Of a stretch of DNA of 64,000 bases, positions 1 through 64,000 are shown piece by piece. Origin of the DNA: an uncultured Acidobacteriota bacterium. GTDB lineage: Bacteria > Acidobacteriota > Vicinamibacteria > Vicinamibacterales > JAKQTR01. Positions within the stretch are counted from its first letter, which is position 1; the number at the start of each line of letters is the position of its first letter. Made by a program: the position numbers and the translations under genes. Below the pieces are notes generated by a model that saw nothing but the letters and a program-made list of their open reading frames with translations, did not search any database and had not been told where the DNA came from. Location of the stretch: contig CAVOWJ010000005.1 in the NCBI GenBank assembly GCA_963700065.1, positions 620,953 to 684,952 on the forward strand, written 5' to 3'.

Positions 1-1527
1 ATTCACGCGGACATCGTCGGCGAGCGCGCGCGGCTCACGCCGGGCAAGACGGCGCTCGTGTGCGTGGCTGATGGGTCGCGCTACAGCTACGGGGATCTCG
101 ACCGGCGCGTCGAGAGGCTCGTCCGCGCCTGGCTTGGGCCGGGCGGCCTGAGGCCGGGCGATCGCGTGGCCATCCTGGCGCACAACCGCGTGGAGTTCAT
201 CGACGCCTTCTTCGCCGCCGCGCGATCGGGCGTGATTCTCGTGCCGCTCGGCACGAAGCTGACCGCGCACGAGATCGCGTTCATCGCGAAGGATGCTGGG
301 CTGCGCGGCCTCATGTACGGCGGCGAGTTCGCCGAGACCGTCCGTGCGCTGGAGGGCCTGGCCGATGTTCCGATCCGGATCGCGCTCGACGGGCCGGCGG
401 CTGACGATCATGTGCGGCTGGATGCGCTCCTCCAGGAAGCGGACGCCGGTCCGGCTCGCGTCGCCGCGGCCCGCCCGTCCCCCGAGGACGTGTGCTGCCT
501 GCTCTACACGAGCGGCACCACCGGCAAGCCGAAGGGCGTGATGGTGCCGCACCGCATGGTGGCGTGGAACGGCTACAACACGGCGATGTGCTGGCAGTTG
601 CGCGAAGACGATGTGAGCCCGATCTTCACGCCGCTGTACCACGCCGGCGGGCTCGGCGCCTTCCTGCTGCCGATCTTCTGCATCGGCGGCACCATCGTGC
701 TGCACGCCGGGTTCGATCCCGACGAGATCTGGCGCGTCATCGAGCGCGAGCGCTGCACCGTCGTCCTGGGCGTGCCCACCATCTACAAGCTGCTGATGGA
801 GGCGCCGGCGTTCCAGACCGCCGGCCTGTCGCACGTCCGCTGGCTCATCAGCGGCGGCGCTCCCCTGCCGCTCTACATCATCGAGGCCTACCAGCGGCGC
901 GGCGTGGTGTTCAAGCAGGGCTACGGGCTGACGGAAGTCGGCGTGAACTGCTTCTCGATGACCGTCGAGGAGTCGGTCCGCAAGAAGGGCTCGATCGGCA
1001 AGTCGATGATGTTCACCGAGGCCAGGGCCGCCGGGCCGGATGGCAGCCCCGTGCCGGCGGGCGAGGTCGGCGAGCTGTGGCTGCGCGGGCCGCACGTGTG
1101 CAGCGGTTACTGGAACAACCCCGAAGCCACCGCGGCGGCGCTCGATGCCCACGGCTGGTTCCACACGGGCGATCTCGCGCGCCAGGACGAGGACGGGTTC
1201 TTCTACATTGCGGGCCGGCAGAAGGACATGCTGATCTCTGGAGGCGTGAACGTCTATCCGGCCGAGATCGAAGCCGAACTGCTGCTGCACCCGGCCGTGC
1301 AGGACGCGGCCGTGGTCGGACTGCCCGACCCGACGTGGGGCGAGGTTGGCGCCGGCTGCGTCGTGCTGCGCGAGGCCGGCAGCGTGACGGGGGATGACCT
1401 GGCTGCGTTCCTGTCGGCGAAGCTCGCGAAGTACAAGATCCCGCGGCGTTGGATGTTCCTCGACGCCCTCCCGCGCACGGCCTATGGCAAGGTCATTAAA
1501 GGCGAACTCCGGGATCGCCTGGGGTGA
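1..1527 (+). CDS. AMP-dependent acyl-CoA synthetase/ligase; 5' end lies outside the window
   Basis: Frame 1 is open from base 1 (same frame as track ORF 58..1527). AMP-binding signature LLYTSGTTGKPKGV, plus GYGLTE and TGDLARQDEDGFFYIAGRQKD. Confidence 0.9.
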   Translation: MHADIVGERARLTPGKTALVCVADGSRYSYGDLDRRVERLVRAWLGPGGLRPGDRVAILAHNRVEFIDAFFAAARSGVILVPLGTKLTAHEIAFIAKDAGLRGLMYGGEFAETVRALEGLADVPIRIALDGPAADDHVRLDALLQEADAGPARVAAARPSPEDVCCLLYTSGTTGKPKGVMVPHRMVAWNGYNTAMCWQLREDDVSPIFTPLYHAGGLGAFLLPIFCIGGTIVLHAGFDPDEIWRVIERERCTVVLGVPTIYKLLMEAPAFQTAGLSHVRWLISGGAPLPLYIIEAYQRRGVVFKQGYGLTEVGVNCFSMTVEESVRKKGSIGKSMMFTEARAAGPDGSPVPAGEVGELWLRGPHVCSGYWNNPEATAAALDAHGWFHTGDLARQDEDGFFYIAGRQKDMLISGGVNVYPAEIEAELLLHPAVQDAAVVGLPDPTWGEVGAGCVVLREAGSVTGDDLAAFLSAKLAKYKIPRRWMFLDALPRTAYGKVIKGELRDRLG

Positions 1528-1548
1528 GGAACCCGGAGTTCGCGGATC

Positions 1549-1653
1549 AGGGGCTAGGCGCTTGGCGCTAGTCAGGCAGCTTGTCACGCTGGTATGCAAC
1601 CCCTGCGGCGATAGCCGCATCAGACTAGTCCCTAGCGCCTGGCCCCTAGCGCC
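1549..1653. repeat. Imperfect inverted repeat with about 25-nt arms of CTAG-containing 7-mers around a ~45-nt loop, between convergent genes
   Basis: Left arm aggggctaggcgcttggcgctagtc pairs with the right arm gactagtccctagcgcctggcccct at 21 of 25 positions by hand. The loop holds a gcggc-gata-gccgc mini-hairpin (1605-1618), also seen at 54532-54545. Confidence 0.7.
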
Positions 1654-2711
1654 TACTTGATCGGAAAGTAGATATTCGTCAGGATCTCCGGCTCCTTCAC
1701 CGTGGTCGGATCGTTGGCGAACTCGTCCCAGGGCCTGCCGTTGGTCGCGATGCCGTGCGCGGCGATGTAGGCGACGATCTTCTCGTAGGTCGACGGGATC
1801 TGGCTGTACGGCCCGCGCAGCGCCACCTTCAGCGCCTTGCCTCCGTAGGTCTGCTTCATCTGCACGCGCGAGTCGGGCGGAACCGGCCTCGCGGGCACGC
1901 TGTCCACCGGGATGGCCGCGTCGAACAGATGGCCCGACGCGCTCTCGCCGCTGTCGATCGTGATGGGCGCGCCGGCCTGCTGCAGCCGGTTCGCCTTCAT
2001 GAACGCTCCCACTTCGCCGTAGGCGGCGGTGATGGCGGCGGCGATCGCCGTGTCGTTCTTCGCGCTCGACGTCGGGACGTAAGCCACCGTGACCGGCTGG
2101 ACCGTCACCGTCTCGACCGGGAGCCCGGCGAAATCGCCCCTGGGCAGCCCCTCGGCGAACGTCTTCAGCTTCTCGAGGCCCTTGTCGAAGTCCTTGCCGA
2201 TCATCCCGTCGAATCCGAGGCCCATGTAGCGCGCGATCGGGTTCATCCCCAGGTCTACGTCCATGCTCCAGGTGAGCTTCGTGCCGGACCCGTCCGCTGC
2301 CAGCGTGTACACCTGTTTCGCCGGGGTTCCGCCCTGGCCGAAGTCCACGTCGGCCTCGATGCGGCCGTACGGCGTGCTCGCGGTGATGGCCTGGTACCCG
2401 GAGCCGAGCGTCTGCGGGTTCCCGGCCCAGGTCAGCTTCGCTCCCACGCCCACCGCGGGGCCCTCGGAGGTGTACTTCGCCTCGGGATCCAGCTCGAACC
2501 AGGGTGACCACCGGTTGAACTGCGTGAAACTGTCGAGGATCGTGAACACCGTCGACCGGGACGCCGCGATCGTGGCCGAGCGCTCCACCCGCACGTGGCG
2601 CGGCAGCATGAACGCCGCCGCGATCGCGATGACGAGCAGCACGCCGACAAACAGCATGATCCGCCTGACCCAGCCCATGGCATCCTCCAAGGCGGCCAGC
2701 CGCGCCGCCAT
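1653..2711 (-). CDS. Membrane-anchored SRPBCC (START/polyketide-cyclase-like) protein with a GyrI-like ligand-binding C-terminal half
   Basis: 352-aa ORF. N-terminal TM helix IMLFVGVLLVIAIAAAFML. The SRPBCC-like block RSATIAASRSTVFTILDSFTQFNRWSPW and the C-terminal half resemble effector-binding domains. Recognised by eye only. Confidence 0.6.
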   Translation of the reverse strand: MAARLAALEDAMGWVRRIMLFVGVLLVIAIAAAFMLPRHVRVERSATIAASRSTVFTILDSFTQFNRWSPWFELDPEAKYTSEGPAVGVGAKLTWAGNPQTLGSGYQAITASTPYGRIEADVDFGQGGTPAKQVYTLAADGSGTKLTWSMDVDLGMNPIARYMGLGFDGMIGKDFDKGLEKLKTFAEGLPRGDFAGLPVETVTVQPVTVAYVPTSSAKNDTAIAAAITAAYGEVGAFMKANRLQQAGAPITIDSGESASGHLFDAAIPVDSVPARPVPPDSRVQMKQTYGGKALKVALRGPYSQIPSTYEKIVAYIAAHGIATNGRPWDEFANDPTTVKEPEILTNIYFPIK

Positions 2712-2759
2712 TCCCTGAGCCTACCTCGGTTCCCCCACCCGCCAAAGGGGGACTGTCCC

Positions 2760-4050
2760 CTAGAAACTGTACCGGAGGCTGATGGTGACGTGGGAGTTCC
2801 GGTCGTAGCGGCCGAAGAAATCCTCAGGGGTGCCCGCGATGATCGTGGCGCGGGCGGTGAAGCGGAGATGCTGGCCCGACGCCTGTGAATACTCGAACCG
2901 GAGCCACGTGCCGTCGAGGTTCTGGCGGACGGCGCCTTCGAACGCCGCGCTGCGATTGGTGTCGATCGTGTAGGACACGCGGCCGAGGAAGGCCTTCGTC
3001 AGCCCGCGGTCGGGCGCGAAGGATGCCTGGACGCGCGAGGTGGTGACGACCTCGCCGGAGTAGCCGCCGATGAACATCCACTCGCCGGACTGGCGCTCGA
3101 CCTGGATGACGTAGAGCCAGGTACTGGTCGGCGCGCGAGTCGCTGGTCCCGAAAAACGCCGCCTCTCCCTTCAGCGTCACCGCCGGCAGCGGCACCGCCG
3201 CGTCGCCGCCGGCCATCCACATGGTCGGGTAGACGCGGGTGATGGGGACCTGAAGCCCGGAGGGCACGGCGTTCGCGGCGAGCGATGCCGCGGGCGGGAC
3301 CGGAATGCCCCCCGGCAGTTGCGGGGTGCCGGCCTCGATGATCGGCAGGTTGTTGTTGCCGCTGAAGGCGGACACCGAGAATTCGTAGCCCGATCCGACG
3401 TGGTTCCAGCGTGCGCCCAGCTGCGTGCGGCCCGGGTAATCCGCCCCTTCGTCGACGAGCGTCACGTTCTCCAGCTCGGCCGCCAGGCCGGCCCACCGCT
3501 GATCGAGCAGGGGCGTCCTGCTCGGGGTGAAGCGGGCCGCGACGAGATCGAGCGTGTCGGCCTGAAGCCCGGCCGTGAACCGCGCCGCCGTGACGCCGAG
3601 GAACTCGCTGTCGACAACGGCCAGGTAGTCGCGCGGCGCGAAGCGGTCGGTCGGGTTGAGGATGTCGGTCTTGCCCCACCGGACGAACTGCTTCCCGGCC
3701 TGGAGGCTGAGCGGGCCCCGGGTGAGCGTCGCGTCGAGGCGCCTGACGGCCAGCCCGGGCCGCCTCGCCGACCGGTCGCTCCAGCTGATGCCGTCCCATT
3801 CCGTCTGATCGTGTGTGTCGGCGCGAGCGTCGATGCCGCCGTTCAGCCACAGCCACGCGGCCGGCTTCGCCGCCGCCTCGTATCGCAGCAGCGCCTCCCC
3901 GACGACCTGCGTGTCGTCATTCGCCGTCGTCTGCGGATAGCCGATGCCCTTCGCCTCGATGAAGCCCTTCTGGGTGAATGCTTGCGCATGCGCGTACAGG
4001 GGCAGAAGCGCCAAGAGCGCCGCGAGCGGCAACGGCAGAGCCAGCCGCAT
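2760..4050 (-). pseudogene. Outer-membrane beta-barrel protein with its frame broken by one extra base near 3120 (pseudogene or assembly indel)
   Basis: Signal peptide MRLALPLPLAALLALLPLYAHAQA starts at ATG 4050. The body is in track ORF 2824..4398 and the last 105 aa are in track ORF 2760..3077, ending ISLRYSF (terminal Phe). Length is 1291 nt = 3n+1. Dropping one C of tacCtgg joins ...SRADQY to WLYVIQVERQSGEW. Confidence 0.65.
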
Positions 4051-4107
4051 TCGACCCGGCGCCACGTCGCGCTGCAAACCGCTCGGCGCGCCGGAGGGGC
4101 CCCGCTT

Positions 4108-4347
4108 TCGACTTAGCAAACGGCGCCCAATGCTAAGTCGAGTGAAAACGCGCCAGCGGCGCGTTTTCCGCGGGGGACGCATCTCCGGGGTGCTGTCGGC
4201 GGAAGCGCGGGGCCCCGCTGCGCCTCCGCGGGAAACGCCACACCGTGGCGTTTCCATGCGCACTTGGCGACATCCCATGTCTCCAAGTGCGAAGCGGAGC
4301 CTCCCCCACGCGGACTTCGGCCCCTTCGATGCGTTTGTCACGCATTC
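4108..4347. other. Cluster of five hairpins in the intergenic region between the LolA-like gene and the OMP gene
   Basis: Stems: 4108-4118/4131-4141 (11 bp); 4144-4154/4158-4168 (11 bp, 3-nt loop); 4231-4241/4245-4255 (11 bp, 3-nt loop); 4259-4267/4283-4291 (9 bp); 4329-4334/4340-4345 (6 bp). The second and third share G(A/G)AAACGC...GCGTTT(T/C)C. Confidence 0.6.
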
Positions 4348-4395
4348 GTGATCGGCTTGCTCGCATGGTTTGCTGCGCGACGTGGCGCCGGGCCT

Positions 4396-4437
4396 CATTC
4401 TGTCTTCTGTCTTCTGTCTTCTGTCTGTCTACTGTCC
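4396..4437. repeat. Heptamer tandem array: TCTTCTG x3 plus degenerate units
   Basis: cattctg tcttctg tcttctg tcttctg tctgtct actgtcc. It overlaps the stop codon (4429-4431) of the LolA-like gene. Confidence 0.8.
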
Positions 4438-5187
4438 CCGTCTGAGCGCCTGCAGCGTGAAGTTCTCGTCCTTCATCGGCACGTTGTACTCGAGCTTGTC
4501 GAAGGTCAGGATCGTGCGGCTGTTGCGCTTGAGGTCGGCCATCTCGAGCACCCGCGCGGTCCAGATTCCCTGCACGTTGTCGATCTTCGAGTACTTCAGC
4601 CGCCGGACCACGACGTCCTTGACGTAGTTCTCGATGCGCTGGAACGCGTAGTTGTCCTTGCGCACCCACACGATGGACGACGTGTACTGGGAGGACTTCC
4701 CTTTCCGCGGGCGCGACTCGACCTTCCAGCACGCGGCCCCGTCGACGTTCTCCTCGGCGAGCATCGAGTAGTCGTACTGCCCGGTGTCGCGCTCCTCGAG
4801 ATCCTCAAAGCTGAAGTCGGTGCCGAAGAAGCGCGTGGAGCGGTCCTGCAGCGCGATGCGGCGCTCGCGCTGGATCGCCGGCGTCCACATCCACTGGTCG
4901 GACGCGCGGTCGGGATAGTTGACTACCAGCAGCGCCACGCCCTTCACCTCGGCCGGCTGAACGAACGTCAGCACGGACTTGCTCCGCCCGTGCGATCCTG
5001 TGCGGTCGTACACCCAGCGCTTATCGGAGATCTTCCCCTTCGAGTCGACGACCTGCAGAAGCCCCTCGTAGTGCTGCGACGTCGCCTCCGTGCGGCGCTG
5101 CGCTTCCTCCATCACCTGGCGCGCGTCCTGGGCGGCGGCGGGGCCGGCGGCCAGCACGAGCGCCAGAGCCGCCCTGATCAGGGGCAT
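4429..5187 (-). CDS. LolA-like outer-membrane lipoprotein-sorting family protein
   Basis: Start moved to ATG 5187, giving signal peptide MPLIRAALALVLAAGPAAAQDA. FFGTDFSFEDLEERD and the overall pattern match the LolA-like/DUF1329-type family commonly next to MacB-like permeases. Confidence 0.75.
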   Translation of the reverse strand: MPLIRAALALVLAAGPAAAQDARQVMEEAQRRTEATSQHYEGLLQVVDSKGKISDKRWVYDRTGSHGRSKSVLTFVQPAEVKGVALLVVNYPDRASDQWMWTPAIQRERRIALQDRSTRFFGTDFSFEDLEERDTGQYDYSMLAEENVDGAACWKVESRPRKGKSSQYTSSIVWVRKDNYAFQRIENYVKDVVVRRLKYSKIDNVQGIWTARVLEMADLKRNSRTILTFDKLEYNVPMKDENFTLQALRRGQ

Positions 5188-5246
5188 GGGACATGGGGCA
5201 GGGGGCAACAAGACAGGGGCATGGGGCAAGGGACAAGGGGCGGGGA
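5181..5246. repeat. G-rich heptamer array (GGGGCAT/GGGGCAA/GGGACAA units); left arm flanking the four-helix-bundle gene
   Basis: ggggcat gggacat ggggcag ggggcaa caagaca ggggcat ggggcaa gggacaa ggggcgg. This is the reverse-complement unit family of the 5693-5820 array. Confidence 0.85.
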
Positions 5247-5282
5247 AGCAAGAACGTTCACGACGCATACAACTGCTCCTAG

Positions 5283-5687
5283 TCACTGGGCACTCTGAGC
5301 ACGAGACTCGGAGTCGGCCGCTGCACGATTCCCCAGCGCCGACCGCAATCCGTGAAGAACCCTTCCCACGTCAGCTGCTGCATCAAGCAGCCTGACGGCG
5401 TCTTCCACCTGACCCATCCCAAGACGCCTCGCCAGTTCGATCTGAGTCTCCAACTCGGCCTGGGAGCCCATTGCGATGGCCACGAAGCTCGCGTATGCCG
5501 CTCTCGACCGGCGGTTGTGACCCTCCGCAACGTTCGACGGAATCGACACGGCCGACTTCCGAATGTGCGCCGCAAGTCCGAACATCTCCGACTTCGGGAA
5601 GCTCTCTGTGAATCTGTAACACCCCTCGGCCAGCTGCATGGCGAGCTTCCATGCGTCGAGATCGCGGTAGCACCGGATTGGCGTCAT
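5283..5687 (-). CDS. Four-helix-bundle protein (23S rRNA intervening-sequence protein family)
   Basis: 134 aa. YRDLDAWKLAMQLAEGCYRFTESFPKSEMFGLAAHIRKSAVSIPSNVAEGHNRRS is the characteristic signature of this family. Confidence 0.85.
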   Translation of the reverse strand: MTPIRCYRDLDAWKLAMQLAEGCYRFTESFPKSEMFGLAAHIRKSAVSIPSNVAEGHNRRSRAAYASFVAIAMGSQAELETQIELARRLGMGQVEDAVRLLDAAADVGRVLHGLRSALGNRAAADSESRAQSAQ

Positions 5688-5692
5688 TCATT

Positions 5693-5820
5693 CCCCCATG
5701 CCCCATGCCCCATGCCCCATGCCCCTTGTCCCTTGCCCCTAGCCCCCTTGTCCCCTTGCCCCTTGTCCCCTTGCCCCTTGCCCCTTGTCCCTTGCCCCTT
5801 GTCCCTTGCCCCTTGCCCCT
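5693..5820. repeat. C-rich heptamer array of about 18 units (CCCCATG/CCCCTTG/TCCCTTG); right arm flanking the four-helix-bundle gene
   Basis: 128 nt with strict 7-nt period from just after the gene start (5687) to the permease stop codon (5819-5821). It is G4-type (G3-4 N3)n on the transcribed minus strand. Confidence 0.9.
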
Positions 5821-8372
5821 ACTCGTACTCGAGCGCCTCCACAAGCGACCCCCGCACCGCCGACTCCGCCGGCCAGAGCGCGGCCACGAACGCCGCCCCG
5901 AGGATCAGCGGCACGAGCAGGGCGGCAATCGACCAGGGGAACTGGTACGGCAGCGCCATGCCGGTGATGTCGCGCTGGCTCAACTCGAGCACGTAGTGCA
6001 GCGTCACCGACCCGACGGCGAATCCCATCACCAGCCCGACCACTCCAATCGTGAGCGCCTCCATCCAGATCGTGTGGCGGATCTGGTTGCGCAGGCCGCC
6101 GACGGCCTGCAGCACGCCCAGTTCGCGCCGGCGATCGATGATCGACACGGTGAGCGTGTTCACGATCCCCAGGATCGCCACGAGCACGGCAATCGCGATC
6201 TGCGCATAGGCCAGGCCCAGCCACTGCTCGGTCAGGGCCGAGATCCAGGACCGCACTTCCTTGTTCGTCAGCACGAACAGGCGCTGCGTGCCGGCGAACC
6301 GCTCGATGATCCGCTGCCGGACGTCCATCGGCGGCACGCCTTCCTTCACGTAGATCCGGAAGACGTTCACGGTGTCATCGCCCCACCACCGGACGTAGCT
6401 CGCCCGGTCCATGAGGATCGAGCCCGACTGATCCGACCAGTCGACGACCAGGCCGACGATGGGGACCTTGTGCACGCCGGTCGGCGTGGCCAGATCCATC
6501 ACGTCGCCGTAGTGAAGGTCCTGCAGCCGCGCGAAGTTGTCCGACAGGATTACGCCCTTGCCCTGTGCCGCCATCTCGTACATCTCGGGCGGGCCTTCCA
6601 CCGGCGGCCGCCTGGCCCGGTCTCCCATCGACTTCGCCTCGACCGCCACGATCATGACGGGCGTGCCCTTGTACATCGTCCGGTGGCTGCGCACGCGCTG
6701 AAGCTCCTCGACCCCCTCGATCCGCGCCAGTTCGTCGCCGATCGCGGGCGGGAACCTGAAGTTCCGCTCGGTCAGGCTTTGCGACGCGGTCACGAACAGG
6801 TCCGGGTTCAGCGCCGTCGTGGTCCACTCCATGATCGAGTCGTAGCTGGCCTTTGCGATGCCGCCCAGCGTGACGACGAGCGCGAGCGACAGCATGAGCG
6901 CCGTCACCGTGGCCGAGGTGCGGCGCGGCGCCTGGATGAGACTGTCGGCCGCCAGCGCCCCTTCGACCGGCCGGAGCCATCGCAGGGCCGGGCGCATGGC
7001 CCGCGTGAGCCACAGCGCCCCCGTGGGGCTGAGGAGCAGGAGCGCCACAACCGCCATCGCGAACCCGGCGTAGAAGAGCGCCATCGATCGGGCCGCGAAC
7101 ACGAGCAGTGCGATCGAAAACGCGCCCAGGAGGATGGCCGCCAGACGGCGCATCCGGTTCTCGCCAGCCGACAGCACCTGGTACCGGCCTTTTTGCAGCG
7201 CCTGGATCGGATCGACCCGCGACGCGTTGCGCGCGGGGATGAACCCCGCGAGCACGCTGGTCACGACGCCCATCAGCAGGCCGAACAGCATCAGGCGGGG
7301 CTCGGTCGCGATTTCGGTCGTCCGCTCGGCGATGCCGTAGACCCCGGCAATCAACCCCGAGATGTAGAGCGCCAGGCCGCGAGACAGCAGCACGCCGAAC
7401 CCGAGGCCCAGCGTGGACCCCACCAGCCCCGACAGGCCGCTCTCGACGAGGAAGAGCGTCCGGATCTGACGGCGCGAGGCGCCCAGCGCGCGCAGGATCC
7501 CGATCTCGCGCCGCCGCTGCGCCACGGCGATCGAGAACGAGTTGTAGATGATGAACATCCCGATGAACAGCGCGAACGCGCTGTTGATGTTCGCCGTGAA
7601 GGAGTACACGCGCAGCACCGAGTCGATCTGCTGGCCGCGCGACGAGGGCGGCTCCACCTCGAAGCCGGGCCCCAGGAGGCCCTCGAATGGCCGCGCGGCC
7701 GTCGGCCACCGGCACACCCTCGTTCAGGGCCAGGTCGATCCGGTCGAACGTCCGGCCCCGCCCGAACACCATCTGGGCCGCGTAGATGTCCATCACTGCG
7801 AGGTTGCCGCCGAACGCCTGCGTCAGGCCGCCCGACTTCATGATCCCGCGCACCGTGAACTGCTTCTCGCCGTCCATGGTGCGCATCGGCACCTTCGTGC
7901 CAATCGCGATGCCGTTCCGCTCGGCGAACTCGCGCGTCACGATCAGCGAGTCGGGCTGCGCCAGGAACACCAGCGGGTCGTCGATGACCGCCTCGTCTCC
8001 GGTCTCGAGGTCGTAGTCGCGCAGCGAGCGGTCGCCGGTCATGTCCACGGCCAGGATCAGCAGGTTGCCCTCGCCCGCCAGGTTCGTGTCGACCGGCGCC
8101 TCGATGACCGGCACGGCGACCTTCACCTGCGGCATCGCCTGCACGCGCTCGAGCACGTCCTCCGGGAATCCCCCCTCGCCGGCGGTGATCTGCAGCTCCG
8201 CCTTCCCCGCGATGCGGTCGATCGTCTTGTAGAAGGCGAACAGCACCGACTGGTTGGCCGTGTGCATGCCGACGAAGACGGCTACGCCGAGCACGATCCC
8301 GACCGTCGTCAGGATCGTGCGCAGGCGGTGCCGGCGCACGTAGGGCCAGGTGATGAGGCGCAGCAGCATCAT
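5819..8372 (-). pseudogene. MacB/FtsX-type ABC transporter permease (about 850 aa, two FtsX domains) with its frame broken by one extra base near 7686
   Basis: The N-terminal part MMLLRLITWPYVRRHRLRTILT...RIDLALNEGV is in track ORF 6375..8711. The remainder, LLGPGFEVEPPSSRGQQIDSVLRVYSF...EALEYE, is in track ORF 5819..7717. Length is 2554 nt = 3n+1. Removing one T of gccatTcgag gives ...GRAAIEGLLGPGFEV. Confidence 0.8.
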
Positions 8373-9043
8373 CGCCGTTCGTCTCCGACGATCCGGCCGT
8401 CGCGCAGGGTGATGGTGCGGGCGCAGCTCGCGGCCACGTGGCGGTCGTGCGTCACGATGAGGACCGTCGCCTTCAGGCGATCGTGGAGGTCCCGGATGAG
8501 CGCGAGGATCTCCTCGCCGGTGGCCGAGTCGAGGTTGCCCGTCGGCTCGTCGGCGAGCAGGATCGGCGGGTAGATGGCCAGCGCGCGCGCGATCGCCACG
8601 CGCTGGCGCTCGCCGCCCGACAGCTCGTCCGGCAGGTGCTCGATGCGCTTGCCGAGCTGGACCAGGTCGAGCAGCTCGCGGGCACGGTCGCCGGCCTTCC
8701 TGCGGGCCCACCCGCGCAGGTGCAGCGGCAGCGCGACGTTCTCGAGGCAGCTCAGCGTGGGCAGCAGGTTGAAGAACTGGAAGATGAACCCGACCTTGTC
8801 CCGCCGCACCCTCGTCAGCGCATCGTCCCCGAGGCCGTCCAGGCGCTGGCCGTCCACCCCGATCCAGCCAGAGGTCGGGTGATCGAGCGCGCCGATCAGA
8901 TTGAGCAGGGTCGACTTGCCGGAGCCGGATGCGCCGACAATCGAGACCATCTCGCCGCGTTCGACGGAGAGGCTGACGTGGTCGAGGGCGGTGACGGTGC
9001 GCTTGCCGTCGAAGGTCTTGGTGACGTCAGACAGAGTGATCAT
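8369..9043 (-). CDS. ABC transporter ATP-binding protein (LolD/MacB-type)
   Basis: Start set at MITLSDVTKTF. Walker A GASGSGKST, signature LSGGERQRVAIARAL, Walker B ILLADEPTGNLD. Its stop overlaps the permease start (ATGA at 8369-8372). Confidence 0.9.
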   Translation of the reverse strand: MITLSDVTKTFDGKRTVTALDHVSLSVERGEMVSIVGASGSGKSTLLNLIGALDHPTSGWIGVDGQRLDGLGDDALTRVRRDKVGFIFQFFNLLPTLSCLENVALPLHLRGWARRKAGDRARELLDLVQLGKRIEHLPDELSGGERQRVAIARALAIYPPILLADEPTGNLDSATGEEILALIRDLHDRLKATVLIVTHDRHVAASCARTITLRDGRIVGDERR

Positions 9044-9111
9044 GCCGCGTCTATCGTGACACGCCGGGCGGCGGGGCGTCGAGGCGGCGCGGCGCCGGCG
9101 CGCGCGGCCTC

Positions 9112-10677
9112 GTGTATTCTTCCCGCATGCAGCGGCCCGGACCGGACCAGCCCCGTTCTCTGCCGGCGACCTGGGTTGTCGCCTGCTGGCTCGTACCACT
9201 TGCCACGCTGGCTCTCCAGCTCGCCACCTACCGCGGGTATGGCTTCTTCAGAGACGAGCTTTACTACCTCGCGTCCGCCGAGCATCTCGGATTCGGGTAC
9301 GTCGAGCATCCTCCCCTGATTGGATTCATCGCGTGGCTGGTGCGGTCCATGCTCGGGGATTCGCTGTTTGCCGCGCGGCTGCTGCCGGCTGTCGCCCACG
9401 CGGTTACCGTCGGCCTTGCGGCGCGTCTGGCGTGCGAGATGGGTGGCGCGCGCTACGCGCAGTTCGCGGCCGCACTGGCGACGGCGCTCGCGCCCGCGTA
9501 TCTCGGCATCTGCGGCGTGCTTTCGATGAACGCCTTCGACATCCTGTTCTGGGCCGCCCTCTGGCTCATCGTCGCGCGGGCGCTGCGCACCGGCGACCCG
9601 CGGCTCTGGCTGCTCTTCGGGATGGTCGCCGCCGCAGGCCTCCAGAATAAGATCAGCGTGCTGTTCCTGGCTTTCGGGGTCGTGGCCGGCCTTGTGGCGG
9701 CCCGGCGATGGCGGGTGTTCCGGTCCTGGCACATCTGGGCGGGAGGCGCGGCCGCGTGCCTCATCTTCCTGCCTCACATCTTCTGGCAGTGGCACCACGG
9801 CTGGCCGACCCTGGAGTTCATGGCGAACGCCACCCGCGAGAAGAACGTCTCGCTGCCGGCAGCGGCGTTCGTGACCGAGCAGGTCATGCAGATGGGCGCG
9901 CTCGCGGCGCCGCTGTGGATCGCCGGGCTGGGCGGATTGCTGGCCCGGGAGCGGTTCCGGCCCTTCCGTCCGATCGGCTGGGCCTACCTGGCCGTGCTGG
10001 CGGTGATGCTCGCGGCCAATGCCAAGCCGTACTACCTGGCCCCCGCATATTCGGCGCTGTTCGCGGCGGGAGCCGTCGGGTTCGAGGCGATCCGGCGGTC
10101 AACGGCCGGAACCGTGGTCCGCGCCCTCATGGTGCTGCTGGTGGGCATCAGCGGCGCCGTGTCCCTTCCTTTCGCGAAACCCGTGCGTTCGACCGATGCG
10201 TTCCTGCGCTACTCGGCGGCCCTGGGGATCGGGCCGCACAGCGAGGAGCGGCAGGAGCTGGGGCGGCTTCCGCAGCAGTACGCCGATATGCATGGATGGC
10301 AGGAACTGGCGTTGAACCTGGCGACGGTGTACCACGCCTTGCCGCCGGCGGATCGCGAGCGGGCCTGCATCTTCGTCCAGAACTACGGGGAGGCCGGCGC
10401 GGTGGATGTCCTCGGCGCGCCGCTCGGCCTGCCTCGGGCCATCTCGGGCCACAACAGCTACTTCCTCTGGGGCCCGCGCGGCTGCGCCGGCGAGGTCGTC
10501 ATCGCGCTCGGCGGCGAACGGAAGGACTACGAGGACGCATTCGCGTCGGTTGAGCGGGCGGCTGTCCACACGTGCACCGATTGCATGCCGTACGAGGACA
10601 ATCGCCCCATCTGGGTGGCCCGCGGCGCTCGAGTGCCCATGGCCGCAATCTGGCCCCGCGTGAAGCGGTTCATCTGA
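9112..10677 (+). CDS. Polytopic glycosyltransferase, ArnT/PMT-like (GT39/GT83-type)
   Basis: 521-aa multi-TM ORF. The N-terminal loop YGFFRDELYYLASAEHLGFGYVEHPPL resembles the acidic loop-1 motif of this family. Confidence 0.7.
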   Translation: MYSSRMQRPGPDQPRSLPATWVVACWLVPLATLALQLATYRGYGFFRDELYYLASAEHLGFGYVEHPPLIGFIAWLVRSMLGDSLFAARLLPAVAHAVTVGLAARLACEMGGARYAQFAAALATALAPAYLGICGVLSMNAFDILFWAALWLIVARALRTGDPRLWLLFGMVAAAGLQNKISVLFLAFGVVAGLVAARRWRVFRSWHIWAGGAAACLIFLPHIFWQWHHGWPTLEFMANATREKNVSLPAAAFVTEQVMQMGALAAPLWIAGLGGLLARERFRPFRPIGWAYLAVLAVMLAANAKPYYLAPAYSALFAAGAVGFEAIRRSTAGTVVRALMVLLVGISGAVSLPFAKPVRSTDAFLRYSAALGIGPHSEERQELGRLPQQYADMHGWQELALNLATVYHALPPADRERACIFVQNYGEAGAVDVLGAPLGLPRAISGHNSYFLWGPRGCAGEVVIALGGERKDYEDAFASVERAAVHTCTDCMPYEDNRPIWVARGARVPMAAIWPRVKRFI

Positions 10678-10704
10678 CGCCCGTCGCATGACGCGGCCGG
10701 GCCG

Positions 10705-11154
10705 GTGAAGAGCGCGGCGTATAATGCCGTCGTGGCCTCTGCCGACTGCCGCTCCGTCGTGGCCGCCCTCGAGGCGTTCTTCGCGCATCCTCCTGCCGGG
10801 ACGGCCGCCGGGTACCTTTTCGGCAGCGCGGCGCGGGGTGATGCCCGGCCGGACAGCGACCTCGACGTGGCCATCCTCTTCGAGCAGGACCCTCCGCGCA
10901 CGCTCGAAGGGCTCCACGTCGAAATCGCCGATGAGCTGCAACGTAGAATCGGCAGGCGTATCGATCTCGTCGTCCTCAACCGGGCGCCGGCCGACCTCGT
11001 GCATCGGGTGCTGCGCGACGGCATTCTGGTGTGTGATCGAAACGGGTCCGCCCGCATCCGTTTCGAGGTCCGACTCCGTAACGAGTACTTCGACATGGAA
11101 CCCGTCAGGCGCCTGTACCGCAGGCGGGTGCCGCAGGGGGTTGCCGCGCCATGA
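10705..11154 (+). CDS. mntA: MNT-type nucleotidyltransferase antitoxin
   Basis: LFGSAARGDARPDSDLDVAILF (GS-X-RG...DxD nucleotidyltransferase motif). ATGA overlap with the downstream HepT gene. Confidence 0.8.
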   Translation: MKSAAYNAVVASADCRSVVAALEAFFAHPPAGTAAGYLFGSAARGDARPDSDLDVAILFEQDPPRTLEGLHVEIADELQRRIGRRIDLVVLNRAPADLVHRVLRDGILVCDRNGSARIRFEVRLRNEYFDMEPVRRLYRRRVPQGVAAP

Positions 11155-11558
11155 CCGATCTGCCGCTCGTCGAAAAGCGCCTCGCGGTCATCGACACCTG
11201 CGTGTCGGATCTCCGCGCGCTGGCACGCCCTGATCGCCTGGACACCGACATCCGCGAACGCCGCTTCGTCGAGCGCACGCTGCAGGTCGCCATCCAGGCC
11301 GCCCTGGACGTGGCTTCTCACATCGTCTCCGAGCGGCGGTTGGGCGAGCCGGCGACGAATCGCGAGTTGTTCACCCTCCTGGAACGCGACGGTTGGGTTT
11401 CCTCCGAGCTCCGCGCACGGCTTGCCGACATGGCGGGATTTCGCAACGTGATCGTTCACGGCTACGACGACGTGGATCTGGATGTCGTGCGCGATGTCCT
11501 GAAGAATCACCTGGTGGATCTCGAACGCTTCACCGCCGGTGTCCGGCAGAAACTCTGA
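11151..11558 (+). CDS. hepT: HepT/DUF86 HEPN-domain toxin
   Basis: C-terminal RNVIVHGY matches the R-X4-H-X-Y HEPN motif. Paired with the MNT gene. Confidence 0.8.
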   Translation: MTDLPLVEKRLAVIDTCVSDLRALARPDRLDTDIRERRFVERTLQVAIQAALDVASHIVSERRLGEPATNRELFTLLERDGWVSSELRARLADMAGFRNVIVHGYDDVDLDVVRDVLKNHLVDLERFTAGVRQKL

Positions 11559-11598
11559 CACGAGAGGAGTTCCCCGGACCTGCAGGAGCCCTGACGCT

Positions 11599-12555
11599 AT
11601 GTCCGCAGACACGCCACGCGCCGAGAAGGTCGCGCGCCCGGCCGTTCCGGAACTCGACGCCATCCTGGGCGACGCGATCCGCGTCCTCGACGACGGGTTC
11701 GTGCGCGTCGTCGATTACATGGGCGACGACTCGGCGATCGTGCAGGCCGCGCGCACGTCGTACGGCAAGGGCACCAAGCGCCGGCACGAGGACCGCGGCC
11801 TCATCCGCTACCTGATGCGGCACGCCCACACGACCCCGTTCGAGATGTGCGAGATCAAGCTGCACGTGCGCGTGCCGATGGACGTGTGGCGGCAGTGGAT
11901 CCGCCATCGCACCGCGAGCGTGAACGAGTACTCCACCCGCTATTCCGAAGCGATTGACGCGGCGCAGCGGACCTCTCCCGGGGCGTGGCGGCTGCAGTCC
12001 ACAGGCAACCGCCAGGGCAGCAGCGGGCTGCTGCCGCCGGACGAGGGCAAGCGCCTCTCCGACGAGGAAGCCGCGCTGCAGCGACAGGTGCGGGACGTGT
12101 ACGAGGCGCGGCTGGCGGCCGGCGTCGCCCGCGAGCAGGCTCGCAAGGAGCTGCCGCTGTCGACCTATACCGAGGCCTACTGGAAGATCGACCTCCAGAA
12201 CCTGCTGCACTTCCTCGAACTGCGCATGGACGAGCACGCGCAGCTGGAGATCCGCGAGTACGCGAACGTCATCGGCGAACAGATCGTGGCGAAGTGGGTG
12301 CCGATGACCTGGGAAGCGTTTCTCGACTACCGGCGAGGCGCGACGCGGTTGTCGCGCATCGAGAGCACCATTCTGGAGGCGCTGGCCGCCGGCGACCGCG
12401 ACCGCGCGCTCGCGCTCGCGGACGAAGGCGGCTTCCTGAGCCGCGGCGAGGACGGGCGGCCCAGGCCGAACCTCGAAGGTCGAGAAGTCGAAGAGAAACT
12501 GGCGCGCGTCGGCCTCGAAGCGCCCTGGGCGGACGTCCACGAACCCGGGGTCTGA
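11599..12555 (+). CDS. thyX: FAD-dependent thymidylate synthase ThyX
   Basis: ThyX motif RHRTASVNEYSTRYS. Start moved to ATG 11599 (MSADTPRAEK...). Confidence 0.9.
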   Translation: MSADTPRAEKVARPAVPELDAILGDAIRVLDDGFVRVVDYMGDDSAIVQAARTSYGKGTKRRHEDRGLIRYLMRHAHTTPFEMCEIKLHVRVPMDVWRQWIRHRTASVNEYSTRYSEAIDAAQRTSPGAWRLQSTGNRQGSSGLLPPDEGKRLSDEEAALQRQVRDVYEARLAAGVAREQARKELPLSTYTEAYWKIDLQNLLHFLELRMDEHAQLEIREYANVIGEQIVAKWVPMTWEAFLDYRRGATRLSRIESTILEALAAGDRDRALALADEGGFLSRGEDGRPRPNLEGREVEEKLARVGLEAPWADVHEPGV

Positions 12556-12565
12556 AGACCCCGGG
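12544..12565. terminator. Hairpin cccggggtc-tgaa-gaccccggg; copy 1 of a 3-copy element
   Basis: 9-bp perfect stem with the thyX stop codon in the loop. It lies between convergent thyX and the small glutaredoxin-like gene. Confidence 0.5.
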
Positions 12566-12667
12566 CTCCATCACCACGGTGGAGGTCGGGCCTTCAGGCT
12601 CGACGCGGTCGCGGGCCGCGCGCGGCGGTGCCTCATGACGGCTTCACGAGCCGTCCTGCTACACCCC

Positions 12668-12880
12668 TCAACTGCCGCCGTAGCCGATGGTCACCTTCTC
12701 GTCCTCGACGATCACCGGGACGTCGCGACGGCCCTTGCTGTAGCCGAGCATGCGCTGCAGGTAGGCGGTGTTCTTCTTCACGTTGACGTACTCGACCGTG
12801 TAGCCGCGGTGTGCGAAGACCTCACGGGCCTCCGACGTGTAGGGTCAGCTGTCCTTGCCGAAGATGAGAACAGAGGGCAT
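12668..12880 (-). CDS. Glutaredoxin-fold small protein with in-frame TGA (candidate selenocysteine) at the active site
   Basis: Hand translation gives MPSVLIFGKDS-TGA-PYTSEAREVFAHRGYTVEYVNVKKNTAYLQRMLGYSKGRRDVPVIVEDEKVTIGYGGS-stop. AAGGAG lies 6 nt upstream of ATG 12880. The TGA (12845-12847) is codon 12, where glutaredoxins carry CPYC. Absent from the ORF track because of the TGA. Confidence 0.65.
12814..12834 (-). promoter_or_regulatory. SECIS-like hairpin downstream of the in-frame TGA
   Basis: mRNA CGGAGGCC-CGUGA-GGUCUUCG forms an 8-bp stem (3 G-U pairs) starting 11 nt after UGA. The 5-nt loop contains GU. Confidence 0.45.
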
Positions 12881-12896
12881 CAGTCGCTCCTTGTTC

Positions 12897-12918
12897 CCCC
12901 GGGTCTGAAGACCCGGGG
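12897..12918. terminator. Hairpin ccccgggtc-tgaa-gacccgggg; copy 2
   Basis: 9-bp perfect stem downstream of the thioesterase gene and just upstream of the RBS of the glutaredoxin-like gene. Confidence 0.45.
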
Positions 12919-12972
12919 CTCCACGACTCCCGCTGCACGCTTCAACGCCAGGTGCAGAGACCCCGGGCGCCA

Positions 12973-13494
12973 TCAGTCAAATGGGACTCCTTCGAAATCC
13001 CGAATGCGCTGCTTGATCGCGTCCGGCAGCGGCACGGTCCTGCCGGCGGCATAATCATACGCCGCCTGCACGCTTGTCGCCGTCGCGACCAGCCGTCCCA
13101 CGGGGTTCCGTATCTCGTAGACCATCGTGAAGCTGGCGCGCCCAAGCCGCGTGACGGCGATCGCGACATCGAGCGCCTCACCCGTCGTCGCCGGGGCGCG
13201 GAAGTCGATTTCGACCCGCGCGATGATGTAGCTCACGTCGCCGGCGAGCCGCCCGATGCCGGCGGCCTTCCAGTACGCGAACCGCGCCTGCTCGAGATAG
13301 GTCAGGTAGACGGCGTTGTTCACGTGGCCCATCGCGTCGCAGTCGCGGAAGCGCACCTCGATCGGGCAATGGACGCGATACCCGGGACTCGGGACTCGGG
13401 ACTCGGGGCTCGGCCCCTCGGCAGGCTCGCCGCGTTCCAAGTTGGCCGAAGGGCGATCATCGTCGAGCGGCGGGATTCCGGATTGGGATGTCAC
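12973..13494 (-). CDS. 4HBT/YbgC-type acyl-CoA thioesterase
   Basis: VRFRDCDAMGHVNNAVYLTYLEQARFAYW is hot-dog thioesterase-like. The N-terminal 40 aa are partly encoded by a heptamer array, so the true start is uncertain. Confidence 0.7.
   Translation of the reverse strand: MTSQSGIPPLDDDRPSANLERGEPAEGPSPESRVPSPGYRVHCPIEVRFRDCDAMGHVNNAVYLTYLEQARFAYWKAAGIGRLAGDVSYIIARVEIDFRAPATTGEALDVAIAVTRLGRASFTMVYEIRNPVGRLVATATSVQAAYDYAAGRTVPLPDAIKQRIRDFEGVPFD
13384..13411. repeat. Heptamer array: GGGACTC x3 plus GGGGCTC
   Basis: gggactc gggactc gggactc ggggctc, inside the 5' end of the thioesterase ORF. A related patch, cgggattccggattggg, lies at 13471-13487. Confidence 0.85.
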
Positions 13495-13498
13495 GCCC

Positions 13499-14698
13499 TC
13501 ACGCCTCCTGGGCCACCCGCGAACGCCAGAGGGCGTGGACGGCGAGCAGCGCGGCCAGTCCCATCACGGCCGCGCTGGTGATGTACGGCATGCCGATGCC
13601 TAGGTGATCGAACGCGAAGCCGCCCCACATGGGCCCGACAATCCGCGCGAGGCTGTTGAGCGACTGCGTGAGCCCCATCACGCCGCCCTGGTCCTCGGCC
13701 GTCGAGTAGCGCGAGACCAGCGACATGAGCGAGGGGCTGTTGAAGCCCATGCCCACGGCCATCACGCCGGTTGCCACCAGCAGCGCGGCCACGGACGTCG
13801 TCGCGGGAATCATCAGGAGGCCGGCGGCCACGAGGGCCAGCGACACCGGCACGACATGGTGCTCGCCGATCCGCTTCACGACGCGGCCCACCAGCGCGCC
13901 CTGCACGATCACGAGGATCACGCCGACGAGCGCGAAGATGTAGCCGATCGACGAGGCCGTGAAGCCGTACGTGCGTTCGGCGAACAGCGCGAAGGTGGAT
14001 TCGTAGCCCGAGAACGCGGCCACCACGAGGAAGCCGATGACGAGCAGCAGCGGCAGGTGCGGCCGGGCCAGCGCGGCGCGGAGCGCGTCGATGCGGCCCA
14101 CGCGTTCCATGGCGCGGTGCTCGGGCCTGAGGGACTCCGGCAGCAGGAACCACGCGGCGACGAAATTCGCGAGCGACAGGCCCGACGCGAAGAACGCCGG
14201 CACCGCGTATCCGTACTGGCTCAGGAACCCGCCGATGGCCGGGCCGAAGATGAACCCCAGGCCGAAGGCCGCGCCCACCAGGCCCATGCCCTTGGCCCGG
14301 TTCTCGGGCCTGGTGAGGTCGGCCACCACCGCCTGCGCGGTCGGGATGTTCGCGCCGGCGATGCCCGCGAAGATCCGGGCCATGAACAGCGACGGGAGCG
14401 TGCTCGCCAGGCCGAACGCGAGATACGAGAGGCAAGAGCCCAGCAGGCCCAGCAGGATGATCGGCCGCCGCCCGATGCGGTCGGAGAGGCGCCCCCAGAT
14501 GGGCGCGAAGATGAACTGCATCAGCGAGAACGAGGTGGCGAGCAGGCCGATGGTGAACCCCGTCGCCCCGAACGTCTCCGCGTAGAACGGCAGCAGCGGG
14601 ATGATGATCCCGAACCCCAGCAGGTCGATGAAGACCGTGACGAAGACGACGATCAGCGGGGATAGCTTCATTGGGGCTTCTCGATCGAGCGAGGGCAT
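13499..14698 (-). CDS. MFS transporter (drug/H+ antiporter-like)
   Basis: 12-TM-like profile. MFS motif A GRLSDRIGRRPIILLG. Confidence 0.85.
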   Translation of the reverse strand: MPSLDREAPMKLSPLIVVFVTVFIDLLGFGIIIPLLPFYAETFGATGFTIGLLATSFSLMQFIFAPIWGRLSDRIGRRPIILLGLLGSCLSYLAFGLASTLPSLFMARIFAGIAGANIPTAQAVVADLTRPENRAKGMGLVGAAFGLGFIFGPAIGGFLSQYGYAVPAFFASGLSLANFVAAWFLLPESLRPEHRAMERVGRIDALRAALARPHLPLLLVIGFLVVAAFSGYESTFALFAERTYGFTASSIGYIFALVGVILVIVQGALVGRVVKRIGEHHVVPVSLALVAAGLLMIPATTSVAALLVATGVMAVGMGFNSPSLMSLVSRYSTAEDQGGVMGLTQSLNSLARIVGPMWGGFAFDHLGIGMPYITSAAVMGLAALLAVHALWRSRVAQEA

Positions 14699-14705
14699 CT
14701 GTCCG

Positions 14706-14792
14706 TAGTCAGTAGTAAGTAGCCAGTAGCCAGTATTCAGTAGAAAGGCCTGTGAGCTGAACGGTGTTCAGCCCTACTGGCTACTGGCTACT
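14706..14792. repeat. Hairpin element with arms of CAGTAGN heptamers (18-bp pairing) and a 30-nt loop
   Basis: 14718-14735 agtagccagtagccagta is the reverse complement of 14775-14792. The loop has an inner 7-bp hairpin, gctgaac-ggt-gttcagc (14756-14772). It lies between the def stop and the MFS start. Confidence 0.8.
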
Positions 14793-15348
14793 CTTCGTGC
14801 TCCCGCTTCGCGTGATACCTCGCGAACTCCTCGATGAAGCTGAGGCTCTCCATCGACTTCATCCGGTCGAGGAACAGCACGCCGTCGAGATGGTCGGTCT
14901 CGTGCTGGATGACGCGGGCCATGAACCCGCTCGCCTGCAGCTCGATCGGCCGGCCGGCGCGGTCGTAGCCCTTCACCGAGATGTCGCGGTAGCGTGGCAC
15001 GAGGCCGCGCAGATCGGGAATGCTCAGGCAGCCCTCCCAGTCCTCTTCAATCTGCCGGCTGGCCGGCTTGATCTCGGGATTGACGAGCGCCAGGACTTCG
15101 GGCCTCCTCGCGTCGTTCTCGCTCTCCTCTTCGTCGTCCTGGTCGCGGATGACCTGCGCCACGAAGAGGCGCAGCTCCTCGTGCACCTGCGGCGCCGCCA
15201 GGCCCACGCCGTTGTACTCGAGCATGGTCTGCGCCATGTCGTCGATCAGCCGCTGGATCGGCGCCGCGGTGATGTCGGCCGCCGGCACGGGCCGCACCTT
15301 CTTCCGCAGGACCGGATGCCCCATCCGCGAGACTTTCAGGATAGACAT
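14788..15348 (-). CDS. def: Peptide deformylase
   Basis: The three PDF motifs are present: GVGLAAPQV, EGCLSIP and HETDHLDG. Confidence 0.95.
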   Translation of the reverse strand: MSILKVSRMGHPVLRKKVRPVPAADITAAPIQRLIDDMAQTMLEYNGVGLAAPQVHEELRLFVAQVIRDQDDEEESENDARRPEVLALVNPEIKPASRQIEEDWEGCLSIPDLRGLVPRYRDISVKGYDRAGRPIELQASGFMARVIQHETDHLDGVLFLDRMKSMESLSFIEEFARYHAKREHEE

Positions 15349-15381
15349 AAACCTCCATTATAGCCTGCTGTGACGAGGGCC

Positions 15382-15449
15382 TGCCTCGACGAAGCCGACG
15401 GAGGCGGGCAGCAGGCCGGACGGAGGCGTAGTCGGGGGCTAGGGGCTAG
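15382..15449. repeat. Conserved ~55-nt core plus GGGGCTA heptamers; left part of an array split by an IS
   Basis: tgcctcgacgaagccgacggaggc...ccggacggaggcgtagtcgggggctaggggctag. It is about 58/72 identical by hand alignment to 22280-22351. Confidence 0.8.
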
Positions 15450-16846
15450 CAGCCCGTGGCGGAAGCGGCGATTTCGCGCCAGTTCATAGTTGGCCACGAT
15501 AAGACATCGTGACGATGAGCGTTCACATCGACCGGATTCTTCGGGCGCCTTGGAGGCCGCTGGTGGCTCCACGTGGTCGTCAGGGACGCCCAGGCGGCGG
15601 CGAGCGGCGCCACGAGGCGGCCCTGGAGGCCGCGGGGCGTCCCCACGCCGAGCAGCGTCCGCATGACGAGCCCGAGGTTGAAGCCGCCGGCATGCACGAG
15701 GAGCCGTTTCAGAATGTTGCTGTGCCCGCGCAGATGCGTGCGTCGCATGCCGCCCGTTTCGTAGGCGTGCGCAAACGTCCGTTCCAGCCGTTCGCCGCGC
15801 AGCCGGCGCAAGCGCTGCCCGCGGCTCCCCTTGATGCGGCGGCGGTTGGCGTACACCGCGCGCTGCGCCTGGGCCTTCCCGCGCCAGTTCCGCCGGCCGC
15901 GGGCTGGCTCCGAGATGTACGTCCGCACGCCGAGGGCGTCCAAGTCCGTCACCACCTCGTTACTGTGGTACCCCTTGTCGGTGACGACGTCGAGGTCGCT
16001 CGCCGCGTCCAGGCCGACCGTCGCTTCGAGCTGTTCCGTGGCCATCACCAGCGTCGCCTGAATCGTCTGCGTGTCGCCGGCATCCGCCCGTTGGACCGTC
16101 ACCGCGACGATCGCCCCGCATTCCAGATCGACGGCGTGCTCCGCTTTGTGCGCCAGATGCGTGCGTCCGTCTTTCATCTTCGTGATCGATGCGTCTGGGT
16201 CCTGCGGATGCTGCCAGTCGTCGTTCGAGCCCTTCTTCTTCCGCTTCTTGTCGATCTTCGCCAAGTCTTCTCGGGTCGGCGTCGCAATCCCCGACGCCTG
16301 AGCCAGCTTCGTCAAGAACTCCTGGTACGTGTCCCCCGTGTCGCGGCGCACGATGCTGCGCAACGCCGCGTTGGCCTCCAGCGTCGTGCCGTCGATTCCC
16401 AGAGGCCCGCCGCGCATCAGTCCCCGCTCGACCAGCCGCTGCTGGATCCACGTGAACACGGCCCGGTGCGTCTCCACATCAATCAGCCGGCGCGTCCGCG
16501 AGATCGTCGAGTGGTCGGCCACGTCCTCATCCAGCCCCACACGCAGGAACCGGCGGATGGCGAGCGAGTCGGCTGCCCGCCATGCGATCCCGCGCTCCGA
16601 ATCCAAGCCTTCGAAGTAGCCGATCAACAACAACCGGAAGTAGATCCCCGGCGCCAAGCTCGGCCGTCCCATCGTCGGCGCGTAGAACGCGCGGCACGTC
16701 TCCTCCACGAACGCATCGAAGCCCGAGTCGTCCAGGAGGACATTCAGCCGCTGGTAGAACGGGTGCGCCGCCGTGCTCGGCAACTCGGCCACCGGGATCC
16801 ACAGGCTCTCTTGTCGGCGCCGTTTGCGTCGCGTGCCCATCGCCAT
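15446..16846 (-). CDS. IS5/IS1182-family DDE transposase
   Basis: 466 aa. N-terminal InsH-like block HPFYQRLNVLLDDSGFDAFVEETCRAFYAPTMGRPSLAPGIYFRLLLIGYFEGLDSERG, and a C-terminal DDE region. Confidence 0.85.
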   Translation of the reverse strand: MAMGTRRKRRRQESLWIPVAELPSTAAHPFYQRLNVLLDDSGFDAFVEETCRAFYAPTMGRPSLAPGIYFRLLLIGYFEGLDSERGIAWRAADSLAIRRFLRVGLDEDVADHSTISRTRRLIDVETHRAVFTWIQQRLVERGLMRGGPLGIDGTTLEANAALRSIVRRDTGDTYQEFLTKLAQASGIATPTREDLAKIDKKRKKKGSNDDWQHPQDPDASITKMKDGRTHLAHKAEHAVDLECGAIVAVTVQRADAGDTQTIQATLVMATEQLEATVGLDAASDLDVVTDKGYHSNEVVTDLDALGVRTYISEPARGRRNWRGKAQAQRAVYANRRRIKGSRGQRLRRLRGERLERTFAHAYETGGMRRTHLRGHSNILKRLLVHAGGFNLGLVMRTLLGVGTPRGLQGRLVAPLAAAWASLTTTWSHQRPPRRPKNPVDVNAHRHDVLSWPTMNWREIAASATGC

Positions 16847-16936
16847 GGGCGTCAGTGTAGTACACGGGATCGACCGTGTCGATCCCCTTACTGCTTATCG
16901 ATGACTAACCCCGTGACTTGCACCACGGGCTGCTAG
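15446..16936 (-). mobile_element. IS5/IS1182-family insertion sequence (about 1.49 kb)
   Basis: Terminal inverted repeats are CTAGCAGCCCGTGG (15446-15459) and its reverse complement (16923-16936). CTAG is present at both junctions. It sits inside a CTAG-type heptamer array. Confidence 0.8.
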
Positions 16937-16991
16937 GGGATAGGCGACAGTCGATAGGGGCCAGGCGATAGGGGCCAGGGACGGGGATGGG
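16933..16991. repeat. G-rich heptamer array (GGGGATA/GGCGACA/GGGGCCA units); right part of the array split by the IS
   Basis: ctag gggatag gcgacag tcgatag gggccag gcgatag gggccag ggacggg gatggg. Confidence 0.8.
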
Positions 16992-17012
16992 CAGCCGGGT
17001 CGAGTATGATTC

Positions 17013-17609
17013 TTGCTAAGGCGAATGACGGAAGAGCAGGCCGGGCGGGAATTTCGTTTTTGTCCGCGGTGCGGAGGGCCTTTCACCGCGCGGATTATCA
17101 AGGAAGGCGAGCCTTTCCGGCTGGTCTGCGACGCCTGCGGGTTCGTCTTCTATCTCGACCCGAAGGTGGCGGTCGGCACGATTATTCGCACGGCGGATGA
17201 CGAATTCGTGCTGTGCCGCCGGGCCATCGAGCCCGGTTACGGGCGGTGGGTCTTCCCCGGCGGCTACGTGGACCGGGGCGAGAAGCTCGAAGAGGCGGCG
17301 GTCCGCGAGGCCCGGGAGGAGTGCGGCCTCGACGTCGAGCTCGAGAGGCTCGTCAGCCTCCACTCCTATCGCGGCAAAACGCCCATCATCATCGTCTGGG
17401 CGGCGCGCGCGGTGGGGGGCGAACTGAAGGCGGCCGACGAGGAAAGTCTGGAGGTCCGGGCGTTCAGGGCCGAGACGATCCCCTGGGGCGATCTGGCCTT
17501 CGAGAGTACGGGCGAGGCGCTCAGGGCGTACTTCGGGAACCGGGATTCGGGATTGGGGATTCGGGATTCGGGGTTGATACTCACAGGGTCGATTGGAGAA
17601 CACCTATGA
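17013..17609 (+). CDS. NUDIX hydrolase with an N-terminal zinc ribbon
   Basis: CPRCGG...CDACG zinc ribbon. NUDIX box GGYVDRGEKLEEAAVREAREECGL. The C-terminal 23 aa are encoded through a heptamer array. Confidence 0.8.
   Translation: MLRRMTEEQAGREFRFCPRCGGPFTARIIKEGEPFRLVCDACGFVFYLDPKVAVGTIIRTADDEFVLCRRAIEPGYGRWVFPGGYVDRGEKLEEAAVREAREECGLDVELERLVSLHSYRGKTPIIIVWAARAVGGELKAADEESLEVRAFRAETIPWGDLAFESTGEALRAYFGNRDSGLGIRDSGLILTGSIGEHL
17542..17576. repeat. Heptamer array (GGGATTC/GGGATTG x5)
   Basis: gggattc gggattg gggattc gggattc ggggttg, inside the 3' end of the NUDIX ORF. Confidence 0.85.
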
Positions 17610-18073
17610 AGCGCACGCTGACGATGGCAACGGTACTTGGGGTCGGGATGGCGCTGTGCGCGGCGTGCGTGGAGACCAAGCACGAAGGGCCGACGTCGCC
17701 TTCGGAGGTCGCCAAGGTCCTGGCGACGGGCAGTTGGACGTCGGCCGCCACGGCGGCGCCGGCGGGCCTCAACGTGGGCTCGTGCGGCAACCTCGAGTGG
17801 AAGATCACATCGATGACCGACACCGCCGCCGCCGGCACCTTCAAGGCGGTCTGCGGCGGCGGTCTCACGCTCGAAGGCGCGGCGGAAGGCAAGCTCAACG
17901 GCCTGACGGCGGACCTCAAGGCGAGCGGGAGCGTGTCGGGCGCCGGGATGACCTGCCCGTTCTCGATGACGGGCACGGCCGTGCCGGAAGGCCTCGACAA
18001 GGTGCGCATCAACTACAGCGGCACCACCTGCCTTGGCCCGGTGTCGGGCTCGGAGGTGCTGACGAAACGGTAG
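17606..18073 (+). CDS. Secreted or lipoprotein-like hypothetical protein
   Basis: ATG 17606 overlaps the NUDIX stop (ATGA), with GGAGAA upstream. Signal/lipobox-like MKRTLTMATVLGVGMALCAAC. Confidence 0.55.
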   Translation: MKRTLTMATVLGVGMALCAACVETKHEGPTSPSEVAKVLATGSWTSAATAAPAGLNVGSCGNLEWKITSMTDTAAAGTFKAVCGGGLTLEGAAEGKLNGLTADLKASGSVSGAGMTCPFSMTGTAVPEGLDKVRINYSGTTCLGPVSGSEVLTKR

Positions 18074-18078
18074 GCAGA

Positions 18079-18100
18079 CCCCGGGTCTGAAGACCCGGGG
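18079..18100. terminator. Hairpin ccccgggtc-tgaa-gacccgggg; copy 3
   Basis: 9-bp perfect stem between the convergent lipoprotein gene and thiI, followed by gctccatca as in copy 1. Confidence 0.5.
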
Positions 18101-18136
18101 CTCCATCAGGAGCAGCTGGAGGCCGGGCCCTGGAGG

Positions 18137-19318
18137 TCAGGGCTTCAGCCCTGACTGGGGCGGGTATCTGGACTCCTCGGTCGTCGTGCCTTCCACGGCG
18201 GCCTTCACCATGTCCTCGATCGGCAGCTTCGATTCCGCGGCCTCCACCTGCCAGTGGCGCGCGTGCGTCTCGGGGCTGCGCGGCGTGAACAGCTGGCAGC
18301 AGTCCTGGTCGGGGATGATCGAGATGTCGTAGGTGCCGATCCGGATCGCCTCGGCGACGATTTCCTCCTTGTCCATCCCGACCAGCGGCCGCAGGATCGG
18401 CATCCGCGAAGCGCCGGCAATCACCGTGAGGTTCTCGAGCGTCTGTGACGCCACCTGGCCGATCACCTCCCCGGTGACGAGGGCCTTGGCGCGGCAGTCG
18501 CGCGCGATGCGTTCGGCGATGCGGAGCATGAGGCGCCTGTAGATCACGACGCGCAGGGGAGCCGGCACGCTCAGCACCACCTGCCGCTGCAGCTCCCCGA
18601 ACGCGACGAGCTTCAGCGTGGTCCGCATCTGGTGCCGCGTGAGCACGTCGACGATCTCGCGCACCTTCTCCTGCGACGCGCGCGACAGGAACGGGTAGCT
18701 GTGGAAGTGCACGGGCACCACCGAGCAGCCGCGCTTCATCAGCCGCCACGCGGCCACCGGCGAGTCGATGCCGCCCGACATCAGGCACGCCACGCGGCCG
18801 CTCACGCCGGTGGGCATGCCGCCCGCGCCCCGCTCCTTCCCGAACGAGTAGAACGCCTGGTTCGCGAGCACCTCCACCATCACGGTCATGTCGGGGTGAT
18901 CGAGGCTCACTGTCCAGCCGAACCGCTCGACGATGCGCGCGCCCAGCTCGCGCTCGAGCTGCGGCGACGTCATCGGGAACGTCTTGTCGCCGCGCTTGGC
19001 ACTCACCCGGAACGTCACCGGCGGGTGCCCCTCGAGATCGGCGACGACGGCCGCCGCGATGCCGTCGAACGTGCGAGGCGCCCGCCCGGCCTTCGAGAAG
19101 TTGGCGATGCCGAACACGCGGCGGACGCGCTCCCCCACCTGCTCGTAGCTCGCCGAGGGGCCGAGCACGATCTCGATGCGGCCCATCAGCGCGCGCACGT
19201 CCTTCACGTCGAGGCCAGCGGTCTGCTTCCGCAGGTTGTGGACGAGCTTGCTGATGAAGTACGGGCGGTTGCGTCCCTTGAGGGCGATTTCCTGGTAGTG
19301 GACGACGATGGAAGTCAT
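18137..19318 (-). CDS. thiI: tRNA 4-thiouridine synthase ThiI
   Basis: THUMP-like N-terminus. PP-loop SGGIDSPVAAW. 393 aa. Confidence 0.9.
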   Translation of the reverse strand: MTSIVVHYQEIALKGRNRPYFISKLVHNLRKQTAGLDVKDVRALMGRIEIVLGPSASYEQVGERVRRVFGIANFSKAGRAPRTFDGIAAAVVADLEGHPPVTFRVSAKRGDKTFPMTSPQLERELGARIVERFGWTVSLDHPDMTVMVEVLANQAFYSFGKERGAGGMPTGVSGRVACLMSGGIDSPVAAWRLMKRGCSVVPVHFHSYPFLSRASQEKVREIVDVLTRHQMRTTLKLVAFGELQRQVVLSVPAPLRVVIYRRLMLRIAERIARDCRAKALVTGEVIGQVASQTLENLTVIAGASRMPILRPLVGMDKEEIVAEAIRIGTYDISIIPDQDCCQLFTPRSPETHARHWQVEAAESKLPIEDMVKAAVEGTTTEESRYPPQSGLKP

Positions 19319-19325
19319 GAAGGTC

Positions 19326-19360
19326 GGGACTCGGGATTCGGGACTCGGGATTCGGGCCCG
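19326..19360. repeat. Heptamer array of alternating GGGACTC/GGGATTC
   Basis: gggactc gggattc gggactc gggattc gggcccg, between the hpnE stop and the thiI start. Confidence 0.85.
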
Positions 19361-19390
19361 AGAGTTCAGACAGTAACACGCAACGGACCG

Positions 19391-20755
19391 CTAGCGGCTT
19401 CCGGCGGACACCGCCTCCGCGGCCCGGTGGCCGCCGAGCGCGGCGCTTTCAATCGTACCCGGCAATCCGGTGTCGGTCCAATCGCCTCCCAGGAAGAACC
19501 CGGCAAGCGCCGTCGCGCCAGGCGCAGGCCGCGCCGGCTGGCCCGGCGCCAGCGAGAACGTGGCGCGGCGCTCGCGAACCACCGACCCGTGGCGCACGAC
19601 GGCCGCGCGAGCGGCCGGCAGCGCGTCCCGCAACTCGCGAAGCGCGAGGCCGACGACAGCCTCGTTGCCCAGTTCCGCCACGCCGGCTGCGCCGCTCGAG
19701 ACAAGCGAGAGGTGCCTGGATGCGGTGCCCGTGATGGCGCCGCGGTCGAAGACCCACTGCATCGTGCGGCCGGGCAGTCCCACGAACGGCGTGGTCAGGA
19801 CCCGGCGGTCGAGCCAGAGGTTCACGGTGACGATGGGATACGAGGCCATGCGCGCCGCGCCGGCGACGAGCGGCCCGAGCGCGGCCGGCACATCGTCGAA
19901 GAGCGCGGCCAGCGCGAACCACGGCACGCACGCAATCACGGTCTGTGCGCGCACGGCCCGGCCGCCGCGGGCGCGCACGCCGGCTGCGCGGCCGCCCTCG
20001 ACGGTGACCCTGGCGAGGGCGTTGGTCCAGATCGTGCCGCCGCGCTGCTCGATGAAGGTGCGGGCGGGCGCGGCGTACATCGCCTCGAGCGAGACGGCCG
20101 GGAATGCGATCGACGCGGCCTGTGGATCCGGCCCGAACATCTCGGCGAGCACGCGCACGAAGGTGGGCGCCGCGGCTTCGTGCGGGGGCTGATTCAGGGC
20201 CGCCAGCGCCAGCGGATCCCAGAGCATCTCGCGCAGCCGCGGCGTCTGGCCGTTGCGCACGAGCCAGTTCTCGACGGTCTCCTCGGGCGAACACGCCATC
20301 CGTTCCGATCGCCCGCGCAGCCGTTTCTGCTCCGTTCTGACGGGTGCGCCCAGCCGCAGCACGGACAGGCGGTCCTTCCAGCCGAGCGCATCCCACTCGA
20401 TCACGCCGCCGAGCAGGTGCCACGGGGCCGGCAGCGGCGGGCACGAGAGCACCGACGCCCGGCCCGCGCTGTCGATCGACGGCACCGCCAGTGATGGCTG
20501 CACGCGCACATGCTGCATCGCGCCGATGCGCCGCAGGAACGCGAGCGTCTCGCGGTAGCAGCCCATGAGGATGTGCTGCCCGTTGTCGACGGCGTCGCCC
20601 GTCGCGGCATCCGTGAACGAGCTGGCACGCCCGCCCAGGGAGGGCCGGGCCTCGACCACGACGACGGCGGCGCCCCGTTCGGCGAGCGAGACGGCCGCCG
20701 CGAGGCCGGCCACCCCGCCGCCGATGACAACGACGTCGGCCGTGGTTGCGCTCAT
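19391..20755 (-). CDS. hpnE: FAD-dependent hydroxysqualene dehydroxylase (HpnE-type amine oxidase/desaturase)
   Basis: N-terminal dinucleotide fold VVVIGGGVAGLAAAVSLAERGAAVVVVEARPSLGGRA. Position directly after hpnC and hpnD. Confidence 0.8.
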   Translation of the reverse strand: MSATTADVVVIGGGVAGLAAAVSLAERGAAVVVVEARPSLGGRASSFTDAATGDAVDNGQHILMGCYRETLAFLRRIGAMQHVRVQPSLAVPSIDSAGRASVLSCPPLPAPWHLLGGVIEWDALGWKDRLSVLRLGAPVRTEQKRLRGRSERMACSPEETVENWLVRNGQTPRLREMLWDPLALAALNQPPHEAAAPTFVRVLAEMFGPDPQAASIAFPAVSLEAMYAAPARTFIEQRGGTIWTNALARVTVEGGRAAGVRARGGRAVRAQTVIACVPWFALAALFDDVPAALGPLVAGAARMASYPIVTVNLWLDRRVLTTPFVGLPGRTMQWVFDRGAITGTASRHLSLVSSGAAGVAELGNEAVVGLALRELRDALPAARAAVVRHGSVVRERRATFSLAPGQPARPAPGATALAGFFLGGDWTDTGLPGTIESAALGGHRAAEAVSAGSR

Positions 20756-20756
20756 G

Positions 20757-21596
20757 TCAGAGGCCGATCATGGTGGAAAGCCAGACCGAGGCGGCGATGC
20801 TCACCTGCCGCCAGCGCGGCACGCGCACCGGGGCGCCGAAGACGTCGAACCCGCCCGTCTCGATCCGCTGCAGCAGCTGGAGGTAGATCGCGCCCATGAT
20901 GCGGGCGGCCACGAAACGCCTCGCGTCCTCGGGCGGCAGCTCGCCCGCGGCCTTCGCGTAGTGATCGCGCGCGCGGCGCGATTCGAACTCGAGCAGCGCC
21001 CGCACGCCGCTGCTCGAGGTGCCCGCGCGGAGGTCGTCCTCGGTTACGCCGAATCGCGCAAGGTCTTCGGTGGGCAGATAGAGGCGGCCAGCCGAAAGGT
21101 CGCGGCCGAGATCGCGCAGGATGTTGGTCAGCTGCAGCGCGATGCCGAGGTCGATGGCGTACTGGCGGCTGCTCGCGTTGGTGTACCCGAAGATCTCGAT
21201 GCACACGATGCCGACGGCCGACGCGACGCGCAGGCAATACTCGCGAAGGTCGTCGAACGAGCGGAACCGCGGCCGGTCGAGATCGATCTCGACGCCGTCG
21301 ATGACGTCCTCGAACGGCCGCCTCGGCAGCTTGAAGGCGGCGATGTGCGGCAGCAGCGCCGCGCCCTGGCTCGTGCGCGGCTGCCCGCCCTCGAAGCACG
21401 CCGCCAGTTCGTCGCGCCATCCCGCCAGCGCATCGGCGGCCGCGCGCCTCGCTTCCTCGGTCGCCAGCTGCCCCGCCCGCTCGTCGACATCGTCGTCGAC
21501 GGCGCGGAAGAAGTCCCAGACGGCGATAATGGCGCGCCGCTTGTGCTCGGGGAGCACCAGGAAGGAGTAGTAGAAGCTCGTGTCGCGGCGGGCCAT
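20757..21596 (-). CDS. hpnD: Presqualene diphosphate synthase (HpnD; squalene/phytoene synthase family)
   Basis: Start at MARRDTSFYYSF. Asp-rich motifs FFRAVDDDVDE and ILRDLGRDLSAGRLYLP. Confidence 0.8.
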   Translation of the reverse strand: MARRDTSFYYSFLVLPEHKRRAIIAVWDFFRAVDDDVDERAGQLATEEARRAAADALAGWRDELAACFEGGQPRTSQGAALLPHIAAFKLPRRPFEDVIDGVEIDLDRPRFRSFDDLREYCLRVASAVGIVCIEIFGYTNASSRQYAIDLGIALQLTNILRDLGRDLSAGRLYLPTEDLARFGVTEDDLRAGTSSSGVRALLEFESRRARDHYAKAAGELPPEDARRFVAARIMGAIYLQLLQRIETGGFDVFGAPVRVPRWRQVSIAASVWLSTMIGL

Positions 21597-21604
21597 GGCG
21601 ATGA

Positions 21605-22597
21605 TCAGGCCGCCCGGGGCCGGCTCCAGGAGACCGCGCTCCAGACGAGCGCCGGGACGTCGGCAGCGCCAAGCGTTGGCCGCGACGTGAAGACATCGAA
21701 GCCCGAACGCTCGAGGCGTTCGAGCACGCGCACGCCGCCGAGCCACGTCAGCCGCAGCTCGTACCGCAGGCGGCCCTCGAGGCCGTCGGCCACGGCGCGG
21801 CCGTCGTCGAACAGCGCACGGGTGCGCTCGGCCATCTCGAACATCACGGCACGCCAGGCCGGCGACATCGAGCGCGCGTCGAGATCGCCTTCGGACGCGC
21901 CGACGCGTTCGCGATCCTCGCGCGGCACGTAGAGACGGCCCTTCCGCCAGTCGCGCTCGAGATCCTGCCAGAAGTTGGTGAGCTGGAGCGCCGTGCAGAC
22001 CGCGTCGGAGGCTGCGTCGAGTCGGGCGTCGGCACGCCCGGCCACGCGAAGCACCAGGCGGCCCACCGGGTTCGCCGAGCGCCGGCAGTAGTCCATGACA
22101 TCGGCCCACGTCTCGTAGCGCGTCGTGACAACATCCTGCCGGAAGGCCGACAGCAGATCCTCGAACAGGCCGACCGGCAGTGAAAGCGTACCGATGGTGC
22201 GGGAGAGGGCGAGGAAGATGGCGTCGGCTTCAGGGACAAGGGGCAAGGGGCCTGGGGCAAGGGGCCTGGGGCATGGGCTTGCCTCGACGAAGCCGACGGA
22301 GGCTTCTGCCGAGCCGGACGGAGGCGCAGTCGGGGGCTCGGGGCTCGGGCGAACCGCCGGTCTGCTGCGCTCGCACGCCGACAGGCGAGCGCCCCAGTCG
22401 TCGAGCAGCGCGAGGCGATCGGCGGCCGGCACGTCGCCTTCGTCGGCGAAGTCGTCGGCGGTGCGGGCGAACGCGTAGATGGCCGCGATGTGCGGGCGCA
22501 TCGCGGCCGGAAGCAGGAACGAGGCGACGGGAAAGTTCTCGTAGTGCCGGCGGGCGATGCGCTCGCAGACCCCGTAGGCCTCGCCGGCGGTCACCAC
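21605..22597 (-). CDS. hpnC: Hydroxysqualene synthase (HpnC; squalene/phytoene synthase family) carrying a repeat-encoded in-frame insertion
   Basis: ERIARRHYENFPVAS, FARTADDFADE and NFWQDLERDWRKGRLYVP. A GTG start overlaps the upstream stop (GTGGTGA at 22591-22597). About 45 aa (RPAVRPSPEPP...PLPLVPE) are encoded by the heptamer/core element at 22233-22350. Confidence 0.75.
   Translation of the reverse strand: MVTAGEAYGVCERIARRHYENFPVASFLLPAAMRPHIAAIYAFARTADDFADEGDVPAADRLALLDDWGARLSACERSRPAVRPSPEPPTAPPSGSAEASVGFVEASPCPRPLAPGPLPLVPEADAIFLALSRTIGTLSLPVGLFEDLLSAFRQDVVTTRYETWADVMDYCRRSANPVGRLVLRVAGRADARLDAASDAVCTALQLTNFWQDLERDWRKGRLYVPREDRERVGASEGDLDARSMSPAWRAVMFEMAERTRALFDDGRAVADGLEGRLRYELRLTWLGGVRVLERLERSGFDVFTSRPTLGAADVPALVWSAVSWSRPRAA
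22233..22350. repeat. Heptamer arrays flanking the conserved core, located inside the hpnC coding sequence
   Basis: gggacaa ggggcaa ggggcct ggggcaa ggggcct ggggcat, then core tgcctcgacgaagccgacggaggc...ccggacggaggcgcagtc, then gggggctc ggggctc. The core is homologous to the non-coding copy at 15382-15449. Confidence 0.85.
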
Positions 22598-23124
22598 TCG
22601 GCCTCGGCCACCCCGGCGCGGCTGTTCACCACGCGAGCGAGCACGAACAGCAGGTCCGACAGGCGGTTCATGTAGGCGAGGAACTCGACCTCGAGCACGG
22701 CCAGCGCCACCATGCGCCGCTCGGCGCGCCGGCAGACCGTGCGCGCGAGATGAAGCGCGGCCGCCGCGGAGGTGCCGCCCGGCAGGATGAAGCGGCGCAG
22801 CGGCTTCAGCTCCTCCTCGCACGTGTCGATCCAGCCCTCGAGTCTGGCGACGTCGGCAGGGCCGAGCGCGACCTTCGTCACGCGGTCGGCGATCCGCTCG
22901 GCCGGATCCGCAAGGCGCGAGCCGAGCGCGAACAGGTCGCGTTGGATCTGCCCCAGCATCTCCTCGATGTCCTTGTCGACGCCGCTCGCACGCGCCACGC
23001 CGACGGCCGCGTTCGCCTCGTCGACCTCGCCGTAGGCGTCCACGCGCGGGTCCGACTTGGCGATCCGCGTGCCGTCGAAGAGCGTCGTGGCGCCGCCGTC
23101 CCCGGTTCGTGTGTAGATCTTCAT
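22591..23124 (-). CDS. PduO-type ATP:cob(I)alamin adenosyltransferase
   Basis: Start MKIYTRTGDGGATTLFDG. FILPGG and LHLARTVCRRAER are typical of the family. Confidence 0.85.
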   Translation of the reverse strand: MKIYTRTGDGGATTLFDGTRIAKSDPRVDAYGEVDEANAAVGVARASGVDKDIEEMLGQIQRDLFALGSRLADPAERIADRVTKVALGPADVARLEGWIDTCEEELKPLRRFILPGGTSAAAALHLARTVCRRAERRMVALAVLEVEFLAYMNRLSDLLFVLARVVNSRAGVAEAEW

Positions 23125-23133
23125 GCAGGTTGA

Positions 23134-23160
23134 ATTATAAGTGTGGAGATGGAGTTTCAA
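23134..23160 (-). promoter_or_regulatory. Candidate sigma70 promoter (TTGAAA-15 nt-TATAAT) giving a leaderless or near-leaderless transcript
   Basis: On the minus strand, TTGAAA (23160-23155) and TATAAT (23139-23134). The -10 ends 9 nt before ATG 23124. This is an AT-rich pair in otherwise GC-rich DNA. Confidence 0.4.
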
Positions 23161-23192
23161 CACCGTAACAGGCGGAGCCCGGCGGACGGCCG

Positions 23193-23915
23193 ATGACGGC
23201 CCGGAAGGCAGCACGGAAGAGCGCCTCCCAACGCCTGCCCGACCTGCCCACACCAGTACCGGCCGCGCGCCAGCGGTTCCGGCGGACGCTGCTGCACTGG
23301 TACGACCGGCACGGCCGCGACCTGCCGTGGCGCCGCACCGACGATCCGTACCACATCCTGGTGTCGGAGATCATGCTGCAGCAGACCCAGGTTGACCGCG
23401 TGCTGCCGAAGTACCACGAATGGCTCGGCAAGTTCCCGTCGCTCCGCGCGCTGGCGGGCGCCGGCGAGGAGGCGGCCGTCCGGACCTGGTATCCCCTCGG
23501 CTACAACATCAGGCCGCGGAGGCTCCACGCAATCGCGCGCGAAGCCGTCGCCAGCTACGGCGGCGAGCTCCCCGACGATGAGGCGACGCTGCGGTCGTTC
23601 AAGGGCATCGGCCCCTATACGGCCGGGGCGTTGATGAGCTTTGCGTTCAGGCGGCGCGCGCCGATTCTCGACACCAACGTCGCCCGGGTCCTCTTCCGCG
23701 TCATCGTCGGCCGCGGCGACGCGAAATCCCACCGGATGAAGCAGCACCTGTGGAGAGTGTCGGCCCTGATGGTGCCGCACAAGCGGGCGTTCGACTTCAA
23801 TCAGGCCATCATGGATTTCGGCGCCATGGTCTGCACGGCGCGCAAGCCGAAGTGCGCCGCGTGCCCCATGTCCGGCATGTGCCGGTCGTTCCCATTCGAC
23901 GCGAGCGAAAAATAG
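23193..23915 (+). CDS. mutY: HhH-GPD adenine glycosylase, MutY-like catalytic domain only
   Basis: PYHILVSEIMLQQTQV, HhH FKGIGPYTAGALMSFAF, and Fe-S loop CTARKPKCAACPMSGMC. There is no fused C-terminal NUDIX-like domain. Confidence 0.75.
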   Translation: MTARKAARKSASQRLPDLPTPVPAARQRFRRTLLHWYDRHGRDLPWRRTDDPYHILVSEIMLQQTQVDRVLPKYHEWLGKFPSLRALAGAGEEAAVRTWYPLGYNIRPRRLHAIAREAVASYGGELPDDEATLRSFKGIGPYTAGALMSFAFRRRAPILDTNVARVLFRVIVGRGDAKSHRMKQHLWRVSALMVPHKRAFDFNQAIMDFGAMVCTARKPKCAACPMSGMCRSFPFDASEK

Positions 23916-24322
23916 TGCCTGGCCCCATTTCCCGGATAGTCGTGACGGCGGCGGTGGTCGAGCGGGAGGGCGCGTTTCTTCTGACGCGGCGCCTCGACGG
24001 CACCCACCTGGCCGGCCATTGGGAGTTCCCCGGCGGCAAGGTGCACGCCGGCGAGACGCTGCAGGAAAGCCTGGCCCGCGAAATCCGCGAGGAGCTCGAC
24101 GCCGAGATCGCCGTCGGCGACGAGATCCTGGCCACCGTACACGACTACCCGGAGCGATCGATCGAATTGCGGTTCTTCCGCTGCACGCTCAGGTCAGAGC
24201 CGAAGCCCGTCCTGGGGCAGGAGATGCGGTGGGTGCCGCTCGGCGAACTGGCGTCCATCCAGCTTCCTCCGGCCGACGACGAACTGGTCCGCCGGCTCGT
24301 TGGGGGTCAGAGTCGTCTCTGA
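23915..24322 (+). CDS. NUDIX hydrolase, MutT-like
   Basis: A GTG start overlaps the mutY stop (TAGTG). NUDIX box GGKVHAGETLQESLAREIREELD. Confidence 0.75.
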   Translation: MPGPISRIVVTAAVVEREGAFLLTRRLDGTHLAGHWEFPGGKVHAGETLQESLAREIREELDAEIAVGDEILATVHDYPERSIELRFFRCTLRSEPKPVLGQEMRWVPLGELASIQLPPADDELVRRLVGGQSRL

Positions 24323-24327
24323 CCCCA

Positions 24328-25317
24328 TCAGCGGACGAAGGGTAACTCGACGACCGTCGCGCTGAGCGAATCGTCGCCTGCCGCGACGGCCACCGTCGTC
24401 CCAGGCTCGACGAAGTCGCGGTGGACGTATCCGAGCGCGACCGGCCTGCCGAGCGAAGGCGACATCACCGCGCTGGTCACGCGGCCAATCTCCTTCCCGC
24501 CGCCGGAGATCGCGGCGCCCGTGGCCGGAACCGTGTCGCCCTCGATGCTCAGACCGACCAGCTTTCGCGCCACCTTTCCATGGCCGCGGTCCCTGATGCG
24601 CACGAGGACTTCCTGGCCTGGAAAGCAGCCCTTCAGGTAGCTGACGGCCGTGGTTTCGATGCCGGCCTCGGATGGAATCGTGTCGCCGTTCATGTCGACG
24701 AGAAACGCGGGCTCGCCGGCCTCGACGCGCAGCGTTTCGGCCACCTCGGGCGGCAGGATGGCCGCGCCTGCCGCGAAGATCTCCTGGGCGAGGCCCGGCA
24801 TCACGTCGCGCGGGGCGAACACGAGAATGCCCGGCAGGCCCATCGCGTCCCGGCGGGCCGCCACGACGGGCTGGCCGCCGCGCTCGAGCTTGACGCTCTG
24901 GAACGGCCCGAACCCTGTCAGCCCGGCGCCCAGCACGCCGCCGGCCAGCGCCGCCGCCGTTGGCCCGTACACGCCGATACACCCCAGCCCGCCGCTCATG
25001 TCGCCGAGCTGCACGTCCTCGCTGAAGATCATCTGCTCGAAGCGCTGCAGCACGGCGTCCTTCACCTCGCACCGCATGTCGAGCAGCGTCACGTCGCCCA
25101 GCTCGAACACGTTCATGTCGGCGACCATGCGGCCCTGCGGCGTCAGCAGCGCCGCGTAGCAGCCGGTTCCCGGCGCGAGCAGGGCGATGTCATTGGTGAG
25201 CAGGGCGTGCAGGAACGTCCTGCGGTCGGCCCCGCGCAGGGCGATGCGCCCGCGGGCGCCGAGGTCGGTCAGCACCGCGCCGTTTCGCGCGGCCAGATAC
25301 TCGGGTGATGCGTGCAT
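24328..25317 (-). CDS. Folate-binding YgfZ/GcvT-like protein
   Basis: 329 aa. Aminomethyltransferase-fold pattern GRIALRGADRRTFLHALLTNDI...YAALLTPQGRM and C-terminal KGCFPGQE. Confidence 0.75.
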   Translation of the reverse strand: MHASPEYLAARNGAVLTDLGARGRIALRGADRRTFLHALLTNDIALLAPGTGCYAALLTPQGRMVADMNVFELGDVTLLDMRCEVKDAVLQRFEQMIFSEDVQLGDMSGGLGCIGVYGPTAAALAGGVLGAGLTGFGPFQSVKLERGGQPVVAARRDAMGLPGILVFAPRDVMPGLAQEIFAAGAAILPPEVAETLRVEAGEPAFLVDMNGDTIPSEAGIETTAVSYLKGCFPGQEVLVRIRDRGHGKVARKLVGLSIEGDTVPATGAAISGGGKEIGRVTSAVMSPSLGRPVALGYVHRDFVEPGTTVAVAAGDDSLSATVVELPFVR

Positions 25318-25384
25318 CGCTGGCGCCTCCAGACAGGCCGGCAGGCGGGCCCCGGCCCGGTCCGCGCGCCGCCGGATTGCTGAT

Positions 25385-27115
25385 ATGCTCAGAACCGCTA
25401 TGGTTCGAGTTCATTCTATCGTTGCGGCGGGTCTCGTTCTAGCCGCGCTGGCGGGCGGCGGCCGGCCGGCAGCGGCGCAGGGCCCGGGACCGGTTGGCAG
25501 CCTCCAGGTCTTCATGCAGGGGCGCCTGCTCGGCACCGAGCGGGCCACCGTCACGGAAACCCAGGATGGCTGGGTCATTCGCGGCACGGGCCGGCTGGCG
25601 GCGCCAGTCGACCTGTCCACCACCAGGTTCGAAGCGAAGTACGACCGTCAGTGGCGCCCGATCAGCCTCGAGATCGACGGCGCGCTTCGCAATCAGCCGC
25701 TCATCATCCGAACCGCGTTCGCCGACGGCAAGGCCATTTCCGACATCACGCAGGCGGGCCAGCAGAACCGAAAGGTCGACGCGGTGTCGGCCGACCCGGT
25801 CATGCTGCCGAACATGTTCTTCTGCTCCTACGAGGCGCTGGCGCTCCGCCTGAAGGCGATCAAGGTCCCCGGCGAGCTGAAGGCCTACATCACGGCGCAG
25901 GCCGAGATCCCGCTGCGTGTCACGGCGATGGGCGCCGAGCGCATCCAGACCGCCGGGCGCGCGGTGGCCGCCACGCGGTTCGACGTGACGCTCGAGAACC
26001 CGGGCGGCCCGATCCAGAGCGAGGTGTGGATAGACGACGACGGCCGGCTGCTCCGCTTCCGCGTGCCGGCACAGGGCCTCGAGGTGGCGCGCGAGGACAT
26101 CGCCGCTGTCTCGTCCCGCGTCGAGCAGATGGGCCGCGAGAACGACGAGCAGGTGCGCATCCCGTCGAGCGGGTTCACGCTGGCCGCCACGATCTCGAAG
26201 CCCGCCGACGCGCCCAAGCCGCCGAAGCCGGGAAAGGCGCCCGCCTACAAGCTGCCGGCGGTCATCCTGGTGGCCGGCTCGGGCCCCGTCGATCGTGACG
26301 AAACGGTCGCCGGCATCCCGGTCTTCGCCCAGCTCGCCAACGCCCTCGCCGACGCCGGTTTCATCGTCGTCCGGTACGACAAGCGGGGCGTGGGCCAGAG
26401 CGGCGGGCGCGAGGAGTCGGCGACGATCCAGGACTACGCCGACGATGTGCGGGCCGTCGTGGAATTCCTCAGGAAGCGGAAGGACGTGGACCCGGCCGGC
26501 GTGGCCGTCATCGGGCACAGCGAGGGCGGGCTGGTCGGCCTGCGCGCCGCCGCCAGCGCGGGCACGAAGCGGATCGCCGCGCTCGCGCTGCTGGCCACGC
26601 CCGGCACGCTGGGCGGCTTTCTGGTGCTCGAACAGCAGCAGTACCTGCTCGACAAGCTGAAGCTGCCTGAGGAGGAGAAGCAGAGCCGCATCGCGCTGCA
26701 GCAGAAGATCCAGGCCGCCGTGGTGAAAGGCTCAGGCTGGGAGAACGTCCCGGAGGTGTACCGGAAGCAGGCCGACACGGCGTGGTTCCGCAGCTTCCTG
26801 ACATTCAACCCCATCAAGGTGATGGGCGATGTCGATCAGCCGCTGCTCATCGTGCAAGGGGAGCGCGACCGGCAGGTGCCGTCGCCGCGGCACGGCGAGC
26901 TGCTGCTCGAGGCCGCGAAGGGCCGCAAGAAGCAGCCCGATGCGACGCTGGTGACCATCGACGGCGTGAATCACCTGTTCGTGCCGGCCGAGACCGGCGA
27001 TGTCGACGAGTACGCGGTGCTGCCGGACAGGAAGATCAGCCCGAAACTCGCTGACGCGCTCCTGCCGTGGCTGAGGGAGAAGCTCCGTGTGGGTCCTGCG
27101 GGCGCTAAACGCTGA
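25385..27115 (+). CDS. Secreted alpha/beta hydrolase with an N-terminal uncharacterised domain
   Basis: Signal peptide after MLRTAMVRVHSIVAAGLVLAALAGGG. Nucleophile elbow VIGHSEGG. C-terminal ...GVNHLF. Confidence 0.7.
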   Translation: MLRTAMVRVHSIVAAGLVLAALAGGGRPAAAQGPGPVGSLQVFMQGRLLGTERATVTETQDGWVIRGTGRLAAPVDLSTTRFEAKYDRQWRPISLEIDGALRNQPLIIRTAFADGKAISDITQAGQQNRKVDAVSADPVMLPNMFFCSYEALALRLKAIKVPGELKAYITAQAEIPLRVTAMGAERIQTAGRAVAATRFDVTLENPGGPIQSEVWIDDDGRLLRFRVPAQGLEVAREDIAAVSSRVEQMGRENDEQVRIPSSGFTLAATISKPADAPKPPKPGKAPAYKLPAVILVAGSGPVDRDETVAGIPVFAQLANALADAGFIVVRYDKRGVGQSGGREESATIQDYADDVRAVVEFLRKRKDVDPAGVAVIGHSEGGLVGLRAAASAGTKRIAALALLATPGTLGGFLVLEQQQYLLDKLKLPEEEKQSRIALQQKIQAAVVKGSGWENVPEVYRKQADTAWFRSFLTFNPIKVMGDVDQPLLIVQGERDRQVPSPRHGELLLEAAKGRKKQPDATLVTIDGVNHLFVPAETGDVDEYAVLPDRKISPKLADALLPWLREKLRVGPAGAKR

Positions 27116-27419
27116 CGCCGATCACCCCGTGTCGTTCCGCCTGATGCCGGGCGCCGTGAAGACGATCGGCCGACTCGGGTCGGCCGATTTCTGCGTAGAA
27201 GCGCCGCTGGTGTCGCGCCTCCATTGCCGCATCGAGGTGGCGCCGGACGGGGCCGTCGAGATCTTCGACCTCGACAGCACCAACGGCACGTGGATCGATG
27301 GCATGCGCATCACGCGCGCGCCGCTCCTGGCCGGCAACGTGCTGCGGGTGGGGCGCGTCGATTTCGCGCTGGAGGAGTCGGGCGAGCCAGGGGTGTCTGG
27401 TGGAGCCCTGGGGCTCTAG
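27087..27419 (+). CDS. FHA domain protein
   Basis: GTG start with GGGAGA upstream. TIGRLGSADFCV...VSRLHCRIE...DLDSTNGTWIDG matches the FHA signature (GR...S..H...NGT). Confidence 0.75.
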   Translation: MWVLRALNADADHPVSFRLMPGAVKTIGRLGSADFCVEAPLVSRLHCRIEVAPDGAVEIFDLDSTNGTWIDGMRITRAPLLAGNVLRVGRVDFALEESGEPGVSGGALGL

Positions 27420-28069
27420 CCCCCAGGTCTCAAGAACGGATTCGTTGTGCGCTCGCGCCCGATGGTCGTGTCGGGCCCGTGCCCCGAATGGACGATCGCC
27501 GCGTCGCCGAACGCGAACAGCACCTCCCGGATCGAACGCATCAGCGTGTCGTAATCGCCCCCCGGCAGATCCGTCCGCCCGATCGAACCCGCAAAGAGCG
27601 TATCGCCCACGAACAGGTGCGTGCCGGCCGTTCCAGGCCCCTCGATGCGCAGGCACACGCCGCCCGGACTGTGGCCGGGCGTGTCGTGCACGTGCGCCTC
27701 GAAGTCCCCGAACGCGACAGGCCCTGACTCGGCCAGGTCGAAATCCGGCGGCGGCGGCGGTTCGAGCGCGTAGCCGAACATCCTCCCCTGTTCCATCGCT
27801 GCGTTGTAGAGGAACAGGTCGTCGCCGTGCACGCCGACGGGGGCGCCGGTGGCCCGCTTCGCCCGCGCCACGCCGCTCAGGTGATCGACGTGCGCGTGCG
27901 TGAGCAGGATCGACGCAACCGACAGCCGCTCCGCCTCGACAGTGCGCAGCAGGTCGTCGACTTCGTCGCCGGGGTCGATGAGCACCGCGTGCCGCGTGCG
28001 CCCGCACGCCACGACGTAGCCGTTCTTGTGGAAGGGCGCGACCGCGCGTGATTCGATGATCAGGTCCAC
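27416..28069 (-). CDS. MBL-fold metallo-hydrolase (glyoxalase II-like)
   Basis: LLTHAHVDH metal motif, 217 aa, later TPGHSPGG. Confidence 0.85.
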   Translation of the reverse strand: MDLIIESRAVAPFHKNGYVVACGRTRHAVLIDPGDEVDDLLRTVEAERLSVASILLTHAHVDHLSGVARAKRATGAPVGVHGDDLFLYNAAMEQGRMFGYALEPPPPPDFDLAESGPVAFGDFEAHVHDTPGHSPGGVCLRIEGPGTAGTHLFVGDTLFAGSIGRTDLPGGDYDTLMRSIREVLFAFGDAAIVHSGHGPDTTIGRERTTNPFLRPGG

Positions 28070-28109
28070 GGCCCGATCCTATCCGCCTGGAGGATAATCT
28101 GGAAGCCAC

Positions 28110-29078
28110 ATGACGGCTGACGCGATCCTCACGGCCCGGCGGCGCATCGCGCCGCACATCAGGCGCACGCCGCTCGTCGCCTCGGCGTGGCTTTCCGCGC
28201 TGAGCGGCGCCGACGTGCGGCTCAAGCTCGAGTCGCTCCAGGTGACGAACTCGTTCAAGCTGCGCGGGGCGGTGAATGCCACCGCCGCGTTCATCGAGCG
28301 GTCGGGGCGCGAGGCCGGATCCCGAACTGCGATCGTCACCGCGTCGGCTGGCAACCACGGCCGCGCCATGGCGTACGCGGCCGAGCGCCTGGGCCTCCGA
28401 CTCGTCGTCTTCACGCCGCGATCGGCGCCGCGGGCGAAACTGGACTCCATCGCGCGCCATGGGGCGGATCTGCGCCCGGCCCCGACCTACGAGGACGCGG
28501 AACGCCTGGCGAAGGCGTTCGCCGCCGACACCGGCGCAACCTACATCTCTCCGTACAGCCATCCGGACGTCATCGCCGGCGCCGCTACGGTGGCGGTGGA
28601 GATCCTGGAAGACTGGCCCGCGGTCGACACGATTGTCGCGGCTGCGGGCGGCGGCGGGCTCATCGCCGGAATCGCCATCGCGGCGCGCGCGCTGGCCGGA
28701 AAGCGCGTGGAGGTCGTCGGCGTCGAGTGCGCGGCATCGCCCGCGTTCCACGAAGCCCTCGCGGCCGGCCGCATCGTCGAGGTGGAGGTCCATCCGACCC
28801 TGGCCGACGGCCTGGCGGGCAACATGGACCCGGAGTCGATCACCTTCGATCTCGTCCGCCGTGACGTCGACCGGATGGTGCTGGCGCCCGAGCGGGCGAT
28901 TGCCGATGCGATCCGCGGCCTCTTCGAGGAGGAACGCGTTGTCGCAGAAGGCGCCGGCGCCACAGCCGCTGCCGCGTTGATCGACGGCCTGCCGCTCGGG
29001 GGGCGTCACGTGGCGGTGGTGGTGTCGGGCTCGAACATCGATCCGGGCGTGCTGTCGAAAGCCCTGCTGAGCGGTTGA
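28110..29078 (+). CDS. PLP-dependent threonine/serine dehydratase family protein
   Basis: PLP lysine motif NSFKLRGA. ASAGNHG and GGGGLIAG loops. Confidence 0.8.
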   Translation: MTADAILTARRRIAPHIRRTPLVASAWLSALSGADVRLKLESLQVTNSFKLRGAVNATAAFIERSGREAGSRTAIVTASAGNHGRAMAYAAERLGLRLVVFTPRSAPRAKLDSIARHGADLRPAPTYEDAERLAKAFAADTGATYISPYSHPDVIAGAATVAVEILEDWPAVDTIVAAAGGGGLIAGIAIAARALAGKRVEVVGVECAASPAFHEALAAGRIVEVEVHPTLADGLAGNMDPESITFDLVRRDVDRMVLAPERAIADAIRGLFEEERVVAEGAGATAAAALIDGLPLGGRHVAVVVSGSNIDPGVLSKALLSG

Positions 29079-29085
29079 CGCGCGC

Positions 29086-31644
29086 CTACATCCCCTGGAG
29101 GGTTTTCGCCACCTCGGCGCGCATGGCGGAATGGGCCGCCTCGATCCGCGCCAGCGCCTCGATCACCGCCGGCGCCGAGGCCACGTTGCTCCACGGAAAG
29201 ACGGACTGCTTGAGCGCGGTGTAACCCTCCGACAGCGGATTGACGAGGCTCCAGGCGCGCCGCTCGGCGTCGGACGAGGCGATGCGGCGCAGGGCCGCCG
29301 CCGCGCGCACGGGGTCGTTGACGGCCGCCGCGGCCATCGCCGCGCACCCGGCCCAGCCGCTGCCATCGGGCGCGCCGGCCGCGCGGGCGGCAATGTCGGC
29401 AGCCGCGCGCGCGCCCTCGGCCGCGCGCTCCCCTTCCACGAGCACGGCGGCCAGCATCGCCCGCGCCTCGCACGAGCCGGGATGCCGCCGCACAAGAGTG
29501 GCCGCGAGCGCAGCGGCATCGGCGGCGCGGCCTGCAACGCCCAGCGCCGCGGCGCGGACGATGATGCCGGGCGGGAAATCGCCGGCTTCGCGCGAGTCGG
29601 CGCCGGCAGATGGCTCCGCGGCACCCGGGCGCGCAAGTGCGATGCGGTCCCGGAACCCGTCCCACCATGGCAGCGATGGCGCCAGCGAGCGGCCCCGCGC
29701 GACTGCCAGTTGCGCAGCGTCGAGCGAGCCGGCCGCGAGGTTCGCTGCGGCCAGTTGGTAGAAGATCAGCGGCTGCGCGGGCTCGAGTTCGAGTGCGCGC
29801 CGGACGAAGCCCGCCGCGCGGCCGGGGTCGATGGGCCGCACCGCATCCGCCAGCGCAAGGTAGCCGCGCCAGAACGCTGGCTCGATTTCGATGGCCCGCT
29901 TCAGGTGCTGCAGCGCCTCCGGTGTCGACGAAGCGGTCAACCCCATCGCCAGCCTGGTGATCGCCAGGTCGGGGTCGGCGGCGAACGCTGCCTCGCCCGC
30001 CCGACGGGCGCGCGCCTGGACGCCGCCGAACGGTTCACGCTGTTCGAACACCGACAGTGTGTAGAGGGCCTCGGCCAGCCCGGCCTGCGCTTCGATGAGG
30101 CTCGGGTCCTCGCGGGCCGCGGCTTCGAAGAGCTGCACGGCCCGGCCCGCGTCGTAGGAGGCCATCGCCTCGCGCGCCTCGAGGTACCTGTCGTACGCCA
30201 ACGGATTGACCAGCCTGAGCGCCGATCTGCCTTGCTCCGCGGTTGGCTTGTAGTCGACCCGGAGCCGCGTGGCGATCTCGCGGGTGAGGCCCGCTTGCAG
30301 CGCGACCAGATCCTGGGCGGTGCTCCGGTGCGAGCCGCTCCAGATGACGCGGCCGTCACGAGTATCTGTGAGCCGCGTCTCGAGCGTCATCGAGGTCCAG
30401 TCATCGTCGGCCGGCGTGAGCGTGCCCGTGAGCGCGAGTTTCGCGCCCACCTCTGCCGCGGCGGCCTGGGGCGGCTTTCCCGCCGACGCGCGGATTGACG
30501 ACTGTCCCAGCACCTGGATGCCCGGCACGCGCGCGAGACGCTGCGCCAGCTCTTCCGAAAGCCCCGCGCCGTAGTAGGGCCGCGGGTTGTCTTCGGGAGG
30601 CACGTAGTACGGCAGGACAACGAGCACCGGATCGGGCGGCGTGCCGAGGCGGGCCTCCCAGGCCTGGCGCAGCGGGTCGCGCCACTGCCACGCCGCCAGC
30701 GCGCCCGTGGCGACGAGCAGCGCGACGAAAAGAGCCAGCCGCAGCGGCGACGTGCGGCTGCGATACTCCGGCTCGCGCGCGGCCGTCTGACCCTGCACCT
30801 CAGCCGCCGCCTCGCGAAGCTGAGCGGCCATGACCACCGCGCCCTGGTAGCGCTCGAGAGGGCTCTTCGCCATGGCCCGCATGACGATGCGGTCGACGGC
30901 GCTGGGCACTCCTGGATTGTGGGCGCTCGGCGCCGCAGGCTGCGCGCGAATCACGCTGACGCCCACGTCGAGGGGCGTCCGGCCGGCAAACGCATGCTTC
31001 CCCGTCACCATCTCGTAGAGGAGGGCGCCAAGCGCGAAGACGTCCGATCGCTGGTCGGCCCGCTGGCCCAGCAGTTGCTCGGGCGCGGCGTAGCCCACGC
31101 GCGAACGGCCGAGCGCCTCGACGCGGGCCGCCTGCCGGTCGGCCGCGTCCACCGTGCCCTGGTGGTCGCCGCCCGGCTCGGAGAGCCCCGCGAACAGGCC
31201 GAAGTCCAGGATCTTCGCGTGCCCCTTCGGGGTAACCATCACGTTCGACGACGTGACCGAGCCGTGCACGAGCCCGAGGGCGTGCGCGTCGGCCAGCGCA
31301 TCGGCCATCTGCGCCGTCAGGTCGAGCGCGCGGCGGATGTTCATCGGCTGCCCGGCCAGCGCCGCGTTCAGCCGCTCGCCCGGCACGAACTCGTAGACGA
31401 GGTAGATCGATCGGCGCTCTTCGCCGGCCTCGAAGAGCGAGGCCACGTGCTGGTGGGTGAGCGCGGTGCAGGGCCTGATGAGGTCCAGGGCCCGGGCCCG
31501 CCGGGCAGGATCGTCCATGCCGTCGGTGATGACGCGGACCGCGACCGTCCGGCCGTGCACCGTGTCGCGGGCGCGGTAGACCGTTCCCATCGCGCCCGCG
31601 CCGATGGTGCTCAGGATGTTGTAGTGGGCGATCCGGTCACTCAT
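29086..31644 (-). CDS. Ser/Thr kinase-like domain with TM and TPR-rich C-terminal region; predicted pseudokinase
   Basis: Start MSDRIAHYNIL. G-loop IGAGAMGTVY, DFG and APE are present, but VAIK Lys is Arg (VAVRVI) and HRDLKPxN is LVHGSVTSSN. Confidence 0.8.
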   Translation of the reverse strand: MSDRIAHYNILSTIGAGAMGTVYRARDTVHGRTVAVRVITDGMDDPARRARALDLIRPCTALTHQHVASLFEAGEERRSIYLVYEFVPGERLNAALAGQPMNIRRALDLTAQMADALADAHALGLVHGSVTSSNVMVTPKGHAKILDFGLFAGLSEPGGDHQGTVDAADRQAARVEALGRSRVGYAAPEQLLGQRADQRSDVFALGALLYEMVTGKHAFAGRTPLDVGVSVIRAQPAAPSAHNPGVPSAVDRIVMRAMAKSPLERYQGAVVMAAQLREAAAEVQGQTAAREPEYRSRTSPLRLALFVALLVATGALAAWQWRDPLRQAWEARLGTPPDPVLVVLPYYVPPEDNPRPYYGAGLSEELAQRLARVPGIQVLGQSSIRASAGKPPQAAAAEVGAKLALTGTLTPADDDWTSMTLETRLTDTRDGRVIWSGSHRSTAQDLVALQAGLTREIATRLRVDYKPTAEQGRSALRLVNPLAYDRYLEAREAMASYDAGRAVQLFEAAAREDPSLIEAQAGLAEALYTLSVFEQREPFGGVQARARRAGEAAFAADPDLAITRLAMGLTASSTPEALQHLKRAIEIEPAFWRGYLALADAVRPIDPGRAAGFVRRALELEPAQPLIFYQLAAANLAAGSLDAAQLAVARGRSLAPSLPWWDGFRDRIALARPGAAEPSAGADSREAGDFPPGIIVRAAALGVAGRAADAAALAATLVRRHPGSCEARAMLAAVLVEGERAAEGARAAADIAARAAGAPDGSGWAGCAAMAAAAVNDPVRAAAALRRIASSDAERRAWSLVNPLSEGYTALKQSVFPWSNVASAPAVIEALARIEAAHSAMRAEVAKTLQGM

Positions 31645-31785
31645 GGAACACCCGCGACTATACTGGAACCCGGCTGCCGGGGCGTGGCCCGATCGAGACC
31701 ATCGGCCGCGACACGGACTCGGCGCTGTCCGATCGTATCGGCGGCGGCCGGCCCGGCCGCCAGATCCGGAGCGAGAACCGCCCGC

Positions 31786-33063
31786 GTGAACCCATATCGC
31801 GAGCTCCTGGCGAAGAACCGCAACTACAGGCTCCTGTGGCTGGGCCAGATTGTCAGCCAGCTCGGCGACTGGTTCAACTCGGTGGCCATCTACGCCCTGC
31901 TGCTCGAGTTGACGGGCAGCGCCACGTCGGTGGCGCTGATGATCATCGTGCAGTTCCTGCCGATGGCCGTCATCGGCCCGGTGGCGGGCGTGGTGGTGGA
32001 CCGGGTCGACCGGCGCCGGCTGATGATTGCTACCGACATCCTGCGGGGGCTGGCGATGCCCGTGCTGCTCGTGGTGCAGCGGCCCGACCAGGTGTGGATC
32101 GTCTACCTGGTTATGGGCACCGTGGTATCGCTCACGGCGTTCTTCGAGCCGGCTCGGACCGCGGTGATTCCGAACGTGACCACGCGCGCGCAACTGCTGA
32201 CGGCGAACGCGCTGTCGAGCGCGACCTGGTCGGCGATGCTCGCCATCGGCGCCGGCGCTGGCGGCATCGTCACGGCGGTGTTCGGCCGGAACGCGGCGTT
32301 TCTCGTCAACGCCGCGTCGTTCCTCGCGTCTGCCGTGATCATCGCGCGCACCGCGTTCGACGCCAGACCGCCCGAGGTGAAACGGCCGGCCGGCTGGGCG
32401 TCGCTGACGGGGATGGGCGATCTCGTCGAGGGCCTGCGCTACGTGCGGTCGGATCGGCACGTGGCCGCGCTGATGCTCGTGAAGGCCGGGTGGGGCGTGG
32501 CCGGCGGCGTGCTGCTCATCATGACCGTGCTCGGTGACCGGGTGTTTCCGGTTGGAGGGAGCGCCGCCGCGGGCATCGGCGTGCTCTACGCGGCCCGCGG
32601 CATCGGCGCGGGGATCGGGCCGATCCTCGCGCGCGCCTGGCTGGGCCAGCAGCCCGACGAAATGCGGCGGGCCATCGCCCCGTCCTTCTTCCTGGTGTCG
32701 GTGTTCTACCTGATGCTCAGCTGGTCGCCGACGATCCTCGTCGCGAGCGCGGCGGTCATCGGGGCGCACGCCGCCGGATCGGTGCTCTGGGTGTTCAGCA
32801 CCGTGCTGCTCCAGATGTCGGTGCCGGACCGGTTCCGCGGCCGCGTGTTCTCGGCCGAGCTGGCGCTGCTGATGATCATCTCCGCCGCGTCGAGCTATGC
32901 ATGCGCGTACGCGATGGACCAGTGGGGCGCCTCGCCCTTCGTGCTCACCCGGGTGCTGGGAGTCGTGTTCCTCCTGCCGGCCGTCGGCTGGCTGCTCATC
33001 GAGCGCCGCCAGTTCGTGGCCGGGCCCCGGGCCGGGGGGGCTGCGGGGACGGGTCCCGCCTGA
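31786..33063 (+). CDS. MFS transporter
   Basis: GTG start at 31786. LLWLGQIVSQLGDWF and VVDRVDRRRLMIATD (motif A-like). Multi-TM. Confidence 0.8.
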   Translation: MNPYRELLAKNRNYRLLWLGQIVSQLGDWFNSVAIYALLLELTGSATSVALMIIVQFLPMAVIGPVAGVVVDRVDRRRLMIATDILRGLAMPVLLVVQRPDQVWIVYLVMGTVVSLTAFFEPARTAVIPNVTTRAQLLTANALSSATWSAMLAIGAGAGGIVTAVFGRNAAFLVNAASFLASAVIIARTAFDARPPEVKRPAGWASLTGMGDLVEGLRYVRSDRHVAALMLVKAGWGVAGGVLLIMTVLGDRVFPVGGSAAAGIGVLYAARGIGAGIGPILARAWLGQQPDEMRRAIAPSFFLVSVFYLMLSWSPTILVASAAVIGAHAAGSVLWVFSTVLLQMSVPDRFRGRVFSAELALLMIISAASSYACAYAMDQWGASPFVLTRVLGVVFLLPAVGWLLIERRQFVAGPRAGGAAGTGPA

Positions 33064-33071
33064 AACGAAAC

Positions 33072-33127
33072 GGGGGACAGATCCCGGCGTCCGGGACTGT
33101 CCCCCTATGTCAAAGCCCGTACGGGCT
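33072..33127. terminator. Two hairpins between the convergent MFS and sigma-factor genes
   Basis: gggggacagatcccgg-cg-tccgggactgtccccc (15 bp with one bulge, 33072-33105) and the agcccgtacgggct palindrome (33114-33127). Confidence 0.55.
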
Positions 33128-33134
33128 GCTTCTG

Positions 33135-33785
33135 TTACGAGGCGAAGCTGTGCTCGGTCACCTGGCGGTGCAGCGAAAGCCCGGTGGCGAACTCAGCCAG
33201 ACGCTGGCGGAGAAAGAGCCGGCCGCGGTGGAGCCGCGACTTCAGCGTCTGCTCCTTGATGCCCAGCTTCGAGCTGGCCTCCTCGGTGGTCAGGCCGTGG
33301 AGGTCGCGCAGGATGACCGGCGTGCGGTAGATTTCGGGAAGTTCCTTCAGCGCCGACGCCAGGCGCGAGCGCATCTGCGACCGCATGATGGCCTCGTCGC
33401 CGAGCGACGACCAGTCGGCCGGCTCCCGCCGGACGCGGCCGCCGTTCTCCTCGACGTCGGAGAGCAGGTCCTGCTCGCGCACCTCGTGGAGCATGGTCAT
33501 GCGCTGGCCGCGCAGCCGCGACATCACCGTGTTGAACGTGATCCGGTAGATCCACGACGACAGCGCGGCGTCGCCGCGAAACGCGTCGATCTTCAGGTAG
33601 ACCTTCAACAGGACGTCCTGGGCCACCTCCTCCGCGTCCTCGGGCGACTTCACGTAGCGAAGCGCCAGCTGCTGGATGCGCGAACGGTAGGCGGCGTCAA
33701 GATCCACGATGGCCGATTCGTCCCGGGAGCGCATCCGGGCGACCAGGTCTGCATCAGTGCGCGAATACGATGACGGGGCTTGCAT
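33135..33785 (-). CDS. ECF-type RNA polymerase sigma factor
   Basis: Region 2 DAEEVAQDVLLKVYLKIDAFRGDAALSSWIYRITFN. Region 4 LPEIYRTPVILRDLHGLTTEEASSKLGIKEQTLKSRLHRGR. Confidence 0.85.
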   Translation of the reverse strand: MQAPSSYSRTDADLVARMRSRDESAIVDLDAAYRSRIQQLALRYVKSPEDAEEVAQDVLLKVYLKIDAFRGDAALSSWIYRITFNTVMSRLRGQRMTMLHEVREQDLLSDVEENGGRVRREPADWSSLGDEAIMRSQMRSRLASALKELPEIYRTPVILRDLHGLTTEEASSKLGIKEQTLKSRLHRGRLFLRQRLAEFATGLSLHRQVTEHSFAS

Positions 33786-34013
33786 GGCTCACATCCCTCT
33801 TGGCTATTCGGTTCGTCTTCTAGAACCCCGGCACAGCAAGGATTATTCCGACCGGAATGGACGTAGATTCAGAATGACACATAACTCATTGACAATCAGT
33901 GTGTTAACAACGATCTCGTGCGCTTGACCAGCCGTGCCGGAATCGCTGGTCACAGACCTCGACTTACGGCTTCCGTATTACGGGCGGCGAAAGCCTTACT
34001 CGACGCGGCGGCG

Positions 34014-34063
34014 GAAAACGGGGACTGTCCCCGCCTCTGACAGTGGGGACTGTCCCCGTTTTC
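34014..34063. terminator. Compound hairpin with two exact GGGGACTGTCCCC palindromes, at the lipB stop
   Basis: gaaaacggggac (34014-34025) pairs with gtccccgttttc (34052-34063). The 13-mers are at 34020-34032 and 34045-34057. Confidence 0.5.
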
Positions 34064-34718
34064 AGGCTGTGCGGTCGAAAACGGCGCAGAAATGGCGGAT
34101 GAAGTGGTCTTCGACTTCGGGGATGGGAACATCGCGCCCGGTGAGCTTCCGAAGCGAGGTCACGCCGCGGTCGGAGATGCCGCAGGGCACGATCAGGCGG
34201 AAGAAGTCCAGGTCGGTGTTCACGTTGTAGGCGAACCCGTGGCTCGTGACCCAGCGCTGGATGCGCACGCCGATGGCGCCGATCTTCTCGGCGACGACCC
34301 ATGCCCCCGTCAAGCCATGAATCCGGGCCGCCGTGAAACCGTATTCGCCGGTCACGCGGATCATCACTTCTTCCAGATCGCGCACGTACTGGTGCACGTC
34401 GCAGCGGTCGGGCTTCAGGCTGATGACCGGGTAGCCGACGATCTGGCCGGGTCCGTGATAGGTGACATCGCCGCCCCGGCCCGTTTCGTGAACATCGACG
34501 CCCAGTTCGGCGAGGCGCTCCGGCGTGGCCAGCACGTGCGTCCGGCCCTCACCCGCCTTCACGCCGAGCGTCAGCACGTGCGGGTGCTGCAGCAGCAGGA
34601 GCGTGTCGTCGATCTCGCCGGCCGCCCGCCGGGCCACGAGCGTCTGCTGCATCTCGAGGCCCTCGGCGTAGCCGACGACCCCGAGGCGGCGGACGACGAG
34701 CCGGCGATCAGACGGCAT
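34062..34718 (-). CDS. lipB: Lipoyl(octanoyl) transferase
   Basis: LLLLQHPHVLTLG, RGGDVTYHGPGQ and KIGAIGV motifs. Confidence 0.9.
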   Translation of the reverse strand: MPSDRRLVVRRLGVVGYAEGLEMQQTLVARRAAGEIDDTLLLLQHPHVLTLGVKAGEGRTHVLATPERLAELGVDVHETGRGGDVTYHGPGQIVGYPVISLKPDRCDVHQYVRDLEEVMIRVTGEYGFTAARIHGLTGAWVVAEKIGAIGVRIQRWVTSHGFAYNVNTDLDFFRLIVPCGISDRGVTSLRKLTGRDVPIPEVEDHFIRHFCAVFDRTA

Positions 34719-36045
34719 CCGGGTCGAAGTTCTCGATCGTCCGCTTCAGGTGGGACATGAACTCGTCGGCCACGGCGCCGTCAATCAGCCGGTGGTCGTA
34801 CCCGATCGACAGGTATCCCTTCGTCCTGATTCCGATCGCATCGTCGTCGACGACGGCCACGCGCTTCTCGATCATGCCGACGCCGAGGATGGCCACCTGC
34901 GGCTGGCTGATGATGGGCATGCCGAACTGCGCGCCGAAGACGCCCGGGTTGGTGATGGTGAACGTGCCGCCCTGCACCTCGTCAGGTTTCAGCTGCTTCG
35001 AGCGGGCGCGCGCGGCGAGGTCCTGGATCGCGCGGCTCAGGCCGAGCATGTTCTTCTCCTCGGCGTGCCTGATCACGGGCACGATCAGGCCCCAGTCGAG
35101 GGCCACCGCGATGCCGAGGTTGATGTCCTTCTTGTAGACGATGTTGTCGCCGTCGATCGAGGTGTTGATGACGGGCACGGCCTTCAGGGCATCGACCGTC
35201 GCCTTCATCAGGAACGACATGTAGGTGAGCTTCACGCCCTGGCGCTCGTAGTCGGCCTTGCGCGCCTGGCGGATCTTCGACACGCGGGTGTAGTCGACTT
35301 CGAACACCGAGTGCACGTGGGCCGAGGTGCGGCGGCTGAGCACCATGTGCTCGGCAATTTTCCGGCGCATCACCGACATCGGCACGATGTCCACGTTGTC
35401 GCCGGGCTTGAAGGCGGGGACGTGGGCGGACGGCTGAGGCGACGCGGCCGGCGCAGCGGGCGTGGCCCTGGCCGGCGCGGCCGAGCCGGCTGGCGCCGGC
35501 GCCTTGCCGAGGAAGCCGAGGATGTCGTCCTTCGTCACCCGGCCGCCGAGGCCGGTGCCGGGCACGAGCGCCAGATCGACGCCGTGTTCCTTGGCGATCT
35601 TGCGCACGAGCGGCGACGATTTCTGCCGCTGCGCGTCACCGGCTGCCTCGGGTTCCGCCGGCGCCGGCGGGCTGGCCGGAACCGCAGGCGCGGGTGCGGC
35701 ATGGCGCGCCTGCGCGGCAGCGGAGGCGGGCGCGGGCACGGCAGGGGTCGGCGCCGCTGGTGCGGGCGCAGCGGGGCCGGCTGCAGGTGCGGCAGGCGGC
35801 GCGGCCGCGGCGGCGGCGCCGATCACGGCCACCACCGTCTCCACCGGCACCGTCTCCCCTTCTTTCGCCCGGATTTCGAGCAGGACGCCCGCCGCCGGCG
35901 ACGGAATCTCCGCGTCGACCTTGTCGGTGGAGATCTCGAACAGCGGCTCGTCGCGGTCGACGCGGTCGCCGACCTTCTTGATCCACCGGACGACGGTGCC
36001 CTCGGCAACCGACTCGCCCATCTGGGGCATCACGACATCTGCCAT
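34708..36045 (-). CDS. 2-oxoacid dehydrogenase E2 dihydrolipoamide acyltransferase
   Basis: Start MADVVMPQMGESVAEG. Lipoyl site EISTDKVDAEIPS, E3-binding SPLVRKIAKEHGVDL, catalytic DHRLIDGA. Confidence 0.9.
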   Translation of the reverse strand: MADVVMPQMGESVAEGTVVRWIKKVGDRVDRDEPLFEISTDKVDAEIPSPAAGVLLEIRAKEGETVPVETVVAVIGAAAAAAPPAAPAAGPAAPAPAAPTPAVPAPASAAAQARHAAPAPAVPASPPAPAEPEAAGDAQRQKSSPLVRKIAKEHGVDLALVPGTGLGGRVTKDDILGFLGKAPAPAGSAAPARATPAAPAASPQPSAHVPAFKPGDNVDIVPMSVMRRKIAEHMVLSRRTSAHVHSVFEVDYTRVSKIRQARKADYERQGVKLTYMSFLMKATVDALKAVPVINTSIDGDNIVYKKDINLGIAVALDWGLIVPVIRHAEEKNMLGLSRAIQDLAARARSKQLKPDEVQGGTFTITNPGVFGAQFGMPIISQPQVAILGVGMIEKRVAVVDDDAIGIRTKGYLSIGYDHRLIDGAVADEFMSHLKRTIENFDPDAV

Positions 36046-36087
36046 GGCTCGCCTCGTTTCAGTACCCGCTCGGCATTCACCAATGGA

Positions 36088-36190
36088 CAGCAGCCAGTAG
36101 TCAGTAGAAAGACCCTGGCTCGGTGTCCCGCGGACCTGCCGTTCGACAGGCACTCCTACTGGCTACTGACTACTGTCTACTGACGACTAC
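36088..36190. repeat. Hairpin element with arms of CAGTAGN / NCTACTG heptamers and a 48-nt loop
   Basis: Left cagcagccagtagtcagtag and right ctactggctactgactactgtctactgacgactac; 13 bp pair in the best register. It lies between the lpdA stop and the E2 start. Confidence 0.75.
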
Positions 36191-36195
36191 TTGCC

Positions 36196-37629
36196 CTACG
36201 CATGTATCGCCGCGCCGTGCGCCGCGTGCGCGGCTTCGCCCACGGCCTCCGACATGGTCGGGTGCGCGTGGATCGTGCGCATCAGCTCCTCGACGGTGAT
36301 CTCCATCCGCAGCGCGAGCGTGGCCTCGGCCACCAGCTCGGTGGCGCGCGGGCCGATCATGTGGATGCCGAGCACCTCGTCGTACTTCTTCTCGGCCACG
36401 ATCTTCACCAGCCCCTCGGTCTCGTTCGCGATCCGCGCGCGGCCGAGCACGCCGAAGTTGAACGTGCCCACGCGCACGTCGTAGCCGCGGTCCCTCGCCT
36501 GCTTCTCGGTCAGCCCGACGCAGCCGATCTCGGGGTCGCTGTAGGTGCACTTCGGCACGTGGTCGTAGTTGATCGGGTGGAACTCCTTGCCCGCCAGCCG
36601 CTCGGCGAGCGCCACGCCCTCCGCCGTCGACAGGTGCGCCAGCTGCAGGTGCCCCGGCTGGCCGAACGTAATGACGTCCCCGATGGCCGATACGTTCGGC
36701 AGGTTCGTCCTGAACTGCTCGTCGACGACGACGTAGCCCCGGTCCATCTTGAGGCCGGCTTCTTCGGCGCCGAGGCCCGTCGTGACGGGGCCGCGGCCGG
36801 TGGCCACCAGCAGGTACTCGGCCTTGAATGTCTGGTACTTGCCGTCGGCCATCTTCGCGTCGATCTCGACGAGCTCGGCCGTGGCTCGCACCGCGGTCAC
36901 GGTAGCGGACGTGTGGAAGACGATGCCCTGCTTCTTGAACGACTTCTCCAGCTCGAGCGAGATCGTCTCGTCCTCGAGCGGCACCAGGTGCGGCAGCAGC
37001 TCGATGACGGTCACCTCGCTGCCGAACCGCTTGAACACCGTGGCGAACTCGACGCCGATGGGCCCGCTGCCCAGGATGGCGATCGACGTCGGCACGGTCT
37101 TCATGCCGATCGCCTCGTCGCTCGTGATGATCCGCGCGCGGTCGAGCTCGATCCCGGGCACGCTGCGCGCGTACGACCCGGTGGCGATGACGATCTCCTT
37201 CGCCGTGAGCGTCTGCGGCTCGTCGCCCGTCACCTCGACCCTGCCGGGCCCGGCCAGCTTCGCGCTGCCCTTGATCCACGTGACGTTGTTCTTCTTGAAC
37301 AGGAACTCGATGCCGCGTGTCAGGACGGTGACGATCTTGTCCTTCCGCCCCTGCACCTGGTTCATGTCGATCCGGGCCGGCTGGTCGCCGAGGATGAGCC
37401 CCCATTCCTTCGACGCCTGGGCGATCTTCAGGGCGTGGGCGTGCTCGAGCAGCGCCTTCGTCGGGATGCAGCCCCAGTTCAGGCACGTGCCGCCCAGCGT
37501 CTTCTGGCGCTCGACCACGGCGACCTTCAGGCCGAGCTGCGCGGCGCGGATGGCCGCGGGATAGCCGCCGGTGCCGGCCCCGATGATGATGACGTCGAAC
37601 GCGTTCGCCACGGGTCGTTCTCCTCGCAA
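36196..37629 (-). CDS. lpdA: Dihydrolipoyl dehydrogenase (E3)
   Basis: FDVIIIGAGTGGY FAD fold. Redox disulfide GGTCLNWGCIPTK. C-terminal HAHPT. The start could be the GTG at 37611. Confidence 0.9.
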   Translation of the reverse strand: MRGERPVANAFDVIIIGAGTGGYPAAIRAAQLGLKVAVVERQKTLGGTCLNWGCIPTKALLEHAHALKIAQASKEWGLILGDQPARIDMNQVQGRKDKIVTVLTRGIEFLFKKNNVTWIKGSAKLAGPGRVEVTGDEPQTLTAKEIVIATGSYARSVPGIELDRARIITSDEAIGMKTVPTSIAILGSGPIGVEFATVFKRFGSEVTVIELLPHLVPLEDETISLELEKSFKKQGIVFHTSATVTAVRATAELVEIDAKMADGKYQTFKAEYLLVATGRGPVTTGLGAEEAGLKMDRGYVVVDEQFRTNLPNVSAIGDVITFGQPGHLQLAHLSTAEGVALAERLAGKEFHPINYDHVPKCTYSDPEIGCVGLTEKQARDRGYDVRVGTFNFGVLGRARIANETEGLVKIVAEKKYDEVLGIHMIGPRATELVAEATLALRMEITVEELMRTIHAHPTMSEAVGEAAHAAHGAAIHA

Positions 37630-37636
37630 GCAACCG

Positions 37637-38143
37637 TCAGTGGATCTTCAGCCGCGACGCCTGCGCCGCGTCGATCGCCGGCGCGTAGTCCGGCGCGATC
37701 GCGAGCGACTCGCGGAAGCACTCCAGCGCCCGGCCGTAACAGTCCATCGCCGCGTGGGCGCGGCCCAGGTTGAACCAGGGATAGTGATAGCTCTCGTAGC
37801 GGCTCGCGCGCAGGGCGCGTTCGAGCCACGCGACGGCCTCGTCGGGCTTCCCCTGCTCGATCAGGTAGGCGCCAATGTCGTTGTACGGGTTGCCGAACTC
37901 CGGGTCGACCTCGATCGCCTTCTGGCACTCGTGGATCGCATCGTCGAGGCGGCCCTGGTAGGAATAGGTCCAGGCCAGGAACGTGTGCGCCTCGGCCGTC
38001 GGGAAGAGGCCAATCGAGGCCTGGTAGAGCGCGGCCGCCTCGTCGAGCTCGCCGCTCATCTGGTGCTCGTAGCCCTGCTGGAAGAGCCGCAGCGCCCGGT
38101 CGAGCAGCGCCTTCCTGGGAGAGTGTTCGCCGGCCATGCGCAA
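37637..38143 (-). CDS. TPR repeat protein
   Basis: 168 aa of TPR-like A/Y/G-patterned helices (AAALYQASIGLFP...AHTFLAWTYSYQGRLDDAI...). Confidence 0.7.
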   Translation of the reverse strand: MRMAGEHSPRKALLDRALRLFQQGYEHQMSGELDEAAALYQASIGLFPTAEAHTFLAWTYSYQGRLDDAIHECQKAIEVDPEFGNPYNDIGAYLIEQGKPDEAVAWLERALRASRYESYHYPWFNLGRAHAAMDCYGRALECFRESLAIAPDYAPAIDAAQASRLKIH

Positions 38144-38260
38144 GCCTCACGTTACCGGCAGCGTCGCGACACTGTCAACAGCGCGCGCCCGCCTCCGCTG
38201 AACGGCCTGACGGCCAGCTCCGGCGCGGTCTCGCGACGTGGCTCGACCTTGTGCTCGACC

Positions 38261-38290
38261 TTGCTCCGGGCGCCGCGCGGCGCCTACAAT
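38261..38290 (+). promoter_or_regulatory. Candidate sigma70 promoter for the response-regulator gene (TTGCTC-18 nt-TACAAT)
   Basis: TTGCTC at 38261-38266 and TACAAT at 38285-38290. The -35 overlaps the second copy of a direct repeat, gctcgaccttg (38241-38251 and 38253-38263). Confidence 0.3.
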
Positions 38291-38330
38291 CAGCCGACTT
38301 CTGCGCCCCGCGCCCGAAAGGACCGCACCC

Positions 38331-39728
<1,398 letters not shown>

Positions 39729-40002
39729 CCCTTGCAGGCTGCGTGGGTCAGCGACGAATCTGAACCTTGGGGGCGTCGCAGAAACTGCAACGGGTGTCTC
39801 GCTCTGATGTGGCAGCTGCCGCCACGTGTCTCCATTGTGGACACCGACGCGCACGGGCGTCTGCTGGCAGGATGCACCCACCATTCACGAGGCGCTTTCG
39901 CGTCATAATCGCTGCGTTCAAAGGGTCTCGTCGGCACGCGGCGCGCGGCGGCCCGCAGGGTCCGGCCGCCCCGGCCGGGGCTGCAGCCCCTCCCGCCGCC
40001 GC

Positions 40003-40018
40003 CGGAACGCCCCTTGCA
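40003..40018 (+). promoter_or_regulatory. Candidate sigma54 -24/-12 promoter
   Basis: CGGAACG-CCCC-TTGCA versus consensus TGGCACG-N4-TTGCW. GG and GC have the correct spacing. It lies 27 nt upstream of the rSAM ATG (40045). Confidence 0.4.
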
Positions 40019-40044
40019 ATGGAGAGCCGGGGGATCGACCCGCG

Positions 40045-41488
40045 ATGAAACCGTCTGCCTTCAACGTCCGCGTGCCGCTCGCCAGCGGCGAGGTGTTCCT
40101 GATGAACACCCTCACCGACGCCCAGGCGGTGGTGTCGGACGACGTGGTCGAGCTGCTCGACAGGCTGGATGCGGGCGCCGCCGACCCGGCGGCGGTCTCG
40201 CCGGCCGACGAGCACGCGCTCAAGGCGCTGGCCGAGAACGGCTTTCTCGTCCGCCACGATTCGTCGGAGCGGGCGGCGCTCGAATCGGTACTTTGCCGCG
40301 TTCCGCGACGACCCGTCGCAGCTGCGCGTCACCATCCTCACCACCCTGCAGTGCAACTTCGCCTGCGACTACTGCTACCAGGGCGAGCATGCCGGCGACG
40401 GGCGGACCGCGGATCGCATGCCGATCGACACCGCCGCGAAGGTGGCGGCCTGGATCGCCGGCCGGGTGGAGGAGGTGCAGCCGCGCCGGCTCGTGCTCAC
40501 CTTCTTCGGGGGCGAGCCGCTGCTGAACGTGCCGGCAATCTTCGAGATCGCAGGGCGCCTGTCGAGGCACACGGCGGCGCGCGACGTGGCGCAGTCGGTC
40601 AATGTCATCACCAACGGCCTCCTGCTCACGCCGGACCTCGTCAAGGCCATGCTGCCGCTCGGCCTCACCGGCGTGAAGGTCACCCTCGACGGCGACCGCG
40701 ACACCCACGACCGCATGCGCCCGCTGCGGGGCGGCCAGGGCACGTTCGACCGTATCATCGAGAACGTCCGCCGCGTGGCGCCGCTGGTGCCGATCACCAT
40801 CGGCGGCAACTTCGACGCGGACACGGCCGACCGTTACCCGGCGCTCCTCGATTTTCTGAAGGAGCAGGAGTTCGCCGCCCGCATCAACAAGGTCGCGTTC
40901 AAGCCGGTCATCAGGCCCGCGGCGGCCGAGGCTCCCGCCGGCGTCATCCCGCTGCAGCCGGTCGATTCGAACAGCCGGCCGCTCGGCGGCGGCTGCATGA
41001 CGGCGGCGGGGCCGTCAACGGGACGGACGGCGAAGTCCGGCTGCTCGCCCTGCGACAGCTGCAATCTCGCGGACGACCAGATGTCGTATCTGCGGGAGGA
41101 GACGCAGAGGAGAGGGTTTCCGGCGCCCGACGGCGTGCACATGGGGCCGTGCGAGATCTTCCGACGCCACTCGCACACCATCGGGCCGGACGGCTCGCTC
41201 TATGCCTGCCCCGGGTTCACGGGGGAGTACGCGCTGAGCGTCGGCCACATCGACGGCCGGTGCGAGCCCGATCACGCCGCGGCGGCGCGCCGGTTGGAGC
41301 ATTTGGCGCCGTGGCGCCACTGCGGCGACTGCCCGTTCATTCCGGTATGCGGCGGCGGCTGTGCCGTTGCCGCCCATGCCGAGCTTGGCGACATGGACGC
41401 GCCCTCGTGTCACAAGCGGAGCTTCGAAGCGGCGCTCACTTCGCTCGCGGCGGAGGCCGCGGGCCATCAGGCAGGAGGAGTACAATGA
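40045..41488 (+). pseudogene. Radical SAM/SPASM-domain peptide maturase with an N-terminal RRE-like domain; frame broken by one extra base near 40287
   Basis: MKPSAFNVRVPLASGEVFLMNTL...ALAENGFLV is RRE/PqqD-like. CNFACDYC is the CxxxCxxC cluster. FFGGEPLL. SPASM YACPGF...WRHCGDCPFIPVCGGGC. The first 80 aa are in track ORF 39826..41577 and the rest in 40169..41488. Length is 1444 nt = 3n+1. Dropping one G of tcGgtac gives ...AALESYFAAFRDDPSQLRV. Confidence 0.8.
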
Positions 41489-41577
41489 AGGTCAAGGTTC
41501 TGAAGGGTGCCAAGAAGGCTCCGTCGCGTGAGATGTGCCCGTGGATGATCACCGTGCCGCCGGAGAGCGGCAAGTAG
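41485..41577 (+). CDS. 30-aa small ORF; candidate precursor peptide for the rSAM/SPASM enzyme
   Basis: MKVKVLKGAKKAPSREMCPWMITVPPESGK. The ATG overlaps the maturase stop (ATGA 41485-41488). AGGAGGAG lies 4 nt upstream of the ATG. Confidence 0.5.
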   Translation: MKVKVLKGAKKAPSREMCPWMITVPPESGK

Positions 41578-41634
41578 GGGACGATCGTACCGACTGGGAG
41601 CTGCCGGACGGACGCCAGCCCGGACAGGTACGAG

Positions 41635-41666
41635 TCTGCGCAGCCACGCGCGCGTGGCTGCGCAGA
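41635..41666. promoter_or_regulatory. Perfect 32-bp palindrome
   Basis: tctgcgcagccacgcg|cgcgtggctgcgcaga, 16+16 with no mismatch and no loop. It lies 58 nt after the small-ORF stop and overlaps the probable SBP start region. Confidence 0.6.
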
Positions 41667-43184
41667 TCTGTACCTCGCTTGGCAGTGGCCGGGGCGCTGT
41701 CTGCCTTTGCATGTTCGGGCCCGTCGGCGGGGCCCGCTGCGCCGCGCGGCCCGCTGACTCTCACGATCGGCGTTCCCCAGAGCCGTCAACTCCGTCCCGG
41801 CCGCGGCGCGCAACTCATTGCCGAGTTCCTCGCCTTCGAACGCCTGACGACCAACGACGCCGACGGCCGCACCAGGCCGCTGCTTCTCGAGGGCTGGCAA
41901 ACCTCGACCGACGGTCTCACGTGGGAGCTTCGCGTCCGCCCAGATACCCGGTTTCAGGACGGCGCGCCGCTTGGCGCCGCCGACATCACGCGCACGTTCG
42001 ACGCGGCGATGGCGGATCCGGCCCTGCGAGGCATTTCCGTCTGCCTGCCGAACATCGCATCGGTCGTCGCGCGAGGCGACCTTGCCGTCGTCGTCACGCT
42101 GACGCAGCGCTGCTCCTACCTGCTCGACGATCTCGACCTGGCCATCAAGAAGACTGCGCCCGACGGGGACGGGAAGACCCACATCGGCACAGGCCCCTTC
42201 GCGATTGTCTCGTCGTCGCCCGACGCCATCGTCCTCGAAGCCAACGGCAGCTATCACGGCGGCGCTCCTGCGATCGATCGCGTGGTCATCAGGCCGTTCG
42301 ACGCGCTGCGCAAGGCGTGGTCCGGGATGATGCGCGGCGAGGTGGATTTTCTCTGGGAGGTCGGCCCCGACACGGCCGAGTTCCTGAGCGACCAGTCCAC
42401 GGTGGCCGTGCGTTCGTATCTCAGCTACTACGCCTACGCGGTGATGTTGAACTCGGCCCGGCCGGCGTTCCGCCGGTCCGAGGTGAGGCGCGCGCTGAAC
42501 CTGGCCGTCGACAGGCCCACGATCGTGAGGCAGGGCCTGCGAACTCGGGGCCTGCCCGCCGACGGCCCCGTGTGGCCGCGCTACTGGGCGCGCGACACGG
42601 CAGCCAGGCCCGCCGCGTTCGATCCCGCCGGGGCCGAGGCGCTGCTGCATGCCGCGGGAGCGGAGGCGCTCGAGTTCACGTGCCTCGTGCCGGCGGACTT
42701 CTCGATCCTGGAACGCATGGCGCTCGTCGTGCAGCGGCAGTTCGCCGACGTCGGCGTGCGCATGCGACTCGAATCGCTGCCTCCGGACGCGTTCGAACTC
42801 CGTATCTTGTCGGGCGACTTCGACGCGGTGCTCATCTCGGTTGTCAGCGGCCCGTCGGCGACGGTGTATCACCGCCTCTGGCACTCGCCGGGCGAGACGC
42901 CGCGCTGGAACTTCTGGGGGTATCGCAACGCCGGCGTCGATGCCGCGCTTGATGCCGCGCTGGCCGCGCCGGCCGGCGGGCCTGGCGAAGCGGCGTTCGG
43001 CGCGGCCATGGCGCGGTTCGAGGCCGCCGTGCGCGACGATCCGCCCGCGGTGTTCCTCGCGTGGAGCCAGGCCGTGCAGGCCGTGAGCCGCCGCTTCGCG
43101 CTGCCACCTGACAGCGACGGCCGAGACGCCATCTACGTGGTCAACCGGTGGCTGCTGCGCCGGCCGGGAGCGGACGGCCGATGA
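41658..43184 (+). CDS. Periplasmic solute-binding protein, family 5 (peptide/nickel type); start uncertain
   Basis: Signal-like RRSVPRLAVAGALSAFA|CSG. Family-5 blocks RFQDGAPLGAADITRTFD and IGTGPFAIVSS. The only in-frame ATG (41535) lies inside the peptide ORF and gives a 40-aa non-signal extension. CTG 41658, TTG 41679 or GTG 41685 are alternatives. Confidence 0.75.
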   Translation: MRRSVPRLAVAGALSAFACSGPSAGPAAPRGPLTLTIGVPQSRQLRPGRGAQLIAEFLAFERLTTNDADGRTRPLLLEGWQTSTDGLTWELRVRPDTRFQDGAPLGAADITRTFDAAMADPALRGISVCLPNIASVVARGDLAVVVTLTQRCSYLLDDLDLAIKKTAPDGDGKTHIGTGPFAIVSSSPDAIVLEANGSYHGGAPAIDRVVIRPFDALRKAWSGMMRGEVDFLWEVGPDTAEFLSDQSTVAVRSYLSYYAYAVMLNSARPAFRRSEVRRALNLAVDRPTIVRQGLRTRGLPADGPVWPRYWARDTAARPAAFDPAGAEALLHAAGAEALEFTCLVPADFSILERMALVVQRQFADVGVRMRLESLPPDAFELRILSGDFDAVLISVVSGPSATVYHRLWHSPGETPRWNFWGYRNAGVDAALDAALAAPAGGPGEAAFGAAMARFEAAVRDDPPAVFLAWSQAVQAVSRRFALPPDSDGRDAIYVVNRWLLRRPGADGR

Positions 43185-44968
43185 GCACGCTGCGCGTCCG
43201 CTTCGCGCTGATGCTCGCCACGGCCGCCGTGGTGCCGCTGCTCACGTACGGGGCGGTCTCGGTGTACTCCCTGCGCGAGAGCACGCGGCGCACGGTGACG
43301 GAGGGCAACATCAACCTCGCGCGGCAGGTGGCCGAGCAGGTGCGCCGCTATGTCGCCACCAACCTGCAGATTCTCGACGCGCTCGCCGCCGATCTCGACA
43401 GCACGGGGCTCGATGCGGCGCAACAGGATCGGATTCTCAAGAACTACGTCCTCCGCTTCCCGGAGTTCCGTGAACTGACGGCGTTCGACGCCGCAGGGCG
43501 CCCCGTGGCCACCAGCCGGCTGGGCGCGCCAGGCGTCCGCATCCCCGGCGCCGACGCGGTCGACCTCTACGGCGCCCGGATGTCGCCGGTGCACGTCGAC
43601 GACGACCTCCTGCCCACGGCGCTCGTGGCCGCGCCGGTCGGCCGCGGCGGCAGGCAGGCTGGCTGGCTCGTCGGCGAGTTCAGCATCGAGGAACTGTGGC
43701 GCCTGACCGGGCGCATCCGCGTGGGCGCGTCGGGCTACGTCATGGTGGCGGACCCGCGCGGCGGCCTGCTGGCCCACGGCAATCCCGAGCAGCGCTCGAC
43801 CGTTGCGCGCGGCGAGAGCCTCGCCGGTGACCCGATCGTGAAGGCGCTGCTCGGCGCCGCGCCCGGGACGCCGCAGGTCGTCGAGCGGCAGGGCCGGGGC
43901 GGCGTGCCCGTGGTCGCGGTCGGCATCCGCGTGCCGGAACTCGGCTGGATGGTGCTGGTCGAGCAGCCCGCCCGCGAGGCGTTCGCCGCGGCGCGCCGCC
44001 ACGAGCGTGATCTCATCGCGGCCATCAGCCTCGCGCTGCTCATCATGCTGCTCGCGGGCCTGGTCTGGGGCCGGTCGCTCATCCAGCCGATCCGCGAGAT
44101 CATCCGCGGCACCGAGGCCATCGCGGACGGCCGGCTCGACGAGCGCGTCCGCGTCACGACGAAGACCGAGCTGGGGCGGCTCGGCGAAGCGTTCAACACG
44201 ATGGCGGGCCGCCTCGGCGAGCTCCAGGAAGACGTGCGGAAGCAGGAGCGCCACGCCATGTTCGGCCGCGTGGCCGCGGGCCTGGTCCACGACCTGTCGC
44301 ACCCGTTCAAGAACGTCCAGAACAACTGCCGGCTCGTCGTCAAGATGCACGACGACCCGGAATACCTCGAGCTGTTCAAGCGCACGACCGACCGCGAGTT
44401 CGCCCAGGTCAAGCGCGTGTTCGAGGATCTCCGCAACATCGCGCGGCCGATGCCGATGGAGCGCTTCCCGCTGGACCTGAACAAGCTGGTGTCGGACGTC
44501 GCGGAGTCGATGCGCGCCAACGCGTCGGCCGCGGGCCTGACCATCGACCTGGATCTCGCCGCTGACACCCTCTACGTCGAAGGCGACATGTTCGCCCTGA
44601 GCCGCGTGTGCCGCAATCTCATGATGAACGCGATCGAGGCCACCGCGCCGAACGGGCGCATCACCCTCAGCACCGCCTCCGAGAACGGGCGCGCCGTGCT
44701 GCGCGTCGCCGACACGGGCTGCGGCATCCCGGCCGACCGGCTCGACACGATGTTCGAGGACTTCAATACGACGAAGCGCCAGGGCCTCGGCCTGGGCCTG
44801 GCGATCACGAAGAAGATCGTGGATCAGTCGGAAGGGACCATTGCCGCCACGAGCGTCGTGGGCGCGGGCACGACCTTCGCCGTGTCGCTTGCACGGGCCC
44901 CAGCGCCGGCGGAGGGAATTCCCGGCGAGCCTGGCGGCGAGCCGGCCGACTGGCCGGCGCCGGTGTAG
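43181..44968 (+). CDS. Sensor histidine kinase (TM, Cache-like periplasmic domain, TM, HAMP, HisKA, HATPase)
   Basis: The ATG overlaps the SBP stop (ATGA 43181-43184). HAMP IQPIREIIRGTEAIADGRLDERV. H-box AAGLVHDLSHPFKN. N/G boxes NLMMNAIEA, VADTGCGI and GLGLGLAI. Confidence 0.9.
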   Translation: MSTLRVRFALMLATAAVVPLLTYGAVSVYSLRESTRRTVTEGNINLARQVAEQVRRYVATNLQILDALAADLDSTGLDAAQQDRILKNYVLRFPEFRELTAFDAAGRPVATSRLGAPGVRIPGADAVDLYGARMSPVHVDDDLLPTALVAAPVGRGGRQAGWLVGEFSIEELWRLTGRIRVGASGYVMVADPRGGLLAHGNPEQRSTVARGESLAGDPIVKALLGAAPGTPQVVERQGRGGVPVVAVGIRVPELGWMVLVEQPAREAFAAARRHERDLIAAISLALLIMLLAGLVWGRSLIQPIREIIRGTEAIADGRLDERVRVTTKTELGRLGEAFNTMAGRLGELQEDVRKQERHAMFGRVAAGLVHDLSHPFKNVQNNCRLVVKMHDDPEYLELFKRTTDREFAQVKRVFEDLRNIARPMPMERFPLDLNKLVSDVAESMRANASAAGLTIDLDLAADTLYVEGDMFALSRVCRNLMMNAIEATAPNGRITLSTASENGRAVLRVADTGCGIPADRLDTMFEDFNTTKRQGLGLGLAITKKIVDQSEGTIAATSVVGAGTTFAVSLARAPAPAEGIPGEPGGEPADWPAPV

Positions 44969-44990
44969 GCGCGATCCGCCGTCGACGGGG

Positions 44991-45049
44991 CGGTTTCCGG
45001 ACCAGTACGTGCGGCCGCGTGCAGCCGCTGCACGAAAGCCCGGAAACCG
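44991..45049. terminator. Nested hairpin between the convergent kinase and HU genes
   Basis: The outer stem cggtttccgg / ccggaaaccg (10 bp) encloses gtgcag-ccg-ctgcac (45019-45033). Confidence 0.5.
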
Positions 45050-45055
45050 TGCCGG

Positions 45056-45355
45056 CTACTTGTGGGGAAGGACCGCGTCCTTCAGCTGCTTGACCACGCG
45101 GGCCTTGACCACGGTCTTGGCCGGGATCTTGATGGCTTCGCCCGTCGCCGGGTTGCGGCCCATCCGCGCCTTGCGCTTCTGGACGACCAGCTTCACCATG
45201 CCGGGGAGCACGAACTCGCCCGACCGCTTGAGTTCTTTCTCCGAGAGCATCGCCAGCTCATCGAAGAACTCGCGCGCCGCGGCGCGCTTCACTTCGAAGC
45301 GGTCCGCGAAGTGCGCGAACAGTTCCGACTTGCCCATCCTGCGGGCCTCTACCAT
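45056..45355 (-). CDS. HU/IHF-family DNA-binding protein
   Basis: KSELFAHFADRF...GRNPATGEAIKIPAKTVVKARV. The start is chosen at the ATG preceded by AGGAG (45355); ATG 45337 and 45388 are alternatives. Confidence 0.85.
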   Translation of the reverse strand: MVEARRMGKSELFAHFADRFEVKRAAAREFFDELAMLSEKELKRSGEFVLPGMVKLVVQKRKARMGRNPATGEAIKIPAKTVVKARVVKQLKDAVLPHK

Positions 45356-45535
45356 GTCGCTCTCCTGGAAACCACGCGCAATCACCACAACCGCAAGCCG
45401 GCCGCGCGCGTAGACGGCAGGCCCCGGAATGAAAGCGGAAGTCGAAGAATGCTAGCTCGCGCCCCCGCCAGTGTCAATCGCCCGAACCGGCGGGAACAGG
45501 CCGTTTTCAGGCGCTAAATGGTAAGATCCGACACG

Positions 45536-45883
45536 ATGTCAAGCCCGAAGATCGAGACGTTTCCCAACCCCCGCCCAGGGCGGGAGTACGAAATCGCCAT
45601 CTCCGCGCCCGAGTTCACCTCGGTCTGCCCGATCACCGGCCAGCCAGATTTCGGCGAGATCCGGATCACGTACGTTCCGGACGAGCTCTGTATCGAGTTG
45701 AAATCGCTCAAGTTGTACCTCTTCGGCTACCGCCAGCGCGGCGTGTTCTACGAGGCCGCCACCAACCAGATTCTCGACGACCTGGTCGAGGCCTGCCGCC
45801 CGGTGCGCATGACCGTCGTCGGCGACTTCACTCCGCGCGGCGGCATCCGCACGGCCGTCACCGCCACGTACGCGAAGCCATGA
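45536..45883 (+). CDS. queF: NADPH-dependent 7-cyano-7-deazaguanine reductase
   Basis: [37 protein letters not shown] is the unimodular QueF signature. Confidence 0.9.
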
Positions 45884-46149
45884 GCGACGGCGAGCCGTTC
45901 GTGTTGCCTGTCGATGGCACGCTCGACCTGCACGCGTTCGAACCGCGCCATGCGACATCGGTGGTCGAGGAGTACGTCAACGAGGCGCACGCCCGCGGCC
46001 TGCCGGAGATCCGCATCGTGCACGGCCGCGGCGCCGGCGTGCTGCGCGGCATCGTTCAGGGCGCGCTCGAGAAGCACCCGCTCGTGGCCGCGTTCTGGGA
46101 CGAAGCCGAGTCCCACTTGGGAGCGACGGGGGCGCGGCTCGTGCCGTAG
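45880..46149 (+). CDS. Smr domain protein
   Basis: LDLHAFEP...[14 protein letters not shown] matches the Smr motif. ATGA overlap with queF. Confidence 0.75.
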
Positions 46150-46153
46150 TGGT

Positions 46154-46202
46154 GGGATTGGGGATTCGCGGCACGGGACTCGGGACTCGGGACTCGGGAC
46201 TC
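46154..46202. repeat. Heptamer array (GGGATTG, GGGATTC, then GGGACTC x4)
   Basis: gggattg gggattc gcggcac gggactc x4, followed by the hairpin gtcgaggc-ttca-gcctcgac (46220-46239). Confidence 0.85.
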
Positions 46203-46262
46203 GGCTGGTTCGGATGGAGGTCGAGGCTTCAGCCTCGACGGACAGGCGAGAGGACACGAGTC

Positions 46263-48848
46263 ATGCGACGCGGCAGAACGCCCTTCGGTGTCACGCTGAT
46301 CATCAGCCTCTTCGTCCTTCTGCCACTGCGCGCGGCCGCGCAGGTGCCGGCGCCGGAGTCGTTCTTCGGCTTCAGGATGGGCACCGACGGCCGGCTCGCC
46401 GACTGGCCGTCGATCACGAAGTACTTCGAGGCCGTGGCGGCCGCCTCGCCCCGCGTCGAACTGGTGGACATCGGCCCGACCACCGAGGGCCGCCGCATCA
46501 TCGGCGCCATCATCAGCTCGGCGGAGAACATCAAGAACCTCCCCGCGCTGCAGTCCTTCAACCGGCTGCTCGCCGACCCGCGGAGGCTGGCCGACGAAGG
46601 CGAGCGCTTGGCCGCGGTGAGCGCGGCGAGGGCGGTGGTCGCGATTGGCTGCAGCATCCACTCGAGCGAGATCGGCGCGACGCAGTCGGCCAGCGACCTG
46701 CTCTACGAGCTCGCCACCGCGGGCGACGCGCGCACGGCGGCCATTCTCGACCGCACCATCGTGATCCTCATGCCGTCGCTGAACCCGGACGGCCACGAGC
46801 TGGTGATCGACTGGCACCGGAAGATGCAGGGCACGCCGTTCGAAGGCGGCCAGATGCCGTGGTCGTACCACAAGTACGTGGGCCACGACATCAACCGCGA
46901 CGCGTTCATGCTGAACATGGCGGAGAACCGGACGCTGGCGCGGTTCCTCTCGCGCGAGTGGCACCCCCAGGTGTTCCTCTCCATGCACCAGATGGGCGCC
47001 AACGGCCCGCGGTTCTTCGTGCCACCCAACTACGATCCCATCGACACGAACCAGGACCCGCTCATCTGGCGCGAGGCGGCCCTGCTCGGCAGCGCGATGG
47101 CGCTGGAACTCGAGAGCCAGGGCAAGTCGGGCGTGGTCTCGAACGCGATGTACGACTACTACTGGCCGGGGTACGAGGACTCCGCGCCCCTCGGCCGCAA
47201 CACGGTGTGCCTGCTGACCGAGGTCGCGTCGGCGAAACTCGCGAGCCCGATCGAGGTGGCCGCCAAGGATCTGCGCGGCGCGACGCGCGGCCTCCCGCAG
47301 TACGCGCCGCAGATCAACTTCCCCAACCCCTGGCCGGGCGGCACCTGGCGCCTCGGCGACATCGTCGACTACAACCTCACGGCCGTGCGCGGACTGCTGC
47401 AGGCTGCCTCGCGCTACCGCGACGAGCTGGTGTCGAACGTCGTGGCGATGGGTCAACGGTCGGTCGAGCGCGGCGCGAAGGAAGGGCCCTACGCGTTCGC
47501 GATCCCGCCCGACCAGCACGACCCGGCCGCCGCGAACACGCTGATCAACCTGCTCGCCGAGGGCGGCGTCGACGTGCAGCAGGTGTCCGAGCCGTTCAAG
47601 CTGGGAGACACCGTCTACCCGGTCGGCACGGCGTTCGTGATGATGGCGCAGCCGTTCCGCGCGTACGCGAAGAGCCTGCTGGAGGTGCAGAAGTACCCCG
47701 CGCGGAAGCTGGCCGGGTCGGCGGCGCCGGAGCGGCCGTACGACGTGGCCGGCTGGACGCTGCCGCTCCAGATGGGGGTGCGCGTCGAGCGCATCGAGGC
47801 CGCGTTCGAGGCGCCGCTCATGTCGCGGATCGATCGCGTGGCGACGTCGCCGGTGTGGCCGCTCGGGTATCCGAAGCCGGACTACTACCTGGTGGACGCC
47901 CGTGGAACGGCCGGTGCCCTCGCCGCGAACCGCCTGCTCGCCGCGGGGCTGAACGTCGAGTGGGCGAGCGGCATGGTCACGCAGGACGGCGCCACCTACC
48001 GGCCCGGCACGCTGCTTGTCCGGCCGGTCGGCGAGGCCAAGCCGGTTGTCGAGCGCCTCGCCCGCGAACTGGGGGTGCGCGTGTTCGGCGCGCGCGGCCG
48101 GCGGCCGCCGTCACGCCAGATCGTCGGGGCGAGGGTCGCGCTCTACCGGCCGTGGGGCGACGCGATCGACGAGGGCTGGACGCGCTGGCTCCTCGAGCGG
48201 TACGAATTCCCGTTCAAGAGCCTGCGGGATGCCGAGGCGCGCGCGGGAAACCTCCGAGCCGCCTACGACGTGATCGTGCTGCCCGCCGTCGGGGCACAGC
48301 GGCTCATCGACGGCAGCCGCGCCGGGTCGCTGCCGGACGAGTACATCGGAGGCCTCGGCGACGCGGGCGTTGCCGCGCTGAAGGCGTTCGTAGCGGCGGG
48401 CGGCACGCTGGTGTGCCTCGACGGCTCCGGGCAACTGGCGATCGACGCGCTCAAGCTGCCCGTCAAGAACGTCGCCGCGGGCCTTCCTGCCGAGCAGTTC
48501 TTCTGCCCCGGCTCGATCGTCAGGCTGGAAGTCGACGGCTTCCAGCCACTCGGGTTCGGCATGCTGACCGACAACGCCGCGTTCTTCTCGTTCAGCTCGG
48601 CCTACGACGTGACGCCGGGCCCGGGCCTGCGGGTGATCGCCCGCTACGGCGAGCAGAGCGTCCTTCTGAGCGGGTGGCTCGAAGGCGAGCAGGTGATCGC
48701 GGGCAAGGCGGCTGTTGTCGAGGCCTCGGCCGGCGCGGGCCGCGTGATCCTGATCGGCTTCCGCGCGCAGCACCGCGGCCAGTCGATGGCGACGTTCAGG
48801 CTGCTGTTCAACGCGATCCTGACCGGGGGAACCCCAACGCCGCAGTGA
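46263..48848 (+). CDS. Secreted M14-family metallocarboxypeptidase-like protein
   Basis: Signal peptide MRRGRTPFGVTLIISLFVLLPLRAAAQ. HSSE zinc motif (IGCSIHSSEIG). Later HQMG. Confidence 0.75.
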   Translation: MRRGRTPFGVTLIISLFVLLPLRAAAQVPAPESFFGFRMGTDGRLADWPSITKYFEAVAAASPRVELVDIGPTTEGRRIIGAIISSAENIKNLPALQSFNRLLADPRRLADEGERLAAVSAARAVVAIGCSIHSSEIGATQSASDLLYELATAGDARTAAILDRTIVILMPSLNPDGHELVIDWHRKMQGTPFEGGQMPWSYHKYVGHDINRDAFMLNMAENRTLARFLSREWHPQVFLSMHQMGANGPRFFVPPNYDPIDTNQDPLIWREAALLGSAMALELESQGKSGVVSNAMYDYYWPGYEDSAPLGRNTVCLLTEVASAKLASPIEVAAKDLRGATRGLPQYAPQINFPNPWPGGTWRLGDIVDYNLTAVRGLLQAASRYRDELVSNVVAMGQRSVERGAKEGPYAFAIPPDQHDPAAANTLINLLAEGGVDVQQVSEPFKLGDTVYPVGTAFVMMAQPFRAYAKSLLEVQKYPARKLAGSAAPERPYDVAGWTLPLQMGVRVERIEAAFEAPLMSRIDRVATSPVWPLGYPKPDYYLVDARGTAGALAANRLLAAGLNVEWASGMVTQDGATYRPGTLLVRPVGEAKPVVERLARELGVRVFGARGRRPPSRQIVGARVALYRPWGDAIDEGWTRWLLERYEFPFKSLRDAEARAGNLRAAYDVIVLPAVGAQRLIDGSRAGSLPDEYIGGLGDAGVAALKAFVAAGGTLVCLDGSGQLAIDALKLPVKNVAAGLPAEQFFCPGSIVRLEVDGFQPLGFGMLTDNAAFFSFSSAYDVTPGPGLRVIARYGEQSVLLSGWLEGEQVIAGKAAVVEASAGAGRVILIGFRAQHRGQSMATFRLLFNAILTGGTPTPQ

Positions 48849-50496
48849 ATGCGTCCTCGTAGCCGGGAGCGCCGGCGAGTTCGACGTACTCGCATCGGGC
48901 CGCCGCCTCGGCCGCCCGCCGGCGAGCCTGGCCGTCCACCAGCATGAGCCTGGCCCCCGCACCGGCCGCATCGCCGACGAATCTGATCCGTTCGGGATCG
49001 ATGGGCGGCAGCAGGCCGATGGCCGCCAGCGATTCCTTGCGAAGGAAGGTGCCGAACGTGCCGGCCACGAGCACTTCCGCGACGCGGCCGGCATCCACGC
49101 CGAGCCGCCGCATGAGCAGAGAGAGACCTGCGGCAATGGAACCCTTGGCCAGCTGCAGCTGCCTGATGTCGGTGGCCGTGACCGCCACGCTGCCGTCTAT
49201 CCGGACCGCGCGCTGTCCGGACGGCACGCGCACGAGCCGCTCGACGAGCGCACCGGGGACGCCCTGCGAAAGGCACTCATCGGCGCTCCGCAGGTAGCCG
49301 GACGGCGCGATCACGCCGGCCCGCAGGAGCCCGGCTGCCGCGTCCACGAGCCCGCTGCCGCACAGGCCCACGGCGGGCGCGCCGTCAATCGTTGACGATG
49401 ACAGATGGCCGTCCGCCCTGATGGCCACGGCGTCGACGGCCCCTGGCGCGGCGCGCATGCCGCACGAGATGTTCACGCCGTCGAACGCCGGCCCGGCGGC
49501 CGTCGATGCGGCCACGAGCCGGTCCGCTCCGCCGATGGCGATCTCCGCGTTGGTGCCGAGATCGATCAGCACGCGCCAGCCGTCAAGCCGATCGAGGTCG
49601 CAGGCAATGATGCCGGCCACGGTGTCGCCGCCGACGTGACTGCGGACCATGGGGCCGAAACGCACCCGGGCGCCGGGGTTCACGGGCCACCGGAGCGCCG
49701 ACGCCGATACCTCCTGCTCGCCCGTGAACAGGCCGAGGTACGGCGCGACGCCGAGCGGCGAGACATCCGCTCCCAGCGCGGCGTGCGTCATCGTCGCATT
49801 GCCCACGCACGTCACCGCCAGCACCTCGCCGGCCGGCGCGCCGGCCAGCGCCGTCAACTCCCGGATGAGGCCGGCCACGCCTCCATCGATCGCGTCGTGA
49901 AGCAGCGCGTTGCCGTCGGCGCGCTCGCGCGCGAACTGAATGCGCGACATGATGTCCGCGCCGTAACGCGCCTGCGGATTGAGGCCCGACAGGGCGTGCA
50001 GGACGCGGCCATCCCGGAGGTCGACCAGCGCCGCGGCCAGCGTGGTGGTGCCAAGGTCCACCGCCACGCCGTACGGCACGCCGCCGGGAGGCAGCGGCGA
50101 CGCGGGAACCTGCGGCTCGCCGAGGGCTGCTGGAAGGCGGTCGGGGCCGAACGATTTGGGCCTCGCGGCCCGGTCCCGCGCCGGCACCTCAATCTCGCAC
50201 GGCCCCGTCAGCAGCAGGCGGCACCCGAGCCTCCAGCCGGCGGCAAGCTCGGCGGCCGGGATCACGAGCCGGTCGTCGGCCGTCGGCGGGATGTCGCCGT
50301 TGCTCACCCGGACGCGGCACCTCCCGCAATCTCCGGTGCCTCCGCACGGGTGTTCCAGCCAGATGTCGCAACGCGCCGCCGCCAGCGACAGTTCGAGCGA
50401 CTCGGCGAGCTCCACCGCCCGGTTGTCCGGCAGGAACCTGATGCGGAATCCCACGATGCTGGCACCCCCCGTGGTCGGCCCATCATATGCTCGCAT
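48808..50496 (-). CDS. [2Fe-2S] ferredoxin-like domain plus ASKHA (DUF4445) ATPase; RACo-like
   Basis: CGGTGDCGRCRV cluster motif. ASKHA phosphate loops VAVDLGTTT and LIDLGTNAE. The start could be the GTG at 50454. The 3' end overlaps the M14 gene convergently by 41 nt. Confidence 0.7.
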   Translation of the reverse strand: MRAYDGPTTGGASIVGFRIRFLPDNRAVELAESLELSLAAARCDIWLEHPCGGTGDCGRCRVRVSNGDIPPTADDRLVIPAAELAAGWRLGCRLLLTGPCEIEVPARDRAARPKSFGPDRLPAALGEPQVPASPLPPGGVPYGVAVDLGTTTLAAALVDLRDGRVLHALSGLNPQARYGADIMSRIQFARERADGNALLHDAIDGGVAGLIRELTALAGAPAGEVLAVTCVGNATMTHAALGADVSPLGVAPYLGLFTGEQEVSASALRWPVNPGARVRFGPMVRSHVGGDTVAGIIACDLDRLDGWRVLIDLGTNAEIAIGGADRLVAASTAAGPAFDGVNISCGMRAAPGAVDAVAIRADGHLSSSTIDGAPAVGLCGSGLVDAAAGLLRAGVIAPSGYLRSADECLSQGVPGALVERLVRVPSGQRAVRIDGSVAVTATDIRQLQLAKGSIAAGLSLLMRRLGVDAGRVAEVLVAGTFGTFLRKESLAAIGLLPPIDPERIRFVGDAAGAGARLMLVDGQARRRAAEAAARCEYVELAGAPGYEDAFTAALGFPRSGSR

Positions 50497-50541
50497 TCTC
50501 CCCCGCTAACCAATCCGCCCGCCCTTCGTCTAATCATCTGG

Positions 50542-51120
50542 ATGGAGGCCAGCGACCTGGCAGTCGTCGCCCGGGTGAAGGCCGGCGACCACGATGCCTT
50601 CAGGCACCTCGTGGAGCGCCACAGCCGGGGTGTCTTCCGGCTGGCCTACCGCCTGACGGGCCACGAGCAGGACGCGGAAGACGTGGTGCAGGAGGCGTTT
50701 CTGCGGGCATTCCGCCAGATCCGGCGCTTCGAGGCGCGGTCGTCGTTCGCCACCTGGCTCTACCGGATCACCGTGAACTGCTCGCACGACCTGCTCCGTC
50801 AACGCCCGCGGGCCGGCACCCGCCCGTCACTCGACGACCCGGAGCTTGGCCGGGCAGCCGACCTGGCGGACGGATCGGCGTCGGCCGACCCGCTCCGTGA
50901 GCTGGCCTGCCGGCGGATCGACGAGCGCGTCCGGTCGGCGATGCGCGAGTTGAGCGACCAGGAGCGGTCGGCCTTCGTGATGAGGCATTTCGAGGGCCTG
51001 TCGATTGACGAGATCGGGCGGGCGCTGGATCTGAAGACGAGCGCGGCCAAGCACAGCATCTTCCGCGCCGTGCAGAAACTCCGCCGCGCCCTCGACCCGG
51101 TTGCGGAGCTGTCGCGATGA
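50542..51120 (+). CDS. ECF-type RNA polymerase sigma factor
   Basis: DAEDVVQEAFLRAFRQIRRFEARSSFATWLYRITVN (region 2). LSDQERSAFVMRHFEGLSIDEIGRALDLKTSAAKHSIFRA (region 4). Confidence 0.85.
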   Translation: MEASDLAVVARVKAGDHDAFRHLVERHSRGVFRLAYRLTGHEQDAEDVVQEAFLRAFRQIRRFEARSSFATWLYRITVNCSHDLLRQRPRAGTRPSLDDPELGRAADLADGSASADPLRELACRRIDERVRSAMRELSDQERSAFVMRHFEGLSIDEIGRALDLKTSAAKHSIFRAVQKLRRALDPVAELSR

Positions 51121-51905
51121 CGCACCTCTCCGACGATGAGCTCGTGTTGACCTATTACCGCGAAGGCGGCGGCCCGGCAGAAGCCGGGGCACACCTCGAG
51201 TCGTGCGCCGCCTGCCGGGAGCGGTTCGAGAATCTGGCCATGGCGTTGCGCACCGTCGAGTCGGCGCCGGTTCCTGAACGCGGCGAGTCCTACGGCGCCG
51301 AGGTCTGGGCGCGGCTGCAGCCGCTCCTCGAGGACGAAGTGCGCCGGCGCCGGTGGTGGCATCCGGTCTCGGCGGCCATCACGTGGCCCCGGCTGGCGAT
51401 GGGAGGGGCCGTCGCGGCGCTGCTCGTCGCCGCCTTCCTCGCCGGGCGAGCCTCGATTGAGCCGGTGCAAGACTCGGCCGCGCAGCAGACGCGGGCGTCG
51501 GCAGACGAGGCGCGCGAGCGCGTGCTGCTCGCGGCTGTCGGCAGCCACCTGGATCGCTCGCGCGTGATGCTCACGGAAATCGCCCACCGCAACGGCGGCG
51601 GCGCGGCCGACATCTCGGGCGAGCGGGCCACAGCCGGCGACCTGGTCGCGGACAACCGCCTCTACCGGCAGGCCGCGGTTCGCAACGGCGACGCCGCCGT
51701 CGCGGCGGTCCTCGATGACCTCGAGCGCGTGCTCGTGGACATCGCCGGCAGCCCGGCACGCGCCTCGCACGACGACCTGGCGCGGTGGCGCGATCAGATC
51801 GACGCGAAGGGACTCCTGTTCAAGGTCACCGTCATGGGCGCGCGGGTGCAGGAACGCCTGCAGGGCGCATCCGGCTCCCGGCCCGCGGCGAAGACCTCAA
51901 CCTGA
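51117..51905 (+). CDS. Anti-sigma factor (putative zinc-finger type, single TM)
   Basis: ATGA overlap with the sigma gene. HLESCAACRERF. TM helix RLAMGGAVAALLVAAFLAG. Confidence 0.6.
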   Translation: MTHLSDDELVLTYYREGGGPAEAGAHLESCAACRERFENLAMALRTVESAPVPERGESYGAEVWARLQPLLEDEVRRRRWWHPVSAAITWPRLAMGGAVAALLVAAFLAGRASIEPVQDSAAQQTRASADEARERVLLAAVGSHLDRSRVMLTEIAHRNGGGAADISGERATAGDLVADNRLYRQAAVRNGDAAVAAVLDDLERVLVDIAGSPARASHDDLARWRDQIDAKGLLFKVTVMGARVQERLQGASGSRPAAKTST

Positions 51906-53026
51906 TGGAACCAGCCATGAAGACCACCACTCGCATCGCATGCACGCTGGCCGCATTCGCCATGATCGGCGCCGCGGCCTTCGCCCAGGGGGTGTCCACG
52001 CAGACGGCCATCTCGACGACGACGTCTACACAGGCGACGTCGCCGCAGACTGCCGAGCAGCGCGAGAAGGCGCGGCTGGAAGCCGAGGCGGCAAGGAATG
52101 CCGCTGCCGCGCAGGCCACCGCCGACCAGGCCCGCAAGGACATCGAGCGGGCGCAGAAGCTGGTCGAACAGGCGCAGAAGCAGGCGCAGACGCAGGGCCA
52201 GCAGGAAGCGAGCAAGGAAGTCGCCAAGGAAGTCGCCAAGGTCCAGGAGGCGCTGAAGGAAGCGCAGCGCGAGCTGGAGCTCTATGCGAAGGGCACCGCC
52301 GCCCTCGACACGGCGCGCTACGAGAAGGCCCTCGAGGCCTTTGCCGAGGCCGCCGCGCTCAAGGGTGAGAAGGGCGACAGCGCGCTCTATTGGAAGGCGT
52401 TCTCCGAGTACAAGGTGGAGGCGCTGCAGGCCGCGCTCGAGTCGCTGAAGCAGATTCAGAAGAACTTCCCCGACAGTCGCTGGCTCGAGCAGGCCCTGGC
52501 CCTCGAGTTCGAGGTGAAGGCCTCCATGGGCAAGCCCGTGCTGCCGGCCGCCACGCCCGACGAGGAACTGAAGCTGCTGGCGCTCAACAGCCTGATGCAC
52601 ACCGACGCCGAGCAGGCGCTGCCCATGCTAGAGAAGATGATCAGCGGCCAGCAGTCGCCGCGCATCAAGCAGCGCGCCCTCTTCGTCGTCAGCCAGAGCA
52701 AGTCGCCGCGGGCGAAGGAGATTCTTTCGACGGTCGCGAAGAGCTCGTCCGACGCGGACCTGCAGCTGCAGGCACTCAAGTACCTCCAGATGCTCGGAGG
52801 GCCCGAGGACAAGAAGGTCCTCTCCGACGTCTATGCGGTGTCGAAGGACCGCGACGTGAAGCTGCGCGTCATCGAGGCCCTCTACAGCCAGGGCGACGCG
52901 AAGACGCTGGTCGACATGGCGCGCAAGGAAACCGACGTCGACATGCGCAAGCGCATCGTCGAGCGCCTCAGCCGCATGAAGGCGAAAGAGGCGACCGATT
53001 ACATGTTGGAGTTGATCAACAAGTAG
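51905..53026 (+). CDS. Secreted coiled-coil plus HEAT-repeat protein
   Basis: Its start overlaps the upstream stop. Signal peptide MKTTTRIACTLAAFAMIGAAAFAQG. The C-terminal half has HEAT-like repeats (ALPMLEKMISG..SPRIKQRALFVVSQ...). Confidence 0.6.
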   Translation: MEPAMKTTTRIACTLAAFAMIGAAAFAQGVSTQTAISTTTSTQATSPQTAEQREKARLEAEAARNAAAAQATADQARKDIERAQKLVEQAQKQAQTQGQQEASKEVAKEVAKVQEALKEAQRELELYAKGTAALDTARYEKALEAFAEAAALKGEKGDSALYWKAFSEYKVEALQAALESLKQIQKNFPDSRWLEQALALEFEVKASMGKPVLPAATPDEELKLLALNSLMHTDAEQALPMLEKMISGQQSPRIKQRALFVVSQSKSPRAKEILSTVAKSSSDADLQLQALKYLQMLGGPEDKKVLSDVYAVSKDRDVKLRVIEALYSQGDAKTLVDMARKETDVDMRKRIVERLSRMKAKEATDYMLELINK

Positions 53027-53032
53027 TCAGGG

Positions 53033-54482
53033 GCTAGTACGACTTTGTTGAATCACGTCGCGGATTTCCGAGGGAATTCGCACGCGGCGAAGTGATCACT
53101 ATTGAGGACATGTACTTTTCGATCGTGGTTTGGTACGCTGCCTCGCGATGGCGGCGGTGGACTCGCCCGCGTGGCTTGCGCGTCTGACGACGTGGCTCGA
53201 GGAGTTCGAGCCGGTCTTCGGGCACCGCGCGCAACGCGGTGGTCTGCGTCGCTACGTCGAAGGGGTCTTGTGCGACAGTCGCCGCAAGTCGATGGCGGCG
53301 ATGTGGGCGCGGTTGCGCGATCCGGGCACCTATCAGGGCCTGCAGTACTTCATCACCGAGGCGACGTGGCCGGCCGACGCCTTGTGGCGGCACCTGCGTG
53401 CCACGATCCCCGCGCGATCGGGGGTGCTGGTACTCGACGGCACCGGCTTTCCCAAGCAGGGGACCGCGTCGGTCGGCGTGCAACGCCAGTACCTCGGGCA
53501 CGCTGGGCAAGATCGGCAATTGCCAAGTGGCCGTCACGGCGGCGCTGTGGACGGGCGTGCAGGCGTGGCTGGTCGGCGCGCAGCTGTATCTGCCGGAGGG
53601 GTGGCTCACGCCGGCGCAGCGGGACCGTGGTCGGATTCCGGCGCGCGTCCGTTTCCAGGAGAAGTGGCGCCAGGCGCTGACGCTGCTGCAGCAGGTCCGG
53701 GCCTCGGGGATCGCCGTGACCGCGGTCGCCGCCGATGCCGAATTCGGCGATTGCACGGCGTTTCGGCACGCGTTGCACCAACTCCGGCTCGCGTACGCCG
53801 TGGGCATCTCGTCGACCCTGACGGTCTTCCTCGGCATCCCCGCGCTTACACCAGGATCCCGGCGCAGTGGCCCCCGCGGCGGCCGCCCGGTGATCCGTCC
53901 GCGTCTGCCGGTGGACGTGCGCCCACAGGCGGTTCGCGCGGTGGCCGCGGCCGCGCCCGCCCGCGCGTGGCGGGTGATCCGCTGGCGCAATGGCACGCAC
54001 CGGCCGTGGTGCGCCCGCTTCTGGCGGTGCCGCGTGACGCCCGCGCACGACTGGCGCCGTCACCGTCTTGCGCCGGACGTGTGGCTCTTGTGCCAACGCG
54101 ACGTCGACGGCACGGGCGACATCAAGTACTTCCTGGTGAATCTGCCGGCGACGGCCTCGTGGCAGGCGGTGGTGCACCTCGCGCATCAGCGCTGGGCCAT
54201 CGAGCAGCAGTACGCCGAGCTGAAGTCCGAACTCGGCCTCGACGACTTTGTCGGCCGGTCGTTTCCGGGGTGGAACCGCCACGTGGCCCTCACAGCCGTG
54301 GCCTACGCCTTCTTGCAGGTCGAGCGACAACGCCATGGCACGTCCCGGCTGACCTTTCCACGGGCGCGCGCGGTGATGACCGATATCCTGACCGCCTACT
54401 ACTTCGTGACGCATCAGCGCAAACTCAAGATGCTGTTAAAACTGGCGGAAATCCCGCTCAGAATCTAACAAAGTCGTACTAG
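53033..54482 (+). mobile_element. IS701-family insertion sequence (1.44 kb) flanked by CTAG
   Basis: TACGACTTTGTT (53037-53048) and its reverse complement AACAAAGTCGTA (54467-54478). CTAG at 53033-53036 and 54479-54482. It is inserted in the left arm of a CTAG-type heptamer hairpin element. Confidence 0.8.
53148..54468 (+). pseudogene. IS701-family DDE transposase with its frame broken by one extra base near 53492-53498
   Basis: The N-terminus MAAVDSPAWLARLTTWLEEF...GVQRQY is in one frame. GTLGKIGNCQVAVTAALW...QRWAIEQQYAELKSELGLDDF is in the +1 frame. Length is 1321 nt = 3n+1. Confidence 0.8.
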
Positions 54483-54580
54483 GGACTAGGCGCTAGGGGC
54501 TAGTCAGTCTCGCAGTTGAACTGCCACCCACGCGGCGACAGCCGCGTCGGACGAGCGCCTAGCGCCCAGCCCCTAGCCCC
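54483..54580. repeat. Hairpin element with CTAG-type heptamer arms; its left arm continues at 53027-53036 before the IS
   Basis: Left ggactaggcgctaggggctagtcag and right cgcctagcgcccagcccctagcccc. The loop shares ccacgcggcgacagccgcgtcgga with the loop of the 1549-1653 element. Confidence 0.75.
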
Positions 54581-56632
54581 TTACTTCGCCCAGCGCCCGA
54601 CCCACTCCAGAAACGTCCGGTACCAGAGCGCCGCGTTCTGGGGCTTGCCAATCCAGTGCCCCTCGTCGGGGAACACCAGCAGGCGCGACGGGATGCCCTG
54701 GCGCTGGAGTGTCGTGAAGAGCTGGAGCCCCTCGCCCACGGGCACGCGGAAGTCGAGCTCGCCGTGCGTGACGAGCGTGGGCGTCTTGAAGTTCTTCGCG
54801 TAGGTGTGTGGCGACCACTTCGCGTAGCCCTCGGGATTGGTCCAGGGCGTGCCGCCGAGATCCCACTCGGGGAACCACAGCTCCTCGGTGGCGCCGTACA
54901 TGCTCGTCAGGTTGAACACGCCGGCGTGCGAGACCAGCGCCTTGAAGCGGTCGGTGTGGCCGAGGAACCAGTTCATCATGTAGCCGCCGTACAACGCGCC
55001 GGCCGCCACCTTCCGTGACGCGTCGACATAGGGCAGCTTTTCGGCGTAGTCCACGCCCTTCATCAGGTCGTCGAACGGCTTGCCGCCCCAGTCGTTGCTG
55101 ATCTCGTCGGTGAACTTCTGGCCGAAGCCCGTCGAGCCCCGGAAGTTGACCATGAAGACGACGTAGCCCGCCGATGCGAAGACCTGGGCGTTCCAGCGGT
55201 ACGTCCATCCGTCGTTCCACGCGCCCTGCGGGCCGCCGTGCACGAGGTACAGGAGCGGGTACTTCACGCCGTCCTTGAACGTGTTCGGCTTCACGACCCA
55301 TGCCTGGACCGGCACCCCGCCCGCTCCCGCGAAGGTCACGCTCTCGGCCGGCTTGAGTGCGAACGTCGCGAGGAACTCCCGGTTGATCGTGGTGACGGCG
55401 GTCACGCCCGTCCCGTCGGCATTCGCGCGGTAGATCTCGGCCGGTGCCGTCAGCGACGCCTGGGAGAAGATGATGGTCTTGCCGTCGGGCGTCACCTGCA
55501 CGTCGCCGTTTGTCGCGTCCTTCAGCACCAGCCTGGGCGGTCCGCCGGCCAGATCGAACCGGTAGACGCGCACCCGGCCGTCTTCTTCGGCGGCCGTGTA
55601 GACCGCCTTCGAGTCCGGCGTGAACGTCCAGCCGTCCACGGCGCGGTCCCAGTCGGCCGTCAGCACGCGCCGCTCCCCTGATCTGCGATCGAGCAGGTTC
55701 AGCGTCCAGCGATCGGCCTCGAAGCCGGCCCGCGCCTGCGAACGCCACGCGAGGTACTTCCCGTCCGGCGTGTAGTGCGGGCCGCCGTCGGCGCCCAGCG
55801 CCGTCGTGATCTGCTTCGGCTGCGCGCCAGCCACGGTCAGGTCGATCGTGAAGATGTCGCTGTTCGTGCTGATGGCTTCGACCTTGTCGGTCTTCTTCGC
55901 GAACGCGATCTCCTTCGAGTCGGGCGAGAACGCATAGTCCTCGGGGCCGCCGAGCGAGAACGGCGGCACGTCGGACGTGCCCGGCGTCAGGTCGCGCGGC
56001 GGAGCCGAACCGTCGGCCGGCATCAGGAACAGGTGGCTGTAGGTGCCCTGCCGCCACGCGGTCCAGTGCCTGAACATCAGCCCGTCGGCCAGGTATGCCT
56101 TGACCTTCGATTCGTCGCGCGCCTTCAGCTCGCGCTCGTGGCAGGCTGCATCGGCACACGCCGGGAAGACCTCGGACACAAAAGCGATCCACTTTCCGTC
56201 GGGCGACCAACTGACGCCCGAGGCTTCCGTGGCGATGGAGGTGAGCTTCCTCGGCTCGCCCCCGGACGCGGGGATCACCCAGACCTGCGAGCCGCCGTCG
56301 CGGTTCGACACGAACGCCAGCTGCCTGCCGTCCGGAGACCAGCGCGGCCGATCTTCCGACCGATCCGTCCCCGCCACCTTGACCGGCGCGCCGCCTGCCA
56401 CCGGCACGATCCAGATGTCGTTGTTGCGCGTGTTACGGTCGAGGCTCACGTCCGTGACGACGAAAGCGATCTTCGTGCCGTCGGGCGAGAGCTGCGGGTC
56501 GGACACCCGCTTCAACTTCAGCATCTCGTCCACGGTGAACGCCGCCGGACCCTGCGCCCAGGCGGTGCTCGCGGCGAGCGTCAGCAATCCAAGAATCAGC
56601 GTCGTGTTGAGAATCAGCCTGCAGCGTGACAT
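54581..56632 (-). CDS. S9-family (prolyl oligopeptidase/DPP-like) protein with an N-terminal beta-propeller; nucleophile Ser replaced by Leu
   Basis: Signal peptide MSRCRLILNTTLILGLLTLAASTAWAQG. TolB-like repeats. The C-terminal hydrolase has GELDFRVP and DEGHW, but GALYGGYM appears where GxSxGG is expected (Leu codon TTG at 54992-54994). Confidence 0.8.
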   Translation of the reverse strand: MSRCRLILNTTLILGLLTLAASTAWAQGPAAFTVDEMLKLKRVSDPQLSPDGTKIAFVVTDVSLDRNTRNNDIWIVPVAGGAPVKVAGTDRSEDRPRWSPDGRQLAFVSNRDGGSQVWVIPASGGEPRKLTSIATEASGVSWSPDGKWIAFVSEVFPACADAACHERELKARDESKVKAYLADGLMFRHWTAWRQGTYSHLFLMPADGSAPPRDLTPGTSDVPPFSLGGPEDYAFSPDSKEIAFAKKTDKVEAISTNSDIFTIDLTVAGAQPKQITTALGADGGPHYTPDGKYLAWRSQARAGFEADRWTLNLLDRRSGERRVLTADWDRAVDGWTFTPDSKAVYTAAEEDGRVRVYRFDLAGGPPRLVLKDATNGDVQVTPDGKTIIFSQASLTAPAEIYRANADGTGVTAVTTINREFLATFALKPAESVTFAGAGGVPVQAWVVKPNTFKDGVKYPLLYLVHGGPQGAWNDGWTYRWNAQVFASAGYVVFMVNFRGSTGFGQKFTDEISNDWGGKPFDDLMKGVDYAEKLPYVDASRKVAAGALYGGYMMNWFLGHTDRFKALVSHAGVFNLTSMYGATEELWFPEWDLGGTPWTNPEGYAKWSPHTYAKNFKTPTLVTHGELDFRVPVGEGLQLFTTLQRQGIPSRLLVFPDEGHWIGKPQNAALWYRTFLEWVGRWAK

Positions 56633-56667
56633 CCCCTTGCCCCCTGTCCCTTGCCCCTTGCCCCTGT
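56633..56667. repeat. C-rich heptamer array (CCCCTTG family)
   Basis: ccccttg ccccctg tcccttg ccccttg cccctgt, between the divergent S9 and SNF2 genes. Confidence 0.85.
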
Positions 56668-56697
56668 CCGGTCCCGAGAATAGCACGCCCCTTGCGT

Positions 56698-59238
56698 ATG
56701 GATCCGCCGTCGCGCGCGGCTTCGGCCGGAAACAGCCCGAAGGCCTCGGAGACGCGTGATCACCGTGGCAGTTTCTGCCACGCCCCCAGGCCCCGGAGGT
56801 GGCGGTTCCTGCACTCGCCCGTACAGGCAGGCACGACAGTCGACGTGCGTGGGCGCCGCTGGCTCCTGCAGGCGACGGTGCCGCGCGCGGACTGCACCGA
56901 GCTGCATCTTGCGCCGGCAGCCTGGTCTGGCGCGGCCCCGGCTCCCGGCTGCCTCGTGCTGCTCGAGCCTTTCGATCGGCCCGTCTCCCTCGGCCGCTCC
57001 GCCCGCCTCCGCGTGGTCTCGCGCCGCGCCTGGATGGCGGCGCTCAGGGCGGCATGGCTCGGCCGCCGCGAGCCGGATGGCCTGGCAGGAGCGGCCCGCG
57101 CCGACGCGGATCTCCTGCCGCATCAGCTCGAGCCCGCCCTCGCCGTCGTCCGCCACGGTGCGAGGCGTGTGCTCCTCGCCGACGCCGTGGGCCTCGGCAA
57201 GACGGTCGAGGCGGGCTTCGTGCTGGCCGAGCTCCGCGAGCGCTCGATGCTCGACCGCGCGCTCGTGCTCGCACCGCCCGGCCTCTGCGATCAGTGGTGC
57301 GCCGAGCTCTCGGCCCGCTTCGGGCTCGACGCCGCGGTGGCGGATGCCGGCTGGCTCCGCTCGCTCCGCCCGGTGCTGCCGCCCGGCGCCAATCCCTGGT
57401 CCACTCCGGGTATTCGCGTGGCGTCGATCGACTTCGCCAAGCGGCCCGAAGCGCGGCGCAGCATGGAACACCTCGGCTGGGATGCCGTCGTCGTCGACGA
57501 AGCGCACCTCGCGGCCGGTGACAGCGAGCGCAGGGCCGCGGCGCACGCGTACGCGTCACGCGCGCGTGTGGTGCTGCTGCTGACCGCGACGCCGCACAGC
57601 GGGGATGCGCGCGCCTTCCTCTCGTTGTGCCGGATCGGCGCGCTCACCTTCCACGATCCGCTCGTCATGTTCCGACGAACCCGCGAGCAGGCCGGCATCG
57701 CCGGCCGGCGGCGCGTTCATCTGCACAGGGTCGAACCCGCCGCCGCCGAGCGTGCGGTGCGCGAGGGCCTTGATCAGTACGTGCGGGCGGTCTGGGCCCG
57801 CCGAAGCGGCGCCGAAGGCCGCGATGCGCGCCTGGCGATGACCGTGCTCCTCAAGCGCTCGCTCTCGGGCATGGAACCGCTGCGCCGATCGCTCGCCGCG
57901 CGTATCGACCGGCTGGGCGAGCAGGCAGGCGCCGCCGACGCGCAGTTGCCGCTGCCGTGGGCGGAGGAAGACGAAGCCGACGCGGCGCCGCACGCGGTGC
58001 TTGCGGCACCGGGGCTCGACAATGAGCACGAGGAGCGGAGCATGCTGTCGGCCCTTGTCGACGGTGCGGCGCTCGCCGCGCGGCACGATTCGAAGCTGCG
58101 CGCACTCGAGCGGATCCTCACGCGGGTCAACGAGCCCGTCATCATCTTCACCGAGTACCGCGACACGCTCGAGTCGCTGCGCGCGGCGGCCGGCCCCGAT
58201 GCGGCCGTCCTGCACGGCGGCATGGACCGGTTCGAGCGGGCGGACGCGGTTCACGCGTTCACCAGCGGGCGCGCGCGCGTGCTGCTCGCCACCGACGCGG
58301 CCGGCGAAGGCCTGAATCTGCAGCAGGGCTGCCGCCTCGTCGTCAATCTCGAGTTGCCCTGGAACCCCATGCGGCTCGAGCAGCGCATCGGCCGCGTGGA
58401 TCGCATCGGCCAGCGGCGGACCGTCCATGTGATCAACCTGCTGGCGGCCGGCACGGCGGAGGCGGACATCCTGGTCCGCCTGGCGCGCCGCCTCGAGCGT
58501 GCCAGACAGACCGTCGGCGCGGTGGCCGAGGTGCTGGGCCCCGCAGGCGACCGCGTGGTGGCCGCCTGGCTCGGCGTCGACAAGGCCGGCGGGGACGCCG
58601 TGACCGGAACCGGGCCTCCGCGTGAAGGGCCGCTGCCGCGGACCATTCGCCGTCCCGACCTGCGCGCCGCCGGTGTCGAAGCGGCAGCGCAGTCGATGAA
58701 GCAGCGGCACGTGATGCGCGCCGGGCGCCGCTCGGCGCGTGCCCGCGCCGGCCGGGCGCGAGCGGTGACGCGCGGCGGAGTTCTGGCGACGGCTGTACGC
58801 CGCTCGAAAGGCGAGGCGTGGGGCGGCCGCGAAGGCCTGCTGGTGGTCTTCCGCCGACATGAGCCGCTGTCGTGGGGCCGTGGCACGTTTTACGACCTGG
58901 TGCCGGTCTTCGCCGAGGGCCGGTGGCCGGCCATGCGCCGGCGCGGTGACGTGCGTGCGCTGGCGGAGTCCGCGATGACGGCCGCCGTGCCGGGAATGGC
59001 CGCGCGCGTTCCGCCGCGCCACACGGCGGCCGGGGCCCCGGACCAGCCCTTCGATCGGGACGCCCTGCTCACGGCCCGTCTGGCGGGACGACGGTCGATC
59101 CAGCGCGGCCTCTTCGATCGACGGGCGGAGCGAGATGCCGACGATGCCGTGGAACCCGCGGGGGAGGCTGATCGCGCGGGGCCTGATGCCGCAACGCCGC
59201 CGCCCGAACCGCTGCTGCTCCTGTTCGTCACGTCATGA
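56698..59238 (+). CDS. SNF2-family helicase-like ATPase with an uncharacterised ~260-aa C-terminal extension
   Basis: Motif I LLADAVGLGKT, motif II VVVDEAHL, motif III LLLTATPHSGD, C-lobe LLATDAAGEGLNLQ and LEQRIGRVDRIGQ. The start at ATG 56698 is assumed. Confidence 0.8.
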   Translation: MDPPSRAASAGNSPKASETRDHRGSFCHAPRPRRWRFLHSPVQAGTTVDVRGRRWLLQATVPRADCTELHLAPAAWSGAAPAPGCLVLLEPFDRPVSLGRSARLRVVSRRAWMAALRAAWLGRREPDGLAGAARADADLLPHQLEPALAVVRHGARRVLLADAVGLGKTVEAGFVLAELRERSMLDRALVLAPPGLCDQWCAELSARFGLDAAVADAGWLRSLRPVLPPGANPWSTPGIRVASIDFAKRPEARRSMEHLGWDAVVVDEAHLAAGDSERRAAAHAYASRARVVLLLTATPHSGDARAFLSLCRIGALTFHDPLVMFRRTREQAGIAGRRRVHLHRVEPAAAERAVREGLDQYVRAVWARRSGAEGRDARLAMTVLLKRSLSGMEPLRRSLAARIDRLGEQAGAADAQLPLPWAEEDEADAAPHAVLAAPGLDNEHEERSMLSALVDGAALAARHDSKLRALERILTRVNEPVIIFTEYRDTLESLRAAAGPDAAVLHGGMDRFERADAVHAFTSGRARVLLATDAAGEGLNLQQGCRLVVNLELPWNPMRLEQRIGRVDRIGQRRTVHVINLLAAGTAEADILVRLARRLERARQTVGAVAEVLGPAGDRVVAAWLGVDKAGGDAVTGTGPPREGPLPRTIRRPDLRAAGVEAAAQSMKQRHVMRAGRRSARARAGRARAVTRGGVLATAVRRSKGEAWGGREGLLVVFRRHEPLSWGRGTFYDLVPVFAEGRWPAMRRRGDVRALAESAMTAAVPGMAARVPPRHTAAGAPDQPFDRDALLTARLAGRRSIQRGLFDRRAERDADDAVEPAGEADRAGPDAATPPPEPLLLLFVTS

Positions 59239-62200
59239 TCGCCGGCGTCAGCGGTCCGCTCGTGTCGGGACACTACGCCGAGCACCTGCTCGGCGCCGCG
59301 TTCGCCGGCCGGCTCGGCGAGCGCACGAGAGATCGTGCCCGCCGCCGCGTGCGCGCGTGGTGGCGGCGCGAAGGGGCGCGGCTTGGTCCGGCGTCGCCGC
59401 TGCGATCGATGTTCGATCTGGGCGCGGCTCCCCTGATGGATCTGCTTGGCTTCTCCGCGCGCCACCCCAGGGAGACGGCCCGCGGCGCGCTGCTGTGCGG
59501 CGAGGCGGCGTCGGCTTCGCTGTCGGTGCCGCTCATCCTGGCCACCTGGGGCTCGCGGCTCGATCTGCTGTGGAGCGAGGTGGCGCGCGAAGGCGCGCGC
59601 CTCGACAGCCGCTGGGCCTTCTGCTTCAACGGCACGGCGCTCCGCCTGTGCGACAGCCGCAACACCTTTGCCAGGAGCTATCTCGAATTCGAGTTCGACG
59701 CGCTCTTCGATCATCCGGCGGCGATGTCGCTCTTCTGGGGGCTCCTCCGGTCGGAAGCCGTGCCCGCGCTTGCCTCGGCCGTCGCGCTGGCGTCGGCCAG
59801 GCACGGGGTTGCGGTCTCGGCCGCGCTTCGCGACGGCGTGCGCGAGGCCCTGTTGCTCTTCCTCCAGGGCATGCTGGGCGCCCGCGCGGGCCGGAGGCCA
59901 GCCGCCCGCGGCCGTGATTCCGCGGCCTCGGTCCTCGACCAGGCGTTCATCCTCGTCTACCGGGTACTCTTCCTCCTCTTCGCCGAGTCGCGCGCCCTCG
60001 TGCCGATCTGGCATCCAATCTACCGCCGCGGTTACTCGCTGGAGGCGCTCCGGCGGCAGGCCGCATCGCCTGGCAGGGAGCGCGGCCTCTGGGAGGCGCT
60101 TCAGGCGGTGTCGCGCCTCGCGCACGCCGGCTGCCACGCCGGCTCGCTCGTGGTCGAGCCGTTCAACGGGCGGCTCTTCGCGCCGGCGCGCGCGCCGCTC
60201 GCCGAACGCGGCCACCTCGACGACGGCGTGGTCGCGCGGGCCCTCACGGCGCTCACGACACGCGTGGTGGGCGGGCGGCGCGAACACGTCTCGTTCGGGG
60301 ATCTCGGCGTCGAGCAACTCGGCGCGGTGTACGAGAGCGTTCTGGACTACGAGCTTCATTGGGACTGTTTCAGAACCTGCGTACAGCGGAAGGAGCAAGC
60401 CGCAAGAACGGGTTCTGAAACCGCTTCCAGGAACGGTTCGGTAACCTGTGTGCTGCAGCCCGATCGGGCCGCGAGAACGGACCATGACACCGCCTGTCGT
60501 GTTCGGCTGGTCAGCCGCGGCGAGGTCCGGAAGTCCACCGGCACGTTCTACACGCCGCGGTCCATTACGGAGTACATCGTCGGGCGCACCCTGCGGCCGC
60601 TTGTCGAGCACGCCACGGCCGACGCCATTCTCCGGCTGCGCGTGCTCGATCCGGCCATGGGCAGCGGCGCCCTGCTCGTCGCCGCCTGCCACTGCCTGGC
60701 CGCCGCCTACGAAGCGGCCGTCGTGCGCGAACGAGGCTGCTTCGCGTCCGACATTACCGACGCCGACCGCGCGGGCTACCGGCGGCTGGTTGCGCAGCAC
60801 TGCCTCTACGGCGCCGACGTCAATCCGATGGCCGTCCAGGTGGCCCGCCTCTCGATGTGGCTGACGACGCTCGCGCGCGGCCGTCCCCTGTCCTTCCTGG
60901 ACCACCGGTTCGTCGCCGGCGACAGTCTCGTCGGCGCCTCGCTCGACGATGTGCAGCGGCAGCCGCCGGGCGGGAAGCGCCTGGCGCGGGCGCAGGGCCC
61001 GCTCCCTCTCTTCGAAGACGATGCGGCCGCGTCGGCGATGAGGACGGTGATGCCGATCCGCGCGCGCCTGGCCGACACGCCCGATGACTCGGCGCAGGCG
61101 GTGCACGCGAAAGAGCGCCTGCTGGCTGAGACGCTCGCGCCGTCTTCCGCCATGACCGCCCTCCGCCGCGTCGCCGACCTCTGGTGCGCGTGCTGGTTCT
61201 GGGAAAGCCGCGACGTGCCGCCGCCGGGGCCGGCCGAGTTCAGCGATTTGGCAGCGGCGCTCCGCGGCCGTGCCGCCAGCCTTCCGCCGTCGATCGCGCA
61301 GCCGCGCTTCGACGAGGCGAACCGGATTGCGAGCGCCCGCCGGTTCCTGCACTGGACGATCGCGTTCCCGGAGGTGTTCTTCGATGCCGGCGGCGCGCCG
61401 CTGGCGGAACCGGGGTTCGATGCCATCATCGGCAACCCGCCGTGGGAGATGATGCGGGGCGATGCCGGGGAGGCGGACGCCCGCGGGGCGCGCAGGGCCT
61501 CGGCCGCCAGACTTACGCGCTTCACCCGTCAGTCCGGCATCTACCGGGCGTGCGCCGAGGGCCACGCGAACCAGTATCAGCTCTTCGTCGAGCGCAGCGT
61601 AAGCCTGCTCAGGCGCGGCGGCCGGCTGGGCCTTGTGTTGCCCTGGGGCCTGGCGTCGGATCATGGAAGCGCAGCCCTGAGGCGCATGCTCTTCGAGCGC
61701 TGCGACACGGATGCCATCGTCGGATTCGAGAACAGCGCGGGGATCTTCCCCATTCACCGCGGCGTGCGCTTCCTGCTGCTCACGGCGACAGCGGGCAGGC
61801 CGACGGGAGAGACACGGTGCCGGTTCGGCGAACGGGATCCGGCCGTCCTGGCAGACATCGAGCACTCGCCGGAGCCCGAGGCCGCGGGCGCGCGGGCTGT
61901 CACGCTGACGCCCGCGCTGCTCAAGCGGCTGTCAGGCCCCGGGCTCGCGATCCCCTCCATCAGGAGCACCGAGGAGCTCAGGATCGCCGAACGCCTGGTC
62001 GCCCGATGGCCCGCGCTCTCTGCCGCACAAGGATGGGCCGCGCGGTTCGGGCGCGAGTTGAACCGGAGCGACGATCGGCAGCTTTTCTCGGCGGGCGGCG
62101 CGGGCATGCCGGTCGTCGAAGGCAAGCACGTCGAACCGTACGCCGTTCACGCGGACCGCTGCGAGCTGCGGCTGGCGCAGGGAGCCGCGCTGCCGGCCCG

Positions 62201-62762
62201 CGAGCTTCGCGCGGCGGCGCGCCGGCACCGGCTGGCCTACCGCGACGTGGCGTCGGCATCCAACCGGCTCACGCTCATCGCCGCCATCGTGCCGCCAGGC
62301 GCGGTCACCGTGCACACGCTCTTTTGCCTGCGCGGCGCCATGCCGCTCGGCGATCAGGCGGCGCTCTGCTGCCTGCTCAACAGCTTCGTGGCGAACTGGC
62401 TCGTCCGGATGTGGGTGACGACGCACCTGGGCACGTCCACTGTCGAGCGCCTGCCGGTGCCGCGGCCTCCGGCGGCGTCGTTCGCGGCCGGCCTCCTTCG
62501 GAGCCTCGGGCACCGGCTGCTGAAGTCCGCCGGCCAGGACGCCGCCGCCCAGGCTGAGGCGCAGGGGCTCGCCGCGGCGCTGTACGGCCTCACGGCCGGG
62601 GAGTTCGCCGTGGTGCTCGAGACGTTTCCGCTGGTCGAGGCGTATGTCAGGGCCGCCGCCGCGGAGAGCCACCGGCGGCTGGCGGCCGGCTCGGGGCGGG
62701 TATACACTTTCGCGTGTGAGACCGGCATCCCGGACCATTCATCCGACAGGGGGCATCAATGA
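59235..62762 (+). CDS. Large N6-adenine DNA methyltransferase, Eco57I/PglX-like, with unknown N-terminal ~330 aa and a C-terminal specificity-like region
   Basis: ATGA overlap with the helicase gene. TGTFYTP, motif I VLDPAMGSGALLVAA, motif IV IIGNPPW. Downstream GRELNRSDD...VVEGKHVEPY is typical of this enzyme class. Confidence 0.8.
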   Translation: MIAGVSGPLVSGHYAEHLLGAAFAGRLGERTRDRARRRVRAWWRREGARLGPASPLRSMFDLGAAPLMDLLGFSARHPRETARGALLCGEAASASLSVPLILATWGSRLDLLWSEVAREGARLDSRWAFCFNGTALRLCDSRNTFARSYLEFEFDALFDHPAAMSLFWGLLRSEAVPALASAVALASARHGVAVSAALRDGVREALLLFLQGMLGARAGRRPAARGRDSAASVLDQAFILVYRVLFLLFAESRALVPIWHPIYRRGYSLEALRRQAASPGRERGLWEALQAVSRLAHAGCHAGSLVVEPFNGRLFAPARAPLAERGHLDDGVVARALTALTTRVVGGRREHVSFGDLGVEQLGAVYESVLDYELHWDCFRTCVQRKEQAARTGSETASRNGSVTCVLQPDRAARTDHDTACRVRLVSRGEVRKSTGTFYTPRSITEYIVGRTLRPLVEHATADAILRLRVLDPAMGSGALLVAACHCLAAAYEAAVVRERGCFASDITDADRAGYRRLVAQHCLYGADVNPMAVQVARLSMWLTTLARGRPLSFLDHRFVAGDSLVGASLDDVQRQPPGGKRLARAQGPLPLFEDDAAASAMRTVMPIRARLADTPDDSAQAVHAKERLLAETLAPSSAMTALRRVADLWCACWFWESRDVPPPGPAEFSDLAAALRGRAASLPPSIAQPRFDEANRIASARRFLHWTIAFPEVFFDAGGAPLAEPGFDAIIGNPPWEMMRGDAGEADARGARRASAARLTRFTRQSGIYRACAEGHANQYQLFVERSVSLLRRGGRLGLVLPWGLASDHGSAALRRMLFERCDTDAIVGFENSAGIFPIHRGVRFLLLTATAGRPTGETRCRFGERDPAVLADIEHSPEPEAAGARAVTLTPALLKRLSGPGLAIPSIRSTEELRIAERLVARWPALSAAQGWAARFGRELNRSDDRQLFSAGGAGMPVVEGKHVEPYAVHADRCELRLAQGAALPARELRAAARRHRLAYRDVASASNRLTLIAAIVPPGAVTVHTLFCLRGAMPLGDQAALCCLLNSFVANWLVRMWVTTHLGTSTVERLPVPRPPAASFAAGLLRSLGHRLLKSAGQDAAAQAEAQGLAAALYGLTAGEFAVVLETFPLVEAYVRAAAAESHRRLAAGSGRVYTFACETGIPDHSSDRGHQ

Positions 62763-63223
62763 AGGGCAGTGACAAGGTCATCCAGATCCTGAACGATCGG
62801 CTCGCCGAGGAGTTGACGGCGATCAGCCAGTACATGGTGCACTCCGAGATGTGCGCCAACTGGGGATTCCAGAAGCTCCACGAGGCGATCGAGAAGCAGG
62901 CCATCGACGAGATGAAGCACGCCGAGATGCACATCGGCCGCATCCTCTTCCTCGAAGGCTCGCCAACCGTGTCGAAGCTGCACAAGATCAAGATCGGGCA
63001 GACGGTCGAGGAAATGGTCTCCATCGACGAAGGCGACGAACTCGACGCCATCAAGGCCTACAACGACTCAATCGCCGCATGTGAGGCCGCCGGCGACAAC
63101 GGCTCCGCTGACATGCTGAGGAAGATCCTCCAGGACGAAGAGCGCCACGCGGACTGGGGCGAGACCCAGCGCGAACTGATCGAGCAGATGGGGCTCCAGA
63201 ACTACCTCGCGAAGCAGGCGTAG
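62759..63223 (+). CDS. bfr: Bacterioferritin
   Basis: MKGSDKVIQILNDRLAEELTAISQYMVHS...EMKHAE...DEERHADW has the ferroxidase-centre ligands. The ATG overlaps the methyltransferase stop (ATGA 62759-62762). Confidence 0.9.
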   Translation: MKGSDKVIQILNDRLAEELTAISQYMVHSEMCANWGFQKLHEAIEKQAIDEMKHAEMHIGRILFLEGSPTVSKLHKIKIGQTVEEMVSIDEGDELDAIKAYNDSIAACEAAGDNGSADMLRKILQDEERHADWGETQRELIEQMGLQNYLAKQA

Positions 63224-63244
63224 GACGGAACGTCAGGCCCGGGC

Positions 63245-64000
63245 ATGCGGTTTTCACGGGTTGCGGCGATGGTCCTGTTCGCGAGCGTGCTCGTCATGTC
63301 CCAGGCTCCCGCAGATCTGCTCGTCCGCAACGTCCGGATCGTCCACGGTGACGGCCGGGTGACGCCGCGCGCGACGGTCGTCGTGCGCGGTGCCGTGATC
63401 ACCACGGTGGAGCCGGCCGCCCTGGAGCGGCCGGCTTCCGCCGAACCTCCCGCGCTCAGGGTCATCGACGCCGCCGGAAAGACGATGATCCCGGGGCTCA
63501 TCGACGCGCACGTCCACGCGGAGCCCTGGACGCCTGCCGTGTTTCTCAAGTACGGCGTCACCACCGTCCGCGACCTGCACGGCGACGCGGCGGTCGTCTT
63601 CCCGATGGCCCTCGAAGAATCGCCGGCCAGGCCCCGTGTCATCACCTCGGGTCCGCTCATCGACGGCCCCGGCAGCTTCTGGAAGAACGCCACGGTGGTG
63701 GCCTCCGTCGGCGAAACGCGTGCGGCCGTTCGCGGACAGGTCGGCGCCGGCGCGAAGGTCATCAAGGTCTACACCCGGCTGGAGCCGGCGCTGGTGGCGA
63801 CTATCGCCGCCGAGGCGCGCGCCCGCGGCGTGCCCGTCGCCGCGCACCTCGGCAGGACAACGGCCGTGCAGGCCGCCGAGGCCGGCGTCACGAGCATCGA
63901 GCACTTGAGCGGCATCGCCGAGGCGGCGTCGGACGACCCGGCGCGGCTGTTGAAGGCGCACGACGACTTCCTGGGCGGCTGGACGGCGTTCGAGCTGGAG
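63245..64000 (+). CDS. Secreted amidohydrolase-family protein; 3' end lies outside the window
   Basis: Hand translation from ATG 63245 is open to the window end. Signal MRFSRVAAMVLFASVLVMSQA, then LLVRNVRIVHGDG...IDAAGKTMIPGLIDAHVHAEPW (HxH metal motif). Not in the ORF track. Confidence 0.7.
   Translation, partial: MRFSRVAAMVLFASVLVMSQAPADLLVRNVRIVHGDGRVTPRATVVVRGAVITTVEPAALERPASAEPPALRVIDAAGKTMIPGLIDAHVHAEPWTPAVFLKYGVTTVRDLHGDAAVVFPMALEESPARPRVITSGPLIDGPGSFWKNATVVASVGETRAAVRGQVGAGAKVIKVYTRLEPALVATIAAEARARGVPVAAHLGRTTAVQAAEAGVTSIEHLSGIAEAASDDPARLLKAHDDFLGGWTAFELE

Follow-up and report, generated by a model that had tools for sequence, protein, structure and literature searches.

The window, the whole 64-kb stretch of DNA analysed here, carries 14 period-7 tandem arrays of at least three copies (Tandem Repeats Finder, TRF), against means of 1.3 and 1.1 in order-3 and order-5 Markov shuffles, respectively, and a maximum of 4 in 100. 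Periods 5, 6, 8 and 9 showed no excess over chance in the same 64 kb. Nearly all the loci listed in an earlier note on this DNA carry TRF period-7 arrays, and its description of such arrays scattered through the window, correct as to period, intergenic placement and the presence of several unit families, is confirmed. An assembly artefact is ruled out, since many independent assemblies, from short reads as well as from long reads, have arrays at orthologous sites. They are genuine heptanucleotide tandem arrays, of the class already known as heptameric simple-sequence repeats. The earlier note had overlooked the inverted-pair architecture, two IS elements that split arrays and an IVP gene enclosed by an inverted pair.

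Single arrays, inverted pairs and IS elements

Copy numbers in this paragraph are those given by TRF. The (GACAGAA)n array at 4398..4426 (minus strand; TTCTGTC x4.1 on the plus strand, 100% match) occupies the whole spacer from the stop of a LolA-like gene (4429) to the ATG of the next gene (4398), and fold prediction gave no RNA structure for it. GGGACTC (x4.4) lies at 13383..13413 between an MFS transporter stop (13499) and a thioesterase start, and a GGGACTC/GGGATTC array (x4.7, 19324..19356) between an amine-oxidase stop (19391) and the ThiI ATG (19318). On the plus strand, GGGATTC (x5.9, 17532..17572) is translated as the C-terminal tail of a NUDIX ORF, with 29 nt separating the end of the array from the ATG of a lipoprotein-like gene, and GGGATTG/GGGATTC units followed by GGGACTC x4.4 (46154..46204; TRF 46174-46204, 100% match) are flanked by a Smr-domain gene (stop 46149) and an M14 peptidase start (about 46263). 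CCCCTTG (x4.7, 56633..56665) has divergent S9 peptidase and SNF2-helicase genes on its sides. Placement at gene boundaries, previously called constant, holds for most loci but not for 22233-22350, which lies in frame inside a squalene/phytoene-synthase gene (21605-22597). The two minus-strand arrays there (22232..22349; GGGGCAA/GGGGCCT x6.6 at 22232-22277 and GGGGCTC x2.6 at 22330-22349) are translated into a Pro/Ala/Ser-rich loop of ~36 residues, and the enzyme matches Pfam SQS_PSY in one stretch (295 residues against 259 profile positions). Arrays do supply start and stop codons or terminal extensions, as had been proposed, at the LolA-like ATG (5187), the def and FtsX stops and the NUDIX C-terminus; the TAG stops of def and FtsX adjoin or overlap the first array unit.

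The periodicity had also been described as strict. Nearly every locus has period 7, but the term was too strong for 1549-1653, 14706-14792, 36088-36190 and 54483-54580, each of which consists of two short inverted arrays and an aperiodic core of ~30-55 nt. The CTAGGGG/CTAGCGC-type pair at 1549..1653 (arms 1549-1571, TRF 3.3 copies, and 1625-1653) has a hairpin, GCGGCGATAGCCGC, in its core at 1605-1618, lies between a convergent AMP-binding gene (stop 1527) and cyclase/GyrI-like gene (stop 1653), and is predicted to fold into a long stem in the RNA of either strand (z -3.9 and -3.0). A second CTAGGGG/CTAGCGC pair at 54487..54581 (TRF 54478-54503, 3.7 copies, and 54554-54581, 4.0 copies), between convergent HEAT-repeat and S9 peptidase genes, contains the core hairpin GCGGCGACAGCCGC at 54532-54545 (fold z -5.0 and -5.2). 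The elements at 1540-1660 and 54476-54592 are homologous, including the core. The other two pairs also have hairpin cores. The CAGTAGC-type pair at 14701..14792 (arms 14701-14743, 6.1 copies, and 14774-14792, 2.7 copies) has the def stop (14788) on one side and an MFS gene start on the other (-50 kcal/mol, z -6.7), and the CAGTAGC/CAGTAGT pair at 36088..36190 (TRF 36156-36188, 4.7 copies; fold z -5.4) is flanked by a dihydrolipoamide dehydrogenase stop (36196) and an E2 acyltransferase start.

Two loci are cut by IS elements. The grouping of 15434-15449 with 16933-16991 in the earlier note reflects a single array split by an IS element: a left (GGGGCTA)n stub (15435..15449, TRF 2.1 copies), the minus-strand element itself (15450..16932; DUF772 + DDE_Tnp_1 transposase at 15446-16846) and a right part of CTAGGGG/ATAGGCG units (16933..16991; TRF 16935-16979, period 14) flanked by divergent def and NUDIX genes. 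The element ends in inverted repeats CAGCCCGTGG(C/T)G with a CTAG target duplication at 15446-15449 and 16933-16936, and is absent from the related locus L001, where the array is uninterrupted. Likewise, 53027-53036 is no array on its own. It is the left stub, TCAGGGGCTAG, of a second array, cut by a plus-strand IS element with a DDE_5 transposase (53037..54486), inverted repeats TACGACTTTGTT and a CTAG target duplication at 53033-53036 and 54487-54490. In L001 a related IS is similarly inserted at CTAG within an array, making three IS elements found inside CTAG units.

An IVP gene between complementary arms

The gene at 5283..5687 (minus strand) encodes a 134 aa four-helix bundle protein of the 23S rRNA-intervening-sequence-protein (IVP) family (Pfam PF05635, E 1.3e-30; TIGR02436, E 2.2e-28; PDB 2GSC, XCC0516, E 2e-26), and, from a weak match to NF033474, is a distant relative of Avd, a DGR protein that binds nucleic acid. 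On the IVP sense strand, the 5′ arm (5694..5820) comprises 17.7 GGGGCAA/GGGACAA/GGGGCAT units; it begins at the FtsX stop codon (TAG, 5819-5821) and terminates 6 nt ahead of the IVP ATG with GGGGGAA, a putative Shine-Dalgarno-like run. The 3′ arm (5181..5246; 5181-5241, TRF 8.7 copies, imperfect) consists of C-rich ATGCCCC/TTGCCCC units on the same strand, and the minus-strand ATG of the LolA-like gene (5187) lies within one ATGCCCC unit. In the predicted fold of 5170-5830 the arms pair with each other (z -6.2).

The cassette is present at the same orthologous site in L081-L095 and L155 and absent there in L001. With DNA identity to the window of 72-95% and dS up to about 2.5, it looks inherited and not recently mobile, and the gene is under purifying selection (dN/dS 0.04-0.11 for five orthologues and 0.50 for the near-identical L081; GC3 0.72). 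Its arms co-vary, with GGGACGT in both arms in L090 and GGGGCAG in both arms in L084 and L085; gene conversion between the arms, instead of selection for pairing, could also produce this. In L084-L086 AGAAGAC arrays lie downstream of the gene, in the position of 4398..4426.

The association extends beyond the window. Heptamer arrays lie on both flanks of 22 of 61 IVP-homologue loci in metagenomes, against 2.4% of ordinary genes, and complementary flanks enclose the gene at 21 of the 61, against 2 of 1184 ordinary genes. IVP-bearing contigs are also array-rich elsewhere (35 arrays against 2.0 expected). The 1.46 Mb in which 198 arrays lie yielded only one IVP gene, and the conserved IVP motif stays constant while the flanking units differ wholly between lineages. 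Plasmid-borne homologues of the enclosed gene come almost only from Nostoc, Calothrix and Anabaena, and the Nostoc and Calothrix homologues that we checked have inverted heptamer arrays on their flanks as well, in keeping with the likeness to cyanobacterial STRR repeats drawn earlier. Some Nostoc cassettes have ~40-60 nt of A/T-rich spacer between the upstream arm and the ATG; an internal promoter there, if present, would leave only one arm on the mRNA. Heptamer repeats are also common to the window cassette and the Coxiella 23S intervening sequence, in which 2-3 of them precede the S23p ATG and RNase III cleaves at the first (PMC4990558).

Arrays in related genomes and in other bacteria

The arrays are not restricted to this region. 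The window is from a soil acidobacterium of the order Vicinamibacterales (Acidobacteriota). In 80 related loci period 7 dominates: it accounts for 207 arrays, and periods 6, 8 and 9 for 44-70. Some 82% of arrays lie outside genes, though ~82% of the sequence is coding; convergent, co-directional and divergent spacers hold 0.32, 0.21 and 0.11 arrays each, respectively, and for many arrays the distance to a stop or start codon is 0-10 nt. Arrays most often have 4 copies, a peak just over the 3-copy detection threshold that may partly be a threshold effect. Units are very diverse, with no common consensus and at least five unrelated families within one genome. Their orientation is near random between co-directional genes (sense strand C-rich in 49, G-rich in 41), and 32 of 44 arrays between convergent genes have their G-rich strand as the sense strand of the nearer gene. 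Inverted partners were found for 49 of 198 arrays and direct partners for 18; about a quarter of arrays thus occur in inverted pairs, predicted to fold into long stems (z -3 to -6.7), and roughly 65-75% have no inverted partner. Canonical hairpin-plus-T terminators were not enriched in positions 1-20000 (6 against 7.2 expected).

Comparison of orthologous spacers, which the earlier note had proposed, showed that spacers retain an array while its unit family often changes. The window and L081, whose DNA is 94-95% identical, have copy numbers up to 12 units apart. At eight window sites compared with L001 there was an array at seven and an IS within an array at the eighth, mostly with a different unit family. 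L001 carries a CAGTAGC inverted pair at the 4398..4426 site, CTAGCGC-type elements at the 13383..13413 and 17532..17572 sites and, at the 14701..14792 (def/MFS) site, conserved arms with an unrelated core; L001, L002 and L004 have CTAG-type arrays at the 19324..19356 site, that of L001 being IS-interrupted. Arrays persist in this way, even after unit replacement, among genomes whose ThiI proteins are 72-90% identical. Such persistence could also simply mirror which spacers are long enough to tolerate arrays. Nearly identical elements of ~32 nt occur at three L001 sites, and the same imperfect unit orders recur at different sites.

These loci are the Vicinamibacterales counterpart of the cyanobacterial STRR and the Xanthomonas GGGAATC repeats. 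The arrays of X. campestris and X. axonopodis, also G+C-rich, resemble those of the window lineage in being biased towards intergenic sites, forming inverted pairs, having four units most often and differing from species to species, and most of them are transcribed (Rehm et al., 2015, PMC4692102). Equivalents in high-GC genomes, of which the earlier note was not aware, have thus been published: in a survey as cited in MacGregor (2015, PMC4679880), heptanucleotides outnumber all other long simple-sequence repeats, with Burkholderia, Actinobacteria and Xanthomonas among the bacteria concerned, and Geobacter metallireducens has GGGACCG x4 elements (PMC2700814). The TAACTGA repeats of Beggiatoaceae belong to the same class.

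Inverted pairs as candidate RNA structures

The explanation we favour, at a probability of about 60%, is that these are heptamer arrays in transcribed spacers, turned over by slippage, whose inverted pairs act as RNA stems. The arrays would be transcribed with the spacers in which they lie, right up to stop and start codons, and would gain and lose units through slipped-strand mispairing; a few unit families would be re-used at many sites, probably through recombination or copying between arrays. Paired inverted arms would form a stem of up to about 60 bp that closes either a small hairpin core (the ~100-nt elements) or a whole gene (the IVP cassette, 5181-5820). In the classical 23S rRNA intervening sequence, a stem cut by RNase III closes an IVP reading frame. 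By analogy with it, the pairs most likely serve in RNA to set neighbouring cistrons apart, as double-stranded structures for processing or stabilisation, possibly cleaved by RNase III and of benefit to the cell. Single arrays would be by-products or half-sites of the slippage process, and their effects would be incidental: start and stop codons that they contribute, purine runs resembling Shine-Dalgarno sequences, peptide tails, and CTAG sites into which IS elements insert. In favour of this explanation we count the period-7 excess and its spread through the lineage, the placement and turnover of arrays, the surplus of inverted partners, the predicted stems with co-varying arms, the IVP association and its Coxiella parallel, the lack of terminator enrichment and the similar, mostly transcribed arrays of Xanthomonas. 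Since roughly 65-75% of arrays have no inverted partner, the stem model leaves the single arrays uncovered. We also counted against it the near-random orientation, the Nostoc A/T-rich spacer, gene conversion between arms and the spacer-length effect.

Slippage could instead be the whole story, with 7-nt units slipping most readily, tracts surviving harmlessly in spacers without any role, and inverted pairs and codon overlaps incidental. Diverse units without consensus, rapid turnover of copy number and family, depletion from coding sequence and near-random orientation relative to transcription all suit this reading, and polymerase slippage is the explanation of the heptamer excess in the survey as cited in PMC4679880. 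We nevertheless consider it unlikely, because the same spacers retain arrays despite unit replacement, inverted partners outnumber direct ones, G-rich strands are biased in convergent spacers, cassette arms co-vary, arrays specifically enclose IVP genes, and both imperfect unit orders and two elements with a homologous core recur at different sites. That homologous pair, at non-orthologous sites, together with the ~32-nt L001 elements, the inverted arms and the core swapped between conserved arms at the def/MFS site, would also fit miniature transposable elements mobilised in trans, with arrays as terminal inverted repeats and single arrays as excision footprints. This is very improbable given that target-site duplications are not seen, the arms vary freely in length, arrays stay at orthologous sites and the IVP cassette looks inherited at one of them; no Y1/RAYT or other candidate transposase was found among the genes scanned against Pfam, and the two IS elements of the window, which are inserted into arrays, have unrelated inverted repeats of their own.

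The remaining alternatives place the function in the unit itself. [quoted passage not shown] Nine window arrays have G3-4 runs, arrays of 4 copies are the most frequent, as they are in Xanthomonas and Nostoc, and such oligonucleotides form quadruplexes in vitro (PMC4692102). The suggestion that the G-rich families satisfy quadruplex rules is right for some families and not general: CAGTAGC and GACAGAA, which hold equivalent sites, cannot form quadruplexes, and a G3 or C3 run occurs in only 45% of lineage units against 34% of random heptamers at this G+C. The sense strand is moreover G-rich about as often as C-rich, duplex competes with quadruplex in inverted pairs, and the 4-copy peak may owe something to the detection threshold, so we give this reading hardly any weight. 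We are also very doubtful that the arrays are binding sites in a 7-nt register on single-stranded RNA or DNA that form a post-transcriptional regulon, with an IVP pentamer or a cold-shock-type OB-fold protein as candidate ligands. The tie between IVP and arrays across phyla, the array-rich IVP contigs, the purifying selection on IVP and its distant kinship with Avd speak for it, as does CspB, which binds heptamer repeats with one protein per unit according to work reviewed in PMC4679880. At least five unrelated unit families in one genome, the lone IVP gene among 198 arrays, and an IVP motif unchanged while its flanking units differ completely speak against it.

The new point is the inverted pair with a small IVP gene inside it; the same arrangement is met in different phyla and could be of use in testing the function of heptamer repeats.

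Period-7 arrays in the window and in related genomes

Tandem Repeats Finder (TRF) returned 14 period-7 arrays of at least three copies in the 64-kb window, against means of 1.3 and 1.1 (maximum 4) in 100 order-3 and 100 order-5 Markov shuffles, respectively, and periods of 5, 6, 8 and 9 bp gave 0–2 arrays each, no more than in the shuffles. It follows that the excess is genuine and confined to period 7. The heptamer arrays described in an earlier note on this DNA were thus confirmed as real, and TRF reported period 7 at nearly every locus named there. The strongest array was 5694–5820 (17.7 copies); 4398–4426 and 46174–46204 were 100% matches, and 13383–13413, 17532–17572, 19324–19356, 22232–22277 and 56633–56665 also ranked among the strongest. 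The G+C content of the window is 0.67–0.73 throughout. The periodicity noted earlier stands, but four of the loci (1549–1653, 14706–14792, 36088–36190 and 54483–54580) are inverted pairs, that is, two short arrays in opposite orientation, around an aperiodic core of 30–55 nt. Two "paired" loci (15434–15449 with 16933–16991, and 53027–53036 with 54483 onward) are each a single array split by an IS element, and 5181–5246 and 5693–5820, entered as separate loci, together form a single inverted pair, one arm each.

Gene context was taken from Pfam scans and a codon-usage gene finder. Arrays lie between convergent genes at 1549–1653 and 53027–54581, between divergent genes at 15435–16991 and 56633, and between co-directional genes at 4398, 13383, 14701, 17532, 19324, 36088 and 46154 and at the cassette of a gene for a 23S-rRNA-intervening-sequence protein (IVP, four-helix-bundle family). 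Placement at gene boundaries, as proposed in the note, holds for all except 22233–22350, where the arrays (22232–22349) are intragenic and in frame, inside a squalene/phytoene-synthase gene (21605–22597, minus strand) whose single SQS_PSY match takes 295 residues for 259 profile positions. In this HpnC-like gene they encode a loop rich in Pro, Ala and Ser, about 36 residues long; at the same position in L001, a locus from a related genome, a shorter array (about 5700–5790) puts the reading frame out of register, which may reflect a true split gene or a long-read assembly error. The contacts with codons were also borne out: the ATG of the LolA-like gene (5187) belongs to an ATGCCCC unit, the stop codons (TAG) of FtsX and def touch the first array unit, and the NUDIX frame reads through the 17532–17572 array. 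Adjoining the array at 56633–56665, the segment 56845–62762 holds an SNF2/ResIII helicase gene followed by a gene for a 1175-aa Eco57I/MmeI-type N6-methyltransferase, and may represent a defence module, of the restriction-modification or another type.

Species-representative genomes were searched with the ThiI protein (18137–19318, minus strand), yielding 80 related loci, nearly all labelled Acidobacteriota or Vicinamibacterales/Vicinamibacteria (a few bins are apparently mislabelled), with best matches of 90%, 84% and 77% identity. Together with the window (1.46 Mb) these loci hold 207 period-7 arrays against 44, 48 and 70 for periods 6, 8 and 9 (TRF); the arrays are a feature of the lineage and not of the window alone. 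They are densest in the closest relatives, with 26 in 21 kb of the related locus L004, and unit families are common to several genomes of the set. Merging of overlaps left 198 arrays, of which 193 could be classified, and 82% of these lie outside predicted genes in sequence of which 82% of bases are coding. There are 0.32 arrays per convergent spacer, 0.21 per co-directional and 0.11 per divergent spacer; the commonest size is four copies, and for many arrays a stop or start codon is only 0–10 nt away. The sense strand is G-rich for 41 and C-rich for 49 arrays of co-directional spacers, and in convergent spacers the sense strand of the nearer gene is G-rich for 32 and C-rich for 12. At 12580–14000 of L004, several heptamer families occupy nearly every spacer.

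Turnover, IS elements and inverted pairs

L001 is syntenic with window positions 2767–27982 at 80–88% DNA identity. It carries an array in the same spacer at seven of the eight window sites compared, and at the eighth, which lies upstream of ThiI, a CTAG-type array is interrupted by an IS element. The unit family is clearly kept only at the def/MFS site and has changed at five sites (after the FtsX stop, between the LolA-like and the next gene, upstream of ThiI, in the NUDIX tail and between MFS and thioesterase); the def/NUDIX spacer and the synthase-internal site have arrays in L001 too, with units at least partly different from those of the window. Two further relatives, L002 and L004, have arrays upstream of ThiI and around def. 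The comparison of orthologous spacers suggested earlier thus found arrays recurring at matching sites, with the units often replaced. The window and L001 have near-identical CAGTAGC arms at the def/MFS site, around unrelated cores (27 nt at 14744–14773 in the window, 39 nt at about 12890–12931 in L001); on these two sequences, the core looks as if it had been exchanged between conserved arms. Some 2.5 kb of the window (9089–11620) is missing from the otherwise syntenic L001, and contains a PMT_2 glycosyltransferase gene and a nucleotidyltransferase/HepT-like pair (10705–11154 and 11151–11558) that looks like an MNT-HEPN toxin-antitoxin module.

Copy number differs even between the window and L081, a locus of 94–95% DNA identity (dS 0.04) at which the arms of the IVP cassette differ by up to 12 units (17.7 copies vs 5.7, and 8.7 vs 11.7). 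Spacer position persists between genomes, and copy number and unit change fast, a pattern that fits slippage and exchange between arrays as the presumed causes.

Three IS elements are each inserted at CTAG within a CTAG-unit array and each carry a CTAG duplication. They lie at 15450–16932 (DUF772 and DDE_Tnp_1 transposase), at 53037–54486 (DDE_5 transposase) and, upstream of ThiI, at about 8631–9971 of L001, the last being a relative of the 53037–54486 element, so that two transposase families are represented. CTAG-unit arrays look like preferred IS landing sites, a preference that would tie repeat content to genome plasticity.

Within 1.5 kb, and at an alignment score of at least 14, an inverted partner was found for 49 of the 198 arrays and a direct partner for 18, with gaps mostly of 20–110 bp. 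In L004 the NUDIX gene has inverted GCCCCAT/TGGGGCA arrays on its two sides, so enclosure by such a pair is not exclusive to IVP genes. The four short pairs of the window are predicted to form long stems (z-scores −3.0 to −6.7), and no fold is predicted for single arrays such as 4390–4440. The pairs at 1540–1660 and 54476–54592 are homologous, core hairpin GCGGCGAYAGCCGC included, and at least this type is thus a dispersed composite element; since none of the 80 related loci has the hairpin, the composite element of the CTAG type is no widely conserved unit. Compared with MITEs, the arms are inverted but variable in length, no target-site duplication flanks them, and the two homologous copies in the window have a core motif missing from the related loci. 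No RAYT (Y1) transposase was found among the window genes scanned (64 kb of genome). Canonical hairpin-plus-T terminators numbered 6 against 7.2 expected over positions 1–20000, and the consensus terminator and promoter scan, showing no enrichment, rules out such terminators as an account of the inverted-pair cores. Rfam at gathering thresholds gave no match over the window, and the elements therefore belong to no curated RNA family.

The IVP cassette and its counterparts in other lineages

The IVP gene of the window (5283–5687, minus strand; 134 aa) matches PF05635 (E 1.3e-30) and TIGR02436 (E 2.2e-28) and, among PDB entries, 2GSC (XCC0516 of Xanthomonas campestris; E 2e-26). Read on the sense strand of the IVP gene, the upstream arm (5694–5820) is G-rich, begins at the FtsX stop and ends with GGGGGAA 6 nt before the ATG, and the downstream arm (5181–5246) is C-rich and contains the LolA-like start codon. 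In the predicted fold of the 661-nt minus-strand transcript (5170–5830) both arrays pair into a long closing stem (z −6.2). The cassette lies between the FtsX permease and LolA-like genes, not at helix 25 or 45 of a 23S gene, Rfam finding no rRNA in the window, and the orthologous site of L001 is without it. PADLOC gave no match for the IVP, so assignment to a known defence system is unsupported.

Scanning metagenomes with the IVP protein yielded 80 loci, among which L081–L095 and L155 are orthologous, with 72–95% DNA identity to the window; the longer of these contigs cover FtsX, the IVP and the LolA-like gene. Against five orthologues the dN/dS of the IVP gene is 0.04–0.11, and the value of 0.50 against near-identical L081 comes from too few substitutions to judge. 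By these ratios the gene is under purifying selection. With a GC3 of 0.72 it falls well below host genes (about 0.88), and it was overlooked by the codon-usage gene finder; the low GC3 would be consistent with a foreign origin or with weak expression, despite strong purifying selection. The units of the two arms co-vary among orthologues, with GGGACGT/GGGGCGT in both arms of L090, GGGGCAG in both arms of L084 and L085 and GGGGCAT/GGGACAT in both arms of L081–L083; the exception is L087, where GGGGTAA occurs in the upstream arm only.

We surveyed 150 nt on each side of the IVP gene at 61 homologue loci with both flanks (G+C 0.34–0.69). Period-7 arrays lie on both sides at 22 loci (36%) and on one side only at 11, period-7 or period-8 arrays lie on both sides at 28, and the flanks are inverted-complementary (score at least 20) at 21; with the orthologous group counted once, at least 18 independent loci have this architecture. 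Among 1184 ordinary Vicinamibacterales genes used as a control, 29 (2.4%) are flanked by arrays on both sides and 2 by inverted-complementary sequence, and the corresponding numbers for an array-rich subset of 211 genes are 21 and 1. Outside the IVP flanks, the IVP contigs carry 35 period-7 arrays against 2.0 expected (17-fold) and 12 period-8 arrays against 1.4 expected. The flanking units are lineage-specific, for example AGTTGTC/CAACTGA (L122), TAGTTTT/CTAAAAA (L150), TCGGCAG/CCGACTG (L120) and AGGGTAT/CTATACC (L137), and the cassette of L122 (about 2870–3480 of a metagenome contig) appears to lie between clpP and clpX.

When 72,556 plasmids were searched by tblastn, 24 records proved to contain an IVP homologue, and at least 21 of these are cyanobacterial: 18 from heterocystous genera (Nostoc, Calothrix, Anabaena, Aulosira and Fischerella) and 3 from Stanieria, Geminocystis and Picosynechococcus. 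The other records include Pseudanabaena, Gemmatirosa and Azospirillum. The upstream and downstream arrays are inverted in Calothrix NIES-22 (AGGGTGT and CTACACC), in Nostoc edaphicum (AGTAGGG and TCCCTAC, between nrdB and nrdA) and in Nostoc punctiforme (GGGTGTG and ACACCCT). Those of Nostoc PCC 7120 (ACTTCAA and CTTCTGC) are not complementary, and those of Gemmatirosa, all of period 8 (upstream GAGGGCAG and CTGCCCTC, downstream CTCCTGCC), are not clearly complementary across the gene. In Pseudanabaena (P. galeata) the arrays are direct, with AAAAGCT ×15.6 upstream and AAAAGCC ×14 downstream, and the cassette lies between cas6 and cas4. This position, the nrdB/nrdA one and the apparent clpP/clpX one are all in spacers of conserved operons. 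Cas operons containing IVP genes have been noted without explanation (PMC3936711; PMC10910872); the "association" of IVPs with them may reflect cassette insertions rather than CRISPR function.

In Xanthomonas, repeat number 15 of Rehm et al. extends over the start codon of XCC0516, an IVP homologue (supplement to PMC4692102), a link to IVPs that is unremarked in that paper. Among the papers searched, only one, on the 23S intervening sequence (IVS) of Coxiella, mentions local heptamer repeats (PMC4990558), and in the literature outside subscription-only titles we met with no statement that IVP genes and heptamer arrays are generally linked. Enclosure of IVP genes across phyla by co-varying inverted heptamer arrays, as a general rule, appears to be undescribed.

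Known repeat systems and interpretation

Short tandemly repeated repetitive (STRR) heptanucleotide sequences occur in heterocystous cyanobacteria, cyanobacterial heptanucleotide arrays have been catalogued since 1990, and we know of no agreed function or mechanism for such arrays. The likeness to STRR drawn in the earlier note is right: both comprise short arrays of 7-nt units in several families per genome, at many dispersed intergenic loci, and the Nostoc and Calothrix plasmid IVP genes are likewise enclosed by inverted heptamer arrays. The arrays here differ in belonging to the phylum Acidobacteriota, in a genome of about 70% G+C, and in their units (GGGGCAA, GGGACTC, CTAGGGG, CAGTAGC and GACAGAA). 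In the literature found, STRR is named only as a typing method. The suggestion that no high-GC genome offered an equivalent fails against the GGGAATC arrays of Xanthomonas campestris and X. axonopodis, a published precedent (PMC4692102), and the present arrays add one more taxon to a class of repeat already known.

Rehm et al. (2015, PMC4692102) described these GGGAATC repeats together with GGGGA(C/T)T repeats in Nostoc PCC 7120; Geobacter metallireducens has GGGACCG ×4 elements (PMC2700814), and a survey of long simple-sequence repeats, as far as it is cited in PMC4679880, found heptamers most abundant, Burkholderia and Xanthomonas included. Like the arrays here, those of Xanthomonas belong to a G+C-rich genome, are mostly intergenic (89–93%) and close to the end of the upstream gene, seldom lie between divergent genes, have a mode of four units, and occupy the same spacers in related species with differing length and sequence (PMC4692102). 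Convergent inverted pairs are frequent there (70 of 186; PMC4692102), as they are here. Xanthomonas has one dominant G-rich family, whereas at least five families occur here, two of them unable to form quadruplexes. The TAACTGA repeats of marine Beggiatoaceae, also present in some cyanobacteria and some Bacteroidetes, form heptamer arrays of 2–6 copies in spacers and immediately before start codons, and a post-transcriptional role has been proposed for them (MacGregor 2015, PMC4679880); unlike the arrays here they consist of one A/T-rich unit with stop codons and are mostly direct, with one inverted set reported (PMC4679880). REP/BIME elements of enterobacteria and pseudomonads share with the present arrays a short, dispersed, intergenic and hairpin-forming nature, a preference for gene 3′ ends and convergent spacers and an avoidance of divergent promoters, but a REP is no tandem heptamer array: it consists of one imperfect palindrome of about 35 bp and is tied to RAYT transposases.

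The IVP cassette resembles the 23S IVS of Coxiella burnetii and Leptospira in having an IVP-family frame between complementary termini that form a long closing stem (Warrier et al. 2016, PMC4990558). In Coxiella the frame (S23p) is closed by a 28-bp stem cut by RNase III, and two or three strain-variable heptamers (GACAGAT/GACAGAA) stand just before the ATG, with the 5′ RNase III cut at the first of them (PMC4990558). The window array at 4398–4426 (minus strand) has as its unit GACAGAA, the degenerate heptamer of Coxiella, a match that may be coincidence. Unlike the 23S IVS, the window cassette lies between protein-coding genes and not in helix 45 of 23S rRNA, its predicted stem consists wholly of long heptamer arrays (about 9 and 18 units), and its gene is under purifying selection, whereas that of Coxiella is decaying.

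The mechanism that we infer to be best supported combines slippage arrays with IVS-like RNA stems in the inverted pairs. Arrays in transcribed spacers would be driven by slippage, as copy-number variation and placement suggest, and inverted pairs would act as long RNA stems in the manner of an IVS, a role suggested by the predicted folds, the co-varying arms, the architecture around IVP genes and the precedent in Coxiella. Single arrays are largely unexplained by the stem mechanism. Formation of G-quadruplexes, whose sequence rules the earlier note had seen obeyed by the G-rich families, would cover only part of the arrays: a run of at least three Gs in every unit, with at least four units, occurs at 5694–5820, 17532–17572, 19324–19356, 22232–22277 and 46174–46204, but not in the CAGTAGC and GACAGAA arrays, whose families occupy sites equivalent to those of the G-run families, and 45% of units in the lineage have a G3 or C3 run against 34% of random heptamers. 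Assembly artefacts are ruled out by the many independent assemblies with arrays at the same sites, CRISPR-like arrays by the lack of spacers and the period of 7, and footprints of repeated 7-bp target duplications by the inverted flanks, where direct ones would be produced.

A wider reading, which we regard as unlikely, is that IVP genes and the heptamer (and some octamer) arrays make up one ancient and widespread system, each being half of it. The autonomous unit would be a cassette like an IVS, in which inverted arrays close an IVP gene, encoding an Avd-like four-helix-bundle protein and inserting in operon spacers (FtsX/LolA-like, apparently clpP/clpX, nrdB/nrdA and cas6/cas4) or in 23S rRNA; IVP-less arrays and short inverted pairs, far more numerous, would be its non-autonomous relatives, and the protein would putatively bind, protect, process or propagate array RNA or DNA. 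Speaking for this are the arrays on both sides of 36% of IVP loci against 2.4% of ordinary genes, the 17-fold enrichment elsewhere on IVP-bearing contigs, and the near-confinement of plasmid-borne IVP genes to STRR-rich cyanobacteria; against it, unit families are many and the related loci surveyed have more than 100 arrays to each IVP gene. When the 1.46 Mb of Vicinamibacterales sequence, with its 198 arrays, was searched with an HMM of the IVP homologues, a second IVP gene did not turn up; this single IVP rules out a nearby IVP gene for each array family, and arrays do not need one.

Spacer position rather than unit sequence is what endures between genomes, and the known range of such arrays (cyanobacteria, Xanthomonas, Beggiatoaceae and others) is extended to the Vicinamibacterales of a major soil phylum, the Acidobacteriota. 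The enclosure of IVP genes across phyla is the part worth following up: IVP genes of several phyla surrounded by inverted arrays with co-varying arms offer a testable handle, and the architecture of the cassette is that of the RNase III-excised 23S intervening sequence. If arrays and IVP genes did prove to be two halves of one system, STRR-type repeats, unexplained since 1990, would gain a dedicated protein partner. If the inverted pairs are RNase III substrates, they would provide a general means of cutting operon transcripts into cistrons in lineages without canonical terminators, and the "four helix bundle protein" genes found in operons, cas operons included, would be IVS-like insertions rather than operon components.

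What the first reader, a model, noticed from the sequence alone, without database searches (positions are those of the whole stretch)
5181..5820. IVS-like cassette inside an operon: four-helix-bundle gene bracketed by reverse-complementary heptamer arrays
The 134-aa four-helix-bundle protein belongs to the family first seen inside 23S rRNA intervening sequences. Here it sits between the MacB-like permease stop (5819) and the LolA-like start (5187). It is flanked by a 128-nt CCCCTTG-type array and a 66-nt GGGGCAA-type array, and these are reverse complements of each other.

In the polycistronic minus-strand RNA the arms could form a long, register-slippable stem with the ORF in the loop. That is the same topology as rRNA IVSs, which RNase III excises.

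Inference: this is a mobile or once-mobile IVS-like element that has colonised a protein-coding operon. It may impose RNase III processing between permease and LolA-like messages. The 'empty' hairpin elements elsewhere may be related landing sites or remnants.
Basis: partly seen in the sequence, partly recalled or inferred. Interest (0 to 1): 0.7.

Follow-up and report, generated by a model that had tools for sequence, protein, structure and literature searches.

The report
Hairpin-flanked four-helix-bundle gene cassette
A small gene of the family first seen inside ribosomal-RNA intervening sequences sits between two genes of a transporter operon, enclosed by two complementary arrays of 7-base repeats; relatives in many bacterial phyla have the same layout, which links an orphan protein family to the unexplained 7-base repeats of bacterial genomes.

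Summary
A 134-aa PF05635/TIGR02436 gene (5283-5687, minus strand) lies between a MacB/FtsX permease and a LolA-like gene. It is bracketed by a 128-nt array and a ~70-nt array of reverse-complementary heptamers, which fold into a stem of about 76 bp.

This is not a local oddity. Inverted 7- or 8-nt arrays flank 44 of 83 family members sampled across phyla, against 1 of 253 neighbouring ORFs. These include the crystallised XCC0516, which sits between accB and accC in Xanthomonas with (GGGAATN)x4 arms.

At this operon site, close relatives carry either the cassette or G-rich arrays alone. Distant relatives carry neither. Arm units covary between orthologues (CAA/TTG, CAT/ATG, CGT/ACG, CTC/GAG). 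The protein is under purifying selection (dN/dS 0.11-0.19), and its GC3 is 0.72 against 0.94 in both neighbours.

The Coxiella 23S IVS has the same anatomy and is cut by RNase III. One correction: the LolA-like frame runs through the 3' arm to a start overlapping the cassette gene's stop in 7 of 7 orthologues. The arm is therefore probably translated, and cleavage there would be destructive rather than merely separating the messages.

The IVS-like reading is partly supported. RNase III processing and mobility remain inferred.

The parts
5694..5821 (-). 5' arm. In the minus-strand RNA it is about 18 G-rich heptamers (GGGGCAA/GGGACAA, changing to GGGGCAU near the ORF). It begins at the permease stop codon and ends in GGGGGAAUGA just before the cassette ATG.
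   Evidence: TRF period 7, 17.7 copies, score 171. Sequence read directly. Positions 5745-5821 pair with 5181-5261 in the MFE structure.
5283..5687 (-). Four-helix-bundle gene (134 aa) of the 23S-rRNA-IVS-protein / S23p / Avd-related family, forming the loop of the hairpin.
   Evidence: PF05635 E 1.3e-30 and TIGR02436 98.7 bits. PDB 2GSC E 2e-26. dN/dS 0.11-0.19 against five orthologues. GC3 0.72 against 0.94 in both neighbours.
5255..5286 (-). Inner 3' junction. GTG 5286-5284 overlaps the cassette stop TGA 5285-5283 (GTGA). AGGAG lies at 5280-5276, followed 7 nt later by in-frame ATG 5268. These are the probable LolA-like start sites, on the loop side of the stem.
   Evidence: Sequence read directly. 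An NTGA overlap start in the LolA-like frame is present in 7/7 orthologous cassettes, with five different extension lengths all in frame.
5181..5254 (-). 3' arm. In the RNA it is C-rich heptamers (CCCCUUG/UCCCUUG/CCCCAUG) complementary to the 5' arm. It is open in the LolA-like frame and encodes a Pro/Cys/Ala-rich N-terminal extension.
   Evidence: TRF. Inverted-repeat pairs I1-I13. Fold. Frame analysis.
4429..5187 (-). LolA-like (PF17131) gene body, the downstream cistron. The conventional ATG 5187 sits in the last unit of the 3' arm.
   Evidence: Pfam E 3.6e-53. Translation with a signal-peptide-like N-terminus.
5819..7717 (-). Upstream cistron, a duplicated FtsX/MacB-type permease (3' part). 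Its N-terminal MacB_PCD part lies in another frame, up to about 8711.
   Evidence: Pfam and NCBIfam. Frame switch near 7662-7675 relative to intact orthologues.
4399..4428 (-). The next intercistronic spacer of the same operon. It consists entirely of (GACAGAA)x4 and runs into the ATG (4398) of the following ORF.
   Evidence: TRF 4398-4426, 100% matches. Sequence.

Best explanation
This is an ORF-bearing hairpin cassette of the same kind as the ORF-containing intervening sequences of 23S rRNA. Here it sits in an intercistronic spacer of a permease / LolA-like operon in a Vicinamibacterales-type acidobacterium.

Anatomy (shown): upstream stop codon, G-rich heptamer arm, Shine-Dalgarno-like sequence and ATG, four-helix-bundle ORF, C-rich complementary arm, then the body of the downstream gene.

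History (inferred from comparison): the cassette entered this site in an ancestor of a shallow clade. It has since been lost, or reduced to G-rich arrays only, several times.

Mechanism (inferred): the operon is transcribed as one RNA and the two arms zip into a duplex of about 60-76 bp that loops out the ORF. The host tolerates the insert because translation of the LolA-like gene starts on the loop side, at GTG 5286 overlapping the cassette stop or at ATG 5268 with its AGGAG. Translation then reads through the 3' arm, so ribosomes coming off or starting next to the cassette ORF open the stem. When the stem is not being translated it is a long perfect-enough dsRNA, the kind of substrate that RNase III cuts in the homologous Coxiella and Leptospira IVSs. 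Cleavage would then compete with read-through and set the permease : cassette protein : LolA-like ratio.

The protein itself is kept by selection. Its role is unknown; nucleic-acid binding like its relative Avd is the best guess.
For: Shown:
- Family membership.
- Arm complementarity and fold.
- The same architecture in 6 further orthologous cassettes, with four covarying unit pairs: CAA/TTG, CAT/ATG, CGT/ACG and CTC/GAG.
- The 5' and 3' flanks pair in the MFE structure of 11/11 cassettes tested, by 23-76 bp.
- Family-wide enrichment: an inverted-repeat score of at least 14 in 44/83 loci against 1/253 flanks of other ORFs, and 33/77 against 0/385 shifted positions, p = 1e-23.
- Arm period is 7 in 30 loci and 8 in 11.
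- The site shows three states. Cassette and array-only states are interleaved on the LolA tree, and the outgroup has neither.
- GC3 is 0.72 against 0.94 in both neighbours.
- dN/dS is 0.11-0.19.
- No sigma-70-like promoter or intrinsic terminator on the minus strand across the operon.
- A stop-overlapping start in the LolA-like frame in 7/7 cassettes, with five different lengths.
- Relay ORFs across the 3' arm in 4/4 accB-accC cassettes.

From the literature: the Coxiella IVS has heptamer repeats before the S23p ATG, a terminal stem and RNase III cuts mapped in the stem (PMC4990558).
Against: - There are no transcript data for this organism. Pairing and cleavage are predictions.
- Mismatches in the stems show no clear G-U over A-C bias (33 against 24). 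RNA-level selection therefore cannot be told apart from DNA-level concerted evolution of inverted repeats.
- RNase III cleavage in the 3' arm would remove the probable LolA-like start. That sits awkwardly with a purely benign 'excision'.
- About half of the sampled family members show no detectable arms.
- In Lysobacterales the arm sequence itself (GGGAAT) is conserved across four genera, and the 7th position is usually mismatched. This hints at sequence-specific recognition rather than mere duplex formation.
- The stop-overlapping start is not general in the family (about 15/88).
Confidence: 0.55

Rival explanations
1. Protein-and-repeat system. The pentameric four-helix-bundle protein recognises the 7-8-nt arrays (as RNA or DNA). 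Its own arms are one binding site among many, and the solo arrays and 'empty' hairpins scattered through the genome are its targets or its non-autonomous derivatives (MITE-like). On this reading the stem is secondary to protein binding or to element propagation.
For: - The XCC0516 arms are (GGGAATN)x4, the same heptamer and modal copy number as the ~186 dispersed arrays and 70 convergent pairs in X. campestris (PMC4692102).
- The GGGAAT core is conserved across four genera while the 7th base is mismatched between arms.
- Arms typically have 4-6 units and the protein is a homopentamer (PMC4990558 citing Lin 2006).
- The window holds at least 12 further arrays, and two hairpin families share units with cassettes found elsewhere.
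- The family is related to Avd, which binds nucleic acid and reverse transcriptase (my own knowledge).
Against: - At the LolA site the unit changes between orthologues (CAA, CAT, CGT, CTC) while the protein stays 63-90% identical. That argues against strict sequence-specific recognition.
- Arrays far outnumber PF05635 genes: only one such gene lies in this 64-kb window.
- There is no binding data.
- The model does not exclude the RNA-stem model.
Confidence: 0.25
2. REP-like structural element. The hairpin is not cleaved. It acts as a transcript stabiliser, pause site or insulator that brings the upstream stop and the downstream start together, as REP/BIME hairpins do in enterobacterial operons. 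The ORF is a passenger.
For: - Arms start within a few nt of the upstream stop and end within about 0-40 nt of a co-directional downstream start in most cassettes.
- The 'empty' hairpins of the window sit between convergent genes or between cistrons.
Against: - Homologous rRNA IVSs are demonstrably cleaved.
- The ORF is under strong purifying selection, so it is not a mere passenger.
Confidence: 0.12
3. G-quadruplex / i-motif regulator. The (GGGGCAA)n arm forms G4 structures in the RNA or in the non-template DNA strand and controls expression, and the complementarity is incidental.
For: The 5' arm is a textbook G4 motif (G4N3)n, and about 50 nt of it exceed the partner arm. GGGAATC repeats form G4 in vitro (PMC4692102).
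Against: Many homologous cassettes have AT-rich arms without G tracts (AGTAAAA, GTTAATA, AAGTGAA, ACGTTAT), yet they keep complementarity. Unit covariation between arms is not explained by G4.
Confidence: 0.05
4. Coincidence. This genome simply fills intergenic spacers with heptamer microsatellites, and a small gene happens to lie between two of them.
For: Arrays are very common in the window, at about one per 3-4 kb in many spacers. Array-only alleles exist at this same site.
Against: The two arms share one unit family in inverted orientation. The same holds for 44/83 relatives in many phyla, with lineage-specific units, against 1/253 control ORFs. Units covary between orthologues.
Confidence: 0.02

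Closest known systems
ORF-containing 23S rRNA intervening sequences (Coxiella burnetii IVS with S23p; Leptospira IVS)
   Same: The ORF family is the same and is in sense orientation in the loop. Terminal inverted repeats form the stem. Tandem heptamers sit directly upstream of the ORF start and vary in copy number (Coxiella GACAGAT x2-3 plus GACAGAA). RNase III cuts have been mapped in the stem (PMC4990558).
   Different: - The host RNA here is an mRNA operon spacer, not helix 25/45 of 23S rRNA (no rRNA in the window).
- The arms are far longer (128 and ~70 nt against 28 bp).
- The ORF is intact and under purifying selection, whereas in Coxiella it is decaying and probably untranslated.
- The 3' arm here is probably translated as part of the downstream gene.
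Dispersed intergenic heptamer arrays: Xanthomonas GGGAATC (with 70-75 convergent pairs), cyanobacterial STRR/GGGGAYT, Beggiatoaceae TAACTGA, Geobacter heptanucleotide elements
   Same: Period 7, intergenic and intercistronic location, frequent inverted pairs, variable copy number, G-rich types able to form G4 (PMC4692102, PMC4679880, PMC2700814). The Xanthomonas heptamer is exactly the arm unit of the XCC0516 cassette.
   Different: Those reports treat the arrays as free-standing repeats. In the passages I searched in these three papers (term searches only), none links them to a PF05635 gene. Here two arrays enclose such a gene.
Avd, the accessory protein of diversity-generating retroelements
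   Same: Homologous four-helix-bundle fold with a pentameric assembly (weak PF22296 and NF033474 matches; PMC10053308).
   Different: No reverse transcriptase or template/variable repeats were noticed nearby; these were not specifically searched for. The Avd equivalog model scores 17 against a cut-off of 80. No phage hits were found.
REP/BIME and MITE-type hairpin repeats
   Same: Short dispersed palindromic elements in spacers of operons, present both with and without a coding core. They show presence/absence polymorphism between relatives.
   Different: The arms are tandem 7-8-nt arrays with lineage-specific units rather than one conserved palindrome. No transposase or RAYT is present in the cassette, and no target-site duplication was recognisable.

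Membership tests
PF05635 / TIGR02436 four-helix-bundle protein (23S rRNA IVS protein, S23p) | Profile match above the curated cut-offs over the full domain | tested here: met
   PF05635 106.2 bits against 33.8, residues 8-112 on profile positions 1-105/106. TIGR02436 98.7 against 24.
PF05635 / TIGR02436 four-helix-bundle protein (23S rRNA IVS protein, S23p) | Sequence-level relation to a solved four-helix-bundle pentamer | tested here: met
   phmmer against PDB finds 2GSC XCC0516 at E 2.1e-26, residues 5-123. Oligomeric state was not tested for this protein.
ORF-bearing rRNA intervening sequence (IVS) | Inserted in a 23S (or 16S) rRNA helix | tested here: not met
   No Rfam family at gathering score anywhere in the window. 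The flanks are protein genes. None of the 20 relatives scanned lies in rRNA either.
ORF-bearing rRNA intervening sequence (IVS) | Terminal inverted repeats forming a stem that encloses a sense-oriented S23p ORF | tested here: met
   76 bp between the flanks, z = -5.9.
ORF-bearing rRNA intervening sequence (IVS) | Tandem heptamers in the 5' arm next to the ORF start, with variable copy number | tested here: met
   About 18 units here against roughly 5-6 in orthologues L001, L087 and L091. Compare Coxiella.
ORF-bearing rRNA intervening sequence (IVS) | Excision by RNase III | not testable with these tools
   Only the substrate (a long near-perfect duplex) can be predicted.
Diversity-generating retroelement (Avd) | Avd equivalog score; adjacent reverse transcriptase and TR/VR repeats | tested here: not met
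   NF033474 scores 17.3 against a cut-off of 80. The immediate neighbours are a permease and a LolA-like gene. RT and TR/VR were not searched beyond these neighbours.
Transposon / MITE with terminal inverted repeats | Transposase (autonomous copy), target-site duplication, near-identical copies at several sites | tested here: inconclusive
   - There is no transposase in the cassette.
- Only one PF05635 gene lies in the window.
- Orthologous cassettes track the host gene in identity rank.
- Presence/absence polymorphism exists.
- Target-site duplications cannot be read in repeat arrays.
G4-forming heptamer SSR (Xanthomonas/Nostoc type) | At least 4 consecutive G3-4 tracts at 7-nt spacing | tested here: met
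   (GGGGCAA)n on the sense strand. G4 formation itself was not tested.

The most novel reading that the evidence does not exclude
PF05635 'IVS protein' genes with their inverted 7-8-nt arrays are the autonomous form of a widespread, unrecognised class of bacterial hairpin elements. These elements can live wherever a broken or looped-out RNA is tolerated: the tips of rRNA helices and the spacers of operons, including accB-accC, nuoC-nuoD and clpP-clpX. The 'empty' array hairpins and solo heptamer arrays (Xanthomonas GGGAATC, cyanobacterial STRR, Geobacter and Beggiatoa heptamers, and the dozen arrays in this window) would be their ORF-less derivatives or footprints. The Avd-like pentamer would be the factor that recognises, maintains or spreads the arrays. 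This would explain both the long-noted excess of heptamer repeats in bacterial genomes and the function of an orphan protein family that has had a solved structure since 2006.
Probability: 0.3. Interest if true: 0.85.

Novelty: new variant of a known kind. Interest (0 to 1): 0.7.

Why it matters
IVSs with an S23p ORF have been treated as a curiosity of rRNA genes. The heptamer arrays of Xanthomonas, cyanobacteria, Geobacter and Beggiatoaceae have been treated as unexplained microsatellites.

The evidence here joins the two. The same gene-in-a-hairpin unit, with arms built from lineage-specific 7- or 8-nt arrays, occurs in operon spacers across Acidobacteriota, Proteobacteria, Gemmatimonadota, Bacteroidota, Cyanobacteria, Patescibacteria and others. 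It even occurs inside essential operons.

That yields directly testable questions in culturable organisms:
- Is the accB-XCC0516-accC stem cut by RNase III?
- Does the XCC0516 pentamer bind (GGGAAUC)4?
- Does translation through the 3' arm rescue accC?

It also matters for annotation. Start codons of genes downstream of such cassettes are probably miscalled, and repeat arrays may be translated as N-terminal extensions.

Tried and rejected
- **Exact-protein look-up of the window's protein:** not on record, so the source genome could not be retrieved.
- **PADLOC:** no defence-system match.
- **Phage collection:** no homologue, so a phage or DGR origin is not supported.
- **Rfam:** no family covers the arms or any other array in the window. 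None of 20 relatives lies in rRNA, so 'a displaced piece of an rRNA operon' is rejected.
- **G-U versus A-C mismatch test for strand-specific RNA selection:** 33 against 24, inconclusive.
- **Sigma-70 promoter and terminator scan:** nothing on the minus strand. The scan does not cover other promoter types.
- **Stop-overlapping start as a general family feature:** only about 15/88. I keep it as a feature of the LolA-site and accBC cassettes.
- **Invertible-switch idea:** dropped. The ORF has the same orientation in all orthologues and there is no recombinase.
- **Literature:** searches for PF05635, TIGR02436, 'intervening sequence protein', S23p, XCC0516 and GGGAATC found no paper linking the gene family to flanking arrays outside the Coxiella IVS. 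Subscription-only papers (Ralph & McClelland 1993; Lin et al. 2006) could not be read.
- **Technical:** the first RNA-fold batch timed out and was rerun without shuffles.
Full report
**1. What is in the window**

On the minus strand the order of features is as follows.
- A duplicated FtsX/MacB-type permease, with its stop codon TAG at 5821-5819.
- A 128-nt array (5821-5694). In the RNA it reads (GGGGCAA/GGGACAA)n, changing to GGGGCAU units.
- The sequence GGGGGAAUGA followed by ATG 5687.
- A 134-aa ORF ending at TGA 5285-5283.
- About 30 nt of unique sequence.
- A ~70-nt C-rich array (5254-5181; CCCCUUG/UCCCUUG/CCCCAUG).
- The LolA-like gene.

The ORF is a clear member of PF05635/TIGR02436. 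Its closest solved relative is XCC0516 of Xanthomonas campestris (PDB 2GSC, E 2e-26), which Lin et al. 2006 describe as a homopentamer of four-helix bundles (as cited in PMC4990558).

The two arrays are reverse complements. The folded RNA puts them into one long stem with the ORF in the loop (z = -5.9; 76 bp between the flanks). No sigma-70-like promoter or intrinsic terminator is seen on this strand between 4300 and 8900. Co-transcription is therefore the simplest assumption, but it is an inference.

**2. The layout is a property of the gene family**

A scan of one genome per species returned 80 loci encoding relatives, from Acidobacteriota, Alpha-, Gamma- and Deltaproteobacteria, Gemmatimonadota, Bacteroidota, Ignavibacteria, Patescibacteria, Omnitrophota, Chloroflexota and others.
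- In 44 of 83 loci the 200 nt before and after the gene contain a strong inverted repeat (score at least 14). These 83 are the scan loci with enough flank, plus added orthologues.
- The same test on the flanks of 253 other ORFs in the same loci gave 1 hit.
- Position-shifted controls gave 0 of 385 (p = 1e-23).
- The arms are tandem arrays with period 7 in 30 loci and period 8 in 11.
- The unit is lineage-specific: GGCGAAT, GGGCGAC, GTTAATA, GACCGTT, AAGTGAA, AGCTYTT, GTTGTCR, AGTAAAA, ACGTTAT, and octamers such as AGTCAGCR.
- None of the 20 loci scanned lies in rRNA.
- Several cassettes sit in spacers of conserved operons: before a NuoD-like gene in L003 and between ClpP-like and ClpX-like genes in L026. 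I read these from the flanking translations and did not confirm them by profile search.
- Cyanobacterial plasmid copies have GGGTGTR/YACACCC arms.

The crystallised XCC0516 itself lies between accB and accC. Its arms are (GGGAATN)x4, which is the Xanthomonas heptamer that Rehm et al. found in about 186 arrays and 70 convergent pairs without an explanation (PMC4692102). The same accB-cassette-accC arrangement with the same arm core is present in Stenotrophomonas, Lysobacter and Dokdonella.

**3. History of this particular site**

A metagenome scan with the LolA-like protein gave 80 orthologous loci at 69-94% identity. The spacer between the permease and the LolA-like gene has three states.
- **Cassette with inverted arms:** the window, L087, L090, L091, L093, L001, and the more distant L169 found later.
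- **Arrays only:** no cassette, but 66-143 nt made solely of sense-strand G-rich heptamer arrays of other units (GGCGCTA, GGGGATT, CGGGAYT, GGGGATA/GGCGAGA), ending in a GGGAAG-type Shine-Dalgarno sequence and ATG.
- **Neither:** a short spacer without arrays, in the more distant orthologues.

On a neighbour-joining tree of the LolA-like protein, the first two states are interleaved within one shallow clade, and the outgroup has neither. This needs at least three or four gains or losses.

The cassette proteins follow the host gene in identity rank (91/86, 87/81, 85/81 and 82/73% for LolA-like/cassette protein). That fits one old insertion followed by repeated loss better than repeated insertion, but it rests on only a handful of loci.

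The cassette gene's GC3 is 0.72, against 0.94 in both neighbours. It is nevertheless intact in all orthologues, with dN/dS of 0.11-0.19. It is compositionally foreign and functionally constrained.

**4. Are the arms kept complementary?**

Between orthologous cassettes at this one site the last three bases of the unit differ, and they change on both arms together.
- CAA/TTG in the window, L001, L090 and L091.
- CAT/ATG in L087.
- CGT/ACG in L093.
- CTC/GAG in L169.

In Lysobacterales one unit is GGGAGT on both arms in X. campestris but GGGAAT on both arms in Stenotrophomonas.

Complementarity is therefore maintained, either by selection on a duplex or by concerted evolution of inverted repeats. 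A G-U against A-C count that could have assigned the duplex to the sense RNA was inconclusive (33 against 24).

**5. A correction with mechanistic weight**

The LolA-like frame is open through the entire arm. It is open up to ATG 5268, which has AGGAG seven bases upstream, and up to GTG 5286, which overlaps the cassette stop (GTGA).

An ATG or GTG overlapping the cassette stop, in the LolA-like frame, is present in all seven cassettes at this site. The distance to the conserved QDAR motif takes five different values (93, 99, 108, 132 and 156 nt). Heptamer gains and losses shift the frame, so chance retention is unlikely, roughly (1/3)^4. In several orthologues the extension supplies the only positively charged n-region for the signal peptide, and L169 has no suitable internal start.

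In the accB-accC cassettes of four genera, a short ORF starts at the cassette stop (ATGA, or TAGTG). It runs through the 3' arm and ends 7-10 nt past the accC ATG.

I infer that ribosomes read through the 3' arm, and that this is how the downstream gene stays expressed despite the stem. The feature is not universal in the family (about 15 of 88 loci).

**6. How it most likely works**

*Shown:* the anatomy, the complementarity and its covariation, the family-wide association, the site polymorphism, the selection on the ORF, and the frame conservation through the 3' arm.

*From the literature:* the Coxiella 23S IVS carries the same ORF family. It has 2-3 GACAGAT heptamers plus GACAGAA directly before the ATG, with strain-variable copy number, and a 28-bp terminal stem. 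RNase III cuts in that stem in vitro, with RACE-mapped ends at the first repeat (PMC4990558). CPR rRNA insertions also carry this ORF (PMC11270868).

*Inferred:* the window's cassette is the same kind of element in an mRNA. Its stem is an RNase III-type substrate, and read-through translation and cleavage compete. Because cleavage in the 3' arm would remove the LolA-like start, I regard 'RNase III neatly separates the two messages' as less likely than 'stem plus coupling, with cleavage as a down-regulating or degradative branch'.

My confidence is high (about 0.8) that this is an IVS-type hairpin cassette kept for its pairing. It is moderate (about 0.5) that RNase III cuts it in vivo.

**7. 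Rivals**

The strongest rival is that the protein recognises the arrays. That model is not exclusive of the stem model.
- For it: the arm core is conserved across Lysobacterales with a mismatched 7th base, the arms are identical to the genome-wide GGGAATC arrays, arms typically have 4-6 units and the protein is a pentamer, and the family is related to Avd.
- Against strict sequence recognition: the unit turns over rapidly at the LolA site under a conserved protein.

The G-quadruplex reading fails for the many AT-rich arms. Chance juxtaposition is excluded by the controls.

**8. The 'empty' hairpins and other arrays**

The window holds at least a dozen other arrays, all in spacers or at gene ends. 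There are two hairpin families.
- (GGSGCTA)n-GTCAG...GCGGCGAYAGCCGC...(TAGCSCC)n at 1548-1655 and 54476-54582.
- (CAGTAGY)n-AAAG...(CTACTGR)n at 14700-14795 and 36086-36188.

A full cassette from a related metagenomic genome (L172, protein 58% identical) has arms of the first unit family and the junction GGTCAGGCAG. The window has GCTAGTCAGGCAG at 1565-1577. Half-elements, (GGCGCTA)n-GTCAG, occur in the array-only alleles L083 and L085. This is compatible with ORF-less derivatives, but a 9-nt shared junction is weak evidence.

**9. Novelty**

The ORF-bearing IVS, its RNase III excision and the heptamers in the Coxiella IVS are known. So are the dispersed heptamer arrays.

I could not find three things in the searchable literature:
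- that PF05635 genes outside rRNA are generally enclosed by inverted 7-8-nt arrays;
- that XCC0516 sits in such a cassette made of the Xanthomonas GGGAATC repeat;
- that the 3' arm is read through.

I file the finding as a new variant of a known kind, with a wider reading (see the novel case) that would be of high interest if confirmed.

Noticed in passing
window 7600-7750 (about 7662-7675), minus strand: The permease is split between two reading frames: MacB_PCD in the frame of 6375-8711, and both FtsX domains in the frame of 5819-7717. Orthologues (L092, L095, L112) have a single ORF of 761-795 aa or more. This is a frameshift, a pseudogene or an assembly error.
   Followed up: partly
window 4399-4428, minus strand: The spacer between the LolA-like stop and the next ORF's ATG (4398) is nothing but (GACAGAA)x4. 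This is the same heptamer as the degenerate repeat before the S23p ATG in the Coxiella IVS (GACAGAT/GACAGAA). So consecutive spacers of this operon are all heptamer arrays.
   Followed up: partly
window 22230-22349, inside ORF 21605-22822 (minus strand): Two heptamer arrays (GGGGCAA-type and GGGGCTC x3 on the plus strand) lie in frame inside a squalene/phytoene synthase gene (PF00494, E 1e-66). They add a ~45-aa Pro/Ala-rich insertion between conserved blocks.
   Followed up: partly
window 1548-1655 and 54476-54582; 14700-14795 and 36086-36188: There are two families of ORF-less hairpins with heptamer-array stems and partly conserved loops: GTCAG...GCGGCGAYAGCCGC in one, and CAGTAGAAAGRCC at the junction of the other. 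They sit between convergent genes or between cistrons, as REP elements do.
   Followed up: partly
window 56633-56670, minus strand: A (GGGGCAA)n array, the same unit as the cassette's 5' arm, runs straight into ATG TCA CGC TGC... of a prolyl-oligopeptidase/PD40 gene. The N-terminus MSRC... resembles the N-termini of the LolA-like orthologues in array-only loci (MSRC/MSLR). This may be a shared array-plus-start module.
   Followed up: no
window 13376-13416, 46167-46207, 17533-17577, 19322-19358, 16934-16979: These are further solo arrays (CGGGACT, TCGGGAY, GGGGATA/GGCGACA types) at gene ends. The same unit families appear in the array-only alleles of the permease / LolA-like spacer in related metagenomic contigs (L081-L089).
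   Followed up: partly
L172 1768-3300: A paralogous cassette (protein 58% identical) lies next to a Y1_Tnp (IS200/IS605/RAYT-type) gene with REP-like GC hairpins upstream. Its 3' arm has about 27 units of TAGCSCC, far longer than its 5' arm.
   Followed up: no
L081 and L089, spacer before the LolA-like gene: The two contigs share an identical 98-nt array spacer, but their LolA-like genes are 90% and 81% identical to the window and fall in different tree branches. This could be recombination or a chimeric assembly.
   Followed up: no
L177 and L178 (Nostoc PCC 7120 plasmids gamma and alpha): The identical four-helix-bundle protein (WP_010994075.1) occurs on two plasmids, each directly downstream of a transposase-coding sequence (annotated as ISL3 family in L177). 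The 3' heptamer arm (CYTCTGC) is kept, while the 5' arm appears to have been replaced by the transposase-coding sequence.
   Followed up: no
L161, L164, L165, L167 (accB-accC cassettes): In the (GGGAATN)x4 stems the 7th base of each unit is usually mismatched between the arms. This gives 6-bp helices separated by 1x1 internal loops. The annotated XCC0516 N-terminus (MENRESAK...) is encoded by the 5' arm itself.
   Followed up: partly

What the first reader, a model, noticed from the sequence alone, without database searches (positions are those of the whole stretch)
12668..12880. Hidden selenoprotein candidate: glutaredoxin-fold ORF with TGA at the redox-active position and a SECIS-like hairpin
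Reading through TGA 12845-12847 gives a 70-codon glutaredoxin-like protein. It has the beta-alpha-beta start VLIFGKDS-U-PYT and the C-terminal RRDVPVIVEDEKVTIGYGG, equivalent to the cis-Pro and GG regions. The TGA lies exactly where CPYC/CPYS Cys1 sits. AAGGAG lies 6 nt before the ATG. Eleven nt after the TGA the mRNA can fold as CGGAGGCC-CGUGA-GGUCUUCG, an 8-bp stem with GU in the loop. This fits the spacing rules described for bacterial SECIS elements. The ORF track shows only an antisense shadow ORF here (12635..13054+). The Sec machinery (selA, selB, selC, selD) is not in this window.
Basis: partly seen in the sequence, partly recalled or inferred. Interest (0 to 1): 0.7.

Follow-up and report, generated by a model that had tools for sequence, protein, structure and literature searches.

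The report
Known two-selenocysteine glutaredoxin-like gene (UXX-star)
This is a real but already catalogued small selenoprotein gene: a 73-residue glutaredoxin-like protein with two selenocysteines, not one, which ordinary gene finders miss because both are written as TGA stop codons.

Summary
On the minus strand, AAGGAG, a 6-nt spacer and ATG 12880 open a glutaredoxin-fold ORF with an in-frame TGA (12847-12845) at the active-site Cys position, followed by an 8-bp hairpin.

The "stop" TGA 12670-12668 is a second selenocysteine codon, followed by GGG GTG TAG. The product is 73 aa and ends GGS-U-G-V-stop.

With U written as C, it matches NCBIfam NF041114 "UXX-star selenoprotein family 1" end to end (115.5 bits, cutoff 72). 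A 2026 review lists that family with motif UxxT and 2 Sec.

In 73 related loci plus the window:
- The N-terminal site is TGA in 50 and Cys in 22.
- The C-terminal site is TGA, then 2 codons (3 in one locus), then a stop, in 73 of 74.
- A covarying 6-9 bp hairpin with loop N-G-U/G-N-N follows the second TGA at a near-fixed distance.

The window's two hairpins share the loop CGUGA.

Not shown: Sec machinery (none among 40 window proteins; the source genome could not be found) and biochemical function.

Verdict: a genuine selenoprotein gene of a known family, so low novelty.

The parts
12659..12880 (-). Full coding sequence of the two-Sec glutaredoxin-like selenoprotein: 73 codons plus the TAG stop. 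Product: MPSVLIFGKDS-U-PYTSEAREVFAHRGYTVEYVNVKKNTAYLQRMLGYSKGRRDVPVIVEDEKVTIGYGGS-U-GV.
   Evidence: Translation. NF041114 scores 115.5 bits and covers profile positions 1-70 of 70. GC3 is 0.90, like the window's real genes, and dN/dS against relatives is 0.2-0.5.
12887..12892 (-). Shine-Dalgarno-like AAGGAG, 6 nt upstream of the ATG.
   Evidence: Read directly from the sequence.
12845..12847 (-). Sec codon 1: the TGA at the U of the UPYT active-site motif.
   Evidence: It aligns with Cys11 of E. coli Grx3. The same codon is TGA in 50 of the window plus 73 loci and TGC/TGT in 22.
12814..12834 (-). SECIS-like hairpin 1, inside the ORF: CGGAGGCC / loop CGUGA / GGUCUUCG, starting 10 nt after the TGA.
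   Evidence: Fold. TGA loci fold more stably here than Cys loci, p = 3e-4. Covariation is modest: 0.19 against 0.13 in shuffles, 0 of 500 shuffles as high.
12668..12670 (-).
   Evidence: In 73 of 74 sequences this codon is TGA, followed by 2 codons (3 in one locus) and then a stop. Including the tail raises the NF041114 score from 106.7 to 115.5 bits.
12659..12661 (-). The true stop codon, TAG.
12637..12655 (-). SECIS-like hairpin 2, in the 3' UTR: GACGGCU / loop CGUGA / AGCCGUC. The stem starts 12 nt after TGA 2 and 3 nt after the stop.
   Evidence: Fold. A homologous hairpin is present in the related loci: the stem starts 9-14 nt after the UGA in 63 of 72, and the second loop base is G in 52 of 56. 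Covariation is 0.91 against 0.23 in shuffles. The hairpins are stronger than shuffled or random windows.

Best explanation
Window 12659-12880(-) encodes a 73-residue selenoprotein of the curated family 'UXX-star selenoprotein family 1' (NCBIfam NF041114, also called 'distant Grx-like protein 1'). It has a glutaredoxin fold but lacks the last helix. It carries selenocysteine at two places: U12 in the UPYT motif, where glutaredoxins have the nucleophilic Cys, and U71 in the C-terminal tail GGS-U-G-V-stop.

Each UGA is recoded by its own downstream hairpin: 12814-12834 inside the ORF and 12637-12655 just past the TAG stop. Both hairpins place the same CGUGA loop at positions 22-27 counted from the U of their UGA. 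This geometry fits a SelB-bound bacterial SECIS.

Shown here: the gene structure, family membership, the Sec/Cys pairing at site 1, the invariance of the TGA-XX-stop tail, and the conserved, covarying hairpins.

Inferred: the protein contains no cysteine, and the +3 position is Thr rather than the resolving Cys. The two selenols are therefore the only redox-active groups. The Gly-rich tail starts right after the GG motif that lines the glutaredoxin active site. The most likely chemistry is a reversible intramolecular diselenide U12-U71 (a selenenylsulfide in the Cys12 variants of other species). That would make it a small oxidoreductase or redox shuttle whose flexible Sec tail works like the GCUG tail of mammalian thioredoxin reductase.

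The confidence of 0.9 is for the identity as a two-Sec UXX-star family 1 gene. The diselenide mechanism alone is about 0.4.
For: **Family membership.** NF041114 scores 106.7 bits without the tail and 115.5 bits with it, against a cutoff of 72, and the match covers profile 1-70 of 70. Review PMC13188914 lists NF041114 with motif UxxT and 2 Sec.

**Codon conservation (window plus 73 loci).** Site 1 is TGA in 50 and Cys in 22. Site 2 is TGA in 73 of 74, followed by a 2-codon tail in 72 of 73: GV 49, AV 9, GI 5, EV 4.

**Motifs (71 sequences).** The +3 residue is Thr in 67. There is no other Cys between the two sites in 67. The residues before the tail are GGT or GGS in 67.

**Site-2 hairpin.**
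- The stem starts 9-14 nt after the UGA in 63 of 72 loci. The loop contains a G in 71 of 72. Only 4 have a U-run after the stem.
- In 56 hairpins anchored on the loop, loop position 2 is G in 52 and there are 49 distinct 5' stems.
- 89% of cells are paired against 51% in shuffles, with 142 double-change cells against 48.
- Mean hairpin energy is -10.8, against -7.9 in dinucleotide shuffles (p = 3e-11) and -6.1 in random windows (p = 1e-17).

**Site-1 hairpin.** It is stronger in TGA loci than in Cys loci (p = 3e-4), with modest covariation.

**Coding signal.** GC3 is 0.90 and dN/dS is 0.2-0.5.

**Genetic code.** TGA is an ordinary stop in this window, ending 24 of 43 genes.

**Fold.** Pfam PF00462 matches, and the Grx3 alignment places U12 on Cys11 and VP on the cis-Pro.
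Against: - No SelA, SelB, SelD or tRNA-Sec lies in the 64-kb window. The source genome could not be located, with three exact-protein look-ups empty. Sec decoding in this organism is therefore assumed, not shown.
- Neither hairpin is significant on the window sequence alone: z = -0.96 and -1.6, and the best site-2 hairpin equals the shuffle mean.
- Site-1 covariation is weak because the stem lies in conserved codons.
- The site-2 covariation count used hairpins chosen by folding, which favours pairing.
- The diselenide mechanism is pure inference. No structure could be predicted. No partner gene is conserved across phyla. The review reports that others suggest metal binding.
Confidence: 0.9

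Rival explanations
1. One reading: a single-Sec glutaredoxin of 70 residues in which TGA 12670-12668 is the real stop, and the hairpin after it is a transcription terminator.
For: TGA is the commonest ordinary stop in this window, ending 24 of 43 genes. A G+C-rich hairpin just after a gene is what a terminator looks like.
Against: - In 73 of 74 sequences the TGA is followed by exactly 2 sense codons (3 in one locus) and then a stop. Those residues are conserved: G/A/E, then V/I/L.
- The family HMM includes these positions and gains 8.8 bits from them.
- Only 4 of 72 hairpins are followed by a U-run.
- Hairpin position is tied to the UGA rather than to the stop, and the loop keeps G then U/G at positions 2-3.
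Confidence: 0.04
2. A dead or untranslated relic: the genome has lost the Sec machinery, so the gene yields only an 11-residue peptide.
For: No Sec machinery lies in the window, and the rest of the genome could not be examined.
Against: - Both TGA codons, both hairpins, the Shine-Dalgarno site and the reading frame are intact.
- GC3 is 0.90 and dN/dS is 0.2-0.5 against relatives at 82-87% identity.
- Synteny (def, MFS, thioesterase, this gene, thyX) is kept in seven related genomes that also carry the double-TGA form.
Confidence: 0.04
3. An assembly or sequencing error of TGC/TGT, or a reassigned TGA (genetic code 4 or 25), making this an ordinary Cys, Trp or Gly protein.
For: 22 homologues do have Cys at site 1.
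Against: - TGA recurs at the same codon in 49 independent related assemblies besides the window, and at site 2 in 72 of the 73 related loci.
- 24 of 43 window genes end in TGA.
- In 36 of 73 sequences the final stop of this very gene is TGA.
Confidence: 0.01
4. Same gene and same two Sec residues, but a different job: the two selenols chelate a soft metal or metalloid (Hg, As, Cu) or carry selenium or sulfur, rather than cycling as a diselenide oxidoreductase.
For: [quoted passage not shown] Site 2 has no Cys form among the 73 related loci, which is unusual for redox selenoproteins.
Against: - No metal-resistance or transporter partner is conserved next to the gene across phyla. The recurrent neighbours are def, a YbgC-like thioesterase and thyX.
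- The fold and the position of U12 are those of a thiol-disulfide oxidoreductase.
Confidence: 0.25

Closest known systems
UXX-star selenoprotein family 1 (NCBIfam NF041114; 'distant Grx-like protein 1')
   Same: Full-length equivalog-level match: 115.5 bits against a cutoff of 72, covering profile 1-70 of 70. It has the UxxT motif, two Sec residues and the C-terminal U-X-X-stop.
   Different: Nothing of kind. This is another orthologue, probably from a Vicinamibacterales (Acidobacteriota) genome. The best relative found is 87% identical.
Other UXX-star families (NF041212 subfamily, NF041211 family 2, NF047338 family 3, NF045501 HUGP/GUXX-star fusion)
   Same: Glutaredoxin-like core and a Sec-X-X-stop tail. 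The NF041212 subfamily model is passed: 86 bits against 66.
   Different: Scores for family 2 (40.3 against 100), family 3 (51.9 against 97) and the fusion (48.4 against 325) are below their cutoffs. The review lists family 2 with a single Sec in a GxGU motif.
Classical glutaredoxins, e.g. E. coli Grx3 (PDB 1FOV/3GRX), and the Sec-containing Grx of Clostridium oremlandii cited in the review
   Same: Thioredoxin/glutaredoxin fold, a nucleophile at the N-terminus of helix 1 in a C/U-P-Y-x motif, a cis-Pro VP, and a GG motif.
   Different: - TIGR02181 scores 37 bits against a cutoff of 90.
- The +3 residue is Thr, not Cys or Ser.
- The protein ends right after the GG motif, so the last helix is missing.
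- It has a second Sec in the tail.
C-terminal GCUG redox tail of mammalian thioredoxin reductase (from general knowledge, not tested here)
   Same: A penultimate-region Sec on a flexible Gly-rich C-terminal tail, decoded by a SECIS in the 3' UTR.
   Different: Unrelated fold (flavoprotein), eukaryotic SECIS machinery, and a tail containing a vicinal Cys-Sec pair. This is an analogy of mechanism only.

Membership tests
[quoted passage not shown] | Score at or above the curated equivalog cutoff over the full length of the model | tested here: met
   115.5 bits against a cutoff of 72; protein residues 4-73 match profile positions 1-70 of 70. With X at the first Sec position and without the tail the score is still 99.6 bits.
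[quoted passage not shown] | C-terminal Sec-X-X-stop | tested here: met
   TGA GGG GTG TAG at 12670-12659(-). The same pattern, with the same register, is present in 72 of the 73 related loci.
[quoted passage not shown] | N-terminal U/C-x-x-T motif; two Sec per protein, as listed in the review | tested here: met
   UPYT in the window. The +3 residue is Thr in 67 of 71 sequences. The review table gives 'UxxT, 2'.
[quoted passage not shown] | Glutaredoxin-like fold | tested here: met
   PF00462 scores 41.1 bits against 22.9. The sequence aligns to Grx3 structures 3GRX/1FOV with E about 4e-4. No 3-D model could be made.
Bacterial selenoprotein (general) | SECIS hairpin at the right distance downstream of each UGA | tested here: met
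   - Site 2: position, loop G-U/G and covariation are all conserved.
- Site 1: the hairpin is present and stronger in TGA loci than in Cys loci, but covariation is modest.
- Neither hairpin is significant on the window sequence alone.
Bacterial selenoprotein (general) | Cys-containing homologues aligning with the UGA | tested here: met
   At site 1, 22 of 72 resolved sequences have TGC or TGT. At site 2, none of the 73 related loci has Cys.
Bacterial selenoprotein (general) | selA, selB, selC and selD present in the same genome | not testable with these tools
   They are absent from the window. The source genome is not on record.
Bacterial selenoprotein (general) | Selenium actually incorporated into the protein | not testable with these tools
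   This needs 75Se labelling or mass spectrometry.
Canonical glutaredoxin (TIGR02181 GRX_bact / TIGR02196 YruB / NrdH) | Score above the family cutoff; CxxC/S active site; C-terminal helix | tested here: not met
   Scores are 37 against 90 for TIGR02181 and 36.9 against 88.55 for TIGR02196, and 19.9 against 85.75 for NrdH. The motif is UPYT, and the protein ends 7 residues after the IG of the GG motif.

The most novel reading that the evidence does not exclude
The C-terminal Sec is obligatory: 73 of 73 resolved sequences have TGA there and none has a Cys form. The active-site position, by contrast, switches freely between Sec and Cys (50 to 22). This would fit a protein that works through an intramolecular diselenide or selenenylsulfide between a glutaredoxin active site and a mobile Sec tail. 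That would be a natural bacterial diselenide redox shuttle, or a dedicated selenium or metalloid carrier. To my knowledge (the main primary paper on the family was not held), none has been characterised biochemically. It would be widespread in aerobic soil Acidobacteriota, which are not usually thought of as rich in selenoproteins.
Probability: 0.3. Interest if true: 0.5.

Novelty: already known. Interest (0 to 1): 0.2.

Why it matters
For annotation: standard ORF finders miss this gene entirely and show only an antisense shadow ORF. The correct model needs two recoded TGA codons and a stop 9 nt beyond the apparent one. A pipeline that uses NF041114 should name it correctly.

For biology: it is one more orthologue of a family whose function has not, as far as the material I could read shows, been tested experimentally. 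The comparative picture here could guide a first biochemical study. That picture is an invariant tail Sec, an interchangeable Sec/Cys active site, no other cysteine, and two separate SECIS hairpins in a 222-nt gene. None of it changes what is already catalogued.

Tried and rejected
- **Rfam.** The whole window at gathering threshold gave no hit. A permissive local search found no SECIS family, only weak Acido-Lenti-1 hits on the flanking palindromes.
- **Finding the source genome.** Exact look-ups of three window proteins (def, thiI, MFS) were not on record, so Sec machinery could not be sought beyond the window.
- **Structure prediction.** No 3-D model or fold search was possible.
- **Sequences containing U.** Cluster look-up and HMM search did not accept the letter U.
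- **MAFFT plus RNAalifold on the 48 nt after TGA 2.** This predicted no pairs, because variable spacers put the hairpins out of register. I replaced it with hairpins anchored on the loop and with shuffle and random-window controls.
- **Conserved partner gene across phyla.** None was found. The largest neighbour 'cluster' was the antisense shadow of the gene itself.
- **Other split-by-TGA coding ORFs.** A crude screen of intergenic gaps found only the target.
- **Literature.** Haft & Tolstoy 2025 (mSystems), the main paper on the UXX-star families, is not held. The GOS 2008 paper that the review cites for this family does not use the name in its main text.
- **Deliberately not run.** I did not run the 5.8-billion-protein homology search, because the NCBIfam equivalog hit and the 73 loci already settle identity and novelty.

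Full report
**1. What is in the sequence**

On the minus strand, AAGGAG (12892-12887) is followed after 6 nt by ATG 12880-12878. Translating from there gives MPSVLIFGKDS, then TGA (12847-12845). It continues PYTSEAREVFAHRGYTVEYVNVKKNTAYLQRMLGYSKGRRDVPVIVEDEKVTIGYGGS, then TGA (12670-12668), then GGG GTG TAG.

It is CGGAGGCC / CGUGA / GGUCUUCG at 12834-12814: 8 pairs including two G-U, with 10 nt between the TGA and the stem. The mechanical ORF list shows only short sense-strand fragments and the antisense 12635..13054(+) ORF.

On its own, the hairpin is not better than chance in this 70% G+C DNA: z = -0.96, and 42 of 200 shuffles fold as well.

**2. Identity**

With the first TGA written as Cys, the protein matches Pfam Glutaredoxin PF00462 (41.1 bits against a cutoff of 22.9). 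The best NCBIfam hit is NF041114, 'UXX-star selenoprotein family 1', at 106.7 bits against a cutoff of 72.

The apparent stop TGA 12670-12668 is followed by two sense codons and a TAG, which is a Sec-X-X-stop tail. Adding these three residues raises the score to 115.5 bits, and the match then covers the whole profile, positions 1-70 of 70.

[quoted passage not shown] That is exactly this architecture.

Canonical glutaredoxin and NrdH/YruB models score far below their cutoffs. The nearest solved structures are E. coli Grx3 (3GRX/1FOV, E about 4e-4). In that alignment the first Sec aligns with Cys11 of CPYC and VP aligns with the cis-Pro TVP. The protein stops just after the GG motif, so the last glutaredoxin helix is missing.

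**3. Comparative test of the two TGA codons**

A scan of one genome per species returned 73 related loci. They come mostly from Vicinamibacterales and other Acidobacteriota (best 87% identity). Others come from Thermodesulfobacteriota, Nitrospirota, Methylomirabilota/NC10, Gemmatimonadota and Binatia. I read the DNA of each locus.

- **Site 1.** The codon is TGA in 50 sequences (window included) and TGC/TGT in 22. Two are unresolved: one frameshift and one contig end.
- **Site 2.** The codon is TGA in 73 of 74. It is followed by two codons (three in one locus) and a stop. The tails are GV 49, AV 9, GI 5 and EV 4. The final stop is itself TGA in 36.
- **Motifs.** Among 71 sequences, the +3 residue of the N-terminal motif is Thr in 67. 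There is no other Cys between the two sites in 67. The residues before the tail Sec are GGT or GGS in 67.

This rules out an assembly error, a reassigned TGA and a simple stop at 12668. In addition, 24 of 43 genes in the window end in TGA. The gene has GC3 of 0.90, like the window's real genes. Its dN/dS is 0.2-0.5 against eight relatives.

**4. The two SECIS elements**

*Site 2.* In the window, UGA is followed by GGGGUGUAGCAG and then GACGGCU / CGUGA / AGCCGUC (12655-12637).

- Among 72 loci the best hairpin starts 9-14 nt after the UGA in 63, and its loop starts at position 21-25 in 57.
- The loop contains a G in 71 and GU in 55.
- Only 4 hairpins are followed by a U-run, so these are not typical intrinsic terminators.
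- In 56 hairpins anchored on the loop, loop position 2 is G in 52 and position 3 is U or G in 55. There are 49 different 5' stems.
- On that alignment 89% of cells pair against 51% after shuffling. There are 142 double-change cells against 48. The covariation score is 0.91 against 0.23, with 0 of 500 shuffles as high, and slid registers give 0.06-0.20.

These hairpins were chosen by folding, which favours pairing, so I also used unbiased controls. The best-hairpin energy averages -10.8 kcal/mol. That compares with -7.9 for dinucleotide shuffles (Wilcoxon p = 3e-11) and -6.1 for random windows of the same loci (p = 1e-17). For the window alone the value equals its shuffle mean, so the support is comparative.

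*Site 1.* The alignment is gapless because the region is coding.

- Its covariation score is 0.19 against 0.13, with 0 of 500 shuffles as high and slid registers at 0.07-0.17.
- The inner five pairs are the best kept.
- Loci with TGA fold more stably downstream than loci with Cys: -10.1 against -7.0 kcal/mol, p = 3e-4.

Several lineages have loops such as AGGUC. From general knowledge, that resembles the E. coli fdhF SECIS loop.

The window's two hairpins carry the identical loop CGUGA, at positions 22-26 and 23-27 counted from the U of their UGA.

**5. Context**

The gene lies at the end of a minus-strand run:

- peptide deformylase, 14788-15348
- MFS transporter, 13499-14698
- YbgC-like thioesterase, 12973-13494
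- this gene, which is convergent with thyX (11539-12555, plus strand)

This order is kept in seven related Acidobacteriota loci. def lies nearby in 18 loci and the thioesterase in 14. No neighbour is conserved across phyla, so context says little about function.

None of 40 window proteins is SelA, SelB or SelD, and there is no tRNA gene. The source genome is not in the exact-protein index. The presence of the Sec machinery therefore remains untested.

**6. Mechanism**

Shown: the recoding architecture, with two UGA codons and two hairpins, and family membership.

Inferred: the protein has no cysteine and no resolving residue at +3, so U12 and U71 are its only redox-active groups. The Gly-rich tail begins right after the GG motif. 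From general knowledge of glutaredoxins, that motif lines the active-site groove. The most economical model is a reversible U12-U71 diselenide, or a selenenylsulfide where site 1 is Cys. The mobile Sec tail would act as the resolving or shuttling group, by analogy with the GCUG tail of thioredoxin reductase.

The review reports an alternative suggestion, that the Sec residues bind metals or unknown substrates. I cannot exclude this. The complete absence of Cys forms at site 2 is compatible with either model.

**7. Verdict**

The gene is 12659-12880(-) with two Sec codons and two SECIS hairpins.

It is an equivalog-level member of an already curated and reviewed family. Novelty is low ('already known') and interest is modest.

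Confidence is about 0.9 that this is a two-Sec UXX-star family 1 gene. It is about 0.4 for the diselenide mechanism.

Noticed in passing
window 12545-12564, 12898-12917, 18080-18099 (+): A roughly 30-nt palindromic element (CCCCGGGTCTGAAGACCCGGGGCTCCAT) occurs three times, against 0.07 expected by chance. Two copies bracket the selenoprotein gene. Each copy lies just 3' of a minus-strand gene (the selenoprotein gene, the thioesterase and thiI). The two copies folded (12545, 12898) form strong hairpins (z = -2.7 and -3.5) without a U-run. The same two give weak, sub-threshold Rfam hits to RF01687 Acido-Lenti-1 (18.5 and 16.1 bits against 37). The element is absent from all 73 related loci. It may be a REP-like or terminator-like repeat specific to this genome.
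   Followed up: partly
window 15446-16846 (-): An IS1182/IS5-like transposase gene sits between peptide deformylase and a Nudix hydrolase. Those two genes are adjacent in the closest relatives (L001, L004, L005), so this looks like a recent insertion. A second transposase, of the IS701 family, lies at 53239-54468(+).
   Followed up: partly
window 10705-11558 (+): A type VII toxin-antitoxin pair: MntA adenylyltransferase antitoxin and HepT RNase toxin. It lies immediately upstream of thyX and overlaps its start. It is also present in L004.
   Followed up: no
window 38238-44968 (+): A possible RiPP-type cluster. It contains a sigma-54 response regulator, a radical SAM/SPASM peptide maturase (best hit 'geopeptide' maturase, 247 bits, below its cutoff of 400), an ABC substrate-binding protein and a sensor histidine kinase.
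   Followed up: no
L001, L004, L005 (about 3205-3252 in each locus): The closest relatives of the window gene (82-87% identity) lack the near hairpin after the second UGA. Instead they have a weaker candidate with loop GUGAA starting at about position 35 in L001 and L004; L005 folds differently. The window and more distant relatives keep the loop at positions 21-25. The 3' SECIS has apparently been remodelled within this clade.
   Followed up: partly
window 48808-50496 (-): A protein resembling the corrinoid activation/regeneration protein AcsV (346 bits, below its cutoff of 800). A PduO-type corrinoid adenosyltransferase lies elsewhere in the window, at 22591-23370(-).
   Followed up: no
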